NCBI RefSeq assembly: GCF_032444005.1
Contig: NC_091283.1
Span: 43,028,001 to 43,092,000 of the forward strand
Direction of reading: 5' to 3'
DNA from: Ranitomeya imitator
Taxonomy: Eukaryota
DNA length: 64,000 bases
Part shown: positions 1-64,000 of the stretch, piece after piece
Numbering within the stretch: position 1 is the first letter of the stretch
Layout of the letters: every line of letters begins with the position of its first letter
Notes under the pieces: model-generated
Database searches by the model: none
Told to the model about the DNA's origin: nothing
Seen by the model: the letters and a program-made list of their open reading frames with translations, nothing else
Translations under genes and position numbers: made by a program

Positions 1-1004
1 CCTTTGTTGGCAATGACAGAGGTCAAACGTTTTCTGTAAGTCTTCACAAGGTTGCCACACACTGTTGTTGGTATGTTGGTCCATTCCTCCATGCAGATCT
101 CCTCTAGAGCAGTGATGTTTTTGGCTTTTCGCTTGGCAACACGGACTTTCAACTCCCTCCAAATGTTTTCTATAGGGTTGAGATCTGGAGACTGGCTAGG
201 CCACTCCAGGACCTTGAAATGCTTCTTACGAAGCCACTCCTTCGTTGCCCTGGCGGTGTGCTTTGGATCATTGTCATGTTGAAAGACCCAGCCACGTTTC
301 ATCTTCAATGCCCTTGCTGATGGAAGGAGATTTGCACTCAAAATCTCACGATACATGGCCCCATTCATTCTTTCATGTACCCGGATCAGTCGTCCTGGCC
401 CCTTTGCAGAGAAACAGCCCCAAAGCATGATGTTTCCACCACCATGCTTTACAGTAGGTATGGTGTTTGATGGATGCAACTCAGTATTCTTTTTCCTCCA
501 AACACGACAAGTTGTGTTTCTACCAAACAGTTCCAGTTTGGTTTCATCAGACCATAGGACATTCTCCCAAAACTCCTCTGGATCATCCAAATGCTCTCTA
601 GCAAACTTCAGACGGGCCCGGACATGTACTGGCTTAAGCAGTGGGACACGTCTGATACTGCAGGATCTGAGTCCATGGTGGCGTAGTGTGTTACTTATGG
701 TAGGCCTTGTTACATTGGTCCCAGCTCTCTGCAGTTCATTCACTAGGTCCCCCCGCGTGGTTCTGGGATTTTTGCTCACCGTTCTTGTGATCATTCTGAC
801 CCCACGGGGTGGGATTTTGCGTGGAGCCCCAGATCGAGGGAGATTATCAGTGGTCTTGTATGTCTTCCATTTTCTAATTATTGCTCCCACTGTTGATTTC
901 TTCACTCCAAGCTGGTTGGCTATTGCAGATTCAGTCTTCCCAGCCTGGTGCAGGGCTACAATTTTGTTTCTGGTGTCCTTTGACAGCTCTTTGGTCTTCA
1001 CCAT
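1..1004 (-). CDS. Tc1 transposase (DD34E), open to the window edge; stop lies outside the window
   Basis: ATG 1004: [16 protein letters not shown]...WSDETK...QHDNDPKH...SPDLNPIEN...[10 protein letters not shown]. Same frame at both ends. Absent from the ORF track because no stop falls in the window; the + ORF 355-1146 is its antisense shadow. Confidence 0.9.
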
Positions 1005-1043
1005 AGTGGAGTTTGGAGTCAGACTGTTTGAGGGTGTGCACAG

Positions 1044-1773
1044 TGTTGTGAATTCTGTGGTCACAAGTGGTATTGCAGTCTCTGGGCGTCCTCCCTCAGG
1101 TGTTTTGGTGAGCTCGTTGGCTGCCTTGCTATTTAGCTCCACCTGAGTCTGTCTTCCTTGCTCCTTGTCAATGTTCCAGTGTTGGATCTGAGCTACTGCA
1201 TCTTTCCTTGGACCTGCTGCTCTGCTAGATAAGTGCTTCTAGTTTGTTTTCTGTTTTTTCTGTCCAGCTTGTTATTATCTTTTGCTGGAAGCTCTGAGAA
1301 GCAGAGGGGTGCACCGCCGTGCTGTTAGTTCGGCACGGTGGGTCTTTTTTGCCCCTTTGCGTGGTTTTCGTTTTAGGGTTTTTTGTAGACTGCATAGTTC
1401 TCTTTGCTATCCTCGCTCTGTCTAGAATATCGGGCCTCACTTTGCTGAATCTATTTCATTCCTACGTTTGTCTTTTCATCTTGCTAACAGTCATTATATG
1501 TGGGGGCTGCCTATTCCTTTGGGGTATTTCTCTGAGGTAAGTCAGGCTTGTATTTCTATCTTCAGGCTAGTCAGCTCCTCAGGCAGTGCCGAGTTGCATA
1601 GGTAGTGATAGGCGCAATCCACTGCTGCTTCCAGTTGTGTGAGGACAGTTCAGGTACTGCAGTCTACAGAGATTCCACGTCTCAGAGCTCGTCCTATTGT
1701 TTTGGGTTTTTGCCAGATCTCTGTATGTGCGCTGATTACTGCACGCTGTGTTGCCTGATTGCCAGCCATAACA
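1044..1773. mobile_element. Solo LTR (730 bp) inserted in the Tc1 5' region
   Basis: TGTTGTG...CATAACA termini; GCACAG duplicated at 1038-1043 and 1774-1779; removal rejoins the Tc1 as gtgtgcacaggtgtc. Confidence 0.85.
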
Positions 1774-2107
1774 GCACAGGTGTCTTTTTATACTGATAAC
1801 AAGTTTAAACAGGTGCCATTACTACAGGTAATGAGTGGAGGAAAGAGGAGACTCTTAAAGAAGAAGTTACAGGTCTGTGAGAGCCAGAAATCTTGATTGT
1901 TTGTTTCTGACCAAATACTTATTTTCCACCATAATATGCAAATAAAATGATAAAAAAACAGACAATGTGATTTTCTGGATTTTTTTTTCTCAGTTTGTTT
2001 CCCATAGTTGAGGTCTACCTATGATGTAAATTACAGACGCCTCTCATCTTTTTAAGTGGTGGAACTTGCACTATTGCTGACAGACTAAATACTTTTTTGC
2101 CCCACTG

Positions 2108-2545
2108 TAACTCAGGATCAGTAATGTAATATATGTACACAGTGACTGCACCAGCAGAATAGTGAGTGCGGCTCTGGGGTATAATACAGGAGGTAACTCC
2201 GGATCAGTAATGTTTGTACACAGTGACTGCACCACCAGAATAGTGAGTGCAGCTCTGGAGGATAATACAGGATGTAACTTCGGATCAGTAATGTAATATT
2301 AGTATGTACACAGTGACTGCACCAGCAGAATAGTGATTGCAGCTCTGGGGTATAATACAGGATGTAACTCAGGATCAGTAATGTATGTACACAGTGACTG
2401 CACCACCAGAATAGGGAGTGCAGCTCTGGGGTATAATATAGGATGTATCTCAGGATAAGTAATGTATGTAGACAGTGACTGCACCAGCAGAATAGGGAGT
2501 GCAGCTCTGGCCTTATACTGCAGAATGTAACTCTGGATACATAAT
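2108..2545. repeat. Minisatellite, ~80-bp unit, ~5 copies
   Basis: Repeated gtaactcaggatcagtaatg...gtacacagtgactgcaccagcagaatagtgagtgcagctctgg; a further partial copy near 4000-4050. Confidence 0.85.
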
Positions 2546-2553
2546 GTAATATA

Positions 2554-3987
2554 CAGTAATTTTAAAGTCTACACACTCCTGTTAAAATGTCATGTTTCTG
2601 TCCTGTTATTGGGAAAAAAAACGTTACCAATCTGAATTCTTTTCCTCCTTTAATGCCACCCATAATCTGTACCTATTCATTGAGAAACATTTTGAAGGGA
2701 AAGATAATCTAAAATGTGATTGCATAACTGAACACCCTCTTATAATTGGGGATGTGGTTGTGCTCAGAATTGGCCAATCACATTTACATGTTAGTAGTTA
2801 GTGCACGGCCTCCATCATCTACAGTAATTCTGATTAATTCTACATATAGTTTTGCTGTTCTACGAAGACTTTCCTAGTTGCATTTTACAGTCCATAAACA
2901 GCCGACAACACCGCAAAGGGATCACATTGCTGAAAATTGTCAGCCAGGAAAAGGGTAAAAGACCATTTCCAAGACATTCAATCTACCATGGATGCGTTGA
3001 AGATGTCATCAAGAAGTGGCTAAAATTTGGCAAAACAGTGACATTACCTATAACAGGATGTCCCTCAAATATTGGTGAAAAGATCCGATGAAAATTAGTC
3101 CCTGCCGAGTGGCCAACAGCAACATTAAAGGGGCTGCAGGAATTTCTGGCAAGTGCTAGTTGTGCCCTGCATGTGACAACAATCTCCTGTATTCTTTGTT
3201 TGTCCTATGGGGTGGCCAGACCAAAGCCTTTTCTTACAAAGAAAAATATCTTAACCAGCTATGTTTTGCCGAAACGTTCATCAAATCTGCCAGAAACCTG
3301 TGGGATAATGTGCTATTTCTGATGAAAGCAAGGGTAAAGATTTTGCCAAAATTCGAAAAAGGTGCAAAGCCAACACTACGCAACACCATACCCAAAGTGA
3401 CGCATGGTGGAGGAAGCGTTATGCTTTTGGTGCTGTCCTTGTGTAGCTTTAGTCAGGGTGGAGGCAACAGTTCAAAATATCAGTCAATCCTGCAACAGAA
3501 CCTTCAGCCCTCTGCTAAAAAGCTGAAGACGAACCTTTCAGCATGATGGGGACATCCAAATAAAAAAAAAAAAAACAACAATGGCTGCTCCAGAAGATAT
3601 AAGGTTTGGAATGGCCCAAACTTGAATCCAATCTATGGATGTCCTGAATAGGGTGCAGTATACAGGAGGTGCAGCTGCTACAAGGAAGAAGTGGCAAAAA
3701 TCCCCAATTATAGATGTACGGCCCTGATAATAAAATAAAAAATATTGAATGCTGTCGTACCTCCACAAAGTATTATACTAAGGGTGTGCAGATTTAGGCA
3801 ACCACATTATTTTAGTCCTTTTTATTTATTTATTTTTCCTTCCGAAACGATTTTTCTCAATGGATTTGTACTGATTCTGGGGGACCTTAAAGGTGGGAAA
3901 AGTTCTGATATGATCTTTCTTGGTAGGATTGTTTTACATTACACAAACCTGGCATTTTATTAGGGGGTGTAGACTTTATATCCACTG
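2554..3987 (+). mobile_element. Degenerate Tc1 element
   Basis: TA-flanked imperfect TIRs (cagt..taaagtctacac / gtgtagactttatatccactg); transposase remnants KWLKFGKTVTLPITGCPS and PKVTHGGGSVML with stops and frameshifts. Confidence 0.8.
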
Positions 3988-4339
3988 TAAGTATACTAAC
4001 TGTCCACCAGCAGAACAGTGAATGCAGCTCTGGAGTATAATAGAAGATGCTCAAATTTGGGACCCCATGAAGTGACCACTAGGAGGCGCTCACTGCAGAC
4101 ATAATACATGTAGGATAATACATTCTGGTTTCCCATATGCAAAGTTTATTTTACATGGTAAATATCAGACACAAAAATACATCAGGTACTTTCCTAAAAC
4201 CCCCTGAGTCTTGCACGTCTCCTCCAGATGGACCCGTAACTCTTGCCTCGTATGGCTATGACCACCCCGCAGTATACAGTTTGCTGCTGGGGATCAGGAC
4301 GCACAGAAGCCATGATAACCTCAGCGGCAGCCACCATTA

Positions 4340-4746
4340 CTACTTCTTCACATGGGCACAGTCGTATTTTCCTCGGACTATTTTCAGCTTGACCCCCGGG
4401 AGATCCTGTGTGCGGCCGCCCTCCACCAGGACGATGTTATGTTCCTGCAGGTTGTGTCCCTCTCCTGGTATAAAGCATATCACCTCCTTGCCGTTGCTGA
4501 GCCGAACGCGGGCGCACTTGCGGTTGGCAGAGTTGGGTTTTTTAGGTTTACGGATCATGGTCTTCAAAACAACGCCCTTAAGCTGCGGATTTCCACCCAA
4601 AGGACCCAGTTTGGGAGGGGGTTTCTTGGGGCGGCCGGCTCTGTGCATCTGATTCAATGTGGCCATGCTACGGGAGTCCACCACAGAAGGGACGGCGGTA
4701 TGGGAGTCCACCAAAGAAGGGACGGCGGTACGAAAAAGGGAAGAAC
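4340..4746 (-). CDS. mrps12: Mitochondrial ribosomal protein S12 (uS12m), last coding exon; the upstream coding exon was not located
   Basis: MATLNQMHR...[50 protein letters not shown]...[11 protein letters not shown]...[11 protein letters not shown]; acceptor ttttttatttAG at 4748-4747, phase 1. Confidence 0.95.
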
Positions 4747-5091
4747 CTAAATAAAAAAACAAACAGGAGAGTCACTTAGACTATAATTGACCCACTCTGG
4801 CTAGGATCTGCTGCCTGTGACTGATCGGCAGCGGTGTGACTGATCTGTCCACCCGATTCCTACAATGAAGCGATGCTCCACATCTGTAGACTCCGCTCGG
4901 CTCTCTGCGGGCTGTCACGTCTTCGACTGCAGTTATACTGAAGCTCAAGGGGAGAAGCAAGCTACTTCCGCCTCACTGATGACCTCTTTGGAATACACTG
5001 CCCGGCATCCTGTTATTTTATGTGACCCCTGTCATACACTCTATGGTGCGCTGGGACAGGAAGGACAAATTACAGGATATAGTGCCGATTA

Positions 5092-5380
5092 CTGATGAGT
5101 GAGTGTACTCGTTGCTCGGGTTTAACAGAGCACGCTCGGGTGACCTCTGAGTATTTATGACTGCTCGGAGATTTAGTTTTCATCGCCGCAGCTGCATGAT
5201 TTACAGCGACTAGCCAGCCTGAGTACATGTGTGTATTCTCTAGCAACCAGGTAACCCAGACATGTACTCAGGCTGGCTAGCAGCTGTAAAACATGCAGCT
5301 GCGGCGATGAAAACTAAATCTCCGAGCAGTCACAAATACTCACAGATCACCCCAGCAAAAAGTACACTCGCTCATCACTA
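5092..5380. mobile_element. Palindromic MITE
   Basis: Long inverted arms (tgatgagtgagtgtactcg / tacactcgctcatca; ctcggagatttagttttcatcgccgcagctgcatg mirrored). Confidence 0.8.
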
Positions 5381-5808
5381 GCACCAATACATGGAGGTAC
5401 TATGGGCAACACAGAAATGAGCCAATAAGCCCGACAAGACGATAAGTTCTGTCCTAGAAACTAAACTGAGCAAGACCAGGCATGGAGAAATCAACCTACC
5501 CCATCTCCAAGGTAAGGAGACGAGGCTCCGAATTCCTGCAAGGGACATGTCGGGTCAGAGAGACATCACCTGCAAGAGAGAAACTCACGTCAGTGCAAGT
5601 ACTCACACAGGGTGAACAGGCGGACCCAGCAAAATCTGGAACACCCCATTATACCCCTACTCTATAACAGTGGGATTATGCCCCCTGCTCAGTGCCGCTC
5701 CCGGTACTACAAGTCAGGGCATCCTGTTCTTCAGTGGCCAGAGGACGGATCATCACCTCCTGTCTCGGTGGCATTCATTTCCTTTATCCCTACTGGGTGC
5801 TAAAGTAA

Positions 5809-6015
5809 CATAGTAACATAGTAACATAGTAACATAGTTAGTAAGGCCGAAAAAAAGACATTTGTCCATCCAGTTCAGCCTATATTCCATCATAATAAAT
5901 ACCCAGATCTACGTCCTTCTACAGAACCTAATAATTGTATGATACAATATTGTTCTGCTCCAGGAAGACATCCAGGCCTCTCTTGAACCCCTCGACTGAG
6001 TTCGCCATCACCACC
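5809..6015 (-). mobile_element. 5'-truncated CR1 LINE 3' end
   Basis: RT C-terminus VVMANSVEGFKRGLDVFLEQNNIVSY* followed by a (tagtaaca)n tail; aagtaa on both flanks (5803-5808, 6016-6021). Confidence 0.85.
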
Positions 6016-7792
6016 AAGTAATTAATAAGTACTAACAAAATGCCGCTCCTGTGTCCCTCGCTTTGTCTTCTAGCAGATGGCCACAGATAACCACTGCAGC
6101 TAATCAGTGGCCAGTGATTGGCTGCAGCAGATACCCGATGCCCCCTGCTGGAAGTAGAAGCCAAGAATCCAATAGTGACACCAGCAAAAGTACTGAGGGA
6201 TTCGAATTGTCCTATGGCAATCATTACAATGTCCCCAAGATCAAGGGGGCCCATGGTAGCTGGGATCTGCTGAAGACCCTCTTTACTGCCATCTTGGTAC
6301 TCCCGTGACTGGGCTTCATAGATTAGTCTTTTTTCCAATATACAGCACTAGGTGCATTCATCAACAATGAAATGTAAACACCAAGAAGGAAGAAAAAGTG
6401 CTGGAATTACGGAAGTCACAGGACGGAGACTCGTTACCGATCTGCAAATGACGACCATTAATAACTTCAGTGATGGCAGCCGAGGCTGTAAGTGCCGGGA
6501 TTTCTGCACGTGGCCTCATACTCCACAGTGAACACATTCACAGGTTTTGAACATGTTGTTTCCATTTTTTTTCACCATTTACAGATCAGTAACGTCTCCA
6601 TCCTCTGATTTCCAGAATTCCATCACTTTTCCTTCTTGGTGTTGCAATTTCAATGTTGAGAAGTGTAGAAAAAGCAAACGAGCGCAGGATCAAGTCCTAA
6701 AACAAATTAAAAAAAACACAATAAAAAGACATTTAAAAAAAAGCCTGAAAAGTCCAATTTATCCAAATAAAAAATTAAACCATAATAAAAAAAATAACCT
6801 AAACTCTAAAATTGCCATTTTCAGTCCCCCCCCCCCTCAAAAAATGCAATAAAGAGCGATGAACACGTCGTACATACCCCAAAACAATATCCATAGTAAC
6901 GTCAGATGGCTGTGCCTAATACGAGCCCTCACACGGCTCCAGAGGCAAAAAGGACGGCTCTCCAGTTACTGACACACAAAACATTATTTTTTTTACTATA
7001 TTTCACTTTTTTTTTTTTTTACACTTTTATTACGTTTTTTTAACTATTTTTATTTTTTACTAACTTTTTATTTTTTTACCATTTGATTACAATTTAACTT
7101 TTTTACTATCTTTTCTAATATACATGTTACTATTAACTGGTTTATTTCACTATCTTTTCTAAAATATATTTTTTTATTATTAACTTTTTCTTCANNNNNN
7201 NNNNNNNNNNNNNNNNNNNNNNNNNNNNNNNNNNNNNNNNNNNNNNNNNNNNNNNNNNNNNNNNNNNNNNNNNNNNNNNNNNNNNNNNNNNNNNNNNNNN
7301 NNNNNNNNNNNNNNNNNNNNNNNNNNNNNNNNNNNNNNNNNNNNNNNTATCGCCGCGGCCGTCCTGACCCGGAGAATGATATTATCCAGGAACAATTTAC
7401 CAAACAATTAAAGCCGTAAATATTAAACCCCATAAACACAATGGTGGAGCTGCATTTTTTTTCACCGCACTTTCTTTCTTACATTATTTGGTAAAAAAAA
7501 GCACAAATAGATATTATGTTGGGTGGGAAACCTCTCCCCTCCCCCCCTCATAAGTCAGAATGATGTGAGTGCTGATGTTTGATGTGGATCAATAAAGTTT
7601 TCTCATTTTGAATACATCCCTAGTCTCGGCCTTTTTGCTGTTTTCAGTTCAGTTCTTCTATTATTTGCTATAATTAATGAATGGTCTCACTGAAAACTGC
7701 ACCTCGTCCTGCAAAAAAAGAAAGAACAACAAGTCCCAGAAGGATGTGGGGGGGAAAAAAGCTACAGCTCCTGGAAGAAGGGGAGGAAAAAA

Positions 7793-7824
<32 letters not shown>

Positions 7825-7952
7825 ACATTGAAAATTGCCTGGTCATGAAGGGGTTAATCAAAGTGACTGCGCCCAGTTTCTTTTTGCTTTGTGACTGGGA
7901 CAAGCGGTGGAACCACAAGTCCCAGCACAGCCTGCCTGTGCACCACACTCAC

Positions 7953-8000
7953 CTTGAGCAACAGAGCAGCATGTGCAGTCACTTCCGGGTCACACACTGA
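7953..8000 (-). other. mrps12: Probable first (5'UTR) exon of mrps12
   Basis: Strong donor CAAG|GTGAGT at 7953/7952 next to the bidirectional promoter; 5' boundary approximate. Confidence 0.55.
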
Positions 8001-8242
8001 AGGGGAAGTGCCACTGCAACCCCGCCCTTACGTCCGATTGGACAATCCCAATGCCAGAGGCGTTATCATTGGTTTATTCCAATAACCGGAGTTCCTGATT
8101 GGTTATTTATTGTGTCTACAGAAATCAAATCCTTTGATTGGCTCGTCTTAAGTGAACTGAATCGCCTCCGGTTTTTTGATTGGTCAGTTGTTTCACTTCA
8201 TACTCTCTTCTGATTGGATGGCTCGATTTCCAACACTGAAAG
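7981..8242. promoter_or_regulatory. mrps12/sars2 bidirectional promoter
   Basis: ETS/GABP-type acttccgg 7981-7988; GC box ~8020-8027; eight CCAAT/ATTGG boxes at 8037, 8048, 8068, 8079, 8098, 8137, 8179, 8213; YY1-type aagATGgcgg over the sars2 start. Confidence 0.85.
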
Positions 8243-8485
8243 ATGGCGGCCCGCATGCTGCTCAGGTTATGTGCCCGTTCTACGTGCCGGGGACTTCCAG
8301 GGGTGCGGGCTCTGAGCACCGGAGAGTCGGCGCCTCCCAGCCGGCTGTACGACTATGCCCGGGAAGGTTACTGCAGCCGCCCTCAGCTGGATATGGACGC
8401 CCTGAGCCGGGACATAGATGCTGCGGAGCGCGAACTGTCGGAGAGGAGACCGGGGAGACCTCCGGAGGGAGAGCTGCGGGCGCTG
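8243..8485 (+). CDS. sars2: Seryl-tRNA synthetase, mitochondrial, exon 1 of 16 (gene 8243-21068, 1518-nt CDS, 505 aa)
   Basis: MAARMLLRLCAR...RLYDYAREGYCSRPQLD...ELRAL; Arg-rich presequence; donor GT at 8486. Confidence 0.92.
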
Positions 8486-8510
8486 GTGAGAGAGTAGCTG
8501 CCTGACATGA

Positions 8511-9005
8511 CCACCAGAGGGCGCTCCGCTACTGGTGGAGAATGTTACTGCGTGTAGTACCGCAATGTGACCAGCAGGGGCCGCTCCGCTACTGGTGGAG
8601 AACGTTACTGCGTGTAGTACCGCAATGTGACCAGCAGGGGCCGCTCCGCTACTGGTGGAGAATGTTACTGCGTGTAGTACCGCAATGTGACCAGCAGGGG
8701 CCGCTCCGCTACTGGTGGAGAATGTTACTGCGTGTAGTACCGCAGTGTGACCAGCAGGGGCCGCTCCGCTACTGGTGGAGAATGTTACTGCGTGTAGTAC
8801 CGCAATGTGACCAGCAGGGGCCGCTCCGCTACTGGTGGAGAACGTTACTGCGTGTAGTACCGCAATGTGACCAGCAGGGGCCGCTCCGCTACTGGTGGAG
8901 AATGTTACTGCGTGTAGTACCGCAATGTGACCAGCAGGGGCCGCTCCGCTACTGGTGGAGAATGTTACTGCGTGTAGTACCGCAATGTGACCAGCAGGGG
9001 CCGCT
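8511..9005. repeat. 60-bp minisatellite, ~8 copies, sars2 intron 1
   Basis: Exact 60-bp period (ccgctccgctactggtggagaatgttactgcgtgtagtaccgcaatgtgaccagcagggg). Confidence 0.95.
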
Positions 9006-9622
9006 GGTGTTTAAGTTAACCCTTTCCTGCCGGGACAAATCTAAATTTGGTCTCCTTTTCTAAGGGTCAAAACTTTTTTTTTTTTTAGTGGTTTTGAATG
9101 ACGTCATTTAATTTACTGTATAATATGAGAAAATTCGACCAAACGGTGGAAAAAAAATAATTTGCAATTCCACCATTGTTCTGTTGTTTTTTTTATTTTT
9201 TTTGCTTTTTTAAATCAAATTAAAAAAAATCTAGAAACTCGTAAAAAGTAAAACTAATAATTTCTGGGCCATTTTTTTTGAGTCCTGTTGTGTGTTTTTT
9301 TTTTTTTTTTTTTTTTTCTGACCCCGCGATGCCTTTTGGTTATATACTTTTCTATCTGGACGGGTCGGTCTTTTCCAGATGCGCTGATTCCTGATACCGA
9401 CTCTCTGATTTTTACATTTTTATTTTATTTTTTTCAAAATTTAAAGCTTTGATTTTGAAATAGTGACAATAAGGAAACTGCAAGGAAAAAAACAAACCAA
9501 AGGGAGGCGGGAGTCCTAAGACTAAGATATGAACGGCCCCTCGGTGGCTCCCTGCGATCGTACACGTATGGCCCACGCTGTGCGTACCTGTCATGGACGC
9601 CCTCCTCTCGCTGTCCTCGCAG

Positions 9623-9718
9623 GTGGAGGTCTGGGAAGAGCTGCAGACCTTAAGACGAGACATTCACAGCCTGGAGGAGGAGAAATCACAAGTCGCCAAT
9701 GAGGTCAAGGAAATGATG
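9623..9718 (+). CDS. sars2: sars2 exon 2
   Basis: AG|VEVWEELQTLRRDIHSLEEEKSQVANEVKEMM|GT, 96 nt. Confidence 0.92.
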
Positions 9719-9844
9719 GTCAGTGACTCGTATACAGCCTGTATCGATTAGTCTTATATAATGAAGTCACACAATTTGTGGGGTCAGAGCTCCAATCCTC
9801 TGCTTCCCTTCACAGTACCATTCAGTTGGAATTCTGACTACATG

Positions 9845-12055
9845 CAGCCACCACTAGGGGGAGCTCACTGTATACAAATTTATACAGCCACCACTAGGGG
9901 GAGCTCACTACATACAGATTTATACAGCCACCACTAGGGGGAGCTCACTACATACAGATTTATACAGCCACCACTAGAGGGAGCTCACTGTATACAGATT
10001 TATACAGCCACCACTAGGGGGAGCTCACTACATACAGATTTATACAGCCACCACTAGGGGGAGCACACTACATACAGATTTATACAGCCACCGCTAGGGG
10101 GAGCTCACTGTATACAGATTTATACAGCCACCACTAGAGGGAGCTCACTACATACAGATTTATACAGCCACCACTAGGGGAGCTCACTGTATACAGATTT
10201 ATACAGCCACCACTAGAGGGAGCTCACTGTATACAGATTTATACAGCCACCACTAGAGGGAGCTCACTACATACAGATTTATACAGCCACCACTAGGGGG
10301 AGCTCACTGTATACAGATTTATAAAGCCACCGCTAGAGGGAGCTCACTGCATACAGATTTATACAGCCACCACTAGGGGGAGCTCACTACATACAGATTT
10401 ATGCTGCTCACTATCCCCAGTCCCACACGCCCGGTGCCTCGGGGTGATCCTCGACTCTGCCCTCTCTTTCAAGCCACATATCCAAGCCCTTGCCTCCTCC
10501 TGTCGTCTCAAACTCAAAAATATTTCCCGGATCCGTGCTTTCCTTGACCGCAACACTGCAAAAACGCTAGTGCATGCCCTTATCATCTCCCGCCTCGACT
10601 ACTGCAACCTCCTACTCTCTGGACTCCCCTCTAGCACTCTGGCACCACTCCAATCCATCCTACACTCTGCTGCCCGACTAATCCACCTGTCCCCCCGCTA
10701 TTCCCCAGCCTCTCCCCTGTGTCAAGCCCTTCACTGGCTTCCTATCGCCCAGAGACTCCAGTTCAAAACCCTCACACTGACATACAAAGCCATTCACAAC
10801 CTGTCTCCTCCATACATCTGTGACATGGTCTCCCGGTACCTACCTACACGCGACCTCCGATCCTCCCAAGACCTCCTTCTCTACTCCCCTCTCATCTCTT
10901 CTTCCCATAACCGCATCCAAGACTTCTCCCGTGCTTCCCCCATACTCTGGAATTCTCTACCCCAACACATCAGACTTGCGCCTACCATAGAAACCTTCAA
11001 AAAGAACCTGAAGACTCATCTCTTCCGACAAGCCTACAGCCTGCAGTGATCCTCAACCTACTGAACAGCTGCACAGCCAGCTCTTCCCTCTCCTAGTGTA
11101 TCCTCACCCACCCCCTGCAGACTGTGAGCCCTCGCGGGCAGGGTCCTCCCTCCTTATGTACTCGTGTGCCTTGTTATCTGCTCATGTTTAATGTATTTGT
11201 CTATATTTGCCCCGTATTCACATGTAAAGCGCCATGGAATAAATGGCGCTATAAAAATGTATAATAATAATAATAACATTTATACAGCCACCACTAGAGG
11301 GAGCTCACTACATACAGATTTATACAGCCACCACTAGAGGGAGCTCACTACATACAGATTTATACAGCCACCACTAGAGGGAGCTCACTACATACAGATT
11401 TATACAGCCACCACTAGAGGGAGCTCACTACATACAGATTTATACAGCCACCACTAGAGGGAGCTCACTACATACAGATTTATACAGCCACCACTAGGGG
11501 AGCTCACTGTATACAGATTTATACAGCCACCACTAGAGGGAGCTCACTACATACAGATTTATACAGTCACCACTAGGGGAGCTCACTGTATACAGATTTA
11601 TACAGCCACCACTAGAGGGAGCTCACTACATACAGATTTATACAGCCACCACTAGAGGGAGCTCACTACATACAGATCGGCCACCACTAGGGGGAGCTCA
11701 CTACTTAGATTTATACAGCCACCACTAGAGGGAGCTCACTACTTACAGATTTATACAAAATAGCTCACTACATACAGTGAGCTCACTACATACAGATCAG
11801 CCACCACTAGGGGGAGCTCACTACTTACAGAATTATACAGCCACCACTAGGGGGAGCTCACTTCATGCAGTTATACATCCACCACTAGGGGGAGCTCACT
11901 ATATATAGATTTATACAGCCACCCCTAGGGGGAGCTCACTTCATGCAGAGTTATACATCCACCACTAGGTGGAGCTCATTGCATACAGATTTATACAGTG
12001 ACCACTAGGTGAAGCTCACTGAGATTTATACAGCCACCACTAGGGGGAGCTCACT
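9845..12055. repeat. 39-40-bp minisatellite (~30-35 copies) split by an L2 insertion
   Basis: Unit tatacagccaccactagggggagctcactacatacagatt at ~9845-10402 and ~11278-12055. Confidence 0.93.
10403..11277 (+). mobile_element. 5'-truncated L2-clade LINE
   Basis: RT C-terminal ORF 10444-11049 (SRLDYCNLLLSGLP...LHWLPIAQRLQFK...FKKNLKTHLF); 3' stem-loop agcgccat-ggaataa-atggcgct; (aat)n tail; atttat duplicated at 10397-10402 and 11278-11283. Confidence 0.9.
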
Positions 12056-12273
12056 GCATATGGTTGTATATTGTACTGGCTGATTACTACACTGGTAGGC
12101 AGAGGGGTATTTGAGGGTGAAATCTACTGTATGGCTATAAAGTGGCTGGATTTCTTTTGCAGAGCAGTCTGTGTAGTAATATAGAGAGTGGGCATGTGTC
12201 GTCCGTAGTTTTGTCATTCTGCTATAAACCCCCTGATTTCTGGATTCCCTAATTCTCCCTCTTTTCCTCTCAG

Positions 12274-12303
12274 CTGACACACGATCATCAGCGTCTGCCG
12301 TCG
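12274..12303 (+). CDS. sars2: sars2 exon 3 (30 nt)
   Basis: ttttcctctcAG|LTHDHQRLPS|GTaagg; phase 0. Confidence 0.8.
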
Positions 12304-12579
12304 GTAAGGATCTGCATTTTGCTATGAAGGGGCGGGGCTTCCGAGTGGAGGCGGGGTTTATAGTCTGGTCCGCACCAGTGGGGGAGCGCGCCTGCTGCAG
12401 CCGGTAGCCTGACAGCCGGACACAAGTGTGATCTTATATGGGGGTGGAGGGGGAAGCGGCTGATCACTGGGGACACGGATAGGAGGAGTTCATGGCGGGA
12501 GTGAGGAATTACATATAAGACATACTGGGACTCACGGTTCCTCATCACTGTAATCATATTATTACCTTCTGTGATTTAG

Positions 12580-12720
12580 ATCCCCAGGTACCTGACAATC
12601 CGAAGCAGGGGGAAGGAGATCCGACAACAGCTGTCCGCTCTCTACCGGCAGGAGAACGATCTGGAAGAGTCATTCTACGTTCGGGCCCTTAAGTTGCCTA
12701 ATAGGACCCATCCGGGCACC
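12580..12720 (+). CDS. sars2: sars2 exon 4
   Basis: IPRYLTIRSRGKEIRQQL...YVRALKLPNRTHPGT|GTgagt, 141 nt. Confidence 0.92.
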
Positions 12721-12974
12721 GTGAGTAGCAATAAAAGACCCCTGGGATGGTGGTGGGGGGGGGGGGGGGGTGGGTTGTTAAAGAAAAAACAGACTGCAAC
12801 AGCGCCACTGTCCATGGTATGCATCTAGTACTGTGAATGAAACTCCGCTGCAGTACCCGGCAGAGCCATGCACAAGAGGGGGCGCTGTCTGCAGCTTGCG
12901 GGGGCATCGGCCACAGATGTGCTCAGTATGCAGGGTGATGTGTTCTAGCTCACGTCGTCTCATTTCTTCTACAG

Positions 12975-13029
12975 CCCGTTGGGTCTGAGAGCAACGCGCG
13001 GCTGCTGGAGGTTGTTGGACGGAAGGCTG
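12975..13029 (+). CDS. sars2: sars2 exon 5
   Basis: PVGSESNARLLEVVGRKA, 55 nt, AG/GT. Confidence 0.92.
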
Positions 13030-13986
13030 GTAAGGAAGGAGGATGCGCTGTGTGAACAGTCCCATGGTCATGAAGTGGTTAAACATCTGCCCATAGGTGG
13101 TGTATACTGCAGATATACCAGACACGACCCATGGCACGCTGGGTAGCATCCATTTTATTTATTTTTTGTTAATTCTGCCATGGGAGAGTTCAGCTCTGAA
13201 GCCAGCAAAACTGTGGATGCGTTTACCTGTTGTCGCCACCAGGGGGAGCTCAGTATATCAGGTTACCGTAATAAGACTCTAAAACAGGGGTCCCCAAACT
13301 TTTTACACAGGGGGCCAGTTCACTGTCCCTCAGACCGTTGGAGGGCCGGACTATAAAAAAAAAAAACTGTGAAAATCCCTATGTACACTACACATATCTC
13401 ATTTTAAAGTAAAAAAAAAACATACAGGGAACAAATACAATATTCAAAATAAAGAACTAGTAAATTTAAATCAACAAACTCCCCATTATTTCAATGGGAA
13501 CTATGGGCCTGCTTTTGACTGATGAGGTGGTCAATGTCCGGCTCCATATTTGTCACTGCTAGCCGTAACAAGTGATGCAAGCGCACATCAGTTAGTCTAG
13601 ATCTGGTTGGAGATTTCAGATGTTTCATTCTGGAAAAAGTCTGTTCACAAACATAAGTGCCGCCAAAGATGATTGCCATTTTGAGTGCATGATTCCAGAG
13701 ATTGGGATAGGTCTCAGAGGGGAGAGATGCATAGAAGTTAGACAAGCTGCTTGACTTGAATGCGTCAGTCACAATTCTGCAGTTCAGCCAGTTCCATTTG
13801 GTAAATTGCATCCACATTTTCAATGTCAATAGAAAATGGGTTACGGAAAAGCTGCATGTCCTGTTCATGGAGATGAAGCTCTTTAAATCTGAATTGGAAC
13901 TCCTTTTGCAATGTTTCCAGTGAATTCGCACATGTTTCTTTTGGAAATTTAACCATGGGTTTTTCTGCTAACAGATTTTGAGTTAA

Positions 13987-14189
13987 CCCTGCTGTTCTGT
14001 TCGGTCTGGGGAGACCTATTTTGAACTTTGGTATTTTTTGGGGTGTTCAAGATGCGGTTCTGAAACTTGTGGTTGATTGACTTAAATGAGGATGGGTCGG
14101 TCGGCCACGGGTTTCAGAGCCGCATCTTGAATATTTTAAAGAATATTGAAGTTCAAGGTCGGTCATTTTTGACCAACAGAACAGCAGGG
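13987..14189. mobile_element. piggyBac-type MITE inside the hAT
   Basis: TTAA|ccctgctgttctgtt ... aacagaacagcaggg|TTAA. Confidence 0.85.
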
Positions 14190-14529
14190 TTAAGGGGAGA
14201 TGGCATTAATTGTCCTCCTTCACTTGTTTGATAAGGAAAAATAGGAAAGTTTTCTTGCAGAGTTTAGCAAACGCTGATGCACATTGTCTCCCATTTCTTC
14301 AATCCTTTGTGTAATTGTAGATCCTGAAAGACTAACTGTACTAAACAAGTCTGACTTTTCTGGACACATCTCTTTGGCGACAGAAAGAAGGCGTTCTTTA
14401 ACAAATTCTCCCTCCACGAACGGCCTGCCAGTGCATGCTATTAGCTTGGCAACTTGATAACTTGCTCGCAGTGATGAAATGTTTAGCTGCTTCTGCTTCA
14501 CAAAAGTATTTTGCTGAGTTGTCAATGAA

Positions 14530-14789
14530 GAAGAATAATAATAATCATCTTTATTTTTATATAGCGCTAACATATTCCGCAGCGCTTTACAGTTTTGCAC
14601 ACATCATCATCACTGTCCCCGCGATGGGGCTCACAATCTAAATTCCCTATCGGAGAACCTGGAGGAAACCCACGCAAACACGGAGAGAACATACAAACTC
14701 TTTGCAGATGTTGTCCTGGGTGGGATTCGAACCCAGGACCCCAGCGCTGCAAGGCTGCTGTGCTAACCACTGCGCCACCGTGCTGCCCT
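14530..14789 (-). mobile_element. tRNA-derived SINE with an L2-like tail, inside the hAT
   Basis: Head ggcagcacggtggcgcagtggttagc (A box) ... gggttcgaatccc (B box); tail aaagcgctgcggaatatgttagcgct + (att)n; ATGAA duplicated at 14525-14529 and 14790-14794; removal restores transposase KLKHSLTTQQNTF. Confidence 0.88.
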
Positions 14790-16238
14790 ATGAATGTTTC
14801 AGTTTTAATATTTTATCTTTTCTTACATCTCCAACCAAACAATCATATTTATCTTTATGTTGAGTTTGATAGTGTCGACGCAAATTGTATTCTTTAAACA
14901 CAGCAACTATATTCTGACATATCAAACACACAGCTCTTTCCTTGTACTGCATGAAAAAGTAATCATAAGTCCACTGTTCTTTGAATATCCTACACTCCGA
15001 GTCAATTTTTCTTTCTTGACGTCATTGTGTCCTAGGGATTCCAAATTGCTATTAGTAAAATACCAATAGATATATATATACAGCCCTACAAAAACAATAT
15101 ACCAACAATCACCCCCATATAGGTCCAGCTCCCATGCTCTAACCCAAACCCCCCATCCCCGCTTAAAAAAACAAAGAAAGCTATACATTACCTAGCAGTG
15201 CACTGTAGCGTAGCCGCTCCCGCGCTGCCCGCGCTCCTCGCTGTTCGTCTGTCAGGCCTAGATGCGCACGTCGCGCGTCACTACGTGCGACGTGCTCATC
15301 TAGGTCTGGAGTCTCAGTCTGGATTCCAGACTCTGGAAGATGAGCGCCGAACTCTCGCTTCTGCATAGCGCCGGGCGCTCAGAAGCGAGAGGAACATGTG
15401 ATTTGCGGCGGGGGCCGGGTAAAAGGCCTCCGGGGGCTGGATGCGGGCCGTAGTTTGGGGACCCCTGCTCTAAAACATCCATATTCAGAGCTGTAGATAA
15501 GGTGGTGGCGCTGGTTAACCCCTTCAGGAATGGGTGATTATTTATTTATTATTCTTTATGTACTTTAATTTTTTTTCTCCCTTTATTCAATCAGCCATAA
15601 CTTCTTTTTTTTTTCTGTCCTTTCTATTTTCTCTACAATGTTTACTGTTTGGATTAATTCATTTTAATATTCTCACACTATAGAATTTTACAGATTTGGC
15701 AATTCCAAATGTTTTATTTTATTAATCTTGAAAAGGCAGGTGTTTTTAAATTTTATTGTTTTATTTTTTTTTGTGGCTGTAAAAACTGTATTCTTTTTCA
15801 CTTTTATTCTCGGTCCCCGGGGATGTGAGCCTGCGATTGTTTGTTAACGGTGTTGCTCTGACCATCCGCACGCATNNNNNNNNNNNNNNNNNNNNNNNNN
15901 NNNNNNNNNNNNNNNNNNNNNNNNNNNNNNNNNNNNNNNNNNNNNNNNNNNNNNNNNNNNNNNNNNNNNNNNNNNNNNNNNNNNNNNNNNNNNNNNNNNN
16001 NNNNNNNNNNNNNNNNNNNNNNNNNNNNNNNNNNNNNNNNNNNNNNNNNNNNNNNNNNNNNNNNNNNNNNNNNNNNNNNNNNNNNNNNNNNNNNNNNNNN
16101 NNNNNNNNNNNNNNNNNNNNNNNNNNNNNNNNNNNNNNNNNNNNNNNNNNNNNNNNNNNNNNNNNNNNNNNNNNNNNNNNNNNNNNNNNNNNNNNNNNNN
16201 NNNNNNNNGTTAATTTTATTGTTTTTTTTTGCTTCCAG

Positions 16239-16302
16239 AGTTTGATTTTAAAGTTCGGGGTCACCTGGAAATCGGGGAGGATCTGGACATCATCAGGCAG
16301 AG
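16239..16302 (+). CDS. sars2: sars2 exon 6
   Basis: EFDFKVRGHLEIGEDLDIIRQ, 64 nt. Confidence 0.92.
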
Positions 16303-16569
16303 GTACGCTGTCCTGCCCCGTCTCTTCTTTTGTGTTGTGCCGGCAGACTTCTTTATCGTGGGGTAATATCACATAATGGGCTTTGGCCGGAGGCAGTTTC
16401 CAGCCTGCGCTCCTGTCTGTGTAATGTGACGGCATCGTGCACCTGATGGCGGCTTTATCAGCTGCTGCGGAGTCCATGGCCGGGACCATTACAGATAATT
16501 ATCCCTGCGCCCTCCGGGTAAAGCTTTGTCATGTAAGGAACATGTTGTACTGAGTAGATGTATAGAGCC

Positions 16570-17170
16570 AGCTCTCCGGGGGCACATGTGGTGGTGACGC
16601 ATCTCTCCGGGGGGGCACATGTGGTGGTGGGGCATCTCTCTGGGGGGCACATATAGTTGTGGCACAACTCTCTGGGGGGCACATATAGTTGTGGCACAAC
16701 TCTCTGGGGGGCACATATAGTTGTGGCACATCTCTCTGGGGGGCACATATAGTTGTGGCGCATCTCTCTGGGGGGGCACATGTGGTGGTGGGGCATCTCT
16801 CTGGGGGGGCACATGTGGTGGTGGGGCATCTCTCTGGGGGGGCACATGTGGTGGTGGCGCATCTCTCTGGGGGCACTTGTGGTGGTGGCCCATCTCTCTG
16901 GGGGGCACTTGTGGTGGTGGCGCATCTCTCTGGGGGGCACTTGTGGTGGTGGCACATCTCTCTGGGGGGCACTTGTGGTGGCGGCGCATCTCTCTGGGGG
17001 GCACTTGTGGTGGTGGTGGCGCATCTCTCTGGGGGGCACTTGTGGTGGTGGTGGCGCATCTCTCTGGGGGGCACTTGTGGTGGTGGCGCATCTCTCTGGG
17101 GGGCACTTGTGGTGGCGCATCTCTGTGTGGGGAGCGTGCATGTTGGCGCATCTCTCTGGGGGGCACGTAT
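16570..17170. repeat. G-rich ~31-36-bp minisatellite, sars2 intron 6
   Basis: Unit ggggcacttgtggtggtggcgcatctctctgg with variants. Confidence 0.93.
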
Positions 17171-17212
17171 GTTGGCAGCGCATCTGACGTGGATTCTGTC
17201 CTGTTCCTTCAG

Positions 17213-17318
17213 ACGTCTCTCGCACATCTCTGGGAACCGCTGTTACTACCTGCGGGGGTCCGGCTCCATGTTGCAGCACGCACTGGTGAACTTCACTATC
17301 ACCAAACTCGTAAAGAAG
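17213..17318 (+). CDS. sars2: sars2 exon 7
   Basis: [35 protein letters not shown], 106 nt. Confidence 0.94.
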
Positions 17319-17895
17319 GTAAACGGACGAGCTCACCATCGTCACTTGTGACCGGAGCCATAAAGGGCTGGCTGACCGCTGTTCTCTATCGCTCAGCCAG
17401 CCCCCTTCTCTGTACAGGATTCTCTAGACCAGATTCATTGTAGAAGATGAGGAATGTAGATCTGTTACCCAAAACGGTGAGACCCTCCACGGTCATCCGA
17501 ACTTACTGATCGGTGGGGTCCAACAACTGGACCCTGCAGCGATCAGAAGAACGGGGAATTATTCTCCCCAGTGCACATGGCCGACTGCTGCACCGTTCGG
17601 TCCCTATGGAGGACAGCGCTTGGCAGCCCCAGAAGGAATGGATGGAGCGGCGGTTGTACTCGTGCACTGCTGATCCGTGCGAGATCCCAGCGGACAAACC
17701 CCCTCTGATCAACAAGTTACTATCTGTTCACAATGGCGTCTTGTCACCGGACAAACCCTTTAATGTCACTGACTGTATAGAGAGCAGCACGTGGTCTCAT
17801 CCCCAGTATTGCCCCAGTGCCGCTGCCCCTCCATTATTCTCAGGACTGATGAGGGTCCTTGCTCATTATTTTCTCCTTTTTTCTCTCTGTTGCAG

Positions 17896-17943
17896 GGATT
17901 TATTCCTCTCTCTGTCCCGGACATGCTGAAAGGAGCCGTATTC
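17896..17943 (+). CDS. sars2: sars2 exon 8
   Basis: GFIPLSVPDMLKGAVF, 48 nt. Confidence 0.94.
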
Positions 17944-18295
17944 GTGAGTCTACTTCATATCCATTTTTCTTCTTTTCTTAAACAGATGTGCGGGGGCAGG
18001 TTAAGAACTGCTGGAAGCATAACCATATTACTTTATGTCCTGCACTATCATGATAGGGTCTCAGATATGGGTAAAGAATCACCATGGAGAGGGGCTTTAC
18101 CCAATAAAGTCTGATAATCTGCCCCTCATTAATGCCAATTCTTGCTCCTGTGACCAGCAGTTTGCTTTATCCTGCGCATGGATATTGAGCCCGTGGGTTA
18201 GCTGAGGGGAGCCACAACTTTCCGTTATTCTGCCTTAATAGCCTTGTGTTTCTTGTGTGCCCCCGCCTGACCTGTACGCTCCCCCCATGTCCCAG

Positions 18296-18404
18296 GAAGG
18301 TTGCGGCATGCAGCCGACCGCCCACAGCTCGCAGGTCTACAGCATGGATCCATCTGCACACCCGGACCTGCATCTGGCGGGGACCTCGGAGGTTGGAATC
18401 GCAG
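18296..18404 (+). CDS. sars2: sars2 exon 9
   Basis: EGCGMQPTAHSSQVYSMD...LHLAGTSEVGIA, 109 nt. Confidence 0.94.
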
Positions 18405-18520
18405 GTAATTACGTGTCCGCTCCTCGTTTTACAGAACGACCAGTGCGTCTGGGACTCGCCGGTAGGTTGGGGGATGAGTCCGTTTTGCTCATGTTTCATT
18501 CCTGGTCTCTTTCTTCTCAG

Positions 18521-18566
18521 GTTATTTTATGGATCATGCAGTAGAACTGTCAGATCTGCCCATTCG
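18521..18566 (+). CDS. sars2: sars2 exon 10
   Basis: YFMDHAVELSDLPIR, 46 nt. Confidence 0.94.
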
Positions 18567-18859
18567 GTGAGTGTTTACTTTCTGAGGGTTCTCCGGTGCT
18601 GGCGGCGGTGGTTCGGCACATACCTGCCAGGACGCGCGCACTATCGGCAGGTCTTGTCCTCTGGTTGGAGCATATGAGGACCGATATCTGCTGATTGTGC
18701 ACTCATCCTGGCAGGTATGTGTCGGAACACCAGCACCGCTCGCCTCCCGCTGCAGGAGAAGCAGCACCAGACGCTCCCTTTAGTGTATGAACCCCGACCA
18801 TATGGTAATCCTCGCCCGCTTTCCGCCTCCTCTCTATATTCATCTTTTTTCGTCGGCAG

Positions 18860-18947
18860 GACTGTTTGCTGCAGCACATGTTACCGAGCAGAGACCGACA
18901 CCGGCCGGGAAACGTGGGGTCTCTACCGAGTTCACCATTTCACCAAG
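18860..18947 (+). CDS. sars2: sars2 exon 11 (class II aaRS motif 2)
   Basis: [29 protein letters not shown], 88 nt. Confidence 0.95.
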
Positions 18948-19029
18948 GTCGGGGTCTTCCCTTGGGGAGTCTCGGGACACAATCCTTCTCTGCGGAGCGG
19001 CGGTCACCATATTGGCGTCTCTTCTACAG

Positions 19030-19142
19030 GTGGAGATGTTTGGGGTCACCGCTGATGAGACTGGTAACGAGAGTCAGGAGCTACTGGAGGAGTTTCTGGA
19101 GCTGCAGAAAGAGATTTTCTCTGATCTGGGATTACACTTTCA
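19030..19142 (+). CDS. sars2: sars2 exon 12
   Basis: [37 protein letters not shown], 113 nt. Confidence 0.95.
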
Positions 19143-19369
19143 GTGAGTAAAACCATAGATCCTTATGGATCCTGGGAATCTCGGGATCAGGCTGGTTTAC
19201 CCCCTGGATCTGGATTTGTTGGCTTTCATTTTCAAAACCCCCATGTCGTGCGTGATGGAAGGGGGAACCACAGGGGCAATAAAGGGGCCGCAGCCATCAC
19301 CAGTCTGTCCCTTACTGTACGCACAGACGACTTTATCTGGGGATAAGATTTTCCTTGTGATGTTTCTAG

Positions 19370-19463
19370 TGTTTTGGAAATGCCAAGTGAGGAACTCGGG
19401 CTCCCCGCTTACCGGAAATGTGACATAGAGGCCTGGATGCCGGGGCGAGGGAAGTACGGAGAG
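19370..19463 (+). CDS. sars2: sars2 exon 13
   Basis: [31 protein letters not shown], 94 nt. Confidence 0.95.
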
Positions 19464-19614
19464 GTGCGTACTCCATGTTCTATACCCGTGCTGCAGCCAG
19501 AGCAGCTCCTGTCCATGTAGTACCAGAGCGGTCAGCAGAGGGCGCTACGAGGCGTCATTACTTATCCACATTTACCTCCATATAGTGCTGATATTATTAT
19601 TATTATTCCTCCAG

Positions 19615-19707
19615 ATCTCCAGTGCATCAAACTGCACCGACTTCCAGAGCCGGAGGCTGAACATCATGTACCGGAGACCCGACGGAGAGCTGCGGCACGT
19701 CCACACG
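19615..19707 (+). CDS. sars2: sars2 exon 14
   Basis: ISSASNCTDFQSRRLNIMYRRPDGELRHVHT, 93 nt. Confidence 0.95.
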
Positions 19708-20239
19708 GTGAGATTACTGCACCCCACCCAGGGACGCGTCAAAGTGTCATGTCAACATGGAAATGCATTTGCCACATGGCTCACAATCTATTGGTGGTCC
19801 GGGACCCCCAGTAATCAGCTGTCAGCAGGTCCCGGGTGTTCAGTGAGTGGATTCAGTACAGCACAGCGCCACACACTGTGTAGTGGCCAGTCTCGGGTAC
19901 TGCAGCTCAGCTCCTATTAAAGTGAATGATCTGCAGTACCTGGAATGGCCACTATGTGGTATACGTTACCGCGGCGTTCTGCTTCTTTTTACACCCGTCC
20001 ACTAACAGCTAATTGTTGGGGCGCTGTTTGCCCTGCAGCGGTCTCTATAGGGCTGGAGATCACCATGTTCTCACGAAATTTAGCCAGCGTTTTAATTAAG
20101 ATTTCAAATCTCCTCTTTTCTGCTTGTTGTAATGCCCGGTCCGATAGTCAGGGACCACAGCTTCAGCTCGGGATTATCTGCGTCCCTGCCGGCCCGTAGC
20201 ACCGGACCTGTGCTGAGCCTGTGTCCTATATAATTGCAG

Positions 20240-20305
20240 ATTAACGGCACGGCGTGTGCGGTCCCCCGGCTCATCATCGCTATTCTGGAATCTAACCAGT
20301 TACAG
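20240..20305 (+). CDS. sars2: sars2 exon 15 (motif 3)
   Basis: INGTACAVPRLIIAILESNQLQ, 66 nt. Confidence 0.95.
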
Positions 20306-20942
20306 GTGAGTCCTGAAGGGTTTCTATGACTGGTCCCATTTTATATGGACTCCTCCAGCACCATCGCATCCTTCCTTGCTTCTGCCAAGAACACGTCACT
20401 ACCGATTGCTCCATAAAGGGTTTGTACTTTATAAGAAAACATGGCTGCTGCCTCCGACTGGCTTGCGGGTGACTTTGCACCTTTGTTCTATTGACGTTAA
20501 TGGGACTGAGCTGTAATACCAGACGTAACCTGCGGACAGGTGTGGCGCTGCTTTGTTCTTCTAATCCTGGCCTGTCCCTTTTGCTGGAAGTCTGGCTAAT
20601 GATGGCCACAGACTGATTGCTGTGAGCAGACAGACGTACATCTCTTCTTAAAGGGATTGTCTAGTACTCTGACACTAATAACCTATCCTTAGACCAGGGC
20701 TTCAGTATCCGATCAGTTGGGGTCCGACACCTGGCACCCCCATTTATCAGCTGCCATAGCAGTGAATGGAGAGAGTCTGTGCTCGCTCGGCCACCTCTTC
20801 TGTCACCGCTGGTCGTGCAGCAGCCGGATTGCAGGATGGTGGTCTCTCAGTGGTCGGACCCTCATCTTAGGCATGTCCATGGTGTATGTTAGTACAAGCG
20901 TCCATGCTGTAGCCCTTATATCCTGCTGTGCTTTTTCTTTAG

Positions 20943-21068
20943 GATGGCCGGGTGCGTATCCCTGAGGTCCTCCAGCCGTTCATGGGCGCTGACATCATAG
21001 ACAAACCATCGTACACTCCCCAGAAATACATAGGACCGAACCAGAGAAAGAAGCCAAACAAGATGTGA
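20943..21068 (+). CDS. sars2: sars2 exon 16 (last coding)
   Basis: DGRVRIPEVLQPFMGADII...YIGPNQRKKPNKM*; candidate AATAAA at 21792-21797. Confidence 0.93.
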   Translation, partial: DGRVRIPEVLQPFMGADIIDKPSYTPQKYIGPNQRKKPNKM

Positions 21069-21069
21069 C

Positions 21070-21545
21070 TGGGGCGGAGAGGATGGGGGGGCCGGGGCGG
21101 ATGGGGCCGGGGTGGAGAGGAGAGGATGGGGCCGGGGTGGAGAGGAGAGGATGGGGGGCCGGGGCGGAGAGGAGAGGATGGGGCCGGGGCGGAGAGGATG
21201 GGGCCGGGGTGGAGAGGAGAGGATGGGGGGCCGGGGCGGATGGGGCCGGGGTGGAGAGGAGAGGATGGGGCCGGGGTAGAGAGGAGAGGATGGGGCCGGG
21301 GCGGAGAGGAGAGGATGGGGCCGGAGAGGAGAGGATGGGGGGCCGGAGAGGAGAGGATGGGGGGCCGGAGAGGATGGGGGGCCGGAGAGGAGAGGATGGG
21401 GCCGGAGAGGAGAGGATGGGGCCGGGGCGGAGAGGAGAGGATGGGGGGCCGGAGAGGAGAGGATGGGGGGCCGGGGCAGAGAGGAGAGGATGGGGCCGGG
21501 GCGGCGAGGATCGGAGAGGAGAGGATGGGGCCGGGGCGGAGAACT
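21070..21545. repeat. Purine/G-rich minisatellite directly after the sars2 stop codon
   Basis: Repeated ggagaggagaggatgggggccggggc variants. Confidence 0.93.
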
Positions 21546-22673
21546 GGCCGAAAACATTCTCTAATAACATTTGCGTCGAAAGATTCTGCTCCTGTTACAA
21601 GGCAGTGTCCTGAAGCCGCCACCAGGGGGAGCCCCTTACAAGTGTATGTAACTCCCATTGCATTTAGCACTGCACTTAGCTCCCCCTAGTGGTGGCTGCA
21701 TATATGCAGTATTTTATTTTTTATCAGGTCCTAAAAAACTAATCGTCACTAATAAGAAATGAATCAGGACCCCAATGAGGATATTGCCTTTAATAAAGGT
21801 GCCGTACAGTCCATTCTGCGTCTTTGGCTCTATGATTTTAATGGACTCCTGTGTTAGAGCAGCATCTGCCCCCCGGGACCGTGAATGCTCCAGTAACCGC
21901 CATGTAAGTCCACCTGCAACATCCAGTCACACACTGCGCTCCATAGGGGAACCGCGATGTCACTATATACTGCAATGCTGCGATATTGGAGTATATGGTG
22001 TAAGAGATCAAACAATCGCAGGTTCAAGTCCTGTGCGGGGAAAAAGGGAGAAGGGAAAAAATGTTTTAAATATAAAAAAGAAAAAAAATTAAATTTCTAA
22101 AAATAAAGAAACTTAAAAAAAAAACTATTTTTTTTTTTAACCATTTCAGAATTGGATGTTGTTGGGTTTTTTTTTATCACTAAACATTTTTTTTTTCTTT
22201 TAAAAATGAGTTTGGTAACTCAGTAATGGCTCATGTTGTCAGGTTATTTATCACACAATGAACGCCATTTAAAACAAATCGCTTTCTCTCCCTCCTTCTC
22301 CCCCTCCATCCCCCCCCCCCCACCCCCCTCTCAAAAAAAAAAGAAAAAAAAAAAGCAATGTTGGAATTATTGTATGGTTTCCACTCTCACTAAAATGAAG
22401 GGCAGGGGGCAGTAGTGAGAATGTTCCTTTCTGGGGGTTGATCCACTCAAAACTTTTGAATAGTCTCTACATGTCAAGACTGTGCACTTTAAAGGGACGC
22501 TCCATCCTCCTATAATAAGTCACCAGTAATTTTTAAGCTGTGTGATCTGCTGTAACCCTTCTCACTTACATCCAACATTGCCCTCCTCACCCACCCATTT
22601 ATTATGGGGAGCTGTCATGCAATCTCCAGTCAGACCACCAGTCCAGTGCCAGCTGTAAGCCATTGTTCCTTAA

Positions 22674-22977
22674 AGGGACTCTGTCACCTGAATTTGGAGG
22701 GAACAATCTTCCGCCATAGGGGCGGGGTTTTTGGGTGTTTGATTCACCCTTTCCTTACCCACTGGCTGCAATATTGGATTGAAGTTCATTTTCTCTTCCA
22801 TAGTACATGCCTACGCAAGGCAAGATTGCCTTGTGCAGGCATGTACTACGGAGGACAGAGAATGAACTTCAATCCAATATTGCAGCCAGCGGGTAAGGAA
22901 AGGGTGAATCAAACACCCGAAAACCCCGCCCCTATGGCTGAAGATTGTTCCCTCCAAATTCAGGTGACAGAGTCCCT
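22674..22977. mobile_element. Palindromic T2/Kolobok-type MITE
   Basis: TTAA|agggactctgtcacctgaatttggaggg ... ccctccaaattcaggtgacagagtccct|TTAA. Confidence 0.88.
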
Positions 22978-25099
22978 TTAATTTCTGACTATCCAGCTGC
23001 TGAAAAAGTATTATTTCTATCATACCCTGGCAGTCAAAGGTTGTAGTGTGAGGGGATTTGTAGACATCAGTCTTGGAGATAAAAGTTGAAAGTGCTGTGT
23101 CCAGAATCTGCAGCCAGCCTAACACTAGAGCAAATGAGAAGCTTATCACAAGCAGGAGGCAGAAGAGCACACAAGACGCTTATCACAAGCAGAAGAGTGC
23201 ACTGGAAGTTTTTTCACAAGCAGGAGAGAAAAAAAGGGGGGAGACAAACGCACATAGGGTGATATTGAAAGGTACAGATAAGAAGGGAGTTCTGGAGTTG
23301 TTCACCTGAAAGGGTTGTGATTGTCACAACTCCAATAATTGCCCATGAATGTTACAGCTGCTGCAGTCCTGTCGGCAAATGAAGGTATACCCTCTTTTGC
23401 GTATCGATTAATAGAAAAATGTGATTGAGGTTTCAGAGTAGACCGTACTGTTGAATGAAGGAAGAAGTTTCAGAGTGGAATATCAATTTTATAGTTTTAA
23501 TTTTTATGCGATTCGTGCTCGCACCAAGCTCTTTTTAAAAAACAAACTACATCGCACTTATGTAGTTTGTTTTTTTAAAAAGAGCTCTGCGAGCACAAAA
23601 CACGTAAAAATAAAAACCGGCATTGCTATTCGACTCTGGAACTGCTTCCTTCATACAGCAGCACGGTCTACTCTGAAATGTCAATCTTTTTCTATCACAA
23701 GCAGGAGGCAGAGGAGCACATGGGGAGAAGCTTATCTCAAGCAGACTGAAGCTGCATTACCTAAAATAGACTGAAACTATGCAGGGTGAGGGGAAACAAG
23801 TTATGTTAATCTATTACAGGCACGCCCTAGATTGGGGCAATGTGAAGTGACTGCCCACTCTGCAAAGATAGGCATCCATATCAAAACTATGTAGACTTTT
23901 TTTTTTCTCTCTCGGAGCCTTTCACACTGTGTCTTGCTGACTCTTTACTTCCTTCTAAATCCTTGAAAAACAAGCGTTACAGAGGATAAATGGAGTCCAA
24001 AGTATGAAACTGTAGGTTCATTTGATACGACTTTCGGCCGGGTTCAGTCTTTTCATTAAGGCGCAAGAGTCAGAGGGACGTAAAGTTCATATTGTGGACT
24101 ACATTTGCCCAAGGTTACTTTAATATAGGTGTTGGGTCGTTTCTGAATCTCGTTTTTCGCGGATCAGTCAGTAAGATTGAACGCGTTGCTGAATGTAGTT
24201 TTAGTGGACCCTGAAGCACAAATTAGAGAACCTATTAGAGTTGGGGCGAAACGGTGATTTTGGCTGCAGCACGGGTCGCACGACCAAAGATTGCAGTAAG
24301 GTGCAAGTGAGTGGGCCTGGAAAAAGGAGTCTCCAAATGCCGACATTGGGCACCATTCCTGCCCGTTGCCCGGACCCCTGACAGCGGAAAGCTGGGCTCC
24401 TTGCAGGTTTAATGATCATGTCAGTGACAGTAAGCTGCCGGCAGCCATGACTTAATGTTTCGGCTGGCAAACAAAGCACGACTCTGACATTTTGCTGGAA
24501 GTCCTGCAGGTTTGTTCCTTAGTAATAGGTTTTGCTGCTTTCTGACTCAATAGTCACATTATGCAGGGAGACAACACACTAATGTGGTCTGGATTGTGGT
24601 GGCTCCAGGCTTGTTTCCATCCCCATCCAGGTGGCAGGCAGGAGCCCCTGCAGCGAGCAGTCTCCACACAAAGGCGAAGACAATGGAGAGGAGGACACCT
24701 GCCGGGGATCTGCCGGGAACAATAGGAAGAGGCGGATGGAACAGCGACTATTTATACAATAACGGCAGGTCTGCCACCGACACCAGACATTAATTCTCTC
24801 TGTATTATTCCCTTGGCGTGTTCCACAGTACATCGGCGCGGCGTAAAATGTGAATATGGTTTCACGTAACCCATCGCTTTACTGTGGGATGAAAATGCAG
24901 AAAATCCATAGTGTAAACAACATACAAAGTGGATGAGGTCTGAGCACATCACATCTACACGCAGTGGAAAATTCAGAAATCTTGCAATTTTCTCACTTTT
25001 CACTGAGCCTACAAGACTCATAATTCCTGCTCTGTGCAAAAGACTTTACCTTTCTCTGATCAACGGTGACTGATAACCATTCAATATGCTGTAGATATC

Positions 25100-25640
25100 A
25101 TAGACTCCACCATGTACAACAGGTGATATCACAGCTCACCTCCTCCTGTACAATGACTGATAACACCTCTATATACAGTAGATAACACAGGATCCACCAT
25201 TCACAATAGGTGATGTCACAGCTCACCTCCTCCTGTACAATGACTGATAACACCTCTATATACAGTAGATAACACAGGATCCATCATTCACAATAGGTGA
25301 TATCACAGCTCACCTCTCCCTCCTGTACAATGACTGATAACACCTCTATATACAGTAGATAACATAGGATCCATCATTCACAATAGGTGATATCACAGCT
25401 CACCTCCTCCTCCTGTATAATGACTGATAACTCCTCTATATACAGTAGATAACACAGGATCCACCATTCACAATAGGTAATGTCACAGCTCACCTCCTCC
25501 TGTACAATGACTGATTACACCTCTATATACAGTAGATAACAGGATCCACCATTCACAATAGGTGATGTCACAGCTCACCTCCTCCTCCTGCACAATGACT
25601 GATAACACCTCTATATACAGTATATAACACAGGATCCACC
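25100..25640. repeat. ~85-bp minisatellite, ~6-7 copies
   Basis: Unit gtacaatgactgataacacctctatatacagtagataacacaggatccaccattcacaataggtgatgtcacagctcacctcctcct. Confidence 0.9.
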
Positions 25641-25989
25641 ATTCACAACAGGTTATGTGCAGAAAAAAAGTCTGTAAAAGTCACTAAGCTAGAGTCAGTC
25701 TGTTGCTACCTATGTTTATATGACTGATCAAAAGAGCTGGAAGTATGAGCCTAATGATAGACCAAGTGTAAGAATTGCAAGATTTCTGTTCATTTTTTAA
25801 ATCTAGGGGAAATGAATAATGTTCATGAAAAATAAATTTAACATAAGAATCTGATCTGAGCAATAGGCCATTTTCTGATGACACATTCCCTTTAATACTC
25901 ATATGACAGCCGCAAGACCAAACTTAGATCACAATAGCGGTTACTTAATCTGTAGGAGTTTGGGTCTCGTGATTGCAATTACACAAGAC

Positions 25990-26435
25990 ACTCATCTGAA
26001 AGGAGACGTCCTAGAAGATAGGAGAAGGGCAAATGTCCCTATCTTCAAAAAAAGGAAAGAAGACAGAGCCAGGAAATTACAGGCCAGTGAGCCTTACTCC
26101 TATACCAGAGAAGATCATTGAAAAAATTATTAAACAGCATGGATGTACAGTAAGTAAGTGTACTTGGATAAGAATACGTTAATTAACCAGATCCAGCATG
26201 TAGCAAAGTCATGCCAAACTAATCTAACGTCCTACTACGATGGAATCACTGACTGGGTGGATCAGGGAAATGCGGTAGATATAGTGTATCTCGACTTCAG
26301 CAAAGCATTTGATAAAGTATCTCATACTATCATTATTGAAAACAATGACCAAGTATGGGATTGACAAGGCTACTGTTAGGAGGATTTGTAATTGGGTCAG
26401 TTGACTGTACTCAAAGAGTGGTAATGAATGGTTGC
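25990..26435 (+). mobile_element. Degenerate CR1 RT fragment
   Basis: NYRPVSLT-like aattacaggccagtgagccttact; YDGITDWVDQGNAVDIVYLDFSKAFDKVSH. Confidence 0.88.
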
Positions 26436-27052
26436 CTAAGAGATCAGAGAAAGGCAGCACTCACTGCTCCTGACGCAATCCTTTATTAACAGAGGTTAAA
26501 AAATAGCGGCGGGTGGAATGTGTGGAGACAACAATCGGATTTAGACTCGTAGAAGCGCACATAGCGCTATTATTCAATAACAAAATGATCACTCCATGAT
26601 GTCATATCCTTTATAGTCATTATATAAAACCGCGCTAGTGATAGTAGGTATTGTGCTATACTATGAATAAGAACATATAGTTTGAAACGCTTCAGTACAA
26701 CCATACTTAGGTGAATTGAGCACGCCTTTTTTTTAACAACAAGGAAATTTTTTTTGAAAATTTTTCTAATAAACTGTACATACATGCTAGCCACCTTAGG
26801 GAGAGACCCAAGTTGGGCTAAATGTAGCGGGACGAAAGAGACCGAAAAGCCCTCTACTCAAAGGAAATACATAGTGGATGCTTTCCTGAAACGGAAAGTA
26901 CTTGCAAGCAGCATAATACAAAGAATAGCAGGTTTACCCAGAATCCTTTGCAGTAGGCGGAGCTATGCAAATCATCTCTTTCCACCCCTGTCTAATCCAC
27001 AGCGCTTGGAACCGCCAAGCGTGCAATGCTGCGGATTAGTTTCTAAATTTAC

Positions 27053-27133
27053 ACAGCCAACCAATTCCTACCTGTGGACACGTGTTTCGGGCTTTAGGCC
27101 CTCATCAGCACAGGGCTGGAATTGGTTGGCTGT
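27053..27133 (-). ncRNA. Type I hammerhead ribozyme, copy 1
   Basis: Minus strand: CCUGUG-CUGAUGA-GGGC(CUAAA)GCCC-GAAA-CACGU-GUC|CACAGG, plus a 16-bp distal helix I ACAGCCAACCAAUUCC/GGAAUUGGUUGGCUGU; predicted cut between 27077 and 27076. Confidence 0.92.
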
Positions 27134-27178
27134 ATGGAGTGGGGCTCGGTGAGCAAGCGATACATACATGCTAGCCAC

Positions 27179-27356
27179 CTTAGGGAGAGACCCAAGTTGG
27201 GCTAAATGTAGCGGGACGAAAGAGACCGAAAAGCCCTCTACTCAAAGGAAATACATAGTGGATGCTTTCCTGAAACGGAAAGTACTTGCAAGCAGCATAA
27301 TACAAAGAATAGCAGGTTTACCCAGAATCCTTTGCAGTAGGCGGAGCTATGCAAAT
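27179..27356 (-). promoter_or_regulatory. Putative snRNA-type promoter, repeated every 384 bp
   Basis: SPH/Staf-like TACCCAGAATCCTTTGCA 27319-27336; GGCGGA ~27340-27345; octamer ATGCAAAT 27349-27356; minus-strand TCTCCCTAAG 27188-27179 resembling the Xenopus PSE TCTCCNNATG (recalled consensus). Confidence 0.65.
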
Positions 27357-27436
27357 CATCTCTTTCCACCCCTGTCTAATCCACAGCGCTTGGAACCGCC
27401 AAGCGTGCAATGCTGCGGATTAGTTTCTAAATTTAC

Positions 27437-27517
27437 ACAGCCAACCAATTCCTACCTGTGGACACGTGTTTCGGGCTTTAGGCCCTCATCAGCACAGGGC
27501 TGGAATTGGTTGGCTGT
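27437..27517 (-). ncRNA. Type I hammerhead ribozyme, copy 2
   Basis: Identical to copy 1 (+384). Confidence 0.92.
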
Positions 27518-27820
27518 ATGGAGTGGGGCTCGGTGAGCAAGCGATACATACATGCTAGCCACCTTAGGGAGAGACCCAAGTTGGGCTAAATGTAGCGGGA
27601 CGAAAGAGACCGAAAAGCCCTCTACTCAAAGGAAATACATAGTGGATGCTTTCCTGAAACGGAAAGTACTTGCAAGCAGCATAATACAAAGAATAGCAGG
27701 TTTACCCAGAATCCTTTGCAGTAGGCGGAGCTATGCAAATCATCTCTTTCCACCCCTGTCTAATCCACAGCGCTTGGAACCGCCAAGCGTGCAATGCTGC
27801 GGATTAGTTTCTAAATTTAC

Positions 27821-27901
27821 ACAGCCAACCAATTCCTACCTGTGGACACGTGTTTCGGGCTTTAGGCCCTCATCAGCACAGGGCTGGAATTGGTTGGCTG
27901 T
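27821..27901 (-). ncRNA. Type I hammerhead ribozyme, copy 3
   Basis: Identical to copy 1 (+768). Confidence 0.92.
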
Positions 27902-28204
27902 ATGGAGTGGGGCTCGGTGAGCAAGCGATACATACATGCTAGCCACCTTAGGGAGAGACCCAAGTTGGGCTAAATGTAGCGGGACGAAAGAGACCGAAAA
28001 GCCCTCTACTCAAAGGAAATACATAGTGGATGCTTTCCTGAAACGGAAAGTACTTGCAAGCAGCATAATACAAAGAATAGCAGGTTTACCCAGAATCCTT
28101 TGCAGTAGGCGGAGCTATGCAAATCATCTCTTTCCACCCCTGTCTAATCCACAGCGCTTGGAACCGCCAAGCGTGCAATGCTGCGGATTAGTTTCTAAAT
28201 TTAC

Positions 28205-28285
28205 ACAGCCAACCAATTCCTACCTGTGGACACGTGTTTCGGGCTTTAGGCCCTCATCAGCACAGGGCTGGAATTGGTTGGCTGT
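28205..28285 (-). ncRNA. Type I hammerhead ribozyme, copy 4
   Basis: Identical to copy 1 (+1152). Confidence 0.92.
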
Positions 28286-28588
28286 ATGGAGTGGGGCTCG
28301 GTGAGCAAGCGATACATACATGCTAGCCACCTTAGGGAGAGACCCAAGTTGGGCTAAATGTAGCGGGACGAAAGAGACCGAAAAGCCCTCTACTCAAAGG
28401 AAATACATAGTGGATGCTTTCCTGAAACGGAAAGTACTTGCAAGCAGCATAATACAAAGAATAGCAGGTTTACCCAGAATCCTTTGCAGTAGGCGGAGCT
28501 ATGCAAATCATCTCTTTCCACCCCTGTCTAATCCACAGCGCTTGGAACCGCCAAGCGTGCAATGCTGCGGATTAGTTTCTAAATTTAC

Positions 28589-28669
28589 ACAGCCAACCAA
28601 TTCCTACCTGTGGACACGTGTTTCGGGCTTTAGGCCCTCATCAGCACAGGGCTGGAATTGGTTGGCTGT
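28589..28669 (-). ncRNA. Type I hammerhead ribozyme, copy 5
   Basis: Identical to copy 1 (+1536). Confidence 0.92.
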
Positions 28670-28972
28670 ATGGAGTGGGGCTCGGTGAGCAAGCGATACA
28701 TACATGCTAGCCACCTTAGGGAGAGACCCAAGTTGGGCTAAATGTAGCGGGACGAAAGAGACCGAAAAGCCCTCTACTCAAAGGAAATACATAGTGGATG
28801 CTTTCCTGAAACGGAAAGTACTTGCAAGCAGCATAATACAAAGAATAGCAGGTTTACCCAGAATCCTTTGCAGTAGGCGGAGCTATGCAAATCATCTCTT
28901 TCCACCCCTGTCTAATCCACAGCACTTGGAACCGCCAAGCGTGCAATGCTGCGGATTAGTTTCTAAATTTAC

Positions 28973-29053
28973 ACAGCCAACCAATTCCTACCTGTGGACA
29001 CGTGTTTCGGGCTTTAGGCCCTCATCAGCACAGGGCTGGAATTGGTTAGCTGT
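28973..29053 (-). ncRNA. Type I hammerhead ribozyme, copy 6
   Basis: Core identical; one substitution (29048) in distal helix I. Confidence 0.92.
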
Positions 29054-29356
29054 ATGGAGTGGGGCTCGGTGAGCAAGCGATACATACATGCTAGCCACCT
29101 TAGGGAGAGACCCAAGTTGGGCTAAATGTAGCGGGACGAAAGAGACCGAAAAGCCCTCTACTCAAAGGAAATACATAGTGGATGCTTTCCTGAAACGGAA
29201 AGTACTTGCAAGCAGCATAATACAAAGAATAGCAGGTTTACCCAGAATCCTTTGCAGTAGGCGGAGCTATGCAAATCATCTCTTTCCACCCCTGTCTAAT
29301 CCACAGCGCTTGGAACCGCCAAGCGTGCAATGCTGCGGATTAGTTTCTAAATTTAC

Positions 29357-29437
29357 ACAGCCAACCAATTCCTACCTGTGGACACGTGTTTCGGGCTTTA
29401 GGCCCTCATCAGCACAGGGCTGGAATTGGTTGGCTGT
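29357..29437 (-). ncRNA. Type I hammerhead ribozyme, copy 7
   Basis: Identical to copy 1 (+2304). Confidence 0.92.
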
Positions 29438-29740
29438 ATGGAGTGGGGCTCGGTGAGCAAGCGATACATACATGCTAGCCACCTTAGGGAGAGACCCAAG
29501 TTGGGCTAAATGTAGCGGGACGAAAGAGACCGAAAAGCCCTCTACTCAAAGGAAATACATAGTGGATGCTTTCCTGAAACGGAAAGTACTTGCAAGCAGC
29601 ATAATACAAAGAATAGCAGGTTTACCCAGAATCCTTTGCAGTAGGCGGAGCTATGCAAATCATCTCTTTCCACCCCTGTCTAATCCACAGCGCTTGGAAC
29701 CGCCAAGCGTGCAATGCTGCGGATTAGTTTCTAAATTTAC

Positions 29741-29805
29741 ACAGCCAACCAATTCCTACCTGTGGACACGTGTTTCGGGCTTTAGGCCCTCATCAGCACA
29801 GGGCT
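29741..29805 (-). ncRNA. Type I hammerhead ribozyme, copy 8 (5' distal arm cut off by the insertion boundary)
   Basis: Core and 6-bp proximal helix I intact; the array ends at 29805. Confidence 0.85.
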
Positions 29806-29974
29806 AATAAACTGTTGCTTTAAAAATATTGTTTTCCTCTGGAACTGTTGCTGGATGAATTCTTCTGATTCATTTTGCACTTGGCGGCCAACACAGGCTT
29901 CACATCCCTGCACTACCGGTGGACACACTTGATGGTGAGCTGGATATAAATCCCCCTTTTCTATATTGTATATG

Positions 29975-30441
29975 TGTGTATGCGTGTGTATGGTGCTGTA
30001 TGGTGTATATGTGTGCAATGCATTCATATTGTATATGTGTGTAATATATACTTACTGTATATGGTGTGTGTAATGTACACTTTTTGTATATGTGTGTAAT
30101 GTATACATACTGACATACTGTATATGGTGTATATGTGTGTATGTGTGTAATGTATTTATATTGTATATGGTGTATGTGTAATGTATACATATTGTATATG
30201 TGTGTGTAATGTATACTTATTGTATATGGTGTATGTGTGTAATGTATGCATATTGTATATGTGTGTATGTGTGTGTAATGTATACTTATTGTATATGGTG
30301 TATGTGTGTAATGTATACATATTGTATATGTGTGTGTAATGTATACTTTTTGTACATATGTGTAATGTATACATATTGTATATTTGGTATGTATAATGTA
30401 TCCATATTGTGTGTGTGTGTTGCGTGTGTGTAATGTGTACA
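29975..30441. repeat. TA/TG low-complexity satellite, left part
   Basis: gtaatgtatacatattgtatatgtgtgt variants; continues at 33399-34185. Confidence 0.9.
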
Positions 30442-31725
30442 TCTACTATATAATTGTCTAAGGGTCACTTCCGTCTTTCTGTCTGTCCTTCTGTCTCTGT
30501 CTGTCGCGGATATTCATTGGTCGCGGCCTCTATCTGTCATGGAAATCCAAGTCGCTGATTGGTCGTGGCAAAACAGCCACGACCAATCAGTGACGGGCAC
30601 AGTCCGGAAGAAAATGGCCGCTCATTACTCCTCGGTCAGTGCCCGGCGCCCGCATACTCCCCTCCAGTCACCGCTCACACAGGGTTAATGCCGGTGGTAA
30701 CGGACCGCGTTATGCCGCGGGTAATGCACTCCGTAACCGCTGCTATTAACCCTGTGTGACCCCAACTTGCCTATGCGGCATCAATAGTAAAAAATGTAAT
30801 GTTTAAAAATAATTAAAAAAAAACAAAAAACGTGCTATACTCACCCTCCGTAGTCCGCCGAGCCGCTCACGCCTGCCACCATCTTCCGTTCCTGGCGATG
30901 CATTGCGAAATTACCCAGAAGACTTAGCGGTCTCGCGAGACCGCTAAGTCATCTGGGTAATTTCGCAATGCATCCTGGGAACGGAAGATGGTGGCAGCCG
31001 CACGCGTATCGCTGGAGCTTCGGTGGATCCCAGGGGGTGAGTATATAACTATTTTTTATTTTAATTATTTTTTTAACAGGGATATGGTGTCCACACTGCT
31101 GTATGCTACGTGGGCTGTGTTAGATACCGCGTGGCTGCTATATACTACATAGGCAGTGTTATATACTACGTGGGCTGTGTTAGATACCGCCTGGCTGCTA
31201 TATACTACATAGGCACTGTTATATACTGTGTGGGCTGTGCTATATACTATGTGGGCTGTGTTATATACTGCGTGGGCTCTGCTATATATTACGTGGCCAC
31301 TGTTACATACTGCGTGGGCTGTTATATACTACGTGGCTGCTATATACTGCATGGGCTGTGCTATATATTACGTAGCCAGTGTTATATACTGTGTGGCCTG
31401 TGTTATATACTATGTCGCCTGTGTTATATACTGCGTGGCTGCTGTATACTGCGTGGGCTGTGTTATATAGTACGTGGCTGTGTTATATACTGCGTGGCCA
31501 CTGTTATATATTGTGTGGCCTGTATTAACGCATCGGGTATTCTACAATATGTATGTATATAGCAGCTGCATAGTATATAGCACAGGCCACGTAGTATTTG
31601 TCTGCTATATACTACATGGGTCCTATATACTACGTGGCCTGTGCTATATACTATGTGGTTGCTATATATATACATAAATACATATTCTAGAATACTCGAT
31701 GCGTTAGAATCGGGCCACCATCTAG
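30442..31725 (+). mobile_element. Non-autonomous Helitron, copy A
   Basis: A|TCtactatataattgtctaagg start; 3' hairpin ctcgat..atcggg then CTAG; internal ~22-bp minisatellite. Confidence 0.82.
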
Positions 31726-33398
31726 TCTATATATAATTGTCTAAGGTCCATTTCCGTCTGTTTGTCTGTAATGGAAATCCCGTGTCGCTGATTGGTCACG
31801 CCCAGCTGGCCGCGACCAATCAGCGACAAGCTTTACTATTAATGCTGCCTATGCAGCATCAATAGTAAAAAGATATAATGTTAAAAATAATTTAAAAAAA
31901 ATAAAAAATCGTGCTATCCTCACCTTCCGGCGGCCCCCGAAGCCTTCCACATCCTCGCGATGCTCTCAGCAGCTCCGTTCCCAGTATTGCTTTGCGAAAT
32001 GACCCCAGATGACGTAGGATCACTCGAAACCGCTACGTCATCACGGGTTTTTACCGCAAAGCATCACTGGGAACGGACCTGGTGAGAGCATCGCTAACTC
32101 CTGGGCTGGATCTGGGGGCCGCTGGAAGGTGAGTATATAACTATTTTTTATTTTAATTATTTTTTTAACAGGGATATAGTGCCCACACTGCTATGTACTA
32201 CGTGGGCTGTGCTATATACTATGTGGGCTGTGTTATACACTCCGTGGCTGTGCTTTATACTACGTGTCTGCTATATACTATGTGGCTGTGCTATGCACTA
32301 CGTGGGCTGTGCCTGTGCTATATACTACGTGGCTGTGCTATATACTATGTGCACTGTGCTATATACTACATGGATTGTGCTATATACTACGTGGACTGTG
32401 CTATATACTACAGGGGCTTTGTTATACACTATGTGGACTGTACTTTATAGTATGTGGATTTTGCTATTTACTGCGTGGACTGTGCTATATACTACGAGGA
32501 CTGTGCTATATACTACGTGGGCTGTGTTATATACTATGTGTGCTGTGCCTGTGCTATATACTATGTGGCTGTGCTATATACTATGTGGCTGTGCTATATA
32601 CTATGTGGCTGTGTTATATACTACGTGGCTGTGCTATATACTACATGGCTGTGCTATATACTATGTGGGCTGTTATATGCTACATGGCCTGTGTTATATA
32701 CTAAGTGGCTGTGCTATATGCTACGTGGCTGTGCTATATACTTTGTGGCTGTGCTATATACTATGTGGCTGTGTTATATACTACATGACTGTGCTATATA
32801 CTACATAGGCTGTTATATGCTACGTGGCTGTGCTATATGGTTGTGTTATATGCTACGTGGCTGTGCAATATACTACGTGGCTGTGTTATATACTACGTGG
32901 CAGTGCTATATGCTATGTGGCTGTGCTATATACTATGTGGCTGTGCTATATGCTACATGGCTGTGTTATATACTACGTGGCTGTGCTATATGCTATGTGG
33001 CTGTGTTATATACTACGTGGCAGTGCTATATGCTACATGGGCTGTGTTATACTGTGTACTACGTGGCTGTGTTATATACTACATGGCTGTGCTATATGCT
33101 ATGTGGCTGTGTTATATACTACGTGGCTGTGCTATATGCTATGTGGCTGTGCTATTTACTACGTGGCTGTGCTGTATGCTACGTGGCTGTGTTATATACT
33201 ACGTGGCTGTGCTATATGCTATGTGGCTGTGTTATATACTACGTGGCTGTGCTATATGCTATGTGGCTGTGTTATATACTACGTGGCTGTGCTATATGCT
33301 ACATGGGCTGTGCTATATGCTACATTTATGTTTACTGAACAAGTTCTGTCATACAAATTCTAGAATACCGGATGCGTTGGGATCGGGCCACCATCTAG
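31726..33398 (+). mobile_element. Non-autonomous Helitron, copy B, head-to-tail with copy A
   Basis: TCtatatataattgtctaagg start; ccggat..atcggg hairpin, CTAG|T end; expanded atatactacgtggctgtgct minisatellite at 32190-33320. Confidence 0.82.
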
Positions 33399-34185
33399 TA
33401 CTGTATATGTGTGTGATGTATCCATATTGTGTGTGTAATGTGTACATATTGTATATGGTGTGTGTGTGTGTAATGTATAAATATTTTATATAGTGTATGT
33501 GTTGTGTATTGTATCCATGTTGTGTGTGTAATGTGCACATATTGTATATGGTGTTTGTGTGTGTAATGTGTACATATTGTATATGTGTGTGTAATGTTTA
33601 TATACTGTATTGTATATGTGTGTAATGTGTACATATTGTATATGTGTCTGTAATGTGTACATATCGTATATGTGTGTAATGTGTACATATTGTATATGTG
33701 TCTGTAATGTGTACATATCGTATATGTGTGTAATGTGTACATATTGTATATGTGTCTGTAATGTGTACATATCATATGTGTGTAATGTGTACATATCGTA
33801 TATGTGTGTAATGTGTACATATTGTATATGTGTATGTGTAATGTATGCATATTGTAAATGTGTGTGTGTAATGTATGCATATTGTATATGTGTGTCTGTA
33901 ATGTATGCATATTGTATATGTGTGTGTGTAGTGTATGTATATTGTATATGTGTGTGTGTAATGTGTACATATTGTACATGTGTGTGTGTAATGTATGCAT
34001 ATTGTAAATGTGTGTGTAATGTATGCATATTGTATATGTGTGTCTGTAATGTATGCATATTGTATATGTGTGTGTGTAGTGTATGTATATTGTATATGTG
34101 TGTGTGTGTGTGTAATGTGTACATATTGTACATGTGTGCATGGTTGTGTAATGTGTATGTCAGCATTTCATACACGGGCATGTAT
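33399..34185. repeat. TA/TG low-complexity satellite, right part
   Basis: Same unit as 29975-30441. Confidence 0.9.
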
Positions 34186-34638
34186 ATGAGAGGGTCGTTA
34201 TAGAGGCGGACACGTCCTGCACCGGGCAGAACCTTTTGTCATCAGTGTTTGACCCTGATTTTTATCTTTTTTTCCATATACCATCATTCACGTTACCCGC
34301 CACACTATATATGAACCTACAGTCACAAGGGTAAAGGTGAAGGCATATACAATCTAGAAGGAAGATTATATAAAGCGGTGGCTACATTATGATGGATGGA
34401 GCCACCTGCTTGGGAGGGGGTGTAAGAGGAGCCACAGGTACAGAGCAGCAGATGGAGGGGGTGTCGATGTGACGACATTCGCCGTGCACCCTGCCAGCTA
34501 TATATTCTGCAGCTACAGACACACTGTGCAAACTGTGGTCCAGCCCGGGGCTCAGGCTCTCTGCATCCTTCCTGTATCTGCCTCATCATAAGCCTGGGCT
34601 GAGGGAATACCACCATCATCAGCATCCGCGCGTCCATC

Positions 34639-34684
34639 ATGGGACCTGTGAAGTGTTTACTGCTTGCAGCTGTCTGCTTGCAAG
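34639..34684 (+). CDS. ccer2: Granin-family secreted Glu-rich protein (CCER2 position, chromogranin-A-like), exon 1 of 6 (gene 34639-53612, 356 aa)
   Basis: MGPVKCLLLAAVCLQ signal peptide; 46 nt, donor G|GTAAGA; TATA-like tatatat ~34498. Confidence 0.8.
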
Positions 34685-35189
34685 GTAAGAACTGCAGTCT
34701 GCCAAGTGCAATGTCCTCTGTCAGGGGAAGACCCCTCCACCTCCAAGGTGAGACCTGGATCTGCAGTAATACATGACCAGACTGGTATTACCAGTTATTA
34801 ATGCATGATGCTAAAAAAAATCCATTTACATTCCAAATATGTGATCTCCGTATAAGTGTAATCCTTCGAGGATATGTTTCCTATTCATAGATTTGGTTGT
34901 AGGTCATCAATTATACATGATCTATTCCAGATAACGGTATTATCATCCCTGGGGTTATTGCCTGCGTTCCCTGGTAATTAGGTTATTTCCATAAAATCCT
35001 ATATAAGGTGAAATGATGCAATTAATATAATATATTGCTGTACATAAGGGGTCTGCTGAGAGTTACATCAAGCACATTAATAATTACGGTGCCCACAAGT
35101 TCATATTGACTCCTGGTGACCATGCCATGTTCTTATTCTTTATGTTTGCCTCCATACTTCTTGTTCCCGATTCTTTATTTATTTCCCCT

Positions 35190-35558
35190 TTCAAAAACGA
35201 TCCATCACTTACCATAAATATGTATTTTATTAACCCGGTGTAAACGCCGCTGTTCTCCTGAATCCGGCGATGTTTTTCTTTTTTTCCTGCGCCTCTCCGT
35301 TCCTGAGATATGGCCTCCTCTTCCTTGTGTAGAAATCTAGTCTTGTTTTCCAAGTGGGCGTGATGCTCCGTTCTTCTCGGAGGATCACACCCAGTTGGAT
35401 AAAAAGACTAGATTTACATAAGGGAAAGAAGAGGCCATATCTCAGGAACGGAGAGGCCCAGGAAAAAAAGAAAAACATCGCCGGATTCAGGAGAACAGCG
35501 GCGTTTACACCAGATTAAAAATCGGCATATTTTTGGTAAGTGATAGATCCCCTTTAAG
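35190..35558. mobile_element. Palindromic T2-type MITE
   Basis: Mirrored arms gtaaacgccgctgttctcctgaatccggcgatg / catcgccggattcaggagaacagcggcgtttac; ends ...gatcccctTTAA. Confidence 0.8.
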
Positions 35559-35766
35559 TCTCCGTGCTTTCTTATAAGTCGGGTCTTTAAGAAGTAAAAG
35601 ATAAAGGTCTAATCTGGTCAGTTCTAAAAAAAATTCTGGATGATGAGGTCAAGGTTCTTCTCCATCATTGATTTGATCTCCAGAGAGGTCACTACCATAG
35701 AGCCTTGTAGAAGCCCCAGAAGTGTCATCGATATTGAAGAATTAATCTTTCTGTTTCGTTCTTTAG

Positions 35767-35813
35767 TTTCCACCATGCCCCTGTCCAGCCAGCTGTCCGA
35801 AGAAGAAGAAAAG
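35767..35813 (+). CDS. ccer2: ccer2/granin exon 2
   Basis: (V)STMPLSSQLSEEEEK|GTgagc, 47 nt. Confidence 0.82.
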
Positions 35814-36316
35814 GTGAGCGTTATGGATACATATCTATATCCATTATTTGGTAACACATGACTTACTCATTTATTATATGTGTAAAATATGAACACCGTC
35901 TGTCACAATACTTTACATGTAATATATCATACCTGTCACATTAAACGTGGCATCTAATTTGTGGGCAGCAGGAGATAGAGCAGGAGGAGCTGAGCAGATC
36001 GATATATAGGTTTGTAGGAAAAGATTCAGTTTAACTTGTAATAAATTCACTTAAATCTATGAACTTTATAAGCTCAGGAGTCCAGTGGGAGGTCTCAGTC
36101 ACTGAATAGGACCGCCCACTGGACACTTGAGCACAGAAAGATCATGGATTTAAGTGATTGTATTACCAGTTATACTTAATCTTATATACAAAAAATATAT
36201 ATCAATCTTCTCAGCTCTTCCTGCTCTATAAGTCTGTGTTCACACGTCAGTTTTTCTTTCCAGTTTTATGATACTTTTTAGGAGAAATAAAGAGTTCCCA
36301 TACTGGACCCCACCTA

Positions 36317-37967
36317 CAGTTAGGGCCAGAAATATTTGGACAGTGACACAAGTTTTGTTATTTTAGCTGTTTACAAAAACATGTTCAGAAATACAATTAT
36401 ATATATAATATGGGCTGAAAGTGCACACTCCCAGCTGCAATATGATAGTTTCCACATCCAAATCGGAGAAGGGGTTTAGGAATCATAGCTCTGTAATGCA
36501 TAGCGTCCTCTTTTTCAAGGGACCAAAAGTAATTGGACAATGGACTCTAAGGGCTGCAATTAACTCTGAAGGCGTCTCCCTCGTTAACCTGTAATCAATG
36601 AAGTAGTTAAAAGGTCAGGGGTGGATTCCAGGTGTGTGGTTTTGCATTTGGAAGCTGTTGCTGTGAGCAGACAACATGCGGTCAAAGGAACTCTCAATTG
36701 AGGTGAAGCAGAACATCCTGAGGCTGAAAAAAAAGAAAAATCCATCAGAGAGATAGCAGACATGCTTGGAGTAGCAAAATCAACAGTTGGGTACATTCTG
36801 AGAAACAAGGAATTGACTGGTGAGCTTGGGAACTCAAAAAGGCCTGGGCGTCCACGGATGACAACAGTGGTGGATGATCGCCGCATACTTAATTTGGTGA
36901 AGAAGAACCCATTCACAACATCAACTGAAGTCCAGAACACTCTCAGTGAAGTAGGTGTATCTGTCTCTAAGTCAACAGTAAAGAGAAGACTCCATGACAG
37001 TAAATACAAAGGGTTCACATCTAGATGCAAACCATTCATCAATACCAAAAATAGACAGGCCAGAGTTAAATGTGCAGAAAAACACCTCAAGAAGCCAGCT
37101 CAGTTCTGGAAAAGTATTCTATGGACAGATGAGACAAAGATCAACCTGTACCAGAATGATGGGAAGACAAAAGTTTGGAGAAGAAAGGGAACGGCACATG
37201 ATCCAAGGCACACCACATCCTCTGTAAAACATGGTGGAGGCAACGTGATGGCATGGGCATGCATGGCTTTCAATGGCACTGGGTCACTTGTGTTTATTGA
37301 TGACATAAGAGCAGACAAGAGTAGCCGGATGAATTCTGAAGTGTACCGGGATATACTTTCAGCCCAGATTCAGCCAAATGCTGCAAAGTTGATTGGACGG
37401 CGCTTCATAGTACAGATGGACAATGACCCCAAGCATACAGCCAAAGCTACCCAGGAGTTCATGAGTGCCAAAAAGTGGAACATTCTGCAATGGCCAAGTC
37501 AATCTCCAGATCTAAACCCAATTGAGCATGCATTTCACTTGCTCAAATCCAGACTTAAGACGGAAAGACCCACAAACAAGCAAGACCTGAAGGCTGCGGC
37601 TGTAAAGGCCTGGCAAAGCATTAAGAAGGAGGAAACCCAGCGTTTGGTGATGTCCATGGGTTCCACACTTAAGGCAGTGATTGCCTCCAAAGGATTTGCA
37701 ACAAAATATTGAAAATAAAAATATTTTGTTTGGGTTATGTTTATTTGTCCAATTACTTTTGACCTCCTAAAATGTGGAGTGTTTGTAAAGAAATGTGTAC
37801 AATTCCTACATTTTCTATCAGATATTTTTGTTCAACCCTTCAAATTAAACGTTACAATCTGCACTTGAATTCTGTTGTAGAGGTTTCATTTCAAATCCAA
37901 TGTGGTGGCATGCAGAGCCCAACTCGCGAAAATTGTGTCACTGTCCAAATATTTCTGGCCCTAACCG
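36317..37967 (+). mobile_element. Full-length Tc1 element (1651 bp)
   Basis: TA|cagttagggccagaaatatttggacagtgacac ... gtgtcactgtccaaatatttctggccctaaccg|TA. Confidence 0.93.
36676..37712 (+). pseudogene. Tc1 transposase (DD34E) with one 1-nt frameshift near the N-terminus
   Basis: ATG 36676 MRSKELSIEVKQNILRL; A-run at 36727-36740 is one A short; open from there to KGFATKY* (track ORF 36762-37712); WTDETK, MDNDPKH, DLNPIEH intact. Confidence 0.85.
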
Positions 37968-38766
37968 TATTAAATGGATTTCATCTTTCTAAAATGTCAT
38001 CATTTTGCATCCGTTCTATCTGATATTTTTTTTTGGGATGGACAAAAAAAAAGCTCATAGTCTGCAAAACTCTTTTTTTCCATCCACAAAAACAGGCGAC
38101 TGAACGGAGGCTTCCATTATTTTACAATAAAAGGAATCTGACAGCAGGATTTCATCACCCCCAAAACTATTTATATCGCTCTTTCATAGACATGTCCAGC
38201 AATACCTTCACATGGCCGGTCCGTTCCTTCATTACTGAGAAATGAGTGTTTGAATTGATATGCAAATGAGGCTGAAGGGCTCTGGTAGATCTGAATCCTC
38301 TGCCACTCCAGCTCTATGTCCCGCTCAGAGCCGCCTCCTCCTGCTTGACTGACAGCTTTTGTTCTGTGTGACATCAGGCAAAGGAGCTGTCAGTCAAGAA
38401 GGACAAGATGGCGCCAGGCAGGGACTAGAGCTAGAGTGACCGTTCTGCACATGCCCAGAATGATAGAGATCTTCATAGATCCCTCTAGTAAACACGAATC
38501 TGTTCAAAACAGAACAAAAATAGACGGGCCGGACACAAACCGGAAACTAAAGTCTCCATTTGGTATCCATTTTTATTTGTATATTTTGTCAAAATCTGAA
38601 AAAAAAAATTAAAAATTTAACCTTATGGCAAATTGATTTACAAGTACCCCCAATTGATCTAAAAAGATGTATGCAACACTCTGAATACTCCTAGGACTGT
38701 ATCCATCTCCTTACAAGCTCTTTACTGCAAGCACAGCCTTAGTGACGTCAAAGTGACCAAAACGTA

Positions 38767-40395
38767 TATGTGGGAACGGAAATTATTCAGACCCCTTTAA
38801 TTTTTTCACGCTTTTTCATTGCAGCCATTTGGTAAATTCCAAAAAGTTCATTTTTTTCTCATTAATGTACACTCTGCCCCCATTTTGACTGAAAAAAAAC
38901 AGAAATGTAGTAATTTTTGCAAATTTATTAAAAAAGAAAAACTGAAATATCCCATGGTCATAAGTATTCAGACCCTTTGCTCAGACACTCATATGTAAGT
39001 CACATGCTGTCCATTTCCTTGCGATCCTCCTTGAGATGGTTCTACTCCTTCATTGGAGTCCAGCTGTGTGTAATTAAACTGATAGGACTTGATTTGGAAA
39101 GGCGCACACCTGTCTATATAGAGGCTCACAGCTCACAGTGCATGTCAGACCAAATGAGGATCATGAGGTCAAAGGAACTGGCCAAGGAGCTCAGAGACAG
39201 AATTGTGGCAAGGCACAGATCTGGCCAAGGTTACAACACAATGTCTGCAGTACTCAAGGTTCCTAAGAGCACAGTGGCCTCCATAATCCTTAAATGGAAG
39301 AAGTTTGGGACCACCAGAAGTCTTCCTAGACCTGGCCATCCAGCCAAACTGAGTAATCATGGGAGAAGAGCCTTGGTGAGAGAGGTAAAGAAGAACCCCA
39401 AGATCCCTGTGGCTGAGCTCCAGAGAAGCAGTAGGGAGATGGGAGAAAGTTCCACAAAGTCACCTATCACTGCAGCCCTCTGCCAGTCGGGCCTTTATGG
39501 CAGCGTGGCCCAACGGAAGCCTCTCCTCAGTGCAAGACATTTGAAAGCCGCATAGAGTTTGCTAAAAAACACATGAAGGACTCACAGACTATGAGAAATA
39601 AGATTCTCTGGTCTGATGAAACAAAGATAGACCTTTTTGGTGATAATTCTAAGCGGTATGTGGGGAGAAAACCAGGCAATGCTCATCACCTGCCCAATAC
39701 AATCCCAACAGTGAAGCATGGTGGTGGCAGCATCATGCTATGGGGGTGTATTTCAGCTTCAGGGACAGGACGACTGGTTGCAATTGAAGGAAATATGAAT
39801 GCGGCCAAGTACAGAGATATCATGGATGAAAACCTCTTCCAGAGTGCTCTGGACCTCAGACTTGGCCGAAGGTTCCCCTTCCAACAAGACAATGACCCTA
39901 AGCGCACAGCTAAAATAAGAAAGGAGCGGCTTCAGAACAACTGTGTGACCATTCTTGACTGGCCCAGCCAGAGCCCTGACCTAAACCCAATTGAGCATCT
40001 CTGGAGAGACCTGAAAATGGCTGTCCACCAACGTTCACCATCCAACCTGACGGAACTGGAGAGGATCAGCAAGTAAGAATGGCAGAGGATCCCCAAATCC
40101 AGGTGTGAAAAACTTGTTCCATCATTCCCAAGAAGACTCATGGCTGTACTAGCTCCAAAGGGGCTTCTACTCAATACTGAGCAAAGGGGCTGAATACTTA
40201 GGACCATGTGATATTTCACTTTTTTTTTTAATAAATTTGCTAAAATTACTACATTTCTGGTTTTTTTTCAGTCAAGATGGGGTGCAGCGTGTACATTAAT
40301 GGGAAAAAAATGAACTTTTTTTAATTTACTAAATGGCTGCAATGAAACAAAAAGTGAAAAATTTAAAGGGGTACGAATACTTTCCATACCCACTG
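38767..40395 (+). mobile_element. Degenerate IR/DR-type Tc1 element
   Basis: ~220-bp inverted ends; transposase from 39163 (MRSKELAKELRDRIV) broken near 39555 and by a stop at 40074-40076; WSDETK, QQDNDPK, DLNPIEH. Confidence 0.9.
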
Positions 40396-41839
40396 TGTGT
40401 ATATATATATGGTGGTAACAAACAGTCTGTTCCTCAGACACTTATCTTCTTCTACCCTGCTGAGCTGTCAAACATCATCTGTACAGTTTATTCACTATCC
40501 AGATTCACCCTACAATAGCTTCTACATTCCCTGCCTTGGCTTTTATACAGGCTACCATAGTCTCTCCTGATTGCCTGTGCTGTACCACGTGATGTGATAT
40601 CTGCAAAGTCTTATGATAAAGTCTTGAGTTCATGTGAGCTTTCTCTAGCTGAGACAATCTTCTGCTTTGTGTAAAATGTCGTTTGCCATTTTTGGCAGGA
40701 CTTGTACATTACTACAGTCAATTTCAGGATGGGGACTCACAAAAGTCAGCGCAGTCTTCTTCTCTACCGACCCTGTCCATCTTTTCCATTTATAATATAC
40801 ATTATCTAGCTTGGCTGACCTGCAATACCAGATACAACCTGCAGATGGATGTGGCGCTGTTTTGAGAATAAATCACCTTTTTCTAATACCTTTTTAATGA
40901 CTGTTAGGATCCAGAATACTTTATCTCTGCCGTTCTGCTGTTTGTTTTGCCCTGAGTCGCTCTCACTTATCATGTTACGGAAGGGGATTGTCACAATCGA
41001 AATAAAGCCGTCGAGCTCATTGAAATCAAACAAAAGGTCGCTGTTCAATATTATCGACAAGCTGAACTCCCCGCGTCGAAGCGACAAGTTTTACAGCTGC
41101 TTAATTAGTAACTAAATCCTCCCGCAGACAGCAAACGGTGGTAGTACATGAGATATCGACAGAAGGGCTGCCGGGACGAGAGCTCGTTAACTGAGCGGAG
41201 ATTGTGGCTCCAGTAGATTAGAATTGGTTTTCTATGGTATATTGGTTACACTTCCGCTATTACATAGCTGCATAGTTAAAGGAGTTGTCCATGGATAGCT
41301 TTTTTCCTTAGAAACAGCGCCACTCTTGTGAGTAGGTTGTGCCTGGTATTGCAATTTTGACTGATTCACTTAGATAGGGATTAGCTGTAATACCAGAAAC
41401 AGCCTGTAAACAAAAGTGGCAGCAAATCTGCCGTTACATACTATTTGAACTGTTTCTTCAATGTTTTATGGCTTTTTCTCCCTAGCTCTATGACTAAGCT
41501 GTGAAGTGTGACGTCATCTCACTATCCAGATTCACCCCACATTTTGGCATTATAGAGGTAGTCCCTTATTATGGACCCACGACTATTACCAGAGCCCCCT
41601 CTATAGACAAGACATTTTAATGTCATTCCATACTGTGTAGTTAGATATTAATGATTTTATGTTATTCTGTCGAAAAATAGGTTTTATATTGAGGAGCTTT
41701 TCCTTGTGCTCATTGTCGCCCCCTGTAGAGGTAAGGGGTGAAGAAAAATTACAATTGTTCTTCATTAGTGACTTTTGGCTTTTTTTAAAGCCATTCAGAG
41801 GAATTTTTACTGTTTTTATTATATTAAAAGTGAGAGCCT

Positions 41840-42225
41840 TCTCCAATTGTCGCTGCTCTCCTGATTCTGGGACAGTTTTTCTTTTTCTTCTGTGCCCCTC
41901 CGTTCCAAAGTTATGCCCCCCAGTAATTATGGTGCAAATTTTCCCTTTAGCAAACTGGGCGTGGACAACAGAACTTCTATGTGGGCGTTGGCTTTTTCTT
42001 CTCTGACACTGACCAATCAAAACCCGGCCTCGCCCACAGTGAAGTTCTGCTGTACACGCACAAGTAGTTGAAGGAGAAAATTTGCACCATTGTTACAGGG
42101 GGCATAACTTTGAAACGGAAAGGTACAGAAGAAAAAGAAAAACTGTTCCAGAATCGTCCGAACAGTGACAATTGGAGGAATGGCTTAGTTTAAATTACAA
42201 AATCCAGTTAAAGGTCCCCTTTAAG
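41840..42225. mobile_element. Degenerate palindromic MITE
   Basis: Inverted arms aagttatgcccc..ggtgcaaatttt / aaaatttgcacc..ggggcataacttt; boundaries approximate. Confidence 0.65.
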
Positions 42226-42355
42226 AAACCAGCCTGTGCAACAAAGAATATGTTGTACAAATAATTACTCTTCATGGAGCTCAATATGGAACTAGAGTCG
42301 ATACATAAGCCCCAGATTACTTTTCTGGATTAATTATACCTTTCTGTTCCTCCAG

Positions 42356-42449
42356 GTCACTAGATGTATCATGGAGGTCCTGGCAGAGTCGTTGACTTCA
42401 CCTGGGCCAGAACGGGTCAGCAGCGGCTGCATCCGAATACTCAAAGAAG
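42356..42449 (+). CDS. ccer2: ccer2/granin exon 3 (Cys-loop domain)
   Basis: VTRCIMEVLAESLTSPGPERVSSGCIRILKE, 94 nt; two Cys spaced as in the chromogranin disulfide loop. Confidence 0.9.
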
Positions 42450-42819
42450 GTTGGGAGCCATCTTTTATTATCCATGGTCTCCACTTGCCCAAATCCTTGT
42501 TCCTTGTTTCCCTATTCTTTCCCACTCGCCTTCAGACTCTATTAGTAATGTTCTTCTATTGTAAGCTTCCCAGAGATCTGCATGGCCCCCACCCACCACG
42601 GGCCATTACTAACAATCATACCTAGCTATCTTGTATGGGAGAATTGGTCCTTCTCAGCAGCCAGACCTGGGTACGATAGCTGCACCCCTGATATTTCCAG
42701 AAATGTATGATCTTTTTGGGGTAAACTGTTCCTTTAGGGAATTATCATATTATTCTATAGAAAGATGTGGGGGGGTTTATGGACCTTCTGTTAAAGTAAG
42801 GATGTTTGGGCTTTTGCAG

Positions 42820-42888
42820 ATGAGCGTCTGATCGCCATGTTGCGGCACCAACATATGCTCAGAGAACTGGAGGATCTGACTCAGCGAG
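42820..42888 (+). CDS. ccer2: ccer2/granin exon 4
   Basis: (D)ERLIAMLRHQHMLRELEDLTQR, 69 nt; compare CHGA DERILSILRHQNLLKELQDLALQ. Confidence 0.88.
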
Positions 42889-43025
42889 GTAACTGATGAT
42901 ATAGCAAAAAGGGGCAGAAAAAGTATGAAAAAAATGATGGCAGAAAATTCTTCTGCAAATTATTAAAATGACGGCGGGTCACATCATTCTAGAAAGTAGG
43001 AATTTATACCAGGCTTAGATCTTAA

Positions 43026-43425
43026 AGGGAATTTGTCAGCAGGTTTTTGCTATTAAATCTGAGAGCAGCATAATATAGATCAAGTGAGCCCGATTCCAGG
43101 GATGTGTCACTTATTTGGATGTGTGTTGTACAATCAGTGTTTTACTATTATCACTGCTAGACTAGGTTTCACGTGCACAGTAGTCAGGCTAATCTGTGTA
43201 ACCCCGCCCCCACCACTGATTGGCAGCTTGCCAACAGTGTACACGGGAAGCTTCCAATCATGAGTGAGGGCGGGGTTACACTGCCTTAACATTCTATTCG
43301 CTGACACATTTACAACAGAGAAAGCAGGGATTCTATCAAAACTGCACCAAGCAGTCCAGCAAGTGACATATCGCTGGAATAAGGCCCCACACATATATAT
43401 ATATACGGCTGCTGACAGATTCCCT
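43026..43425. mobile_element. T2/Kolobok-type MITE
   Basis: TTAA|agggaatttgtcagcag ... ctgctgacagattccct|TTAA. Confidence 0.85.
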
Positions 43426-46040
43426 TTAAATTTTACATATTGATAGGTTAGGAAAACTAAGTCAAGTATGGCCGATGAGACGGCAACACCGCAGAAGCTA
43501 TTTTTATGGCTTAGTGTATTATGTTAGGATTGTCCAACTTTTGGGACAATTTTATTTAACTTTTTTTTACTTAAATGTGTGTGTTTGAAGCTAAAAAAAA
43601 CAAACATTTTTTTCAATTGGATTTCATTAAAAATGTTATCTTCTATAGCCTTTATGTAATATTGTCTATTGCTGGCTGGAGAATGAGTTAACTGACATTC
43701 CATCAGTGAGCTCATTCTTATGATCTTATGGTAGCGTTTTTTAACTTTTTTTTGCTTTTCTCTGAGTTCCTCTCAGTGTATTTTATGACCACAGTCCACA
43801 TCAAAGTTGGATATTGCTGTTGGCTTTTGTATACCATCACATTCAACTTTCCCGTGATCATAAATCAGTTGAGAGGAGCTCGGTAAAACAAAGGTAAAAG
43901 CGCTATAAACTCTCTCATCGGACCGTCAGAACGAGCTCACTGATGCATTCCCAGTTAGCTCATCCTGCAGCCAGCAATTCAATAGCTTTAAAAAGAAATA
44001 GTGCAACAATATTAATGAAACCCAACTGCAAACATTATTTTAGCCCCAAGTACATGCATTTAAGCACAAATAAAAATATGTTCACAAAGGTGAATATCCC
44101 TTTTAAATAACATTTATTGGAGAGCGCAGCAGCAGATGTCTGACCTAAAAGGGGTTGTCTAGGGTAAAAAAAAAAATCCAATTTGATATAATTTGCTAGA
44201 TAATTCTGAGTTAATAGTGTTGGGTTTGATCCTCGTCTCATGACCAGAATTGTTACAGCGAGTGTCTTTGCCTCTGGAGGACCCGTCCTGTCCGCCATTA
44301 CACAGGGCACACATAGACTTGAATATACACTGTGTAATGTTTCATTTGGCCACCGGAGGTGCTGCAGGGAAATGAAAAACTTACAATTAGCTGTTTTCAC
44401 AAAAGCCAAAGCTGGAGAAGACTTTGTTGTCTCCTTAAAGGGATCCTTCTAACACCTACAAATTTACCTAAGTGGAAAACCCCTTTGATTGCTGCCATTA
44501 TTTAAAGGGATCTCATATTTGCTTCTCCTTCATTCGCGGCTCTGTTCTTCGTCCCCTGCACTTTGTAATGTTTATTTTTCCAGTGGCCTATGATGTGTGT
44601 TATTTCACTCTACTACACTTTATAGCGCCCACACCAGACCGTAAGGTGAACTGTCTGTACTGTGTTCTGTTTTATGAGTCTGGTCCGTCCCTGTAACTGC
44701 TCCTTATCTACATCACACCCTTATCTGTTTACCTTGCCCTATTCTTCTCCTTTCCCAGCCTGGACACCGCCCTTTTCACTTTGTCCTTCACTTTAAACAC
44801 TTGATTCTCCGAACCTATGTAACAGCGTCTTCCCGCTCCCTTGGAAAAAAATTTTTTACGTTCATCACAACAAACTTTTTCTGATGATTGGTCTATGGTT
44901 AATTGGGTTCTGATAATGTCATCTGGACCAGGCATTGTTAACCCCCCCCAAAAAATGGATATAAATTTATGCCAGCAAAGAAAACCCCTCCATAAAACTA
45001 TTTCCCCGACCCCTAAAAGACATAAGGAGGAGAAGGGAGAAGAAGAGATGAGCGGATTTTCTAAAATTCATTTTGGCCCAAAAATTCTAGCAGACAAAAT
45101 CAAAGCCTCTAATTGCCACAAATGTGTAACACTCTGAGGTCTCCTAGGACTGAAACCAAACCCTTTAAAGCTCTTTAACGCATAGACAGTAATAGTAATG
45201 TCAAAGTGACCTAAACATATTCACTTTCCACCCTTAGACATCAGGTAACCTCCCATATCCAATGAAATCGGTAGGTTTGGGTAGCAACAAGTACCATTGG
45301 ATTGTCTTCTCCTGGACTTTTGGGGTACATTATTGCGTCTTGGCCAAGCGGAAGAACCTCTAGCATGCTGGCGGGCCAGTCTAGGCCTACAGCCATGTGG
45401 TGACATTATCAGGTCAACTGAGGGTGGACATAACACTGGGGCAAAGATGTAAGGGGGCCCACTTTCATCTCCAGAAGCGGTAAGTAGCTTCTTCCACAGA
45501 CACATTTTTGGACTGTTGTGTTTTTGCACTGTGGTCCTCTTCTGTCTGTGTCCACTCCTGAGATCAACTATATTTTTGCACATATCCTATGACCTGATCA
45601 ATGATGACTTCCCTATTTCTCCTGTTGCTTTAGTACTATTGACTGTTACCTTCTTGTCCGAATTAATTCTAAACCCATTTATCATTATTTCCCTCCCGTT
45701 TGTCATCTCCTTCCTAATTACTATGTCAACACTTCCACTTCTCGACTCTTCTCGACAGAACACATGGGGTTAAAACAAACTTTTATGTTCCCCAATATTG
45801 AGGCTTCATGCATGAAGTGTAGAACCACAGGCATCTTGTATGGTCCATGTGTAGACAAATCGTTGGTTTTCTTTCCATTTATAATCCATTTATAGTCATC
45901 AAGGTTCTGCCTCACACCCCAACGTTGGCACATAGTTGGGTATATCGGAATTGATATCACAATTTCTTGACATCAGTCAAGATTTTTTTCACGTGAGTTT
46001 TGCGAAACTAAACTTTTTTTTGCATTAATTGTGCCCATAG

Positions 46041-46780
46041 AAAAGTCGCATCTCCATGCAGAAAGAGACACTATGGAAGAAGAAGAACTTAAAAAGAGAG
46101 CCAATGAGCCTCCAGTTCCTCCATCCAAAAAAGCCGAGGAGTCAAAAAGGGGATCTTCAAGTGAGGAATCCAAAGAGTTTGAGAAAATAGAGAAGGTGCA
46201 TGTGAAAGAGAAGGAACATGGGGAACATGGTGGCACTTCTGCTGAGGACAAGGTTAACGAGCTGCTGGAAGAAGAGGAAAAAAGGAATGCCCAAAATAAG
46301 AGAAGTGGAGATATGATGAAAAAAGATGGAAAAGAAGTCAAGAGTGACATGGCTGCCAGAAAAGATAAAAAACACTTTAGCGACGAGAGTGATGAAGAAA
46401 ACTCAGAGGAACATGAGCATGAGAGGGGCTACCATGGGAACAAAGATGGGTGGTACCACAGGAACCATGAAGGATGGGAAGAAAGAAAAAGGGTGGCAGA
46501 AGACCCCAGTCAGGAAGAAACAGCCCAGTTTGAGTCTGAAGACCGAGGCTTGAAATACTTCAACGCCAAAACCCATATGCATGGCTATCATGGGGAAGAC
46601 AAGAGGCATATCCACCACCCAGAAGAAGGCGAAATGGAAAGGGAGAGGTCCTATTATGACCAAGGGGAAGGTGAGATGGGAAGAGAGAGGCATCATTATA
46701 ATGGAAACCATGACCACAGAGAGGAAGAAGAGGAGAGGGAGTTGGAGGAGATGGAAGAACGTGAAGAACACAGGGCTAAG
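46041..46780 (+). CDS. ccer2: ccer2/granin exon 5 (large acidic exon)
   Basis: 740 nt, phase 1 to phase 0; Glu-rich with many KR/KK/RK sites; RKRVAEDPSQEETAQFESEDRG matches the recalled CCER2 motif [21 protein letters not shown]; donor GTAAGA at 46781. Confidence 0.9.
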
Positions 46781-47214
46781 GTAAGAAGAGGAGGACATTC
46801 ATCTCATGATGACATCACTAGGTTGTATTGTCCAATGTTTATGGTTGCCACTATCCCAATAAACCACTGTCCCATAACCAATTGCCATTTACACTGGCAG
46901 GCTAGTGCAAGTAGAAAAGATTGTATTGTCCAATGGCGAGTACTGATATTTTTGATTACCAGTGGAGTGAAGTAATTGTTAATTGATATTCTGAATTTCT
47001 GATCTGACTCTCCTGCTTTGCCAGACCGGCCAGTCCTGGGTATTTCAGCAGCGTCAGGACTAAGTCAAGAGTGGGAGCGGCGGTGGTGAGAGTTTGCAGA
47101 GAGCCAGAGACAATAATATCCAGCAACTGTGAATGTGTTCCTTGCCAACATGGCTGCACAACCCCAAAGTCAGAGCTTAGATCAGAGGAGAAGTACCTGA
47201 ATTACAGAGAGTTA

Positions 47215-47431
47215 GGGTATGTGTCCACGTTCAGGATTGCATCAGGATTTGGTCAGGATTTTATGTCAGTATTTGTAAGCCAAAACCAGGAGTGGGTGAT
47301 AAATGCAGAAGTGGTGCATATGTTTCTATTATACTTTTCCTCTATTTGTTCCACTCCTGGTTTTGGCTTACAAATACTGACATAAAATCCTGACCAAATC
47401 CTGATGCAATCCTGAACGTGGACACATACCC
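47215..47431. mobile_element. PIF/Harbinger-type palindromic MITE
   Basis: TTA|gggtatgtgtccacgttcagg ... cctgaacgtggacacataccc|TTA; near-perfect palindrome. Confidence 0.85.
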
Positions 47432-48519
47432 TTAATGTCTGACTCACTCCAAGGATGCCCATAAGCTCGGCCCATTGTCTATTCAGTAGAGTAAGGGGAG
47501 TAAAAGTCACCTCCAGACCCCTCTTGCGGCGGCTAAGAAAGAACAAAAGGATCGAGCATTGAAGGCCAACATGTCCGATCCTTCTTCCCCTCAAAATCAT
47601 CTAAGAATATTTGGGAGTCCCCCCCAAAGCCGTCTGGTTTAGCTACAATTGATCAGTTTGGCTTACTTTGCTCCAACGTGTTGGAACAGCACAAACTTTT
47701 TTTAAATTTTTATTTTCTTAATAATTTTGTCCAGCATGGAAAGTTAAGAAAATTTGCAAATCACTTTATTTGGGAATTTGTCTTAACCCCTGTAGGAGCA
47801 TGAGTACGTTCTGATATCAATGAAGCTGAAGACCGGAAAATAGACTGGAGAAAAGCGGGGAGTGCAAGACAAGTACATGCAATATTTTGTTTTTACAGGA
47901 AAGAGCGCAAATCCCCTAATAAAGTGATTTGCAAAGTTTCATAAGTTTCCATCCCAAACAAAATAATACAAAAAAAACCTATCCTGTTTTTTTTTTTAGT
48001 AAAAAGTTCTGGTAACCCTAGACACGATGGGCGACACCTACTCTGTAGTATAATGGTGATTAATATGGGGAATAGATTACTGTGTGATTTATACTGTATT
48101 TGCGCTTTTTTTTTCACATTTATAATCTAAAAGAGTAGATAATTAGAAATACTACTCTCTAGAGCAGAGGTGTCACACTCAAGGCCAGTGGGCCGAAACC
48201 GACCTGCCATGTCATTCTCTGTGGCCCGCGAGGTCAGGACACAGAAGGACGGGCTTTCCACTTTCTCCTGTATGGAGAGCCGGTCAGAGCAGTGTTGAAG
48301 TCTGCGCTGTAACTCAAAATCTAAGATGGCAGCCATGTCCTGTGCCGGCTATGCCCTCATCCACTAAGTACTGGCTGCCTTCTACATTGACACAGCCAAT
48401 GTCTAGCAAAGGCTTGGAGGCAGCTGGCACAGGGGGCTTATGCGATGCAGCCAGCAGTAAAAAGATGGGTGGCACCAGCACAACGAGTAGGTGTCATCTT
48501 TGTGAGTGATCAATGCATG

Positions 48520-51200
48520 TAGTGATAGCAGTCAGCCAGAACAAACAGTGATAATAGACAGTAATAGCAGTCAGCCAGCACAAATGGTGAATGCGGTGAT
48601 AGCAGTCAGCCAACACAAATGGTAATCATAGTGATAGCAGTCAGCCTGCACAAACTGTGATCGTAGTGATAGCAGTCAGCCAGCACAAACGGGGAATGTG
48701 GTGATAGCAGTCAGCCAGCACAAACGGGGAATGTGGTGATAGCAGTCAGCCAGCACAAACGGTGATCGTAGTGATAGCAGTCAGCCTACACAAATGGTGA
48801 ATGCGGTGATAGCAGACAGCTAGCGCAAATGGTGGTCGTAGTGATAGCAGTTAGCCAGCACAAAAGGTGAACATGGTGATATCAGTCAGCCAGCACAAAC
48901 GGTGATCGTAGTGATAGCAGTCAGCTTGCACAAACGGTGATTGTGGTGATAGCAGTCAGCCTGCACAAACGGTGATCGTAGTGATAGCAGTCAGCCTGCA
49001 CAAACGGTGATTGTGGTGATAGCAGTCAGCCTGCACAAACGGTGATCGTAGTGATAGCAGTCAGCCTGCACAAACGGTGATTGTGGTGATAGCAGTCAGC
49101 CTGCACAAACGGTGATCGTAGTGATAGCAGTCAGCCTGCACAAACGGTGATTGTGGTGATAGCAGTCAGCCTGCACAAACGGTGATCATAGTGATAGCAG
49201 TCAGCCAGCACAAACGGTGATCGTAGTGATAGCAGTCAGCCAGCACAAACGGTGATCGTAGTAATAGCAGTCAGCCTGCACAAATGGTGAATGCGGTGAT
49301 AGCAGTCAGCCTGCACAAACGGTGATCGTAGTAATAGCAGTCAGCTTGCACAAACAGTGATTGTGGTGATAGCAGTCAGCCTGCACAAATGGTGATCATA
49401 GTAATAGAAGTCAGCCAGCACAAATGGTGATCGTAGTGATAGCAGTCAGCCAGCACAAACGGTGATCGTAGTGATAGCAGTCAGCCAGCACAAATGGTGA
49501 TCGTAGTGATAGCAGTCAGCCTGCACAATCGGTGAATGTGGTGATAGCAGTCAGCCAGCACAAACGGTGATCGTAGTGATAGCAGTCAGCCAGCACAAAG
49601 GGTGATCGTAGTGATAGCAGTCAGCCAGCACAAAGGGTGAACATGATGATAGCAGTCAGCCTGCACAAACGGTGATCGTAGTGATAGCAGTCAGCCAGCA
49701 CAAAGGGTGAACATGGTGATAGCAGTCAGCCTGCACAAACGGTGATCGTAGTGATAGAAGTCAGCCTGCACAAATGGTGACTGTGGTGATAGCAGTCAGC
49801 CAGCACAAATGGTGATCGTAGTGATAGCAGTCAGCCAGCACAAACGGTGATCGTAGTGATAGTAGTCAGCCAGCACAAATGGTGATCGCAGTGCTAGCAG
49901 TCAGCCAGCACAAATGGTGATCGTAGTGATAGCAGTCAGCCTGCACAAACGGTGAATGTGGTGATAGCAGTCAGCCAGCACAAATGGTAATTGTAGTGAT
50001 AGCAGTCAGCCAGCACAAATGATAATCGTAGTGATAGCAGTCAGCCTGCACAAACGGTGATCGTAGTGATAGCAGTCAGCTAGCACAAAGGGTGAACATG
50101 TTGATAGCAGTCAGCCTGCACAAATGGTGATCGTAGTGATAGCAGTCAGCCAGCACAAAGGGTGATCGTAGTGATAGCAGTCAGCCAGCACAAATGATAA
50201 TCGTAGTGATAGCAGTCAGCCAGCACAAATGGTAATCGCAGTGATAGTAGTCAGCCAGCACAAATGGTGATCGCAGTGCTAGCAGTCAGCCAGCACAAAT
50301 GGTGATCGTAGTGATAGCAGTCAGCCTGCACAAACGGTGAATGTGGTGATAGCAGTCAGCCTGCACAAACGGTGATCGTAGTGATAGCAGTCAGCCAGCA
50401 CAAATGGTAATTGTAGTGATAGCAGTCAGCCAGCACAAATGATAATCGTAGTGATAGCAGTCAGCCAGCACAAAGGGTGAACATGGTGATAGCAGTCAGC
50501 CTGCATAAACGGTGATCGTAGTGATAGCAGTCAGCCAGCACAAAGGGTGAACATGGTGATAGCAGTCAGCCTGCACAAATGGTGATCGTAGTGATAGCAG
50601 TCAGCCAGCACAAACGGTGATCATAGTGATAGCAGTCAGCCAGCACAAAGGGTGATCGTAGTGATAGCAGTCAGCCAGCACAAAGGGTGAACATGGTGAT
50701 AGCAGTCAGCCTGCACAAACGGTGATCATAGTGATAGAACTCAGCCTGCACAAATGGTGAATGTGGTGATAGCAGTCAGCCTGCACAAATGGTGATCGTA
50801 GTGATAGCAGTCAGCAACACAAAGGGTGATCGTAGTGATAGCAGTCAGCCAGCACAAAGGGTGAACATGGTGATAGCAGTCAGCCAGCACAAAGGGTGAA
50901 CATGGTGATAGCAGTCAGCCAGCACAAATGGTGATCGTAGTGATAGCAGTCAGCCTGCACAAACGGTGAATGTGGTGATAGCAGTCAGCCAGCACAAATG
51001 GTAATTGTAGTGATAGCAGTCAGCCAGCACAAATGATAATCGCAGTGATAGTAGTCAGCCAGCACAAATGGTGATCGCAGTGCTAGCAGGCAGCCTGCAC
51101 AAACAGTGATCGCAACTAGTCAGCCAGCACAAACGGTAATCAAAGTGATACCAGTCAGACAGCACAAACGGTGAACGCAGTGATAGCAGTCAGCCTGCAC
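48520..51200. repeat. 35-bp minisatellite, ~75 copies
   Basis: gtgatagcagtcagccagcacaaacggtgatcgta; alternating 70-bp higher-order run at 48900-49190. Confidence 0.95.
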
Positions 51201-51284
51201 TTTTGTGTGGTTCTATCTTTGACTCAAAGCAGATGCAGCCAGTACTTAGCATAGGGAACAGTCCATCTGGGACTGAGGTCTGGA

Positions 51285-52790
51285 ACAGCTCTCTTAGCCC
51301 TACCACCCAAGGACAGCTCTCTTAGCCTTACTATACAGGGACAGCTCTCTTATAGCTCTACTACCCAGGCACAGCTCGCTTATGCCTACTACCCAGGGAC
51401 AACTTTCTTAGCCCTACTACCCAGGGACAGTGAGCTTAGCCCTACTACCCAAGGCAACTCTCTTATAGCTCTAGGCACAGCTTTCTTATAGCCCTACTTC
51501 CCAGGGACAGATCTCTTAGGCTACGTTCACATTGGCGTTCCGCCAATGTGCGTCGCTGTTGCGTCGGCGACGCAGCGGCGACGCGCCCCTATGTTTAACA
51601 TAGGGGACGCGTGCGTTTTTTTGGTGGCGTTTTTCGACACGTGCGTCGTTTCCGACGCTAGCGTCGGACGCAAGAAAATGCAACAAGTTGCATTTTTTGT
51701 GCGTCCGATTTTCGTCAAAAAACGACGCACGCGTCGCAAAACGCAGCGTTTTTGCGCGCGTTTTTTGTGCGTCGTGCGTTGCGTCGCCGACGCACCGGCG
51801 CGCAACGCTAATGTGAACGTAGCCTTATTCCTACTACCCAGGGCCAGTTCTCTTAGCCCCACTACCCAGAGACAGCTCTCTTAGCCCCACTACCCAGGGA
51901 CAGCTCTCTTAGCCCCACTACCCATGGACAGCTCTCTTAGCCCTACTACCCAGGGACAGCTCTCTTAGCCCTACTAACCAGGGACAGCTCTCTTAGCCCC
52001 ACTAACCAGGGACAGCTCTCTTAGCCCACTACCCAGGGACAGCTCTCTTAGCCCTACTAACCAGGGACAGCTCTCTTATCCCCACTACCCAGGGACAGCT
52101 CTCTTAGCCCTACTACCCAGGGACAGCTCTCTTAGCCCCACTAACCAGGGACAGCTCTCTTAGCCCCACTAACCAGGGACAGCTCTCTTAGCCCCACTAC
52201 CCAGGGACAGCTCTCTTAGCCCCACTAACCAGGGACAGCTCTCTTAGCCCCACTAACCAGGGACAGCTCTCTTATCCCCACTACCCAGGGACAGCTCTCT
52301 TAGCCCCACTACCCGGGGACAGCTCTCTTAGCCCCACTACCCAGGGACAGCTCTCTTAGCCCCACTACCCAGGGACAGCTCTCTTAGCCCCACTACCCAG
52401 GGACAGCTCTCTTAGCCCCACTACCCAGGGACAGCTCTCTTAGCCCTACTAACCAGGGACAGCTCTCTTATCCCCACTACCCAGGGACAGCTCTCTTAGC
52501 CCCACTAACCAGGGACAGCTCTCTTAGCCCTACTAACCAGGGACAGCTCTCTTATCCCCACTACCCAGGGACAGCTCTCTTAGCCCTACTACCCAGGGAC
52601 AGCTCTTAGCCCCACTACCCAGGGACAGCTCTTAGCCCCACTACCCAGGGACAGCTCTCTTAGCCCCACTATCCAGAAACTGCTCTCTTATTCCCACTAC
52701 CCAGGGACAGCTCTCTTATCCTTACTACCTAGAAACTGCTCTCTTATCCCTACTACCCAGAGACAGCTCTCTTATAGCCACTGGCCAGTC
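51285..52790. repeat. 28-bp minisatellite, ~40 copies
   Basis: ttagccccactacccagggacagctctc. Confidence 0.95.
51519..51824. mobile_element. CpG-rich PIF/Harbinger-type MITE inserted in the 28-bp array
   Basis: TTA|ggctacgttcacatt ... aatgtgaacgtagcc|TTA. Confidence 0.88.
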
Positions 52791-53537
52791 AGTGCATTGC
52801 ATGAGCCCTTACAATTACAACTGGAATTTCCAAGGCAACCATAACATGGATGTGACCCTTGGTGAAAATGAGTTTGACATCGCTGCTCTAGAGGATCTGT
52901 TCTCCTTGTGAGTTTAGGTTTATTACAGGGCCATGATAAAAGTAATATCATTGCTGGTATATTTGTGTGTGTTTGCTATCATCCTGTTTTATGACGGATG
53001 GACTTTAGTAATTTTACCGTAATAAGAACACTGACACCAATAAAACCACTTATCACAGACACTTTGTCCTCTGAATTCTAAACTCTACAGTCAGCTAGCT
53101 ACAGATTAGGAGAGCGTAGGTGCCAATACACATTAGTGTAACTGATGCCGGGGTGAAAGAAGGATCGGGCATAATATGACTGCTTGATTCCTTAGTTCTC
53201 AGGGGAGATAAGCTGCTATCAGAGCTGTCCGGCAGCGTTTTATACCTTTTGCCTCCCAGCTGGCCTGAGCATTAGGGGAATAACTGTCGGTCAAGTGGAC
53301 AATTAGGGTTAAGCTTTATCATTGTGGCCATGTTCTATGTACTATGTTCGGGTAGGGACCTAATGGGATGAGGTCGCCGTGATTCTGTCAGGCATTTGTT
53401 TTTGGGTAGATCTGAATTCGATGTTCAAACGTGAATAAAGTCTAATAGATGTAAAAAAAATATTGTAAAAAGTTGTTTTTTTTAACATGTAAAATCTAAT
53501 TAATGCTGTTCATTTATATTTTGTGTGTGTGTTTAAG

Positions 53538-53612
53538 GAAAGGGACTTCCATCAGGTGGAGGAAGAGCTAAGAAAGGCGGCAGAACGACTGCAAGAACTT
53601 CACCGGGGTTAA
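53538..53612 (+). CDS. ccer2: ccer2/granin exon 6 (last coding)
   Basis: ERDFHQVEEELRKAAERLQELHRG*; compare the CHGA C-terminus IEAELEKVAHQLQALRRG*. Confidence 0.88.
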   Translation, partial: ERDFHQVEEELRKAAERLQELHRG

Positions 53613-54317
53613 GAAGAAGAAGAGTAGGCCTCAAACTTCTGTCTTCCAGGCTATAATCTGCCAACGCTTTGCACGTGTTCTTGTACCCTGTATATACACA
53701 ATTCTTCCACAGTTGGCTTGGGCCTGTGCTTTCGTGGCTGTTTTATAAAGTAAAGTTTTGGCCTGATAGTACTCTCAGAACAGATCCTGGCTTCAGAGTC
53801 ACCAAGATTATACATATGTCCACAGGTACCTCGAAAAGACAAAAAAAAAAAAATCGCAAGAGATTGGAATTACCCGGTTGTTTGAATGTCAATAATAATA
53901 TTAATGTTCTCTTTCATCTTCTCTATCTTACATTGTTGTTTTTGAAATGTTTTGTTCATTAATTAAATTACAATCAGCTCTACAGAAGCAATGTTAGGGG
54001 TATACAGAAGCAGAAGATCCTGGTCAGTACGGGAGATTTCTACAAGACTACGTCTTCTTTTGATCACAGTCTTTTTAGTGTCTGTCTAATGGTAATTTTC
54101 ATGTTCTGCTGTGAGATCCGAATTAAAAATGGCAAATTCAGGGTATAAGCCTACGTAAACTTTGGTTATTGGTGGTAGTCTTTATTTCTAAAGGTTTCTC
54201 TGGTTGTCTTCTCACGAGGCTCAGGTAGCAGTAGTCTCATTGTAATAACGAAAGGTTGTCCATGTCAAGGTTTAATTTATTACAAGGTAAGGTCCATTGT
54301 TCTGGTTTTCTCCATCG

Positions 54318-54541
54318 TCACCAATCAGCCGAGACGGTTGGTGTACGCATCGTAAAGTAAGATGTGCTATTGACTTGTCTTTTACAAGGCTCCGGGAGAG
54401 ATCTAAGGTCCATCTTCCGATCTTCACGTGGTGGCATATCAGAGGAATCTTCAAAAGTTGATGGAGATTCTTTGTTGACTTTGAGGATTTTGTCTACATG
54501 TGACAGTAAAGCTGGGAAAAATTCAGGAACGCCTTCATAGC
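54318..54541 (-). CDS. itpk1: Inositol-tetrakisphosphate 1-kinase-like, last coding exon
   Basis: (G)YEGVPEFFPALLSHVDKIL...SADW*; 224 nt; probably a paralog (itpk1-like), so the symbol names the family. Confidence 0.88.
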
Positions 54542-54648
54542 CTAAAAATGAAGGGATTTATGGAATTCAAACCCTTAGATGGATGGAAATTACTTATATA
54601 TAGGGGATTCAGAATGTCTCTTATGGATGGAGTGCAAGAATAACTAAC

Positions 54649-54808
54649 CTGGAAAAGCATTGACGTCAATGACGGCACAACGACCACTCTGTGTGTCCAC
54701 GATTAAATCCACCCCAAAGAGAGACATCCCCAGAGCTTCCTGAAGACCCTGAACCACCTGTTTGACAACATCCTCTGATGGAGGAAGGACATCTGGATAT
54801 AGGGGTGT
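54649..54808 (-). CDS. itpk1: ITPK1-like exon
   Basis: TPLYPDVLPPSEDVVKQVVQGLQEALGMSLFGVDLIVDTQSGRCAVIDVNAFP, 160 nt. Confidence 0.93.
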
Positions 54809-55585
54809 CTGGAACCACGAAAGAAGACCATTAGGAAAATTCTAGCCAAAATATTGCCAAACATTTTACTAAATATACTTTAAGTAAAATATCTATATGT
54901 GACCACTAAAAATATGCAGCTACGGACATGGAGAGATACATTCATAAATTCATTAAAGGGGATGTTTAAAAATGACATTTATTACCCATCCGTAGGAAAG
55001 ATGAGAAACGTATAAATTCTGAGGGTCCGGCTGCTGAGATCCCATCTCCACAATTCGAAGGTTCAATGTGTAAATGCAGAGACAGTGAGCATGTGCGACC
55101 ACCCCTCCTATAGACAGGGGTCGCACATGCTCACTACTGCTCCATTCACACAGATAACTTTGGGACCGCCATTCTTGTGATTAGTGGGAGTCACAGCAGT
55201 CGGATCATAAATTTATGAACCTTTCTGGTGGATAAGGGACAACATCTTTCGTAAATCCATTTGGAGATCTGAAAGGGAGTTCCTTTACATGGACTTTGTA
55301 AAATTGCAGTATGAAAGGCACATGGAGGTACATAGATACATGTCACCTATCTGAGTGCTTTCAGACTACATAGTACAAGCATAATCATATCCTTCATAGC
55401 CTTTACTATACAAAACTAGTGGTGCGGCACAAGCTCGTAGCGGCACATATTCCTTCATACTACTGTGTGCATGATTATATCATCAGATCCTGCCTAGGCC
55501 CCCAAAATTTACAGGGTTACTAAATGGTGGAACACATTATAAGTACCATGTAAATGAAAAAGTAAGTGAAACCCCGTAGACTCAC

Positions 55586-55653
55586 TTGAGACAGGTGTGA
55601 ACAGGACTCTGCTTTGGAGACCTGATGGCTGTTAAAGTAGATTGTCGATTGGT
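55586..55653 (-). CDS. itpk1: ITPK1-like exon
   Basis: (D)QSTIYFNSHQVSKAESCSHLSQ, 68 nt. Confidence 0.92.
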
Positions 55654-55918
55654 CTGTAGGTAAAAAAAAAAAAATGTACAAAATGTATGAGAATATTGTA
55701 GGCCGGGTTACCTATGCTAGTATTGATTCTTCATTGATTGATTAACACCTACATTTCTATAACGTATGGGCATTTTAAAGTGCTAACAAATAGATAAAAA
55801 AATCAATATTTAATTAATTGTGCAATCAGTGTAAAAGTTAGTCATAAGTAAAACAGTCTGAAAAGGTTCCTGTATGCCATGACCAAAAGCTACAGATCAT
55901 ATACATGGATACACCGAC

Positions 55919-56084
55919 CTGCCTCCCCTATGGGAAAATCATGTATGGATGGCCTCTTGACGATAAAGTGCTGTGAACCCACAACAAAAATCTTGTAAAG
56001 TGTGGCACTGTGATTAATGAAGCTTTGGAGAAGACAAGGGGGCGTCACATCCTTTAGGCCCTTTTCATTGAATATCAAGGACAT
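55919..56084 (-). CDS. itpk1: ITPK1-like exon
   Basis: MSLIFNEKGLKDVTPPCLLQSFINHSATLYKIFVVGSQHFIVKRPSIHDFPIGEA, 166 nt. Confidence 0.94.
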
Positions 56085-57156
56085 CTGCAATACAGGAAAG
56101 CAGTGGTTAGATGCTAAAACATTTGTAAACATTCCACATGAATTTCTGCAATACCACATATAACCTGTGGACATGTGTGGCACTGTTTTATGGTTAAACT
56201 CCTTATAGGGGTTATCTGCTTTACAGAGGTCAATATCAACTACCCTATCAGAATATTGTAAAGTAATAGAGAGGATTCTCCTACTGAATACCTAAGTCTA
56301 TTAGTCAGTGAGGGAACACAGTGTCTGCAACTCTGGAGAAGCCTCATGTCCATGCATTACACGGACAGCTCATTGATTTTAATGGAAATTGTGTAATACT
56401 TGATTTCACCTGTGGAGGCACTGCAGGGAAAATAACCACAATACAGTTGTATTGTAGCTGTCGGGAGGTGAAACACACAGACAAATTTCCAGGAGAGAAG
56501 ACATACCTGGTTTATTACCATGTTTTCCTTCTTGCTCTCTGCATAAACAGCTCTGAAGCAGTGAATGCATATTAGAAAGCAGTAGCACTTACCGTGCTTC
56601 CTTCTCCACACCCAGTGAACATGTGCTCAATGGGTGTAGGGAGGGAACAGGAGTTTCTGAGTCCTAGGAAAGCACTGCTATGTAGCCAGGAGGTTGAAAT
56701 TCCTCTGTAACTAGAGCTAAGCTTCAGTTACAGGGGAAATTAGAAATAAAAAAAAAATTAATATATTAAAATGCCCCCATAGAAGTATTTTAAGATCTTA
56801 TTTGGGACACAGTGTGTAAAGTAAATAAATAAATCCAAATTATTTTTTTTACGTTTTATTTTTTTTTCATTTCATTTAATTTCATCATCTGAAAAAAAAA
56901 ATCATTAACATACTAAAAAAATAAACCTACACAAGTCTGGTCTCATTGAAGAATAATGTAACGCGGTCAATTTTACTGAACAATGAAAGACTTAAAACTG
57001 AAACCTAAAATAATGGCTGAATTCCATTTTTTTTTGCCATTTCATCAAACTTGTTTTTTTTTTTCTGTTTTCTTGGTACATTATATGGTATAGTGAATGG
57101 TGTCATACAAAACCAGTCAACGATAATATATAAAGTAACAAATACACAATGCAGAC

Positions 57157-57197
57157 CTCGTGGGAGCGCGGTCCATGGGCCACCCGGGTTTTGCAAA
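57157..57197 (-). CDS. itpk1: ITPK1-like exon
   Basis: (I)CKTRVAHGPRSHE, 41 nt. Confidence 0.93.
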
Positions 57198-57314
57198 CTG
57201 CGGGAGAAAGAACATTACATCATTATTATTATTGAATAGTGATAAATTGTAATGTTCCCCATATGCACGTCCTAATTTTCCACATGGAAGGAGATGTCCA
57301 GTTTTGAAAATCAG

Positions 57315-58800
57315 CTTTGATGACCCCACAGCCACCCACACACAGTATGATGACCACACATACCCCACCATTCAGTATAACGTCCTCACATGGTACAATG
57401 CCCCCACAGCCTCACACACAGTATGATGCTCCCACAGTAGAATTTCTCACACAGTATGATGCCCCCACAGCCACTCAAACACAGTATGATGCCCTCACAG
57501 CCACCCATACCCAGTATAAAGCCCATTACATTATATTCCTACTGACCTCCACACACAATATGATGCCCCTACATTCCGCACTCACCCCACAACCCCATAC
57601 GGTTTGATGCCTTCAAAATAACCATACACTATGAAGCACATAAAGTGCCCCCCTAAACATGATGCAGCTGCAGTGCCCCCATAAAGTATTATGCCTCCAC
57701 AGTGCCCCTACATACACTGATACCCTGCACAGTGCTCCCATACAGCAGGAAGCCCCCACAACCACAGTATGATGCCCAGACAGCTTAATAGCTTCCCACA
57801 CACAGAATGAGGTCACCACAGTAAAATCCCTCACCCACGGTATGATGCTCAACAGCCACCCACACACAGTAAGGTGCTGCCATGGTCCACTCACATACAA
57901 TAATGTCCTCCCTTACAGTATGACGAATCTACTTCCCCACACAGGAGTGTCATGATTCCACTTCTCTCACATACAGTATAATGGCATCCATAGCTCCCCC
58001 ACATGCAGTATGATGCCCCAGCTTCCCACACACAACGTGTCACGCACAGTGTAAGAAAGACTAATTGTAGCACGAAGATATAATGGGAAGGGATCCCATC
58101 ACTAGGGAAGGGGGAAGTGGAGACCCCTGGGCAGATCTAACGTCACCCTGTCTGCCCTAACGTCCCTATATAGGTTCTGCACCTATCGCTGAGCAGGATA
58201 TCTAAACCCTGCCTGACCCTGGTGATAAGCCCTGCATAGGGAAGGATAGGATGAGCACTAGACAATCCCCATCACAACTAAAGACAGATGAGATACACAA
58301 ACAAGGGGGAACACCTAGCTTGAGTAGACTCAGAGAGAAACACAGACGTCTGCCAAACACCAGAGAGGAAGATAGCCGACTGCTATAGCTCCAAGCCTCA
58401 ACAGGGAAATGGAAATGAAAATATCACTGGTAACTCCCAACAGCAAGCTGGAAGTTATAAACATCGCAGTCCAGGTGTGTAAACTAGAGCCGGGGGAAAG
58501 TTGCAACTGGGTCCTAGAGTCACAAGGACCAGGAAGAAGTCTGCAAAGCAAATTGCCGATAATTTCTGCAGTCACACCCGTGACAACATGATGCCTACAC
58601 AGTCCATCTATCCAGTATGATACCCCTCCCTACAGAAGCATGATATCCCTGCACATTATGATGCCCCCACAGTCATTCCACACACAGTATGATGCCCCCA
58701 CAGCTCTCCCCACACTCACAGTATGATGCCCTCTTAGGTCCCCACAGAATTATGATGCCTCCACAGTACTTTCCCCCCACACAGTCTGATACCCTCCACA
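57315..58800. repeat. Degenerate ~20-bp tandem repeat (cagtatgatgcccccaca), split by a solo LTR
   Basis: Repeated motif at 57315-58037 and 58586-58800. Confidence 0.75.
58038..58585. mobile_element. Probable solo LTR (548 bp)
   Basis: Perfect 7-bp inverted ends TGTCACG...CGTGACA interrupting a tandem repeat; TSD not clean. Confidence 0.65.
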
Positions 58801-61376
58801 GTATACACATGCAGCTCTTCTACATCAACGTATGCAGCTCTGCTACGCTACATCCAAACACGCAGCTCTGCTACATCAAAGCACATGCACACACCTTGTC
58901 TGTGTCCTACTCCTTGGCAACGCTGCCTAGTAACGTGAGCTGAGAATGTCACATGACCTACCGGTCCTGGCGGGGCCTACAATCTATATAAATGGAATGG
59001 TGGGCTCTGGTAGTTTATTGTTCCGCCATTATATTCTACTGTACAGGACACAAATATCTGAAGTCGGGACATACCCCTGATCTCCCGGGACGGAGAGGCA
59101 ACTCCTTAAACTTGGGACACTCCCACTAGAAGCAGGACAGGTGGGAGTTATGGTTTCACGTATCTGTTCTGTTTTGTTTTTGTTTTTTTCGAATAGAACA
59201 CATACCATTACATTCTACTAGCTACTGAACCCATTCTATGCCAAGAAGGCGAGCATTTTTATTGGTAAATGTATACAGTATCTTCATGGTATGTGCATGC
59301 GCTAACTGCAGCACCATTTTATTGAATTAATGCAATACAACATCAACATAGCAGGGGATAATGGTGACGTCCAGCGCGTGCTCACTGCTATGTTGATGTT
59401 GTTATACAATTCTTCAATAAAATGGCGCCGGAGTCAACGCTTGCGCATACCGCGATATCCGCGACCATTTTGATGAAGATACTGTGACTGCAAATCCACA
59501 AACGTAGTGTCTTCACTAGAATGGTGCCGTAGTGCGGAATGCACACGCTGACTCCGGCGCCACACTGCGCAGGCGCCACCCGTCCATCATCCACCGTTAT
59601 GTATTAGATGAGTATGTGCATATGGATTATTTTTTGTAAAAAAAAGAAAAAAAATGGAGAAATATCTGATCTTGACACAAATAGAAGTTTGTAAATGTCT
59701 GCTGTTACTGAATGTAGAAAGGGACACACGGACCGAATACAGAAAAAAAATAAATCCTTATGTTAACCAGTCTGATATGTAAAAAAAAAAAAAAAATGGA
59801 TGTCAGAATTAGGTCTTAAAGGTATTAATTAATGTATAATTAATTCTGTGTTGTTTCCAGCAATCATTAATATGAAGTCTGCGGATATAATGACCCTGAA
59901 TTGTGATGACTGTGTTATGTTGCTATCAGGATTTGTTTGACACGTGATGTGCAGATACACGTAGCTATCGACAGCAACGTCTCCAGGGAGTCTGTATACA
60001 AATATTTATAACAGTGCATACATGAAAAAAAACATACACCAAGATAAACTAAGTGCAGAGGTAGTAAAGCTAAGAACAATAATAGTATGGTGCAGTACAC
60101 GGATGGGTGACGCCAGCGGGAGGGTGCTCATACCTCACCCTGGACACAGGGACACACCTGGAGAACTTTGCACCCTCCGTCTGAATGACACAAATCTACA
60201 CTCAGTTTCCACACTGTACTAGAGATAATGAGTAATTAAACCAGGGAGGGGGCGGCCACCACCCTATGCCCACAGGTAAATACCACCCAACAGTCCTAAT
60301 CAGATCCTGGAACCATCCATGGACAGATGGGTAGGCACCTGGGGTTGGCAGGAGATGTCACCTCCGTCACAAGGGAGTTTTGTTTTATTATCTGATGTGA
60401 CCTTCCCTTGATAGATGTGTGGTTAACGTTTCCCTGTCTAGTTTGTAATAAACTTTTTGCTGCTGTTATCCTACATGGTGTGCCACCATAGGGGATGAGA
60501 AGGTATTGCTATTTTCTCAGTCTTTGCTTATGTCGTGGGGTCAGAGGAGGATTAGGCCACAGGAGTAGCCATCGTGTATTAGCCACACACCTTTGGCTCA
60601 TATCTGGCTTTTATCTGAAACCCTAAAAAAAAAAATTCAGTTGTATCCGCCGACTGACCCATTGACTTTCTTTGAAGCAGACGGAGTCACTTTGTGCTCT
60701 CTATGGCTTCCGTTTCTCCAGTCTGTGATGTTTTTCTGCCGATGGAGCCACTCACATGTGGCTAAAACGTGATGTGAACCCGGCCTTACAGACTTAAACT
60801 GCCAATAGGCATGTCCCTGTTTCATCGTTGCCAACAGTCACGAATTTGGAATTTGGTGGCACTGTCCTAACTATTTGGTTAAAATCCTGACAAATTTGGT
60901 AAGACTCTCACTCTTATTTTGGGGCAATTTTGGAGGCATTCTGGGTCACATTCTTTGGTGGAACTTAAATATCCATATATTGACAATGACAATATTGGTA
61001 AGTACGCAATCTACCATTGCCATCAACTACTTTGGCCTCATCTACGACCATCTTCTCCACTAGTGTCTCAAAAGCATGTGGCTTTCTTCATATCATAGAC
61101 TATGGGCGCCAGGAATGTCATGGTATTAGTAAACCTTGGTATTAGGATGAAAACTTTACTAGCCAATTTTACTTTTAATACTCAATGTGGTTCATCACCA
61201 AAATGGCTTGAGAGCTGAACTGGTTGAGCACCTTAAGTATGTGATGAAAGGGTTGAGGGCCTTTAGGATGTACTCCATGCTTTTTACTACATAGGCACAC
61301 AATTATCTATGTCCTAGCGCAAAACCCATCTACATGCAAAAACCAACCCCAGGTTTGATAAATTGAGTATTCTTAC

Positions 61377-61472
61377 TGATAGGAAAGGTGAGATGTTCTC
61401 TAACCAAAGCCACCATATCATTGCGTTTGAACATCAGCTCCACACATGGAGGGGAGAACACGGCACTGACGC
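61377..61472 (-). CDS. itpk1: ITPK1-like exon
   Basis: (G)VSAVFSPPCVELMFKRNDMVALVREHLTFPI, 96 nt. Confidence 0.88.
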
Positions 61473-62215
61473 CTACAGAAAACAGAAACATCATAAAGAC
61501 TTTCGTCAATACAAATTACATTGCCCATATTTGCATATCTGCCCTGGTACAACAACCTTCCTACTGGATTATGTAAACGAAATACTGGCTCCTCACAATA
61601 CTGATGTGACTTCATCAAAGGGCTTAAGAAACGGTCCAAAGGAAAGTTGATCACTGGGGGATTGGACACTGGCACCCCACTGATGCCCAGAATGGGGGTC
61701 CCAAAGTCCCCTATGTGAATGGAGCGATACTGAGCATGTTTGGCCACTGCTCCATTTACTGTCTACTGCTCTATTCACATACAGGACCTTTTACCCATAT
61801 TCTTTCCAACTTTAACCATAAAAGCTGTTTTCTACTATCCTCAAAAATTACTGGATTAAGCTAATTAATTCTAAAAAAAAGAGTATCTGTCCAAAATAGG
61901 ACCTACACAAGGTAAAATATATCCAGAAAAAAAACACATATTAGTCAATTACAAAAAAAAATTAATACGAAGTCCAAAAATGGACAGGAGACCATCTATC
62001 TGTATTGGCAAGAGACATGGTCACCACATGACCAAACAAGTGACCCAGGATCTACAAATGTCCTTCAAATCTCTTCTGCATAAGTTAGTTCCATAACATG
62101 GAGCAGCAGCTAATTCGAAACATCCCATGACCCCTATAATGTGTGTCTAAAAGGATGCTATCATGTCCTGACTGTGATATCTGGTATCACTGCCTTCCGT
62201 AACGATGTCTCTGAC

Positions 62216-62333
62216 CTTGCCTTTGGGTCTCCAAGCTTCGTAGAAGGTGATACGACTGGAATCGGTCAAGAAGTGTATGCAGAGCTGGGAGGGGGTCCAG
62301 AAGGATGGTAAAGGGATGAGTTTCCAGATAGAC
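62216..62333 (-). CDS. itpk1: ITPK1-like exon (most 5' exon found; earlier exons lie beyond the window)
   Basis: VYLETHPFTILLDPLPALHTLLDRFQSYHLLRSLETQRQ, 118 nt. Confidence 0.92.
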
Positions 62334-62404
62334 CTGTGAAATAGCAAAACAAATGCTACATATGCTACTACATAAACACCCTATAATATGTTCTACTATA
62401 CCAC

Positions 62405-63840
62405 TACTGCATTCAAAAATTCCCGGCCTATTGAAAATTCAGTTTATTAGTAAAATGTACAAACTTTTTACTGTCTGCAATCAATGAAGCAAACAAGAAC
62501 ACAGCTATAAAAACAAGTGATTTCTCCAAATTCAGCACAAAATACCAATTTTATTGTCTACCGCAGTCTCAGAATTATTCATCCCTTCATGACAAGTATG
62601 TTTAGAATTTAGTAGAGCCAAATTGGCTGTTATAACCTGCTGAAACATGATGAAAACCCAGATTTTCTATGGGGTTCAAGCAGTGGCGGACTAGAGTGAC
62701 AAGGGCCCACCAGAAGCATTGACTCTAGTGTCCCACCGTTCAGCTACATGAAAATATCACATTACCCTCATTCACAAAATTATCTATATTCCTGCATAAC
62801 AACAGATGAGGTAGTTTGTTAAATGAATGTGGAGATGATGCCCTTGTCTGAACATAGTGAAACAAATGTATTGTGCCAACTACTTCTCATGTAGGTGGAG
62901 TAGAGAGCTCATCCTTGCATGGGGGCCTACCAGAGGATTCTACTGTTCTCCTGTGGGCCAGTCCGAGCCTGAGTTCAAGTCAGATGACTGTGATGGCCAC
63001 TCCAGAATCTTCAAGGATTTCTTCTTCAACCAAGCCTTGGTGGACTTGAAGGTTTGCTGGTGATCAATGTCCTGTAAGAAGGTGTTTGGTCTCGCTACAG
63101 ATATTAGAATTTCCTGATGCACTCGTCTTGCCATCCACTCACTTCAGATTTCAAGTATCAGAAGAAACATCAGAGCATCACCGACTCACGGTTATGTTTC
63201 ACTGTAGATATCACCAAGCCCCAGCCATGCCTCACTGTAGGGCAAATGCAAATGCTTCACTGTAGACATCATTGATCCACTGCCATGCTTTACTGTAGGC
63301 AAGCATCACCAAGCAACCACCATGCTTCACTGTAGGCATCACCGAAAATCTATCAAGCTTCACTGTAGGAAGAATGTTTTCCATCTTCAGACATACTGCT
63401 GATCCATAGCCCCAAAAAGTTAAAGTTTGGTCTCATCATTCTAATCCCCAAATTTCTGTGGCTTTTTTATTGGTCTTGAGCTTTTTGGAGACAACATTTT
63501 ATGTGCTTTTGGGTCAGTAGAGGTTTATTTTTTGGAGTTTGGGCATGGAGACCTCCAGAATTTAGTATACAACTCACTATGCAAACTGAAGCCTCTGCTG
63601 TCACCAAATCTTGCTGTAGGTTATTTTACAGTAACTTGTGTCCACCTGCCTTCTCAGGAATCTGGTGAGAATCGGTGAAAACTTCCTCTTTCCGCCATGT
63701 CAAGATAGTGTAGCCAGTGTTCCTGTAACTTTGAACTCGTGAACTCTGCTTCCTGCTATAGGTAACATTCAATGCTTTGTATCTTATCTTTCCTTTTGTG
63801 CAATGATCTTCTCGTAACTTTTCGGACCACTCTCTTGACA
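62405..63840 (-). mobile_element. Old degenerate Tc1 element (boundaries approximate)
   Basis: Minus-strand remnants NDETKL, repeated cctacagtgaagcatgg (PTVKHG), LEWPSQSSDLN|PIENL. Confidence 0.75.
62681..62971. mobile_element. Short hAT-like MITE inserted in the Tc1
   Basis: cagtggcggact ... agtccgagcctg termini; 8-bp duplication ggttcaag / agttcaag (62673-62680, 62972-62979). Confidence 0.78.
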
Positions 63841-64000
63841 ACTAAAAAATATTAGTCACCTGGAGGCCATTGCCCATGAAGAACCGGCTAAGATTCATCA
63901 GGAACGCTGCTAGAAGCAGGTGTCTGGTTATCCATCCCATTTGGAGCAGGTCACAACAGCCAGATGGGCTCTATTAAATTTGAAAGACGCTTCTCAGGAT

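Follow-up and report, generated by a model that had tools for sequence, protein, structure and literature searches.

Results

A tandem array of 384-bp units

The window, i.e., the whole 64-kb stretch of DNA that was analyzed, contains at positions 26777 to 29805 a tandem repeat with a period of 384 bp, found by Tandem Repeats Finder (7.9 copies, 99% matches, indel-free). Its units simply follow one another head to tail, with no long terminal repeats (LTRs), and the GC content of the unit is 49%. A 25-nt string spanning the core of a hammerhead ribozyme (CTGATGA-helix II-GAAAC) matches eight times, always on the minus strand and at a spacing of exactly 384 bp, with none expected from shuffled sequences. 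Compared with the consensus, the seven full units have substitutions only at 29048 and 28924; both are C>T in the minus-strand sense and private to single units, and neighboring units have no variant in common. Repeat finding, core-string count and unit consensus agree with the preliminary description of this locus, which had reported a tandem array of eight cores, a 384-bp unit and two substitutions in 3 kb. The unit was not found elsewhere in the window.

With unit position 1 defined as the first nucleotide 3' of the ribozyme cut, the multimer reads in the RNA sense as unit positions 347 to 384, followed by seven full 384-nt units and then by positions 1 to 300. Each of its boundaries can be moved by 1 to 2 nt because of microhomology with the flanking duplication (Table 1). 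The longest ATG-initiated ORF in the RNA sense is 33 codons long, there is no internal ORF, and the array has no protein-coding capacity in that sense. An ORF on the plus strand (26754-27152) was rejected as a coding sequence, as it is a mechanical product of the repeat that it traverses. The octamer ATTTGCAT, at unit positions 105 to 112, is a candidate distal element of a small nuclear RNA (snRNA)-type internal promoter, by analogy with newt satellite 2.

Table 1. Features of the retrozyme locus (positions in the window; copies numbered in the RNA sense)
Feature	Positions	Strand	Predicted cut	Basis
Left target-site duplication, 12 bp, CTAATAAACTGT on the plus strand	26766..26777			Identical 12-mer at right end; empty-site contigs
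Inserted retrozyme multimer, 3026 bp	26778..29803	-		Tandem Repeats Finder; unit alignment; duplication; joint skipping 3038 bases in X1 and X4
Octamer ATTTGCAT, recurring every 384 bp	26965..26972	-		Motif match
Hammerhead copy 8, 3'-most; palindrome ACACGUGU at 27085-27078	27054..27126	-	27077/27076	HH9, 30.1 bits; fold; adapter-joined contig
Hammerhead copy 7	27438..27510	-	27461/27460	Rfam HH9; unit alignment
Hammerhead copy 6	27822..27894	-	27845/27844	Rfam HH9; unit alignment
Hammerhead copy 5	28206..28278	-	28229/28228	Rfam HH9; unit alignment
Hammerhead copy 4	28590..28662	-	28613/28612	Rfam HH9; unit alignment
Hammerhead copy 3	28974..29046	-	28997/28996	Rfam HH9; unit alignment
Hammerhead copy 2	29358..29430	-	29381/29380	Rfam HH9; unit alignment
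Hammerhead copy 1, 5'-most	29743..29811	-	29765/29764	HH9, 24.8 bits; unit alignment; duplication
Right target-site duplication, 12 bp	29804..29815			Identical to left copy

Each unit carries a type-I hammerhead

Metazoan type-I hammerheads have a helix I of 6 bp, a helix II of 4 bp, a helix III of 1 to 2 bp and a palindromic loop, and they are active as dimers (PMC4209133, PMC7229834). A type-I hammerhead is present on the minus strand of every unit, the last copy in plus-strand order being truncated at its 5' end in the RNA sense. None of the eight copies has a change in CUGAUGA, GAAA or GUC, and every position of the core is accounted for in the Rfam alignment. Helix I comprises 6 bp (CCUGUG/CACAGG), an AGC/UA internal loop and a perfect 16-bp extension, or 18 bp counting one G-U pair; helix II has 4 bp and a 5-nt loop (GGGC-CUAAA-GCCC). 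The preliminary description had named these elements in order, from helix I through CUGAUGA, helix II, GAAAC and GUC to the AGC/UA loop and 16-bp extension, and all of them were recovered; the cut that it predicted at the 27077/27076 bond is correctly placed on the unit alignment. The substitution at 29048, private to copy 3, converts a C-G pair of the helix I extension to U-G. Copy 1 is cut short at the insertion boundary, and the 5' strand of that extension is missing from it.

In the monomer, helix III has only 2 bp and is closed by an ACGU loop, but the palindrome ACACGUGU provides 8 bp between two copies. Copy 8 folds at -45.5 kcal/mol (z = -7.1). Two copies co-folded with the 8-bp helix III reach -85.9 kcal/mol, versus -75.2 kcal/mol for two separate monomers. 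The 384-nt monomer is predicted to fold at -149.7 kcal/mol as a linear RNA (z = -6.7), with its ends held in helix I, and at -143.9 kcal/mol as a circle (z = -6.9), with 67% of the bases paired. The hairpins CUUUCC/GGAAAG and CGCUUGG/CCAAGCG, which had also been pointed out beforehand, both occur in the minimum-energy fold.

Comparison with the Rfam models, suggested along with that description, gave a divided result. In E-value mode, RF02275 (Hammerhead_HH9) matches all eight copies, seven at 30.1 bits (E = 8.1 × 10^-5) and the 5'-truncated one at 24.8 bits. At gathering thresholds there is no Rfam match in the array, the curated cut-off being 52 bits for Hammerhead_HH9 and 34 bits for Hammerhead_1.

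Covariation is unmeasurable within the family because the copies are too alike (about 99%). A class-level alignment was made of 12 unrelated metagenomic loci, picked with a relaxed pattern only by core and helix III. Across these loci helices I and II covary, with 86.5% of cells paired versus 61.9% in shuffles and 42 double-sided changes, and the signal collapses on sliding. This covariation is strong and supports the hammerhead class, as distinct from this copy specifically. Among the metagenomic hammerheads with the same helix III, three score above the Hammerhead_1 cut-off and five others fall below the cut-offs. The exact 25-nt core had no match in metagenome and viral contigs, and the 12 relaxed-pattern loci, from unrelated organisms, include no long tandem array like this one. 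A literature search with the ribozyme's own sequence string returned no match, and neither did a search of the window with 16 primers for nine Xenopus retrozymes, allowing up to 4 mismatches.

The array is a polymorphic insertion

Identical 12-mers flank the array. A precise empty site was found in public-read contigs of two samples from two studies (X1 and X4), in which position 26765 is joined to 29804, skipping 3038 bases, with exactly 12 letters common across the joint. The exact duplication together with the empty site in two samples identifies a segregating insertion of the multimer; an assembly artefact was rejected on the same two grounds. The insertion is recent enough for the species still to have chromosomes that lack it. 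Its description as young had been proposed from the sequence alone and is now more strongly supported, because an empty-site allele exists in public reads.

Other copies of the family have a common 3' end

At other loci, the copies stop within 2 nt of unit position 300, next to different flanks (contigs of X3, X4, X6 and X12 and two contigs of X13), while their 5' ends vary. No poly(A) tail is present. The common end next to different flanks argues that the 3' end is fixed, as it is when reverse transcription is target-primed. In X13, the neighbors of this 3' end are contigs of ~1.1 kb whose own depth is high.

Under six organism labels, the family of 384-nt units has a very high abundance and is nearly identical in sequence. 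The summed word depth in X1 is about 3 × 10^5 at each of two placements, versus about 10 for the single-copy flank; summed contig depth does not equal copy number, and this ratio is only a rough sign of 10^4 to 10^5 units. Within the ribozyme, no variant reaches at least 10% of the depth in four runs (organism labels A, B, C and F). X12, X13 and X20 each yielded one closed contig of about one 384-nt unit, compatible with tandem DNA or with circles, as the junction of a circle is indistinguishable from a tandem junction in assembled contigs. X1 also has a second set of junctions, at unit positions 210 to 214, for which we have no explanation.

A possible RNA 5' end at the predicted cut

Hammerhead products carry a 5'-OH and can be ligated to an adapter only after phosphorylation. 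One contig of X6 contains a junction between C27076, the first nucleotide after GUC in the minus-strand sense, and the reverse complement of what we take to be a 5' RNA ligation adapter. The junction is that of a single contig of unstated depth, in a run whose type was guessed to be RNA. It is the sole adapter junction shown, and it falls at the one predicted bond and on the predicted strand, for which the chance is about 1 in 768. This adapter-joined contig indicates a minus-strand RNA starting exactly at the predicted cut.

Discussion

A retrozyme probably inserted as a multimer

Hammerhead repeats and non-LTR retrozymes have already been reported in frogs, which answers a question that the preliminary description had left open: Xenopus tropicalis has about 9,000 minimal hammerheads (PMC4209133), and non-LTR retrozymes occur in seven of seven amphibians surveyed, with 57 families in Xenopus (bioRxiv 10.64898/2026.07.22.740005). 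As such elements are known in salamanders and frogs, finding the ribozyme is unsurprising. The movement of animal retrozymes, in contrast, is still a model and not an observation, with two published views, namely the copying of circular RNA into tandem cDNA by a borrowed reverse transcriptase, and local amplification after insertion. The locus is unusually clean in this respect, with nearly eight near-identical units, an exact 12-bp duplication, an empty allele and a 3' end common to other loci. Together, these features favor a multimer that was inserted as such, with reverse transcription beginning at a defined place.

We conclude, with a probability of roughly 0.8, that the locus is a retrozyme array which reverse transcription recently inserted in multimeric form. 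The reading of the element as a non-LTR retrozyme akin to satellite 2, put forward earlier, holds for every testable feature of animal non-LTR retrozymes (taken from PMC7229834 and PMC4209133): a unit of 384 bp, within the range of 150 to 450 bp, a type-I hammerhead in each unit, no coding sequence, a GC content of 49%, self-paired RNA and a duplication of more than 4 bp. The inserted element would be non-autonomous, and its insertion very young and still polymorphic.

A plausible series of steps can be proposed for its origin. The minus strand of each unit encodes a canonical type-I "extended" hammerhead whose helix III would be too weak on its own. In a multimeric transcript, neighboring ribozymes may pair their palindromes into the 8-bp helix III and cut after GUC, which would free 384-nt monomers. 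The long helix I would bring the ends of the monomer together, an arrangement suited to joining into a circle by a cellular RNA ligase. A reverse transcriptase acting in trans, most likely from a Penelope-like element, would then use a nicked chromosomal target for priming and start at a constant point of the RNA, namely unit position 300, which is 84 nt upstream of the cut. About 7.9 unit lengths would be copied, most simply by lapping a circular template, and joining of the cDNA at a variable 5' end would produce the 12-bp target-site duplication. Rolling-circle cDNA is the published model for animal non-LTR retrozymes (PMC7229834), and Penelope-like insertions are typified by duplications of variable length, 5' truncation and multimers arranged head to tail (PMC8557442). 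Among the ten ORFs of the window that were scanned, none is a Penelope-like gene; only Tc1/mariner transposase domains were found. Taken by themselves, the circular-template and Penelope-like steps have about an even chance of being correct.

Alternative explanations

The array might have been copied from a long, linear, uncleaved multimer, with reverse transcription running from a 3' end at position 300 and stopping some eight units upstream. A defined linear 3' end would account for the fixed end at several loci, and the 5' end of the insertion (position 345 to 347), shortly upstream of the core, could speculatively be near a transcription start. However, adjacent ribozymes are in the dimer configuration expected to cut best (co-fold; PMC4209133), and therefore few 8-mers should stay intact, whereas the one ribozyme of a monomer circle is weak. 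In addition, the 3' end at position 300 would have been bypassed seven times in the same transcript. We regard a linear template as possible but doubtful. A more distant alternative starts from the abundance of the family: an ordinary satellite might have spread and expanded as DNA, either through unequal crossing-over or because extrachromosomal circular DNA re-inserted, with the hammerhead as a passenger or relic, and local amplification by unequal crossover has been proposed in the Xenopus survey (bioRxiv 10.64898/2026.07.22.740005). Several observations run counter to this: the exact duplication encloses the array as a whole, the empty site is precise, each of the two substitutions is confined to a single unit with no variant common to neighbors, and the adapter-joined contig places an RNA end at the cut of the ribozyme. 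Nor would DNA circles broken at random give several loci the same 3' end. Growth as a DNA satellite is thus very improbable.

The units might also be only the pseudo-LTR copies, i.e., the terminal-repeat part, of a heavily 5'-truncated autonomous Penelope-like element. Insertions of such elements are typically 5'-truncated partial tandems with variable duplications and hammerheads in their pseudo-LTRs (PMC8557442, PMC4209133), of 57 retrozyme families in Xenopus, 24 match Repbase elements, nearly all Penelope-like, at terminal repeats (bioRxiv 10.64898/2026.07.22.740005), and the high-depth contigs adjoining the 3' end in X13 would fit. Yet the hammerhead found here is canonical, with loops, while those of metazoan Penelope-like elements are minimal forms in which helix II is long and helix I short (PMC4209133); nearly eight unit lengths without an internal coding part are not a partial tandem, and closed contigs of about one unit occur in three runs. 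This origin is improbable in our view. A different doubt concerns the ribozyme itself. Its activity cannot be assumed from sequence, because one of nine Xenopus retrozyme dimers cleaved in vitro and eight did not (bioRxiv 10.64898/2026.07.22.740005). Should the ribozyme be inactive like most of those elements, the adapter junction, seen in one contig even though a 5'-OH end does not normally ligate, would be a coincidence or a preparation artefact. The intact core nucleotides of all eight copies, the lack of ribozyme variants at 10% depth or more in the four runs and the position of the junction at the predicted bond and strand speak against this, and we consider an inactive ribozyme unlikely.

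Insertion as a multimer by reverse transcription has a stronger version, in which the family is mobilizing now, in a vertebrate, through one-step multimer insertions, the reverse transcriptase starting at position 300 of a circular 384-nt RNA and making about eight laps. We propose this tentatively and with somewhat less than even confidence. If true, the locus would capture rolling-circle retrotransposition directly in a genome, with both the filled and the empty allele at hand, and the 3' end of the template would not be made by the ribozyme. Being abundant and apparently active, the family is a tractable system in which the partner reverse transcriptase could be identified and the circular intermediate tested.

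Comparison with known systems

The best Rfam match, Hammerhead_HH9 (RF02275), is an intronic ribozyme of amniotes in which helix I, internal loop and outer helix are laid out in the same way, the core is the same and helix II likewise has 4 bp. It differs in having a stable 3-bp helix III and in being a single conserved intronic copy, whereas the ribozyme described here lies in a tandem repeat and scores 30 bits against the cut-off of 52. Amniote intronic hammerheads are regarded as domesticated from retroelement ribozymes of lower vertebrates (PMC6155905).

The hammerheads in the pseudo-LTRs of Penelope-like elements (PMC4209133) resemble those of the array in their type-I topology and dimer-dependent design, and the insertions are alike in being tandem or partly tandem with variable duplications. 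Metazoan Penelope-like hammerheads, in contrast to the canonical one found here, have no helix III, a helix II of 7 to 8 bp and a helix I of 4 to 5 bp (PMC4209133). An autonomous Penelope-like element also has an ORF for a reverse transcriptase and a GIY-YIG endonuclease between its repeats; the array has no internal ORF, and no reverse transcriptase gene was found nearby among the ten scanned ORFs of the window.

Newt satellite 2 (Epstein and Gall 1987; "extended hammerhead," Pabon-Pena et al. 1991; PMC6155905) is similar in that its type-I helix I continues past an internal loop and in that dimers aid its cleavage (PMC6155905), as in the dimer reading proposed here. Its unit is about 330 bp long versus 384 bp, and the two are likened by description. 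Satellite 2 is transcribed from within the repeat by an snRNA-type promoter (Coats 1994, cited in PMC2220036); the resemblance of the octamer to this promoter is a motif match only.

Metazoan non-LTR retrozymes (Cervera and de la Pena 2020, PMC7229834), such as Rtz_331 and Rtz_353 of the axolotl, are likewise tandem units a few hundred bp in length. They have a type-I hammerhead whose palindromic helix III is weak and requires a dimer, no LTR, no coding sequence, a GC content below 50%, a strongly self-paired RNA and a duplication of more than 4 bp. Their proposed spread through tandem cDNA made from circular RNA is also akin to our proposal. The axolotl units measure 330 to 350 bp versus 384 bp, and the likeness is one of features, not of sequence. 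The presence/absence polymorphism and the fixed 3' end 84 nt upstream of the cut were seen at our locus and not found in PMC7229834.

Non-LTR retrozyme families of Xenopus, among them the REP4, Penelope-6_XT-related and Neptune-related ones (Li, Clavereau and Pollet 2026, bioRxiv 10.64898/2026.07.22.740005) are frog retrozymes as well. In that survey, the mean unit of amphibians is 316 bp, to which the 384-bp unit is near, and the size of the array is typical, with 75% of the surveyed families having at most 7 units. The Xenopus survey favors local amplification after insertion, whereas the locus described here points to insertion as a multimer.

A uniform tandem array of minus-strand hammerhead units

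Tandem Repeats Finder detected a single array at 26777-29805 (7.9 copies of a 384-bp period, 99% matches, no indels); the 384-bp unit was absent from the rest of the 64-kb window. A 25-nt string, CTGATGA-helix II-GAAAC, was found eight times, always on the minus strand and at a spacing of exactly 384 bp, with none expected in shuffled sequence. When the minus strand was cut at the predicted ribozyme site, the seven full 384-nt units obtained differed from their consensus at only two positions, 29048 and 28924, both C>T in the RNA sense. The preliminary description, which counted eight cores and two substitutions in about 3 kb, was thus accurate, and its complete hammerhead core was recovered in order, with every named element present in each unit (see the table). 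Each substitution lies within a predicted helix and changes a C-G pair to U-G, which at n = 2 carries no statistical weight.

Features of the array unit, family junctions at other loci and transposase remnants (unit positions in the RNA sense, from the first nucleotide 3′ of the cut)
Feature	Position	Strand	Details
Outer helix (helix I extension)	each unit, first in 5′-to-3′ order	minus	16 bp perfect, or 18 bp with one wobble pair
Internal loop	after outer helix	minus	AGC on one side, UA on the other
Helix I	inside internal loop	minus	CCUGUG/CACAGG
Core CUGAUGA	3′ of helix I 5′ strand	minus	
Helix II	after CUGAUGA	minus	GGGC-CUAAA-GCCC
Core GAAA	after helix II	minus	
Helix III	after GAAA	minus	two pairs (A-U, C-G), closed by ACGU
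GUC triplet	last of these elements	minus	
Octamer ATTTGCAT	unit 105-112; 26965-26972 and every 384 bp upward	minus	motif match
TCTCTCCC	unit 271-278, 166 nt downstream of octamer	minus	motif match
3′-end junctions, other loci	run X3 26775; X4 26779; X12 27160; X13 27161 (two contigs); X6 27163		
Tc1/mariner transposase remnant	36762-37712	plus	316-aa ORF, HTH_Tnp_Tc3_2 and DDE_3 domains
Tc1/mariner transposase remnant	38977-40076	plus	split into two ORFs, Sleeping Beauty-type HTH domain and DDE_3

The 105-nt ribozyme segment is predicted to adopt the hammerhead fold (-45.5 kcal/mol, z = -7.1). On its own, one copy forms hardly any helix III. The sequence ACACGUGU is palindromic, however, and co-folding of two copies gives an 8-bp intermolecular helix III at -85.9 kcal/mol, compared with -75.2 kcal/mol for two separate monomers. 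Canonical metazoan type-I hammerheads have a helix I of 6 bp, a helix II of 4 bp and a helix III of 1-2 bp with a small palindromic loop (PMC4209133), and they occur in tandem repeats and are active as dimers (PMC4209133; for amphibians, PMC7229834 and PMC6155905). The array ribozyme resembles them in its helix lengths, its palindromic helix III loop and its predicted dimer co-fold. Recognition by Rfam, the check proposed in the preliminary description, was partial: at curated thresholds the array gave no match, but in E-value mode all eight copies matched Hammerhead_HH9 (RF02275) across the full model, at 30.1 bits (E 8.1e-5) in seven copies and 24.8 bits in the truncated first copy, below the cut-off of 52. 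No ribozyme model matched the plus strand.

Covariation in metagenomic relatives

Because the copies of the array family are too alike to show covariation, we scanned metagenome contigs with a pattern in which the core and the GAAACACGUGUC helix III were fixed and helices I and II were free. This yielded 12 unrelated loci, environmental type-I hammerheads whose GAAACACGUGUC helix III is identical and whose helices I and II covary. Three of them (L001, L005 and L006) are one family from one sample, and L008 and L009 are another family. In an alignment of the 12 loci with the array unit, the 12 proposed pairs were formed in 86.5% of cells versus 61.9% in shuffles, and double-sided changes numbered 42 versus 13.9 expected; sliding the partner columns by one to three positions reduced pairing to 19-50%. 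Three loci scored above the Hammerhead_1 cut-off, and five others fell below cut-offs, like the array ribozyme. By this covariation and these Rfam passes, the architecture is a real, widespread hammerhead class, a support that goes to the class and not to the activity of the array copy, which fits all 12 pairs.

The array is a polymorphic insertion

The plus-strand 12-mer CTAATAAACTGT abuts both ends of the array, at 26766-26777 and 29804-29815; the chance of such a duplication at a given offset is ~6e-8. Public sequencing runs were compared, as assembled contigs, over 26400-30200. One contig in the DNA run X1 and one in X4 (runs that share an organism label but differ in sample and study) join 26765 to 29804, skipping 3038 bases, with 12 letters that fit either side. 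This joint is the exact empty site, in which the 12-mer is present once. It follows that the array is a 3026-bp insertion and remains polymorphic, in keeping with its earlier description as young. A second X1 contig joins 26678 to 29832, possibly with unknown letters between, and may represent another haplotype lacking the array and some flank.

Read in the RNA sense, the insertion begins at unit position 347, continues through seven complete units and ends at position 300; it lacks a poly(A) tail and shares 1-2 nt of microhomology with the target at each junction. Each substitution is confined to one unit, with none common to neighbours, consistent with an array already uniform at insertion and not built by repeated unequal exchange.

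Contigs in five runs follow the family to the same unit position and then enter sequence unrelated to the array locus and to each other (see the table; 27161 is 26777 + 384), and the opposite junctions lie at various unit positions, e.g., at window 27205, 27212 and 26964. Target-primed reverse transcription leaves this signature, a constant 3′ end combined with 5′ ends truncated to differing extents. Penelope-like elements and the non-autonomous elements related to them typically show duplications of variable length, 5′ truncation and multimers arranged head to tail (PMC8557442). Because 84 nt separate the fixed 3′ end from the ribozyme cut downstream of it, the ribozyme did not make the 3′ end of the template, which could have been a circular RNA primed at a specific internal site or an uncleaved linear multimer. 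A presence/absence polymorphism of nearly eight units, with an exact duplication and a common 3′ end, leads us to favor the published rolling-circle cDNA model for retrozymes (PMC7229834) over a scenario in which the array expanded once it had been inserted.

Two further sets of contigs are of note. Ten X1 contigs lose similarity to the unit at 26863-26867 (unit positions 210-214), beyond which they run into A/T-rich sequence and agree little with one another; they may reflect a second junction kind or a related family having only part of the unit. In X13, contigs of 1.1-1.2 kb adjoin the family 3′ end (27161) and one 5′ end (27212) at depths of 96-172, about one-sixth that of the main unit contig (599). 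The adjoining sequence is therefore itself repeated, possibly as a larger composite or autonomous element.

The ten window ORFs scanned included no Penelope-like gene. Besides the transposase remnants, other simple and tandem repeats surround the array: a separate repeat at 25067-25653, 1.1 kb away (period 87 bp, 6.7 copies, 90% matches, higher-order period 267 bp), a flanking TG/TA-rich complex microsatellite at 29969-30442, and long minisatellites at 31096-33000+ (20-21-bp unit, TGCTATATACTACGTGGCTG, ~40 copies).

Abundance of the family and a minor subfamily

In X1, summed word depth over the unit reached ~3e5 at each of two placements of multiply fitting contigs and ~10 over the single-copy flank, only a sign of 1e4-1e5 units, as summed depth is not a copy number. 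Most sampled words of the unit were present in small runs under organism labels B to F, and one contig each in X12, X13 and X20 closes on itself after 384 nt with one to three differences. At 26859, and again at each 384-bp step upward (e.g., 27243), the array has C, versus T in nearly all family copies in X1, X2, X3, X12 and X13; by this sequence marker it belongs to a minor subfamily. At 26989, about half the family has A in place of T.

RNA evidence and the predicted monomer

One contig of X6, a run guessed to be RNA, follows the plus strand to 27078 and then has 19 further letters. Together with the two preceding bases, these match, in reverse complement, the final 21 nt of an adapter that we take to be the Illumina small-RNA 5′ adapter. 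Because that adapter and the sequence before the cut both end in TC, the true junction is adapter/C27076. This single contig, its run type being guessed, would represent a minus-strand RNA that starts at the first nucleotide 3′ of the predicted scissile bond. Among the loose ends shown, no other adapter junction was seen, and the chance of that bond and strand is ~1 in 768. The 5′-OH left by a hammerhead needs phosphorylation before ligation. The ratio of unit to flank depth was ~10-30 in X3 and X4 versus ~3e4 in X1, indicating that neither is plain genomic DNA; if both are RNA, they contain the family at only a moderate level.

The 384-nt monomer is predicted to fold at -149.7 kcal/mol (z = -6.7), with both ends held by helix I and its extension, and the circular form at -143.9 kcal/mol (z = -6.9), with 67% of bases paired. 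The unit has a GC content of 49%, and its longest ATG ORF in the RNA sense is 33 aa. In fold, GC content and lack of a long ORF the predicted RNA resembles published retrozyme RNAs, which are efficiently circularized in vitro by the tRNA-type ligase RtcB (PMC7229834). Since an internal snRNA-type promoter drives transcription of newt satellite 2, according to a statement in PMC2220036 citing Coats 1994, the octamer is a lead, and no more than a lead, to an internal promoter in the array unit, where it and TCTCTCCC are a possible snRNA-type promoter; by chance alone, any 8-mer would be present in ~1% of units this long.

Comparison with known retrozymes

Retrozymes in frogs are already known. 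Xenopus tropicalis is reported to have ~9,000 minimal hammerheads (PMC4209133), and a 2026 survey reported non-LTR retrozymes in seven of seven amphibians, including 57 Xenopus families, many of them related to terminal repeats of Penelope-like elements (bioRxiv 10.64898/2026.07.22.740005). The window contains no match to any of the 16 primers checked from that survey. What is added here is the locus itself, a polymorphic insertion of nearly eight units with an exact duplication and a 3′ end common to other loci. The array agreed with animal non-LTR retrozymes in every defining criterion examined and, by analogy, the element would work like newt satellite 2 and the axolotl retrozymes.

Follow-up and report, generated by a model that had tools for sequence, protein, structure and literature searches.

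Every unit of a tandem hammerhead ribozyme array in the window (the whole 64-kb stretch of frog DNA that was analysed) was observed to carry a set of motifs arranged as in the promoter of a vertebrate snRNA gene. On balance, with confidence somewhat better than even, we read the array as a member of the amphibian satellite-2 lineage of non-LTR retrozymes, recently inserted and still polymorphic, in which each unit has an snRNA-type, probably Pol II, promoter. The evidence supports the architecture, and from the architecture we infer the function, namely factor binding, the polymerase, the start site and a material contribution to the RNA that is seen. An earlier note on this DNA had suggested a promoter of this type aimed at the ribozyme. 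The non-random motif cluster, the fitting spacing and a box shared with axolotl speak for that suggestion, but the proximal sequence element (PSE) 10-mer, when taken alone, occurs at chance frequency.

Results

A recent and polymorphic tandem insertion

The array (Table 1) contains eight hammerheads, eight clusters resembling a distal sequence element (DSE) and eight PSE-like boxes. When read along the minus strand, which is the ribozyme strand, these make seven complete promoter-to-ribozyme pairs, since the first hammerhead has no promoter upstream of it and the last PSE-like box points toward the flank. The array units differ at two bases alone (28924 and 29048, both in one unit), and no further copy of the 384-bp unit was found outside the array in the 64-kb window. 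Membership of the non-LTR retrozymes and amphibian satellite 2 implies tandem units of a few hundred base pairs, each with a type I hammerhead, and an insertion bounded by a target-site duplication. Both were observed here, the duplication (CTAATAAACTGT) being 12 bp long and present at both ends of the array. The empty site was also seen, in an X5 RNA contig that fuses 26639-26777 straight to the sequence after 29815. Because this contig carries the allele without the array, the 3-kb insertion is polymorphic; it is also recent, and the family is active.

Table 1. Positions in the window of the array, its boundaries and the features of its reference unit
Feature	Position	Strand	Details and basis
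Retrozyme tandem array	26777..29805	-	7.9 units x 384 bp; TRF period 384, 99% matches
Left target-site duplication copy, CTAATAAACTGT	26766..26777	.	Sequence and empty-site RNA contig X5
Right target-site duplication copy, CTAATAAACTGT	29804..29815	.	Sequence and empty-site RNA contig X5
Type I hammerhead, reference copy	27054..27126	-	HH9-like, 30.1 bits, E 2.3e-5, under the gathering score of 52
Predicted transcription start	27127..27131	-	Arithmetic from PSE at -59/-50
Second conserved box, CTTGCTCACCG	27147..27157	-	About -28 to -18 of the predicted start; pattern CTTGCTCRCYG
PSE-like box, GGGTCTCTCCCTAAG	27179..27193	-	15 nt, core TCTCCCTAAG at 27188-27179; pattern match and axolotl comparison
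Sole TTTT on the ribozyme strand of the unit, potential Pol III terminator	27229..27232	-	RNA contigs read through
SPH/Staf (ZNF143)-like motif, TACCCAGAATCCTTTGCA	27319..27336	+	17/18 against consensus YWCCCRNMATSCMYYRCR; mismatch T at position 13
GGCGGA, weak GC-box-like hexamer between SPH and octamer	27340..27345	+	Read by eye; too short, excluded from evidence
Perfect octamer, ATGCAAAT (ATTTGCAT on the ribozyme strand)	27349..27356	+	Pattern search
Last PSE-like box of the array, facing host DNA	26795..26809	-	Pattern match; 18 nt from the fixed 3' end of the element

Ten DNA contigs with differing flanks, together with several RNA contigs, stop at one and the same element edge, 26777 (equivalent to 27161 and 27545 in other units). 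The 3' end of the family is fixed, 18 nt past the PSE-like box and distinct from the ribozyme cut, and its 5' ends vary. Reverse transcription therefore seems to begin at a defined point inside the unit. In DNA run X1, the summed word depth of the unit at 26778-27160 was about 4-7e5 and that of the unique flank was 9.76, which suggests a copy number of roughly 5e4, a rough figure in the tens of thousands. Runs labelled as four other organisms contain 63-82% of the 31-mers of the unit, and near-identical units are therefore present in related species.

A separate high-copy repeat lies just to the left of the array, at 26239-26434. Its depth in DNA run X1 reaches 68,000, and it is also found in the RNA libraries.

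The hammerhead and its RNA

At gathering thresholds, Rfam gave zero matches across the whole window, and the hammerhead surfaced at the E-value threshold only. Along the minus strand its parts are CUGAUGAG, helix II (GGGC/GCCC), CGAAAC, the palindromic helix III ACACGUGU and the C after which the cut is predicted, between 27077 and 27076. In X3, one RNA contig terminates at 27076, or 27460 in the neighbouring unit, where it runs into a string that we take for a small-RNA 5' adapter in reverse complement. Its end is therefore a minus-strand RNA 5' end at the first base past the predicted cut, and with the presumed identity of the adapter it is evidence of cleavage in vivo. High depth in the libraries and this single contig, with its adapter so recognised, agree with what is expected of a retrozyme, the RNA of which is expressed and self-cleaved at the hammerhead.

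The RNA data consist of assembled contigs without direction. Several libraries made from RNA of the same organism contain the unit in full and at high depth, with contigs that run over the unit junction. Such contigs fit a circular RNA of unit length; tandem DNA or multimeric RNA would yield the same. RNA contigs also span the proposed promoter and the predicted start at full depth, as expected for multimeric or circular RNA. A start site near 27129 had no read support in the RNA contigs, where a processed RNA of unit length would look alike, and differences in depth along the unit cannot be read directly, as contigs from other loci contribute to them. An excess of RNA contigs exiting the array at its 3' edge was considered as evidence of initiation and dropped, since the DNA run shows the same pile-up at this junction, as follows from the fixed 3' end.

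RNA contigs of lower identity (X3 and X5) showed clustered A-to-G differences at 27177-27325 and clustered T-to-C differences at 27330-27480, with almost no differences of other kinds; for example, 10 of 13 A were changed after 27298, and 11 T were changed before 27435. If we read them rightly, these clusters in the RNA contigs are the hyper-editing pattern of double-stranded RNA, in both polarities. Both strands thus appear to be transcribed, and the proposed promoter would then not be the sole source of transcription, since it does not explain the antisense RNA. The earlier note had also expected the leftmost PSE (26795-26804) to fire into the flanking DNA, and the RNA contigs lend this expectation no support, although the animals concerned may not allow a test of it. 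The left flank (26484-26728) has zero depth in X3 and X18, and the left-flank RNA, seen only in X5, comes from the allele without the insertion.

The sense RNA of the unit is predicted to fold strongly (-149.7 kcal/mol, z = -6.7), and the DSE, the PSE-like box and the conserved boxes fall in predicted RNA hairpins. Constraint at the level of the RNA would be a live alternative reason for the conservation of the boxes.

A distal cluster in every unit

In snRNA genes, the DSE contains an octamer together with a ZNF143 site, the PSE is found near -55, and a TATA box is confined to the Pol III class (PMC3499247, PMC2811027, PMC5855946). As described in the earlier note, three motifs cluster within 38 bp, namely an SPH-like motif with 17 of 18 positions matched, the hexamer GGCGGA and a perfect octamer, and all eight units were found to carry them. 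The SPH/Staf consensus used for this match, YWCCCRNMATSCMYYRCR, is in the form written in that note. The SPH-like motif recurs every 384 bp, from 26935 to 29623. With at most one mismatch, 0.19 SPH matches are expected per 64 kb and nine were found in the window, eight of them in the array; for the octamer, 4.35 matches are expected per 64 kb. An extended form of the octamer, TGATTTGCA, is common to the frog unit and the axolotl clone Ax330 (TGATTTGCAC).

Chance was modelled on 20 Mb of simulated sequence, using a first-order Markov model trained on the non-array DNA of the window. In this simulation, an SPH-like site arose in a 384-bp unit with p = 1.8e-3 and an octamer fell within 60 bp of an SPH with p = 8e-3, giving p of about 1.5e-5 per unit for the SPH and octamer cluster. 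The DSE-like cluster is thus non-random, and it is the statistically solid part of the architecture.

To the right of the array, 30905-30990 forms a long near-perfect palindrome within a CpG-rich stretch. At 30964-30981 its arms include, on the minus strand, TTCCCAGGATGCATTGCG, which is close to the ZNF143/SPH consensus, and the palindrome may be either a transposon end or a bidirectional promoter.

A PSE-like box at the expected distance

The core of the PSE-like box, TCTCCCTAAG, differs by one mismatch from the PSE consensus used here, which is that of Xenopus U1/U2 and may not fit this species. Rfam placed no snRNA gene in the window, and hence the window provides no PSE of this species for comparison. 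The core is on the minus strand at 27188-27179, as the earlier note had it, and the distance of about 130 bp beyond the SPH given there was measured as 131 bp along the ribozyme strand. The box has its 3' end 70 nt short of CUGAUGA and 102 nt short of the cut. From DSE to PSE the spacing is about 168 bp centre to centre, a figure that also applies from octamer to PSE, and the SPH and octamer lie about 160 bp upstream of the PSE-like box; these spacings and that from PSE to ribozyme fit an snRNA-type promoter on the ribozyme strand. The arithmetic of that note is also right: with the PSE placed at -59/-50, the start falls at about 27129, some 52 nt upstream of the cut, and the DSE occupies -190 to -227. 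The start so predicted is 52-53 nt before the cut by our count, within the outer stem of helix I and near the 5' edge of the hammerhead. An snRNA-type promoter is expected to have an octamer and/or Staf/ZNF143 (SPH) enhancer some 200-250 bp upstream, and at the level of motifs the frog unit has a candidate for it at the distance just given.

The PSE 10-mer with at most one mismatch is not enriched by itself, with 62 matches found and 54.7 expected in the window. When the match is limited to the ribozyme strand and to 90-115 nt before the cut, p is about 0.012 in the Markov simulation, and the joint p of the SPH and octamer cluster with a PSE match so placed is 1.7e-7. The PSE-like box would be more than a chance match at 9/10 positions, because it is part of a 15-nt block common to an axolotl retrozyme at the equivalent position.

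No consensus TATA was found near -30 in the frog unit; only TGTATGTATCG is present, at -39 to -29, and it is without an axolotl counterpart. In this respect the sequence of the unit agrees with the Pol II class of snRNA-type promoters. Pol II is favoured over Pol III, because a consensus or conserved TATA is lacking and the RNA reads through the single T4 run. A further element of snRNA genes, the 3' box (GTTTN0-3AAARNNAGA), had zero matches in the array. The 3' box would be a feature of the gene rather than of the promoter, and ribozyme cleavage could substitute for it.

Boxes shared with axolotl retrozymes

Two axolotl retrozyme clones, Ax353 and Ax330, printed in ribozyme sense in the supplement of PMC7229834, were compared with the frog unit by eye and with short patterns. 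Around the PSE-like box, frog AACTTGGGTCTCTCCCTAAG and Ax353 AACTTTGGGTCTCACCCTAAG are identical in 19 of 21 columns. Ax353 carries GGGTCTCACCCTAAG 65 nt before CUGAUGA, the frog counterpart being 70 nt before it, and Ax330 has TCTCCCTCTG at the position of TCACCCTAAG in Ax353, so that the form common to all three is TC(T/A)CCCT..G. The PSE-like pattern GGGTCTCNCCCTAAG has an expectation of 0.00 per 64 kb and was matched eight times, always in array units.

The second box reads CTTGCTCACCG in the frog, CTTGCTCACTG in Ax353 (10/11 match to the frog) and CTTGCTCGCTG in Ax330. Its pattern, CTTGCTCRCYG, is expected 0.09 times per 64 kb, and all of its seven matches fall in array units. To our knowledge, this box corresponds to no promoter element. 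It is separated from the PSE-like box by 21 nt in the frog and by 27 nt in both Ax353 and Ax330. The order of the boxes is the same in the frog and the axolotl clones, and helix III (ACACGUGU) is identical in the frog and Ax353. The axolotl spacer between the boxes has no frog counterpart with three or fewer mismatches. What emerges from the compared sequences is a footprint-like pattern, in which the ribozyme core, the PSE-like box and the second box appear to be kept and the spacers do not. By the same comparison, the PSE-like box appears as the best-conserved block outside the ribozyme.

Octamer-like motifs with 7/8 matches occur in both axolotl clones (TTTTGCAT and TGATTTGCAC) at other distances, and Ax353 has half an SPH in reversed orientation, from which the DSE appears not to be conserved in position or orientation between frog and axolotl. 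A relationship to salamander elements is expected of a retrozyme of this lineage. The two boxes and the hammerhead, shared in what is a partial comparison by eye, link the frog unit to salamander satellite 2.

A composite pattern (PSE box, second box and CUGAUGA) was also run in one metagenome scan. It returned a single contig (L001) with neither hammerhead nor tandem repeat, and this was set aside as a chance match. We rejected variation among copies as a guide to constraint, since each inserted copy of a mobile element goes on to decay neutrally.

Discussion

The arrangement described above suggests how the element could be transcribed. Each unit would contain a TATA-less, SNAPc-dependent and probably Pol II promoter on the ribozyme strand. 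Measured upstream from the predicted start, its octamer (Oct-1) and SPH/ZNF143 enhancer would lie at about 190-230 bp and its PSE-like box at about 50-60 bp. Transcription would begin near the 5' boundary of the hammerhead, some 50 nt ahead of the cut. Owing to the tandem layout, the promoter of one unit would transcribe through the units downstream, and the hammerheads would cut this RNA to unit-length pieces that retain the promoter sequence. Because these pieces still include it, every retrotransposed copy would bring its own promoter along.

An alternative that we regard as unlikely is that the unit has no functional internal promoter at all, its RNA arising by passive read-through from neighbouring genes or elements, and that the boxes serve the RNA itself, in circle folding, ligation or recognition by a Penelope-like reverse transcriptase. 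This is close to the position of a 2020 review, in which metazoan retrozymes seem to lack promoters and to rely on read-through (PMC7761336). The apparent transcription of both strands fits read-through, as do the RNA contigs that tie the 3' edge of the element to several different flanks, and with about 5e4 copies, read-through in either orientation is expected. The RNA is also strongly structured with the motifs in hairpins, and the PSE-like box, lying where the fixed 3' end is 18 nt past it, could be a 3'-terminal signal for reverse transcription. Read-through, however, leaves the joint occurrence of SPH, octamer and PSE (1.7e-7), with the spacing and orientation of an snRNA gene, unexplained. 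Against a role in the RNA, TC.CCCT is kept in the frog, Ax353 and Ax330 even though, as judged by eye, the hairpins that surround the PSE-like box do not share one register in the three. A working promoter has, moreover, been reported in the homologous newt element (Coats 1994, as cited in PMC2220036).

Less probable still is that the octamer and SPH form a real ZNF143/Oct-1 module on an ordinary Pol II promoter, possibly derived from a Penelope-like terminal repeat and possibly bidirectional, with no part for SNAPc and with the start elsewhere. ZNF143 and Oct-1 do activate promoters of mRNA type as well (PMC7154149, PMC2811027), the PSE match is weak alone, and a relationship of retrozymes with Penelope-like terminal repeats has been reported (bioRxiv 10.64898/2026.07.22.740005). 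A bidirectional promoter would also suit an RNA pool that represents both strands. Such a promoter would nevertheless fail to account for a spacing that fits a PSE and for the PSE-like box, rather than the DSE, being the block best kept outside the ribozyme. We consider a type-3 (U6-like) Pol III promoter, composed of the PSE and TATGTAT 13 nt downstream, to be very improbable; its transcript would stop at the single T4 and measure about 285 nt. In its favour, snRNA genes of both the Pol II and the Pol III class have the DSE and PSE architecture, the ribozyme strand of each unit has one TTTT, and a hammerhead satellite of schistosomes is cited as having a Pol III promoter (Ferbeyre 1998, in PMC2220036). 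But a consensus TATA is missing at -30 of the frog unit, and the equivalent place in axolotl has nothing TATA-like; the RNA contigs pass both the T4 run and the unit junctions; and a transcript ending there would hold one cleavage site only and could not give RNA of unit length. Newt satellite 2, in addition, is cited in PMC2220036 as transcribed by Pol II.

How retrozyme and satellite-2 RNAs are transcribed is unsettled, with the newt promoter of 1994 on one side and the no-promoter review of 2020 on the other. The word promoter is absent from a 2026 preprint on vertebrate retrozymes, Xenopus included (bioRxiv 10.64898/2026.07.22.740005). The frog element would extend the newt finding to frogs and would argue that the promoter belongs to the element. 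The near-consensus DSE, together with the PSE-like box shared with axolotl, suggests a promoter that is ancestral and selected, and this would explain how a non-coding retroelement is expressed wherever it has inserted. Across the genome, the copies would amount to a very large pool of potential SNAPc, ZNF143 and Oct-1 sites. Tentatively, and at just short of an even chance, we would go further and hypothesise that the amphibian retrozymes of frogs and salamanders are autonomous units with a SNAPc-dependent snRNA-type promoter, the PSE having been kept since the lineages shared the element. Were this true, the genome would hold tens of thousands of extra snRNA-type promoters, and each insertion would set one of them 18 nt from host DNA, facing outward. 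The view of metazoan retrozymes as promoterless and dependent on read-through would then be overturned, and the question would arise whether these promoters compete with genuine snRNA genes for SNAPc, Oct-1 and ZNF143.

Comparison with known systems

A close parallel in layout that is cited in the literature is satellite 2 of the newt (Notophthalmus), another amphibian repeat in which units of about 330-385 bp stand in tandem, each bearing a type I hammerhead with a minimal helix III. In the cited description (Coats 1994, as cited in PMC2220036), it has an internal snRNA-type promoter of octamer and PSE, placed in the unit upstream of the ribozyme and transcribed by Pol II; the promoter predicted for the frog is of the same kind. 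The frog element differs in its host and in its unit of 384 bp, and its likeness to the newt element is drawn from that cited description, not from element positions.

The axolotl retrozymes Rtz_353 and Rtz_331 (Cervera and de la Pena 2020, PMC7229834) share with the frog unit the PSE-like box, the CTTGCTC(A/G)C box, the hammerhead core, their order and similar distances, and Rtz_353 (Ax353) also has the same helix III, ACACGUGU. Their RNAs, too, are expressed and strongly folded, and the elements are tandem and form delimited insertions. In contrast, the remainder of the unit does not align by eye, and where the axolotl relatives have octamer-like motifs of 7/8 at other distances, the frog has a near-consensus SPH and a perfect octamer. 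PMC7229834 describes no promoter, and the no-promoter view in PMC7761336 comes from a later review by the same group.

With the vertebrate U1, U2, U4 and U5 promoters, the frog unit has in common an octamer and ZNF143/Staf DSE and the lack of a TATA box, and where they have a PSE at about -55 it has the PSE-like box as a candidate. It departs from snRNA genes in its product, which is a self-cleaving repeat RNA, and in having no 3' box, so that the ribozyme would make the ends. Unlike theirs, the frog promoter would itself be transcribed from upstream units and would have been retrotransposed to roughly 5e4 places. The schistosome Sm-alpha satellite is likewise a hammerhead repeat with an internal promoter, which is a Pol III promoter as cited in PMC2220036 (Ferbeyre 1998), whereas the frog unit has the upstream layout of DSE and PSE.

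What the first reader, a model, noticed from the sequence alone, without database searches (positions are those of the whole stretch)
34639..53612. The gene at the CCER2 position is a recognisable chromogranin A paralog
Seen: coding exons of 46, 47, 94 and 69 nt with phases 1/0/1/1, a signal peptide, the Cys-loop VTRCIMEVL...SGCIRILKE, DERLIAMLRHQHMLRELEDL, a large acidic exon and a C-terminal ...LQELHRG*. Established (recalled): human CHGA begins with 46/47/94/69-nt coding exons, has DERILSILRHQNLLKELQDL and ends LRRG; human CCER2 lies just downstream of SARS2 on the same strand and has the KRVAE...ETAQF motif. Inference: the poorly characterised CCER2 is a degenerated CHGA paralog, and the frog copy keeps the ancestral granin features, including the exon-4 segment.
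Basis: partly seen in the sequence, partly recalled or inferred. Interest (0 to 1): 0.72.

Follow-up and report, generated by a model that had tools for sequence, protein, structure and literature searches.

The report
Frog CCER2 is a third chromogranin
The gene just downstream of SARS2 in this frog is the ortholog of the uncharacterised human gene CCER2, and it still carries the hallmarks of chromogranin A, which makes CCER2 an ancient sister gene of the chromogranins that has decayed in mammals.

Summary
A six-exon gene (34639-53612, + strand) has coding exons of 46/47/94/69/740/72 nt plus the stop, with phases 1/0/1/1/0. Spliced contigs in four public runs from four studies support four of these junctions.

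The 356-aa product has:
- a signal-like N-terminus;
- a C-x20-C loop;
- the helix DERLIAMLRHQHMLRELEDL;
- an acidic, largely disordered core;
- a granin-type C-terminus.

- **Orthology to CCER2.** The order MRPS12 / SARS2 -> gene matches opossum SARS2 -> CCER2. The motif KRVAE..S.EETAQFE is shared from sharks to whales.
- **Not a moved chga.** CHGA, CHGB and CCER2 form three separate clades. An AU test rejects placing the frog genes with CHGA (p=0.006). Xenopus has its own CHGA. Sharks, coelacanth, salamander, turtles and lizards each carry both genes.
- **Shared gene structure.** Chicken CHGA and shark and frog CCER2 share the 47/94/69-nt exons and their phases. Both lie tail to tail with an ITPK1-type gene.
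- **Decay in mammals.** Opossum keeps a 51-nt remnant of exon 4. A whale has lost that exon.

No paper in the searched library links CCER2 to granins, although database annotations hint at it. The granule function is inferred, not shown.

The parts
34639..34684 (+). CCER2 coding exon 1 (46 nt, ends in phase 1): start codon and hydrophobic signal-like peptide MGPVKCLLLAAVCLQ
   Evidence: Read directly. tblastn of D. tinctorius CCER2 P0001. Donor is GTAAG. The cleavage site was not predicted with a dedicated tool.
35767..35813 (+). Coding exon 2 (47 nt, phase 1 to 0): VSTMPLSSQLSEEEEK, the start of the mature protein
   Evidence: It is the only 47-nt AG..GT candidate that also has a pyrimidine tract and matches P0001. 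The overhang of the RNA contigs matches 35782-35811. The length is the same in shark CCER2, chicken CHGA and the lamprey granin.
42356..42449 (+). Coding exon 3 (94 nt, phase 0 to 1): granin disulfide loop, VTRCIMEVLAESLTSPGPERVSSGCIRILKE (C-x20-C)
   Evidence: The 94-nt exon and its phase are the same in chicken CHGA, frog CHGB and shark CCER2. A profile of this loop finds 128 proteins among 1.84 billion. Those given a name or checked by motif are CHGA, CHGB, CCER2 or the lamprey granin; one weak repeated match looked unrelated and many short fragments went unclassified.
42820..42888 (+). Coding exon 4 (69 nt, phase 1 to 1): helix DERLIAMLRHQHMLRELEDLTQR, the CHGA-type segment
   Evidence: It matches the PDB 6r2x chromogranin-A peptide. 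Joints on both sides appear in four RNA-derived runs. AlphaFold2 predicts a helix at residues 55-107 with block-mean pLDDT mostly 86-93. CHGB has no such exon.
46041..46780 (+). Coding exon 5 (740 nt, phase 1 to 0): acidic core of the protein (22% Glu over the whole product). It holds 13 dibasic positions, S-x-E sites and the conserved block KRVAEDPSQEETAQFESEDRGLK
   Evidence: (93% identity to D. tinctorius CCER2). Fully covered by contigs in four runs. Mostly pLDDT below 50 in the model.
53538..53612 (+). Coding exon 6 (72 nt plus stop, phase 0): C-terminal helix ERDFHQVEEELRKAAERLQELHRG*, the granin C-terminal motif
   Evidence: The RNA contig overhang matches 53543-53572. It is homologous to the phase-0 last exon of CHGA and CHGB (81-84 nt). 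pLDDT is 94-96.
34470..34506 (+). Possible core promoter: a TGACG half-site (34470-34474) and TATATAT (about 34499-34506), some 130 nt upstream of the ATG
   Evidence: Seen in the sequence only. The region is 95% identical to D. tinctorius, which is too close a relative to show constraint. This is inference and was not tested.
4343..4762 (-). Neighbour: MRPS12 coding exon
   Evidence: Pfam Ribosom_S12_S23, E=9.6e-29.
8243..19146 (+). Neighbour: SARS2 (mitochondrial seryl-tRNA synthetase). The first coding ORF is at 8243-8497. One exon ends at 19146. The true 3' end lies further downstream and was not mapped
   Evidence: The ORF at 8243 has a mitochondrial presequence-like start. The best PDB matches of 18787-19146 are mitochondrial Ser-tRNA ligases, E about 5e-6. 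There is a weak tRNA-synt_2b hit at 19585-19920.
54647..56183 (-). Neighbour: 3' exons of an ITPK1-like gene, convergent with CCER2
   Evidence: Pfam Ins134_P3_kin, E=6e-9 and 4e-17. The same convergent neighbour sits beside D. tinctorius CCER2, beside shark CCER2 and beside chicken CHGA.

Best explanation
The gene at 34639-53612 is the frog ortholog of CCER2. CCER2 is a third chromogranin-type granin that arose, together with CHGA and CHGB, by duplication of one ancestral granin locus before the jawed vertebrates diverged, most likely as part of a larger duplicated block.

Shown here:
- The gene is transcribed and spliced as predicted.
- It encodes a signal-like N-terminus, the granin C-x20-C loop, the CHGA-type helix, a long acidic and mostly disordered core, and the granin C-terminal helix.
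- Its exon lengths and phases match CHGA.
- It shares a convergent ITPK1-type neighbour with CHGA.
- It is orthologous to mammalian CCER2, in which the loop is shortened and the helix exon is truncated (opossum) or lost (whale).

Inferred from what is established for CHGA and CHGB (cited from memory, not checked here):
- The protein enters the secretory pathway and is sorted to dense-core granules through its N-terminal loop and helix.
- It aggregates with Ca2+ at acidic pH.
- It is phosphorylated at S-x-E sites.
- It is cut at dibasic sites, which would release among others the conserved peptide that follows KR at residues 235-236.

The confidence given is for homology, orthology and paralogy. 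I put the granule and prohormone function at about 0.6.
For: **Gene model and RNA:**

**Family membership:**
- Pfam Granin hits of 20-32 bits on frog orthologs, where the cut-off is 25.
- hhalign against CHGA E=6.7e-38, end to end; against CHGB E=7.9e-16.
- A profile of the Cys loop finds 128 proteins among 1.84 billion. Those named or checked by motif are CHGA, CHGB (secretogranin-1), CCER2 (including mammalian CCER2 at 4e-4 to 9e-4) and one lamprey granin.

**Exon structure:**
- frog and shark CCER2: 46/47/94/69/big/75-84
- chicken CHGA: 43/47/94/69/.../84
- frog CHGB: 52/44/94/big/84
- phases are identical at every shared intron position

**Tree:** three clades. The window gene sits inside the frog CCER2 clade (100/99). 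An AU test rejects union with CHGA.

**Synteny:**
- MRPS12 / SARS2 -> CCER2 in the window, and SARS2 -> CCER2 in opossum.
- A convergent Ins134_P3_kin gene lies next to frog and shark CCER2 and next to chicken CHGA.

**Both genes in one species:** Pristis, Chiloscyllium, Latimeria, Ambystoma, Pelodiscus, Carettochelys, Pangshura, Anolis.

**Structure model:** helices at the two ends with a disordered core.

**Context from mammals:**
- CCER2 marks Merkel cell carcinoma, a neuroendocrine tumour (PMC12623243, PMC9974098).
- It marks cochlear hair cells (PMC7221106).
- It is measured in plasma (PMC13088631).
Against: - No localisation, secretion or processing data exist for CCER2 in any species that I could find, so the function rests on homology alone.
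- The Pfam score of the closest ortholog of this frog's gene (D. tinctorius P0001, 93% identical over exon 5) is below the curated cut-off (20 against 25 bits).
- The tree uses only 94 columns. The CCER2 branch is not starred (94/91), the mammalian CCER2 branch is long, and the lamprey sequence is unplaced.
- Which pair among CHGA, CHGB and CCER2 are sisters is not settled. The 69-nt helix exon favours CHGA+CCER2 and the single large middle exon favours CHGB+CCER2.
- A separate chga gene was shown for Xenopus, not for this frog.
- The runs used are only presumed to be RNA. Splicing proves that the joined contigs come from RNA, but the tissues are unknown.
Confidence: 0.88

Rival explanations
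1. The gene is the frog's true chga, moved next to SARS2, and frogs have no other chga.
For: The N-terminal 90 residues are very CHGA-like (hhalign E=6.7e-38). Some databases name orthologs 'chromogranin-A-like' or 'Chromogranin A'.
Against: - The frog genes sit in the CCER2 clade, and union with CHGA is rejected (p-AU 0.006).
- Xenopus tropicalis has a separate CHGA.
- Discoglossus has this gene and CHGB.
- Salamander, coelacanth, sharks, turtles and lizards have both CHGA and the CCER2 type.
- The SARS2 linkage is shared with opossum CCER2.
- The gene has one large middle exon where CHGA has three.
Confidence: 0.01
2. The gene is a real CHGA relative, but the non-mammal 'CCER2' and the mammalian CCER2 are different paralogs (hidden paralogy), so nothing follows for the human gene.
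For: Mammalian CCER2 is very divergent: a long branch, odd composition in opossum, and only E=2e-8 to 4e-4 in the sequence search.
Against: - Frog and opossum share the same position and strand downstream of SARS2.
- Opossum has the same six-exon plan with identical phases.
- The central block KRVAE.ASDEETAQFE.EEKG is nearly identical from shark to whale.
- hhalign gives E=1e-18 over the full length.
- The mammalian loop hits the granin loop profile.
Confidence: 0.03
3. Homology is right, but CCER2 no longer works as a granule matrix protein or prohormone. It may be a constitutively secreted or otherwise repurposed acidic protein, at least in mammals.
For: - Mammals shortened the loop and lost the helix.
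- The literature describes CCER2 only as a marker gene and a plasma analyte.
- Hair cells, a main site of expression, are not classical dense-core-granule cells (my own knowledge, not tested here).
Against: - In non-mammals the loop, the helix, the central block and the C-terminus are conserved over more than 400 million years.
- Expression in Merkel cell carcinoma and small-cell lung cancer fits neuroendocrine granule cargo.
Confidence: 0.3
4. CCER2 arose from CHGA by a local or segmental duplication in an early jawed vertebrate, not through the two rounds of whole-genome duplication.
For: Only one flanking gene family (ITPK1-type) was shown to be duplicated along with it. CHGA and CCER2 share the 69-nt exon, which the lamprey gene and CHGB lack as a separate exon.
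Against: From my own knowledge, not tested here: human 14q, 19q13 and 20p hold many paralog pairs and triplets (FOXA1/2/3, AKT1/2, NFKBIA/B), which fits a block from whole-genome duplication. The gene is already present in sharks and rays.
Confidence: 0.15

Closest known systems
Chromogranin A (CHGA)
   Same: - Signal peptide.
- A 47-nt exon 2, a 94-nt C-x20-C loop exon and a 69-nt helix exon (DERI.SILRHQNLLKELQ), all with identical phases.
- An acidic, disordered core with dibasic sites.
- A phase-0 last exon that encodes the ...ELE.L..IE.EL..VA.KL..LRRG motif.
- A convergent ITPK1-type neighbour.

   Different: - It forms a separate clade.
- It has one large middle exon where CHGA has three.
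- No recognisable pancreastatin or WE-14 sequence was seen in the alignment. Instead it has its own conserved block, KRVAE..S.EETAQFE, which aligns only with moderate confidence to the WE-14/catestatin boundary of CHGA.
- It is linked to SARS2.
Chromogranin B / secretogranin-1 (CHGB)
   Same: - The loop exon is 94 nt and begins VTRCI.EVL, closer in wording to CCER2 than to CHGA.
- A single large middle exon.
- An 84-nt phase-0 C-terminal exon.

   Different: - CHGB lacks the helix segment and its exon.
- It is about twice as long.
- The profile match is weaker: E=7.9e-16 against 6.7e-38 for CHGA.
[quoted passage not shown]
   Same: - Position and strand downstream of SARS2.
- Exon phases.
- Loop cysteines.
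- The central KRVAE.ASDEETAQFE block.
- The C-terminal helix ending in G.

   Different: - Mammalian proteins are shorter (257-279 aa for the three compared).
- The loop is two residues shorter (88-nt exon) and exon 2 is shorter.
- The helix exon is cut to 51 nt in opossum and absent in a whale.
- The ITPK1-like neighbour is replaced by an ankyrin-repeat gene, by position NFKBIB.
- No Pfam Granin hit is on record for them.
Lamprey granin LOC116947327 (P0285/P0301)
   Same: Loop, helix-like segment DNRISTLIHQHDLLSQLEEIAG and C-terminal motif. Exons of 47 nt, 97 nt and 81 nt with the same phases.
   Different: The helix is fused to the large exon, with no intron after it. Its place in the tree is unresolved (88/67 with CHGB, on a long branch).

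Membership tests
Granin family, chromogranin type (Pfam PF01271) | Match to the curated family profile above its cut-off | tested here: inconclusive
   D. tinctorius ortholog 20.0 bits and E. coqui 20.9 bits (cut-off 25). Pseudophryne 27.6, Discoglossus 30.5 and Spea 32.2 pass. Profile-profile comparison against CHGA gives E=6.7e-38.
Granin family, chromogranin type (Pfam PF01271) | N-terminal disulfide loop C-x20-C on a 94-nt exon entered in phase 0 and left in phase 1 | tested here: met
   42356-42449. The length and phase are the same in chicken CHGA, frog CHGB and shark CCER2. A loop profile search of 1.84 billion proteins finds 128 proteins, and those named or checked are family members. 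The disulfide bond itself was not shown.
Granin family, chromogranin type (Pfam PF01271) | Conserved C-terminal motif on a separate last exon entered in phase 0 | tested here: met
   53538-53612. It aligns to the CHGA and CHGB C-termini. The last exon is 75-90 nt and phase 0 in all eight genes mapped.
Granin family, chromogranin type (Pfam PF01271) | Signal peptide, acidic composition, multiple dibasic sites | tested here: met
   Hydrophobic N-terminus. 21.6% Glu, pI 5.3, 13 dibasic positions and 9 S-x-E sites. No signal-peptide predictor was available.
Granin family, chromogranin type (Pfam PF01271) | Storage in dense-core secretory granules, Ca2+/low-pH aggregation, regulated release | not testable with these tools
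   Only indirect evidence: the mammalian ortholog marks neuroendocrine tumours and is found in plasma.
CHGA orthologs | Groups within the CHGA clade | tested here: not met
   CHGA is a starred clade without it (99/90). An AU test rejects union (p=0.006).
CHGA orthologs | Eight coding exons, with the acidic region split into three (99/510/455 nt in chicken) | tested here: not met
   One 740-nt exon takes the place of the three.
CCER2 orthologs | Lies immediately downstream of SARS2 on the same strand | tested here: met
   In the window: MRPS12(-), SARS2(+), then the gene(+). In opossum: SARS2(+), then CCER2(+).
CCER2 orthologs | Central block KRVAE.ASDEETAQFE.EEKG | tested here: met
   KRVAEDPSQEETAQFESEDRG starts at 46487. 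R237, E240, S243, E245, E246, T247, Q249, F250 and E251 are invariant from shark to frog, and the block is present in opossum and whale.
CCER2 orthologs | Groups with mammalian CCER2 in a tree | tested here: met
   All 18 CCER2 rows fall on one side of a branch, 94/91, not starred. hhalign E=1e-18.

The most novel reading that the evidence does not exclude
CCER2 is a working third chromogranin in vertebrates. It would be a granule-sorted prohormone of ATOH1-lineage sensory and neuroendocrine cells (Merkel cells, hair cells). Its deeply conserved central peptide follows a KR site and is positionally equivalent to the WE-14/catestatin region of CHGA. That peptide would be an undescribed secreted signalling peptide, and the human gene would be a reduced but still active version.
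Probability: 0.3. Interest if true: 0.8.

Novelty: new member of a known kind. Interest (0 to 1): 0.62.

Why it matters
CCER2 is a human gene with no known function. It is now used as a marker of Merkel cell carcinoma and of inner-ear hair cells, and it is measured in large plasma-proteomics studies.

Placing it as a sister of chromogranins A and B gives it a concrete, testable biology: granule sorting, regulated secretion and peptide processing. It would add a member to the granin family as I recall it listed in reviews (from memory, not checked here).

It also supplies a well-defined duplicated block (granin plus ITPK1-type gene) for reconstructing early vertebrate genome duplications. Frogs, sharks or lizards would be better systems than mammals for studying the protein, because they keep all the ancestral modules.

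One caveat: automated annotation already carries the hint, through Pfam hits and names such as 'chromogranin-A-like' on some orthologs. The step from database to stated finding is therefore small, and I could not check Ensembl or PANTHER family assignments.

Tried and rejected
- **Short exons against Pfam.** The first call failed on a frame error. The large exon alone hits no family.
- **PDB sequence search.** The whole protein matches only the 25-residue CgA peptide 6r2x, so no solved relative was available for a fold comparison. I did not run fold searches because the model is mostly disordered (mean pLDDT 58).
- **Xenopus CHGA locus.** The exact-sequence look-up found no record. Frog CHGA exon structure and its neighbours therefore went unchecked, and chicken CHGA was used instead.
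- **A seventh exon.** I looked for the exon implied by 'six junctions'. None is needed: exon 5 ends in phase 0 and joins exon 6 directly, as in P0001 and in the RNA contigs.
- **Promoter conservation.** The comparison with D. tinctorius is uninformative at 95% identity.
- **Literature.** CCER2+granin gave 0 papers. CCER2+chromogranin gave 5, all co-mentions as markers. CCER2+secretogranin gave 1, incidental. Chromogranin+secretogranin+ohnolog gave 0. Granin family+genome duplication gave 5, all on teleosts.
- **Birds, crocodilians and ray-finned fishes.** No CCER2-type sequence from these groups appeared among the hits. The listings are capped and clustered, so I do not claim loss.
- **Tree of ITPK1 against the ITPK1-like neighbours.** Not attempted, because only 3' fragments of four genes were in hand.
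- **Rules kept.** The masked N runs (7195-7347, 15876-16208) were left alone. No human contig was fetched. Read laying was given 4,501 letters.


Full report
**1. What is in the window**

Between 34639 and 53612 on the + strand lie six coding exons with canonical AG/GT borders:
- 34639-34684 (46 nt)
- 35767-35813 (47 nt)
- 42356-42449 (94 nt)
- 42820-42888 (69 nt)
- 46041-46780 (740 nt)
- 53538-53612 (72 nt plus TAA)

The end phases are 1, 0, 1, 1, 0. The joined CDS is 1071 nt and gives a 356-aa protein. tblastn with the best database relative reproduces the same six pieces.

There are five, because exon 5 ends in phase 0 and joins the last exon directly.

**2. It is expressed and spliced as predicted**

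I laid contigs of four public runs from four studies on 42300-46800.
- In each run, one contig of 1.0-1.6 kb skips 42450-42819 and 42889-46040. Both gaps are GT..AG.
- The contig parts that hang over the ends match exon 2 (35782-35811) and exon 6 (53543-53572).
- This supports four of the five junctions. Junction 1-2 was not seen directly, but the overhang of 80-121 nt is longer than exon 2.
- The runs are only guessed to be RNA. The intron-less contigs show that they hold RNA-derived sequence. The tissues are unknown.

**3. Identity**

The large exon alone finds 19 proteins. The best is 'coiled-coil domain-containing glutamate-rich protein 2' (CCER2) of Dendrobates tinctorius, at 93% identity, so the window comes from a related poison frog.

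A profile of 16 frog sequences (A1) reaches a wider set:
- proteins that NCBI names CCER2 in salamanders, caecilians, turtles, squamates and coelacanth;
- 'chromogranin-A-like' or unnamed proteins in a sawfish and a bamboo shark;
- mammalian CCER2: opossum at 2.4e-8 and whales at about 1e-4.

Many of the non-mammal proteins already carry a precomputed Pfam Granin hit. In my own scan the frog proteins score 20-32 bits against a cut-off of 25.

**4. Neighbours**

In the window the order is:
- MRPS12 (-, 4343-4762, Pfam S12 E=1e-28);
- SARS2 (+, from 8243; the best PDB matches are mitochondrial Ser-tRNA ligases);
- the granin gene (+);
- an ITPK1-like gene on the - strand (Pfam Ins134_P3_kin, E=6e-9 and 4e-17).

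In opossum the order is SARS2(+), CCER2(+), an ankyrin-repeat gene (-, by position NFKBIB) and a SIR2-domain gene. A whale contig shows CCER2 followed by the same ankyrin gene. The SARS2 -> CCER2 linkage is therefore shared by frog and mammal.

The convergent ITPK1-type neighbour is also found next to D. tinctorius CCER2, next to shark CCER2 and, importantly, next to chicken CHGA.

**5. Gene structure across the family**

I mapped proteins exactly onto their loci.

| Gene | Coding exon lengths (nt) |
|---|---|
| Window CCER2 | 46/47/94/69/740/75 |
| D. tinctorius CCER2 | 49/47/94/69/740/75 |
| Bamboo shark CCER2 type | 46/47/94/69/860/84 |
| Opossum CCER2 | 55/29/88/51/536/81 |
| Grey whale CCER2 | 73/41/88/503/90 |
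| Chicken CHGA | 43/47/94/69/99/510/455/84 |
| Frog (Discoglossus) CHGB | 52/44/94/1724/84 |
| Lamprey granin | 61/47/97/1376/81 |

- Phases are identical at every shared intron position in all eight genes.
- CCER2 shares the separate 69-nt helix exon with CHGA.
- It shares the single large middle exon with CHGB and the lamprey gene.
- CHGB has no helix at all. Lamprey has a helix-like segment, but it is fused to the large exon.
- In mammals the CCER2 loop exon lost 6 nt, exon 2 shrank, and the helix exon is a 51-nt remnant in opossum and absent in the whale.

**6. Family-wide search and tree**

A 43-column profile of the loop region (A2, built from CCER2 and CHGA) was scored against 1.84 billion representative proteins. 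It found 128 proteins at E<=1e-3.

By motif and by name look-ups, the full-length hits and all those looked up are:
- CHGA, including Xenopus tropicalis NP_001007915, axolotl, coelacanth, elephant shark and many ray-finned fishes;
- CHGB/secretogranin-1, including two frogs, a newt, mammals, a bird and a ray;
- CCER2, including cat at 4e-4 and two further mammalian fragments;
- one lamprey protein.

One weak repeated match looked unrelated. Many short fragments went unclassified.

A tree was built on 94 columns (loop, helix and last exon) for 47 sequences.
- CHGA (99/90), CHGB (98/91) and CCER2 (94/91) each fall on one side of a branch.
- The window gene lies inside the frog CCER2 group (100/99) and the amphibian group (97/92).
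- Forcing the frog genes together with CHGA costs 20.6 log-likelihood units and is rejected (p-AU 0.006).

Eight species have both CHGA and the CCER2 type: Pristis, Chiloscyllium, Latimeria, Ambystoma, Pelodiscus, Carettochelys, Pangshura and Anolis. The split therefore predates the jawed-vertebrate crown.

Profile-profile scores:

| Comparison | E-value |
|---|---|
| CCER2 vs CHGA | 6.7e-38 (end to end) |
| CCER2 vs CHGB | 7.9e-16 |
| CHGA vs CHGB | 1.2e-13 |
| Non-mammal vs mammal CCER2 | 1e-18 |

The root, and therefore which two of the three are sisters, is not settled. The shared 69-nt exon and the scores favour CHGA+CCER2.

**7. The protein**

Composition and sites: 21.6% Glu, pI 5.3, 13 dibasic positions and nine S-x-E sites.

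Conservation from shark to whale is concentrated in four blocks:
- residues 22-40 (N-terminus and first Cys);
- residues 59-66 (second Cys to DER);
- residues 238-253 (VAEDPSQEETAQFESE, which follows KR);
- residues 349-356 (C-terminus).

AlphaFold2 on the D. tinctorius ortholog gives mean pLDDT 58. It predicts confident helices at 55-107 and 308-356, and 174 residues score below 50. In short, the ends are structured and the core is disordered.

In a relaxed global profile alignment, the central block falls opposite the CHGA stretch that spans the end of WE-14 and the start of catestatin (..KR.EE..SEEDPDRSMK..), with moderate column confidence. This is a lead, not a result.

**8. How it most likely works**

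By homology with CHGA and CHGB, and drawing on established knowledge of those proteins that I am citing from memory:
- The signal peptide takes the protein into the ER.
- The disulfide loop and the adjacent helix direct it to the regulated pathway.
- The acidic core binds Ca2+ and aggregates in the trans-Golgi.
- Prohormone convertases cut at the dibasic sites.

None of this was tested here, and nothing of the kind was found in the literature for CCER2.

Supporting context from mammals:
- CCER2 is an established Merkel cell carcinoma marker (PMC12623243). [quoted passage not shown]
- It is hair-cell specific in mouse cochlea (PMC7221106).
- It is detectable in plasma (PMC13088631).

**9. Novelty**

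Among 95 papers in the library that mention CCER2, none also mentions granins. The five that mention chromogranin do so only as a co-listed marker. No paper on granin evolution in the library names a third chromogranin-type gene.

Public annotation already contains the hint, through Pfam hits and names such as 'chromogranin-A-like' or 'Chromogranin A' on some orthologs. I could not consult Ensembl or PANTHER families. I therefore rate this as a new member of a known kind: well supported at the level of homology and untested at the level of function.

**10. Limits**

- The tree is short.
- The mammalian and lamprey branches are long.
- chga was not looked for in this frog's own genome.
- The CHGA exon comparison used chicken rather than a frog or human.
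- The tissues of the RNA runs are unknown.
- The promoter elements listed are pattern matches only.

Noticed in passing
L006:10001-18120 (Petromyzon marinus, protein P0285/P0301): A lamprey protein named 'ABC transporter F family member 4-like' or left uncharacterised is a chromogranin-type granin. It has the loop, a helix-like segment and the C-terminal motif. Its exons are 61/47/97/1376/81 nt with the family's phases, and the helix is not on its own exon.
   Followed up: partly
L004:10001-11868 and L007:2491-4712: Step-wise decay of CCER2 in mammals. Opossum keeps a 51-nt remnant of the helix exon. The grey whale has five coding exons and no helix exon. In both, the loop exon is 88 nt instead of 94.
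   Followed up: yes
window 54647-56183 (-); L001:39206-48500; L003:36385-40352; L002:27462-29634: An ITPK1-type gene (Ins134_P3_kin) lies tail to tail with CCER2 in frog and shark and with CHGA in chicken. In opossum and whale an ankyrin-repeat gene (by position NFKBIB) holds that place instead, so the CCER2-linked ITPK1 paralog seems to be missing there.
   Followed up: partly
window 46487-46600 (protein residues 235-273): The most conserved part of CCER2 outside the two ends is a peptide bounded by KR sites (VAEDPSQEETAQFESEDRGLKYFNAKTHMHGYHGED). A relaxed profile alignment puts it opposite the WE-14/catestatin boundary of CHGA.
   Followed up: partly
window 36762-37712 (+) and 38977-40076 (+): Two Tc1/mariner-type transposon copies sit in intron 2 of CCER2. 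The first has an uninterrupted 316-aa ORF with HTH_Tnp_Tc3_2 and DDE_3 domains. The second is broken into pieces.
   Followed up: partly
window 33395-34203: An imperfect simple repeat of about 800 bp, rich in CA/TG, lies a few hundred bases upstream of the CCER2 start. It gives long spurious ORFs on both strands.
   Followed up: no
window 16458-17443 and 20916-21689: Two blocks of short tandem repeats within the SARS2 span give proline- or glycine-rich ORFs on both strands. They look like intronic repeats, not genes.
   Followed up: no
proteins P0042, P0043, P0089, P0027: Several database names look wrong. Two snake CCER2 orthologs are called 'cilia- and flagella-associated protein 251'. A turtle CHGA is called '6.8 kDa mitochondrial proteolipid'. 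The Anolis sagrei CCER2-type protein is called 'chromogranin-A isoform X1'.
   Followed up: no
(family-wide hit lists): No CCER2-type sequence from birds, crocodilians, ray-finned fishes or Xenopus appeared, although CHGA and CHGB from birds and CHGA from ray-finned fishes did. This could mean lineage losses, but the lists are capped and clustered.
   Followed up: no
window 34404-34506: Upstream of the start there are two E-boxes (CACCTG at about 34404 and CAGATG at about 34449), a TGACG half-site and a TATA-like box. This is of interest because mammalian CCER2 marks ATOH1-lineage cells and CHGA is CRE-driven, but these are pattern matches only.
   Followed up: no
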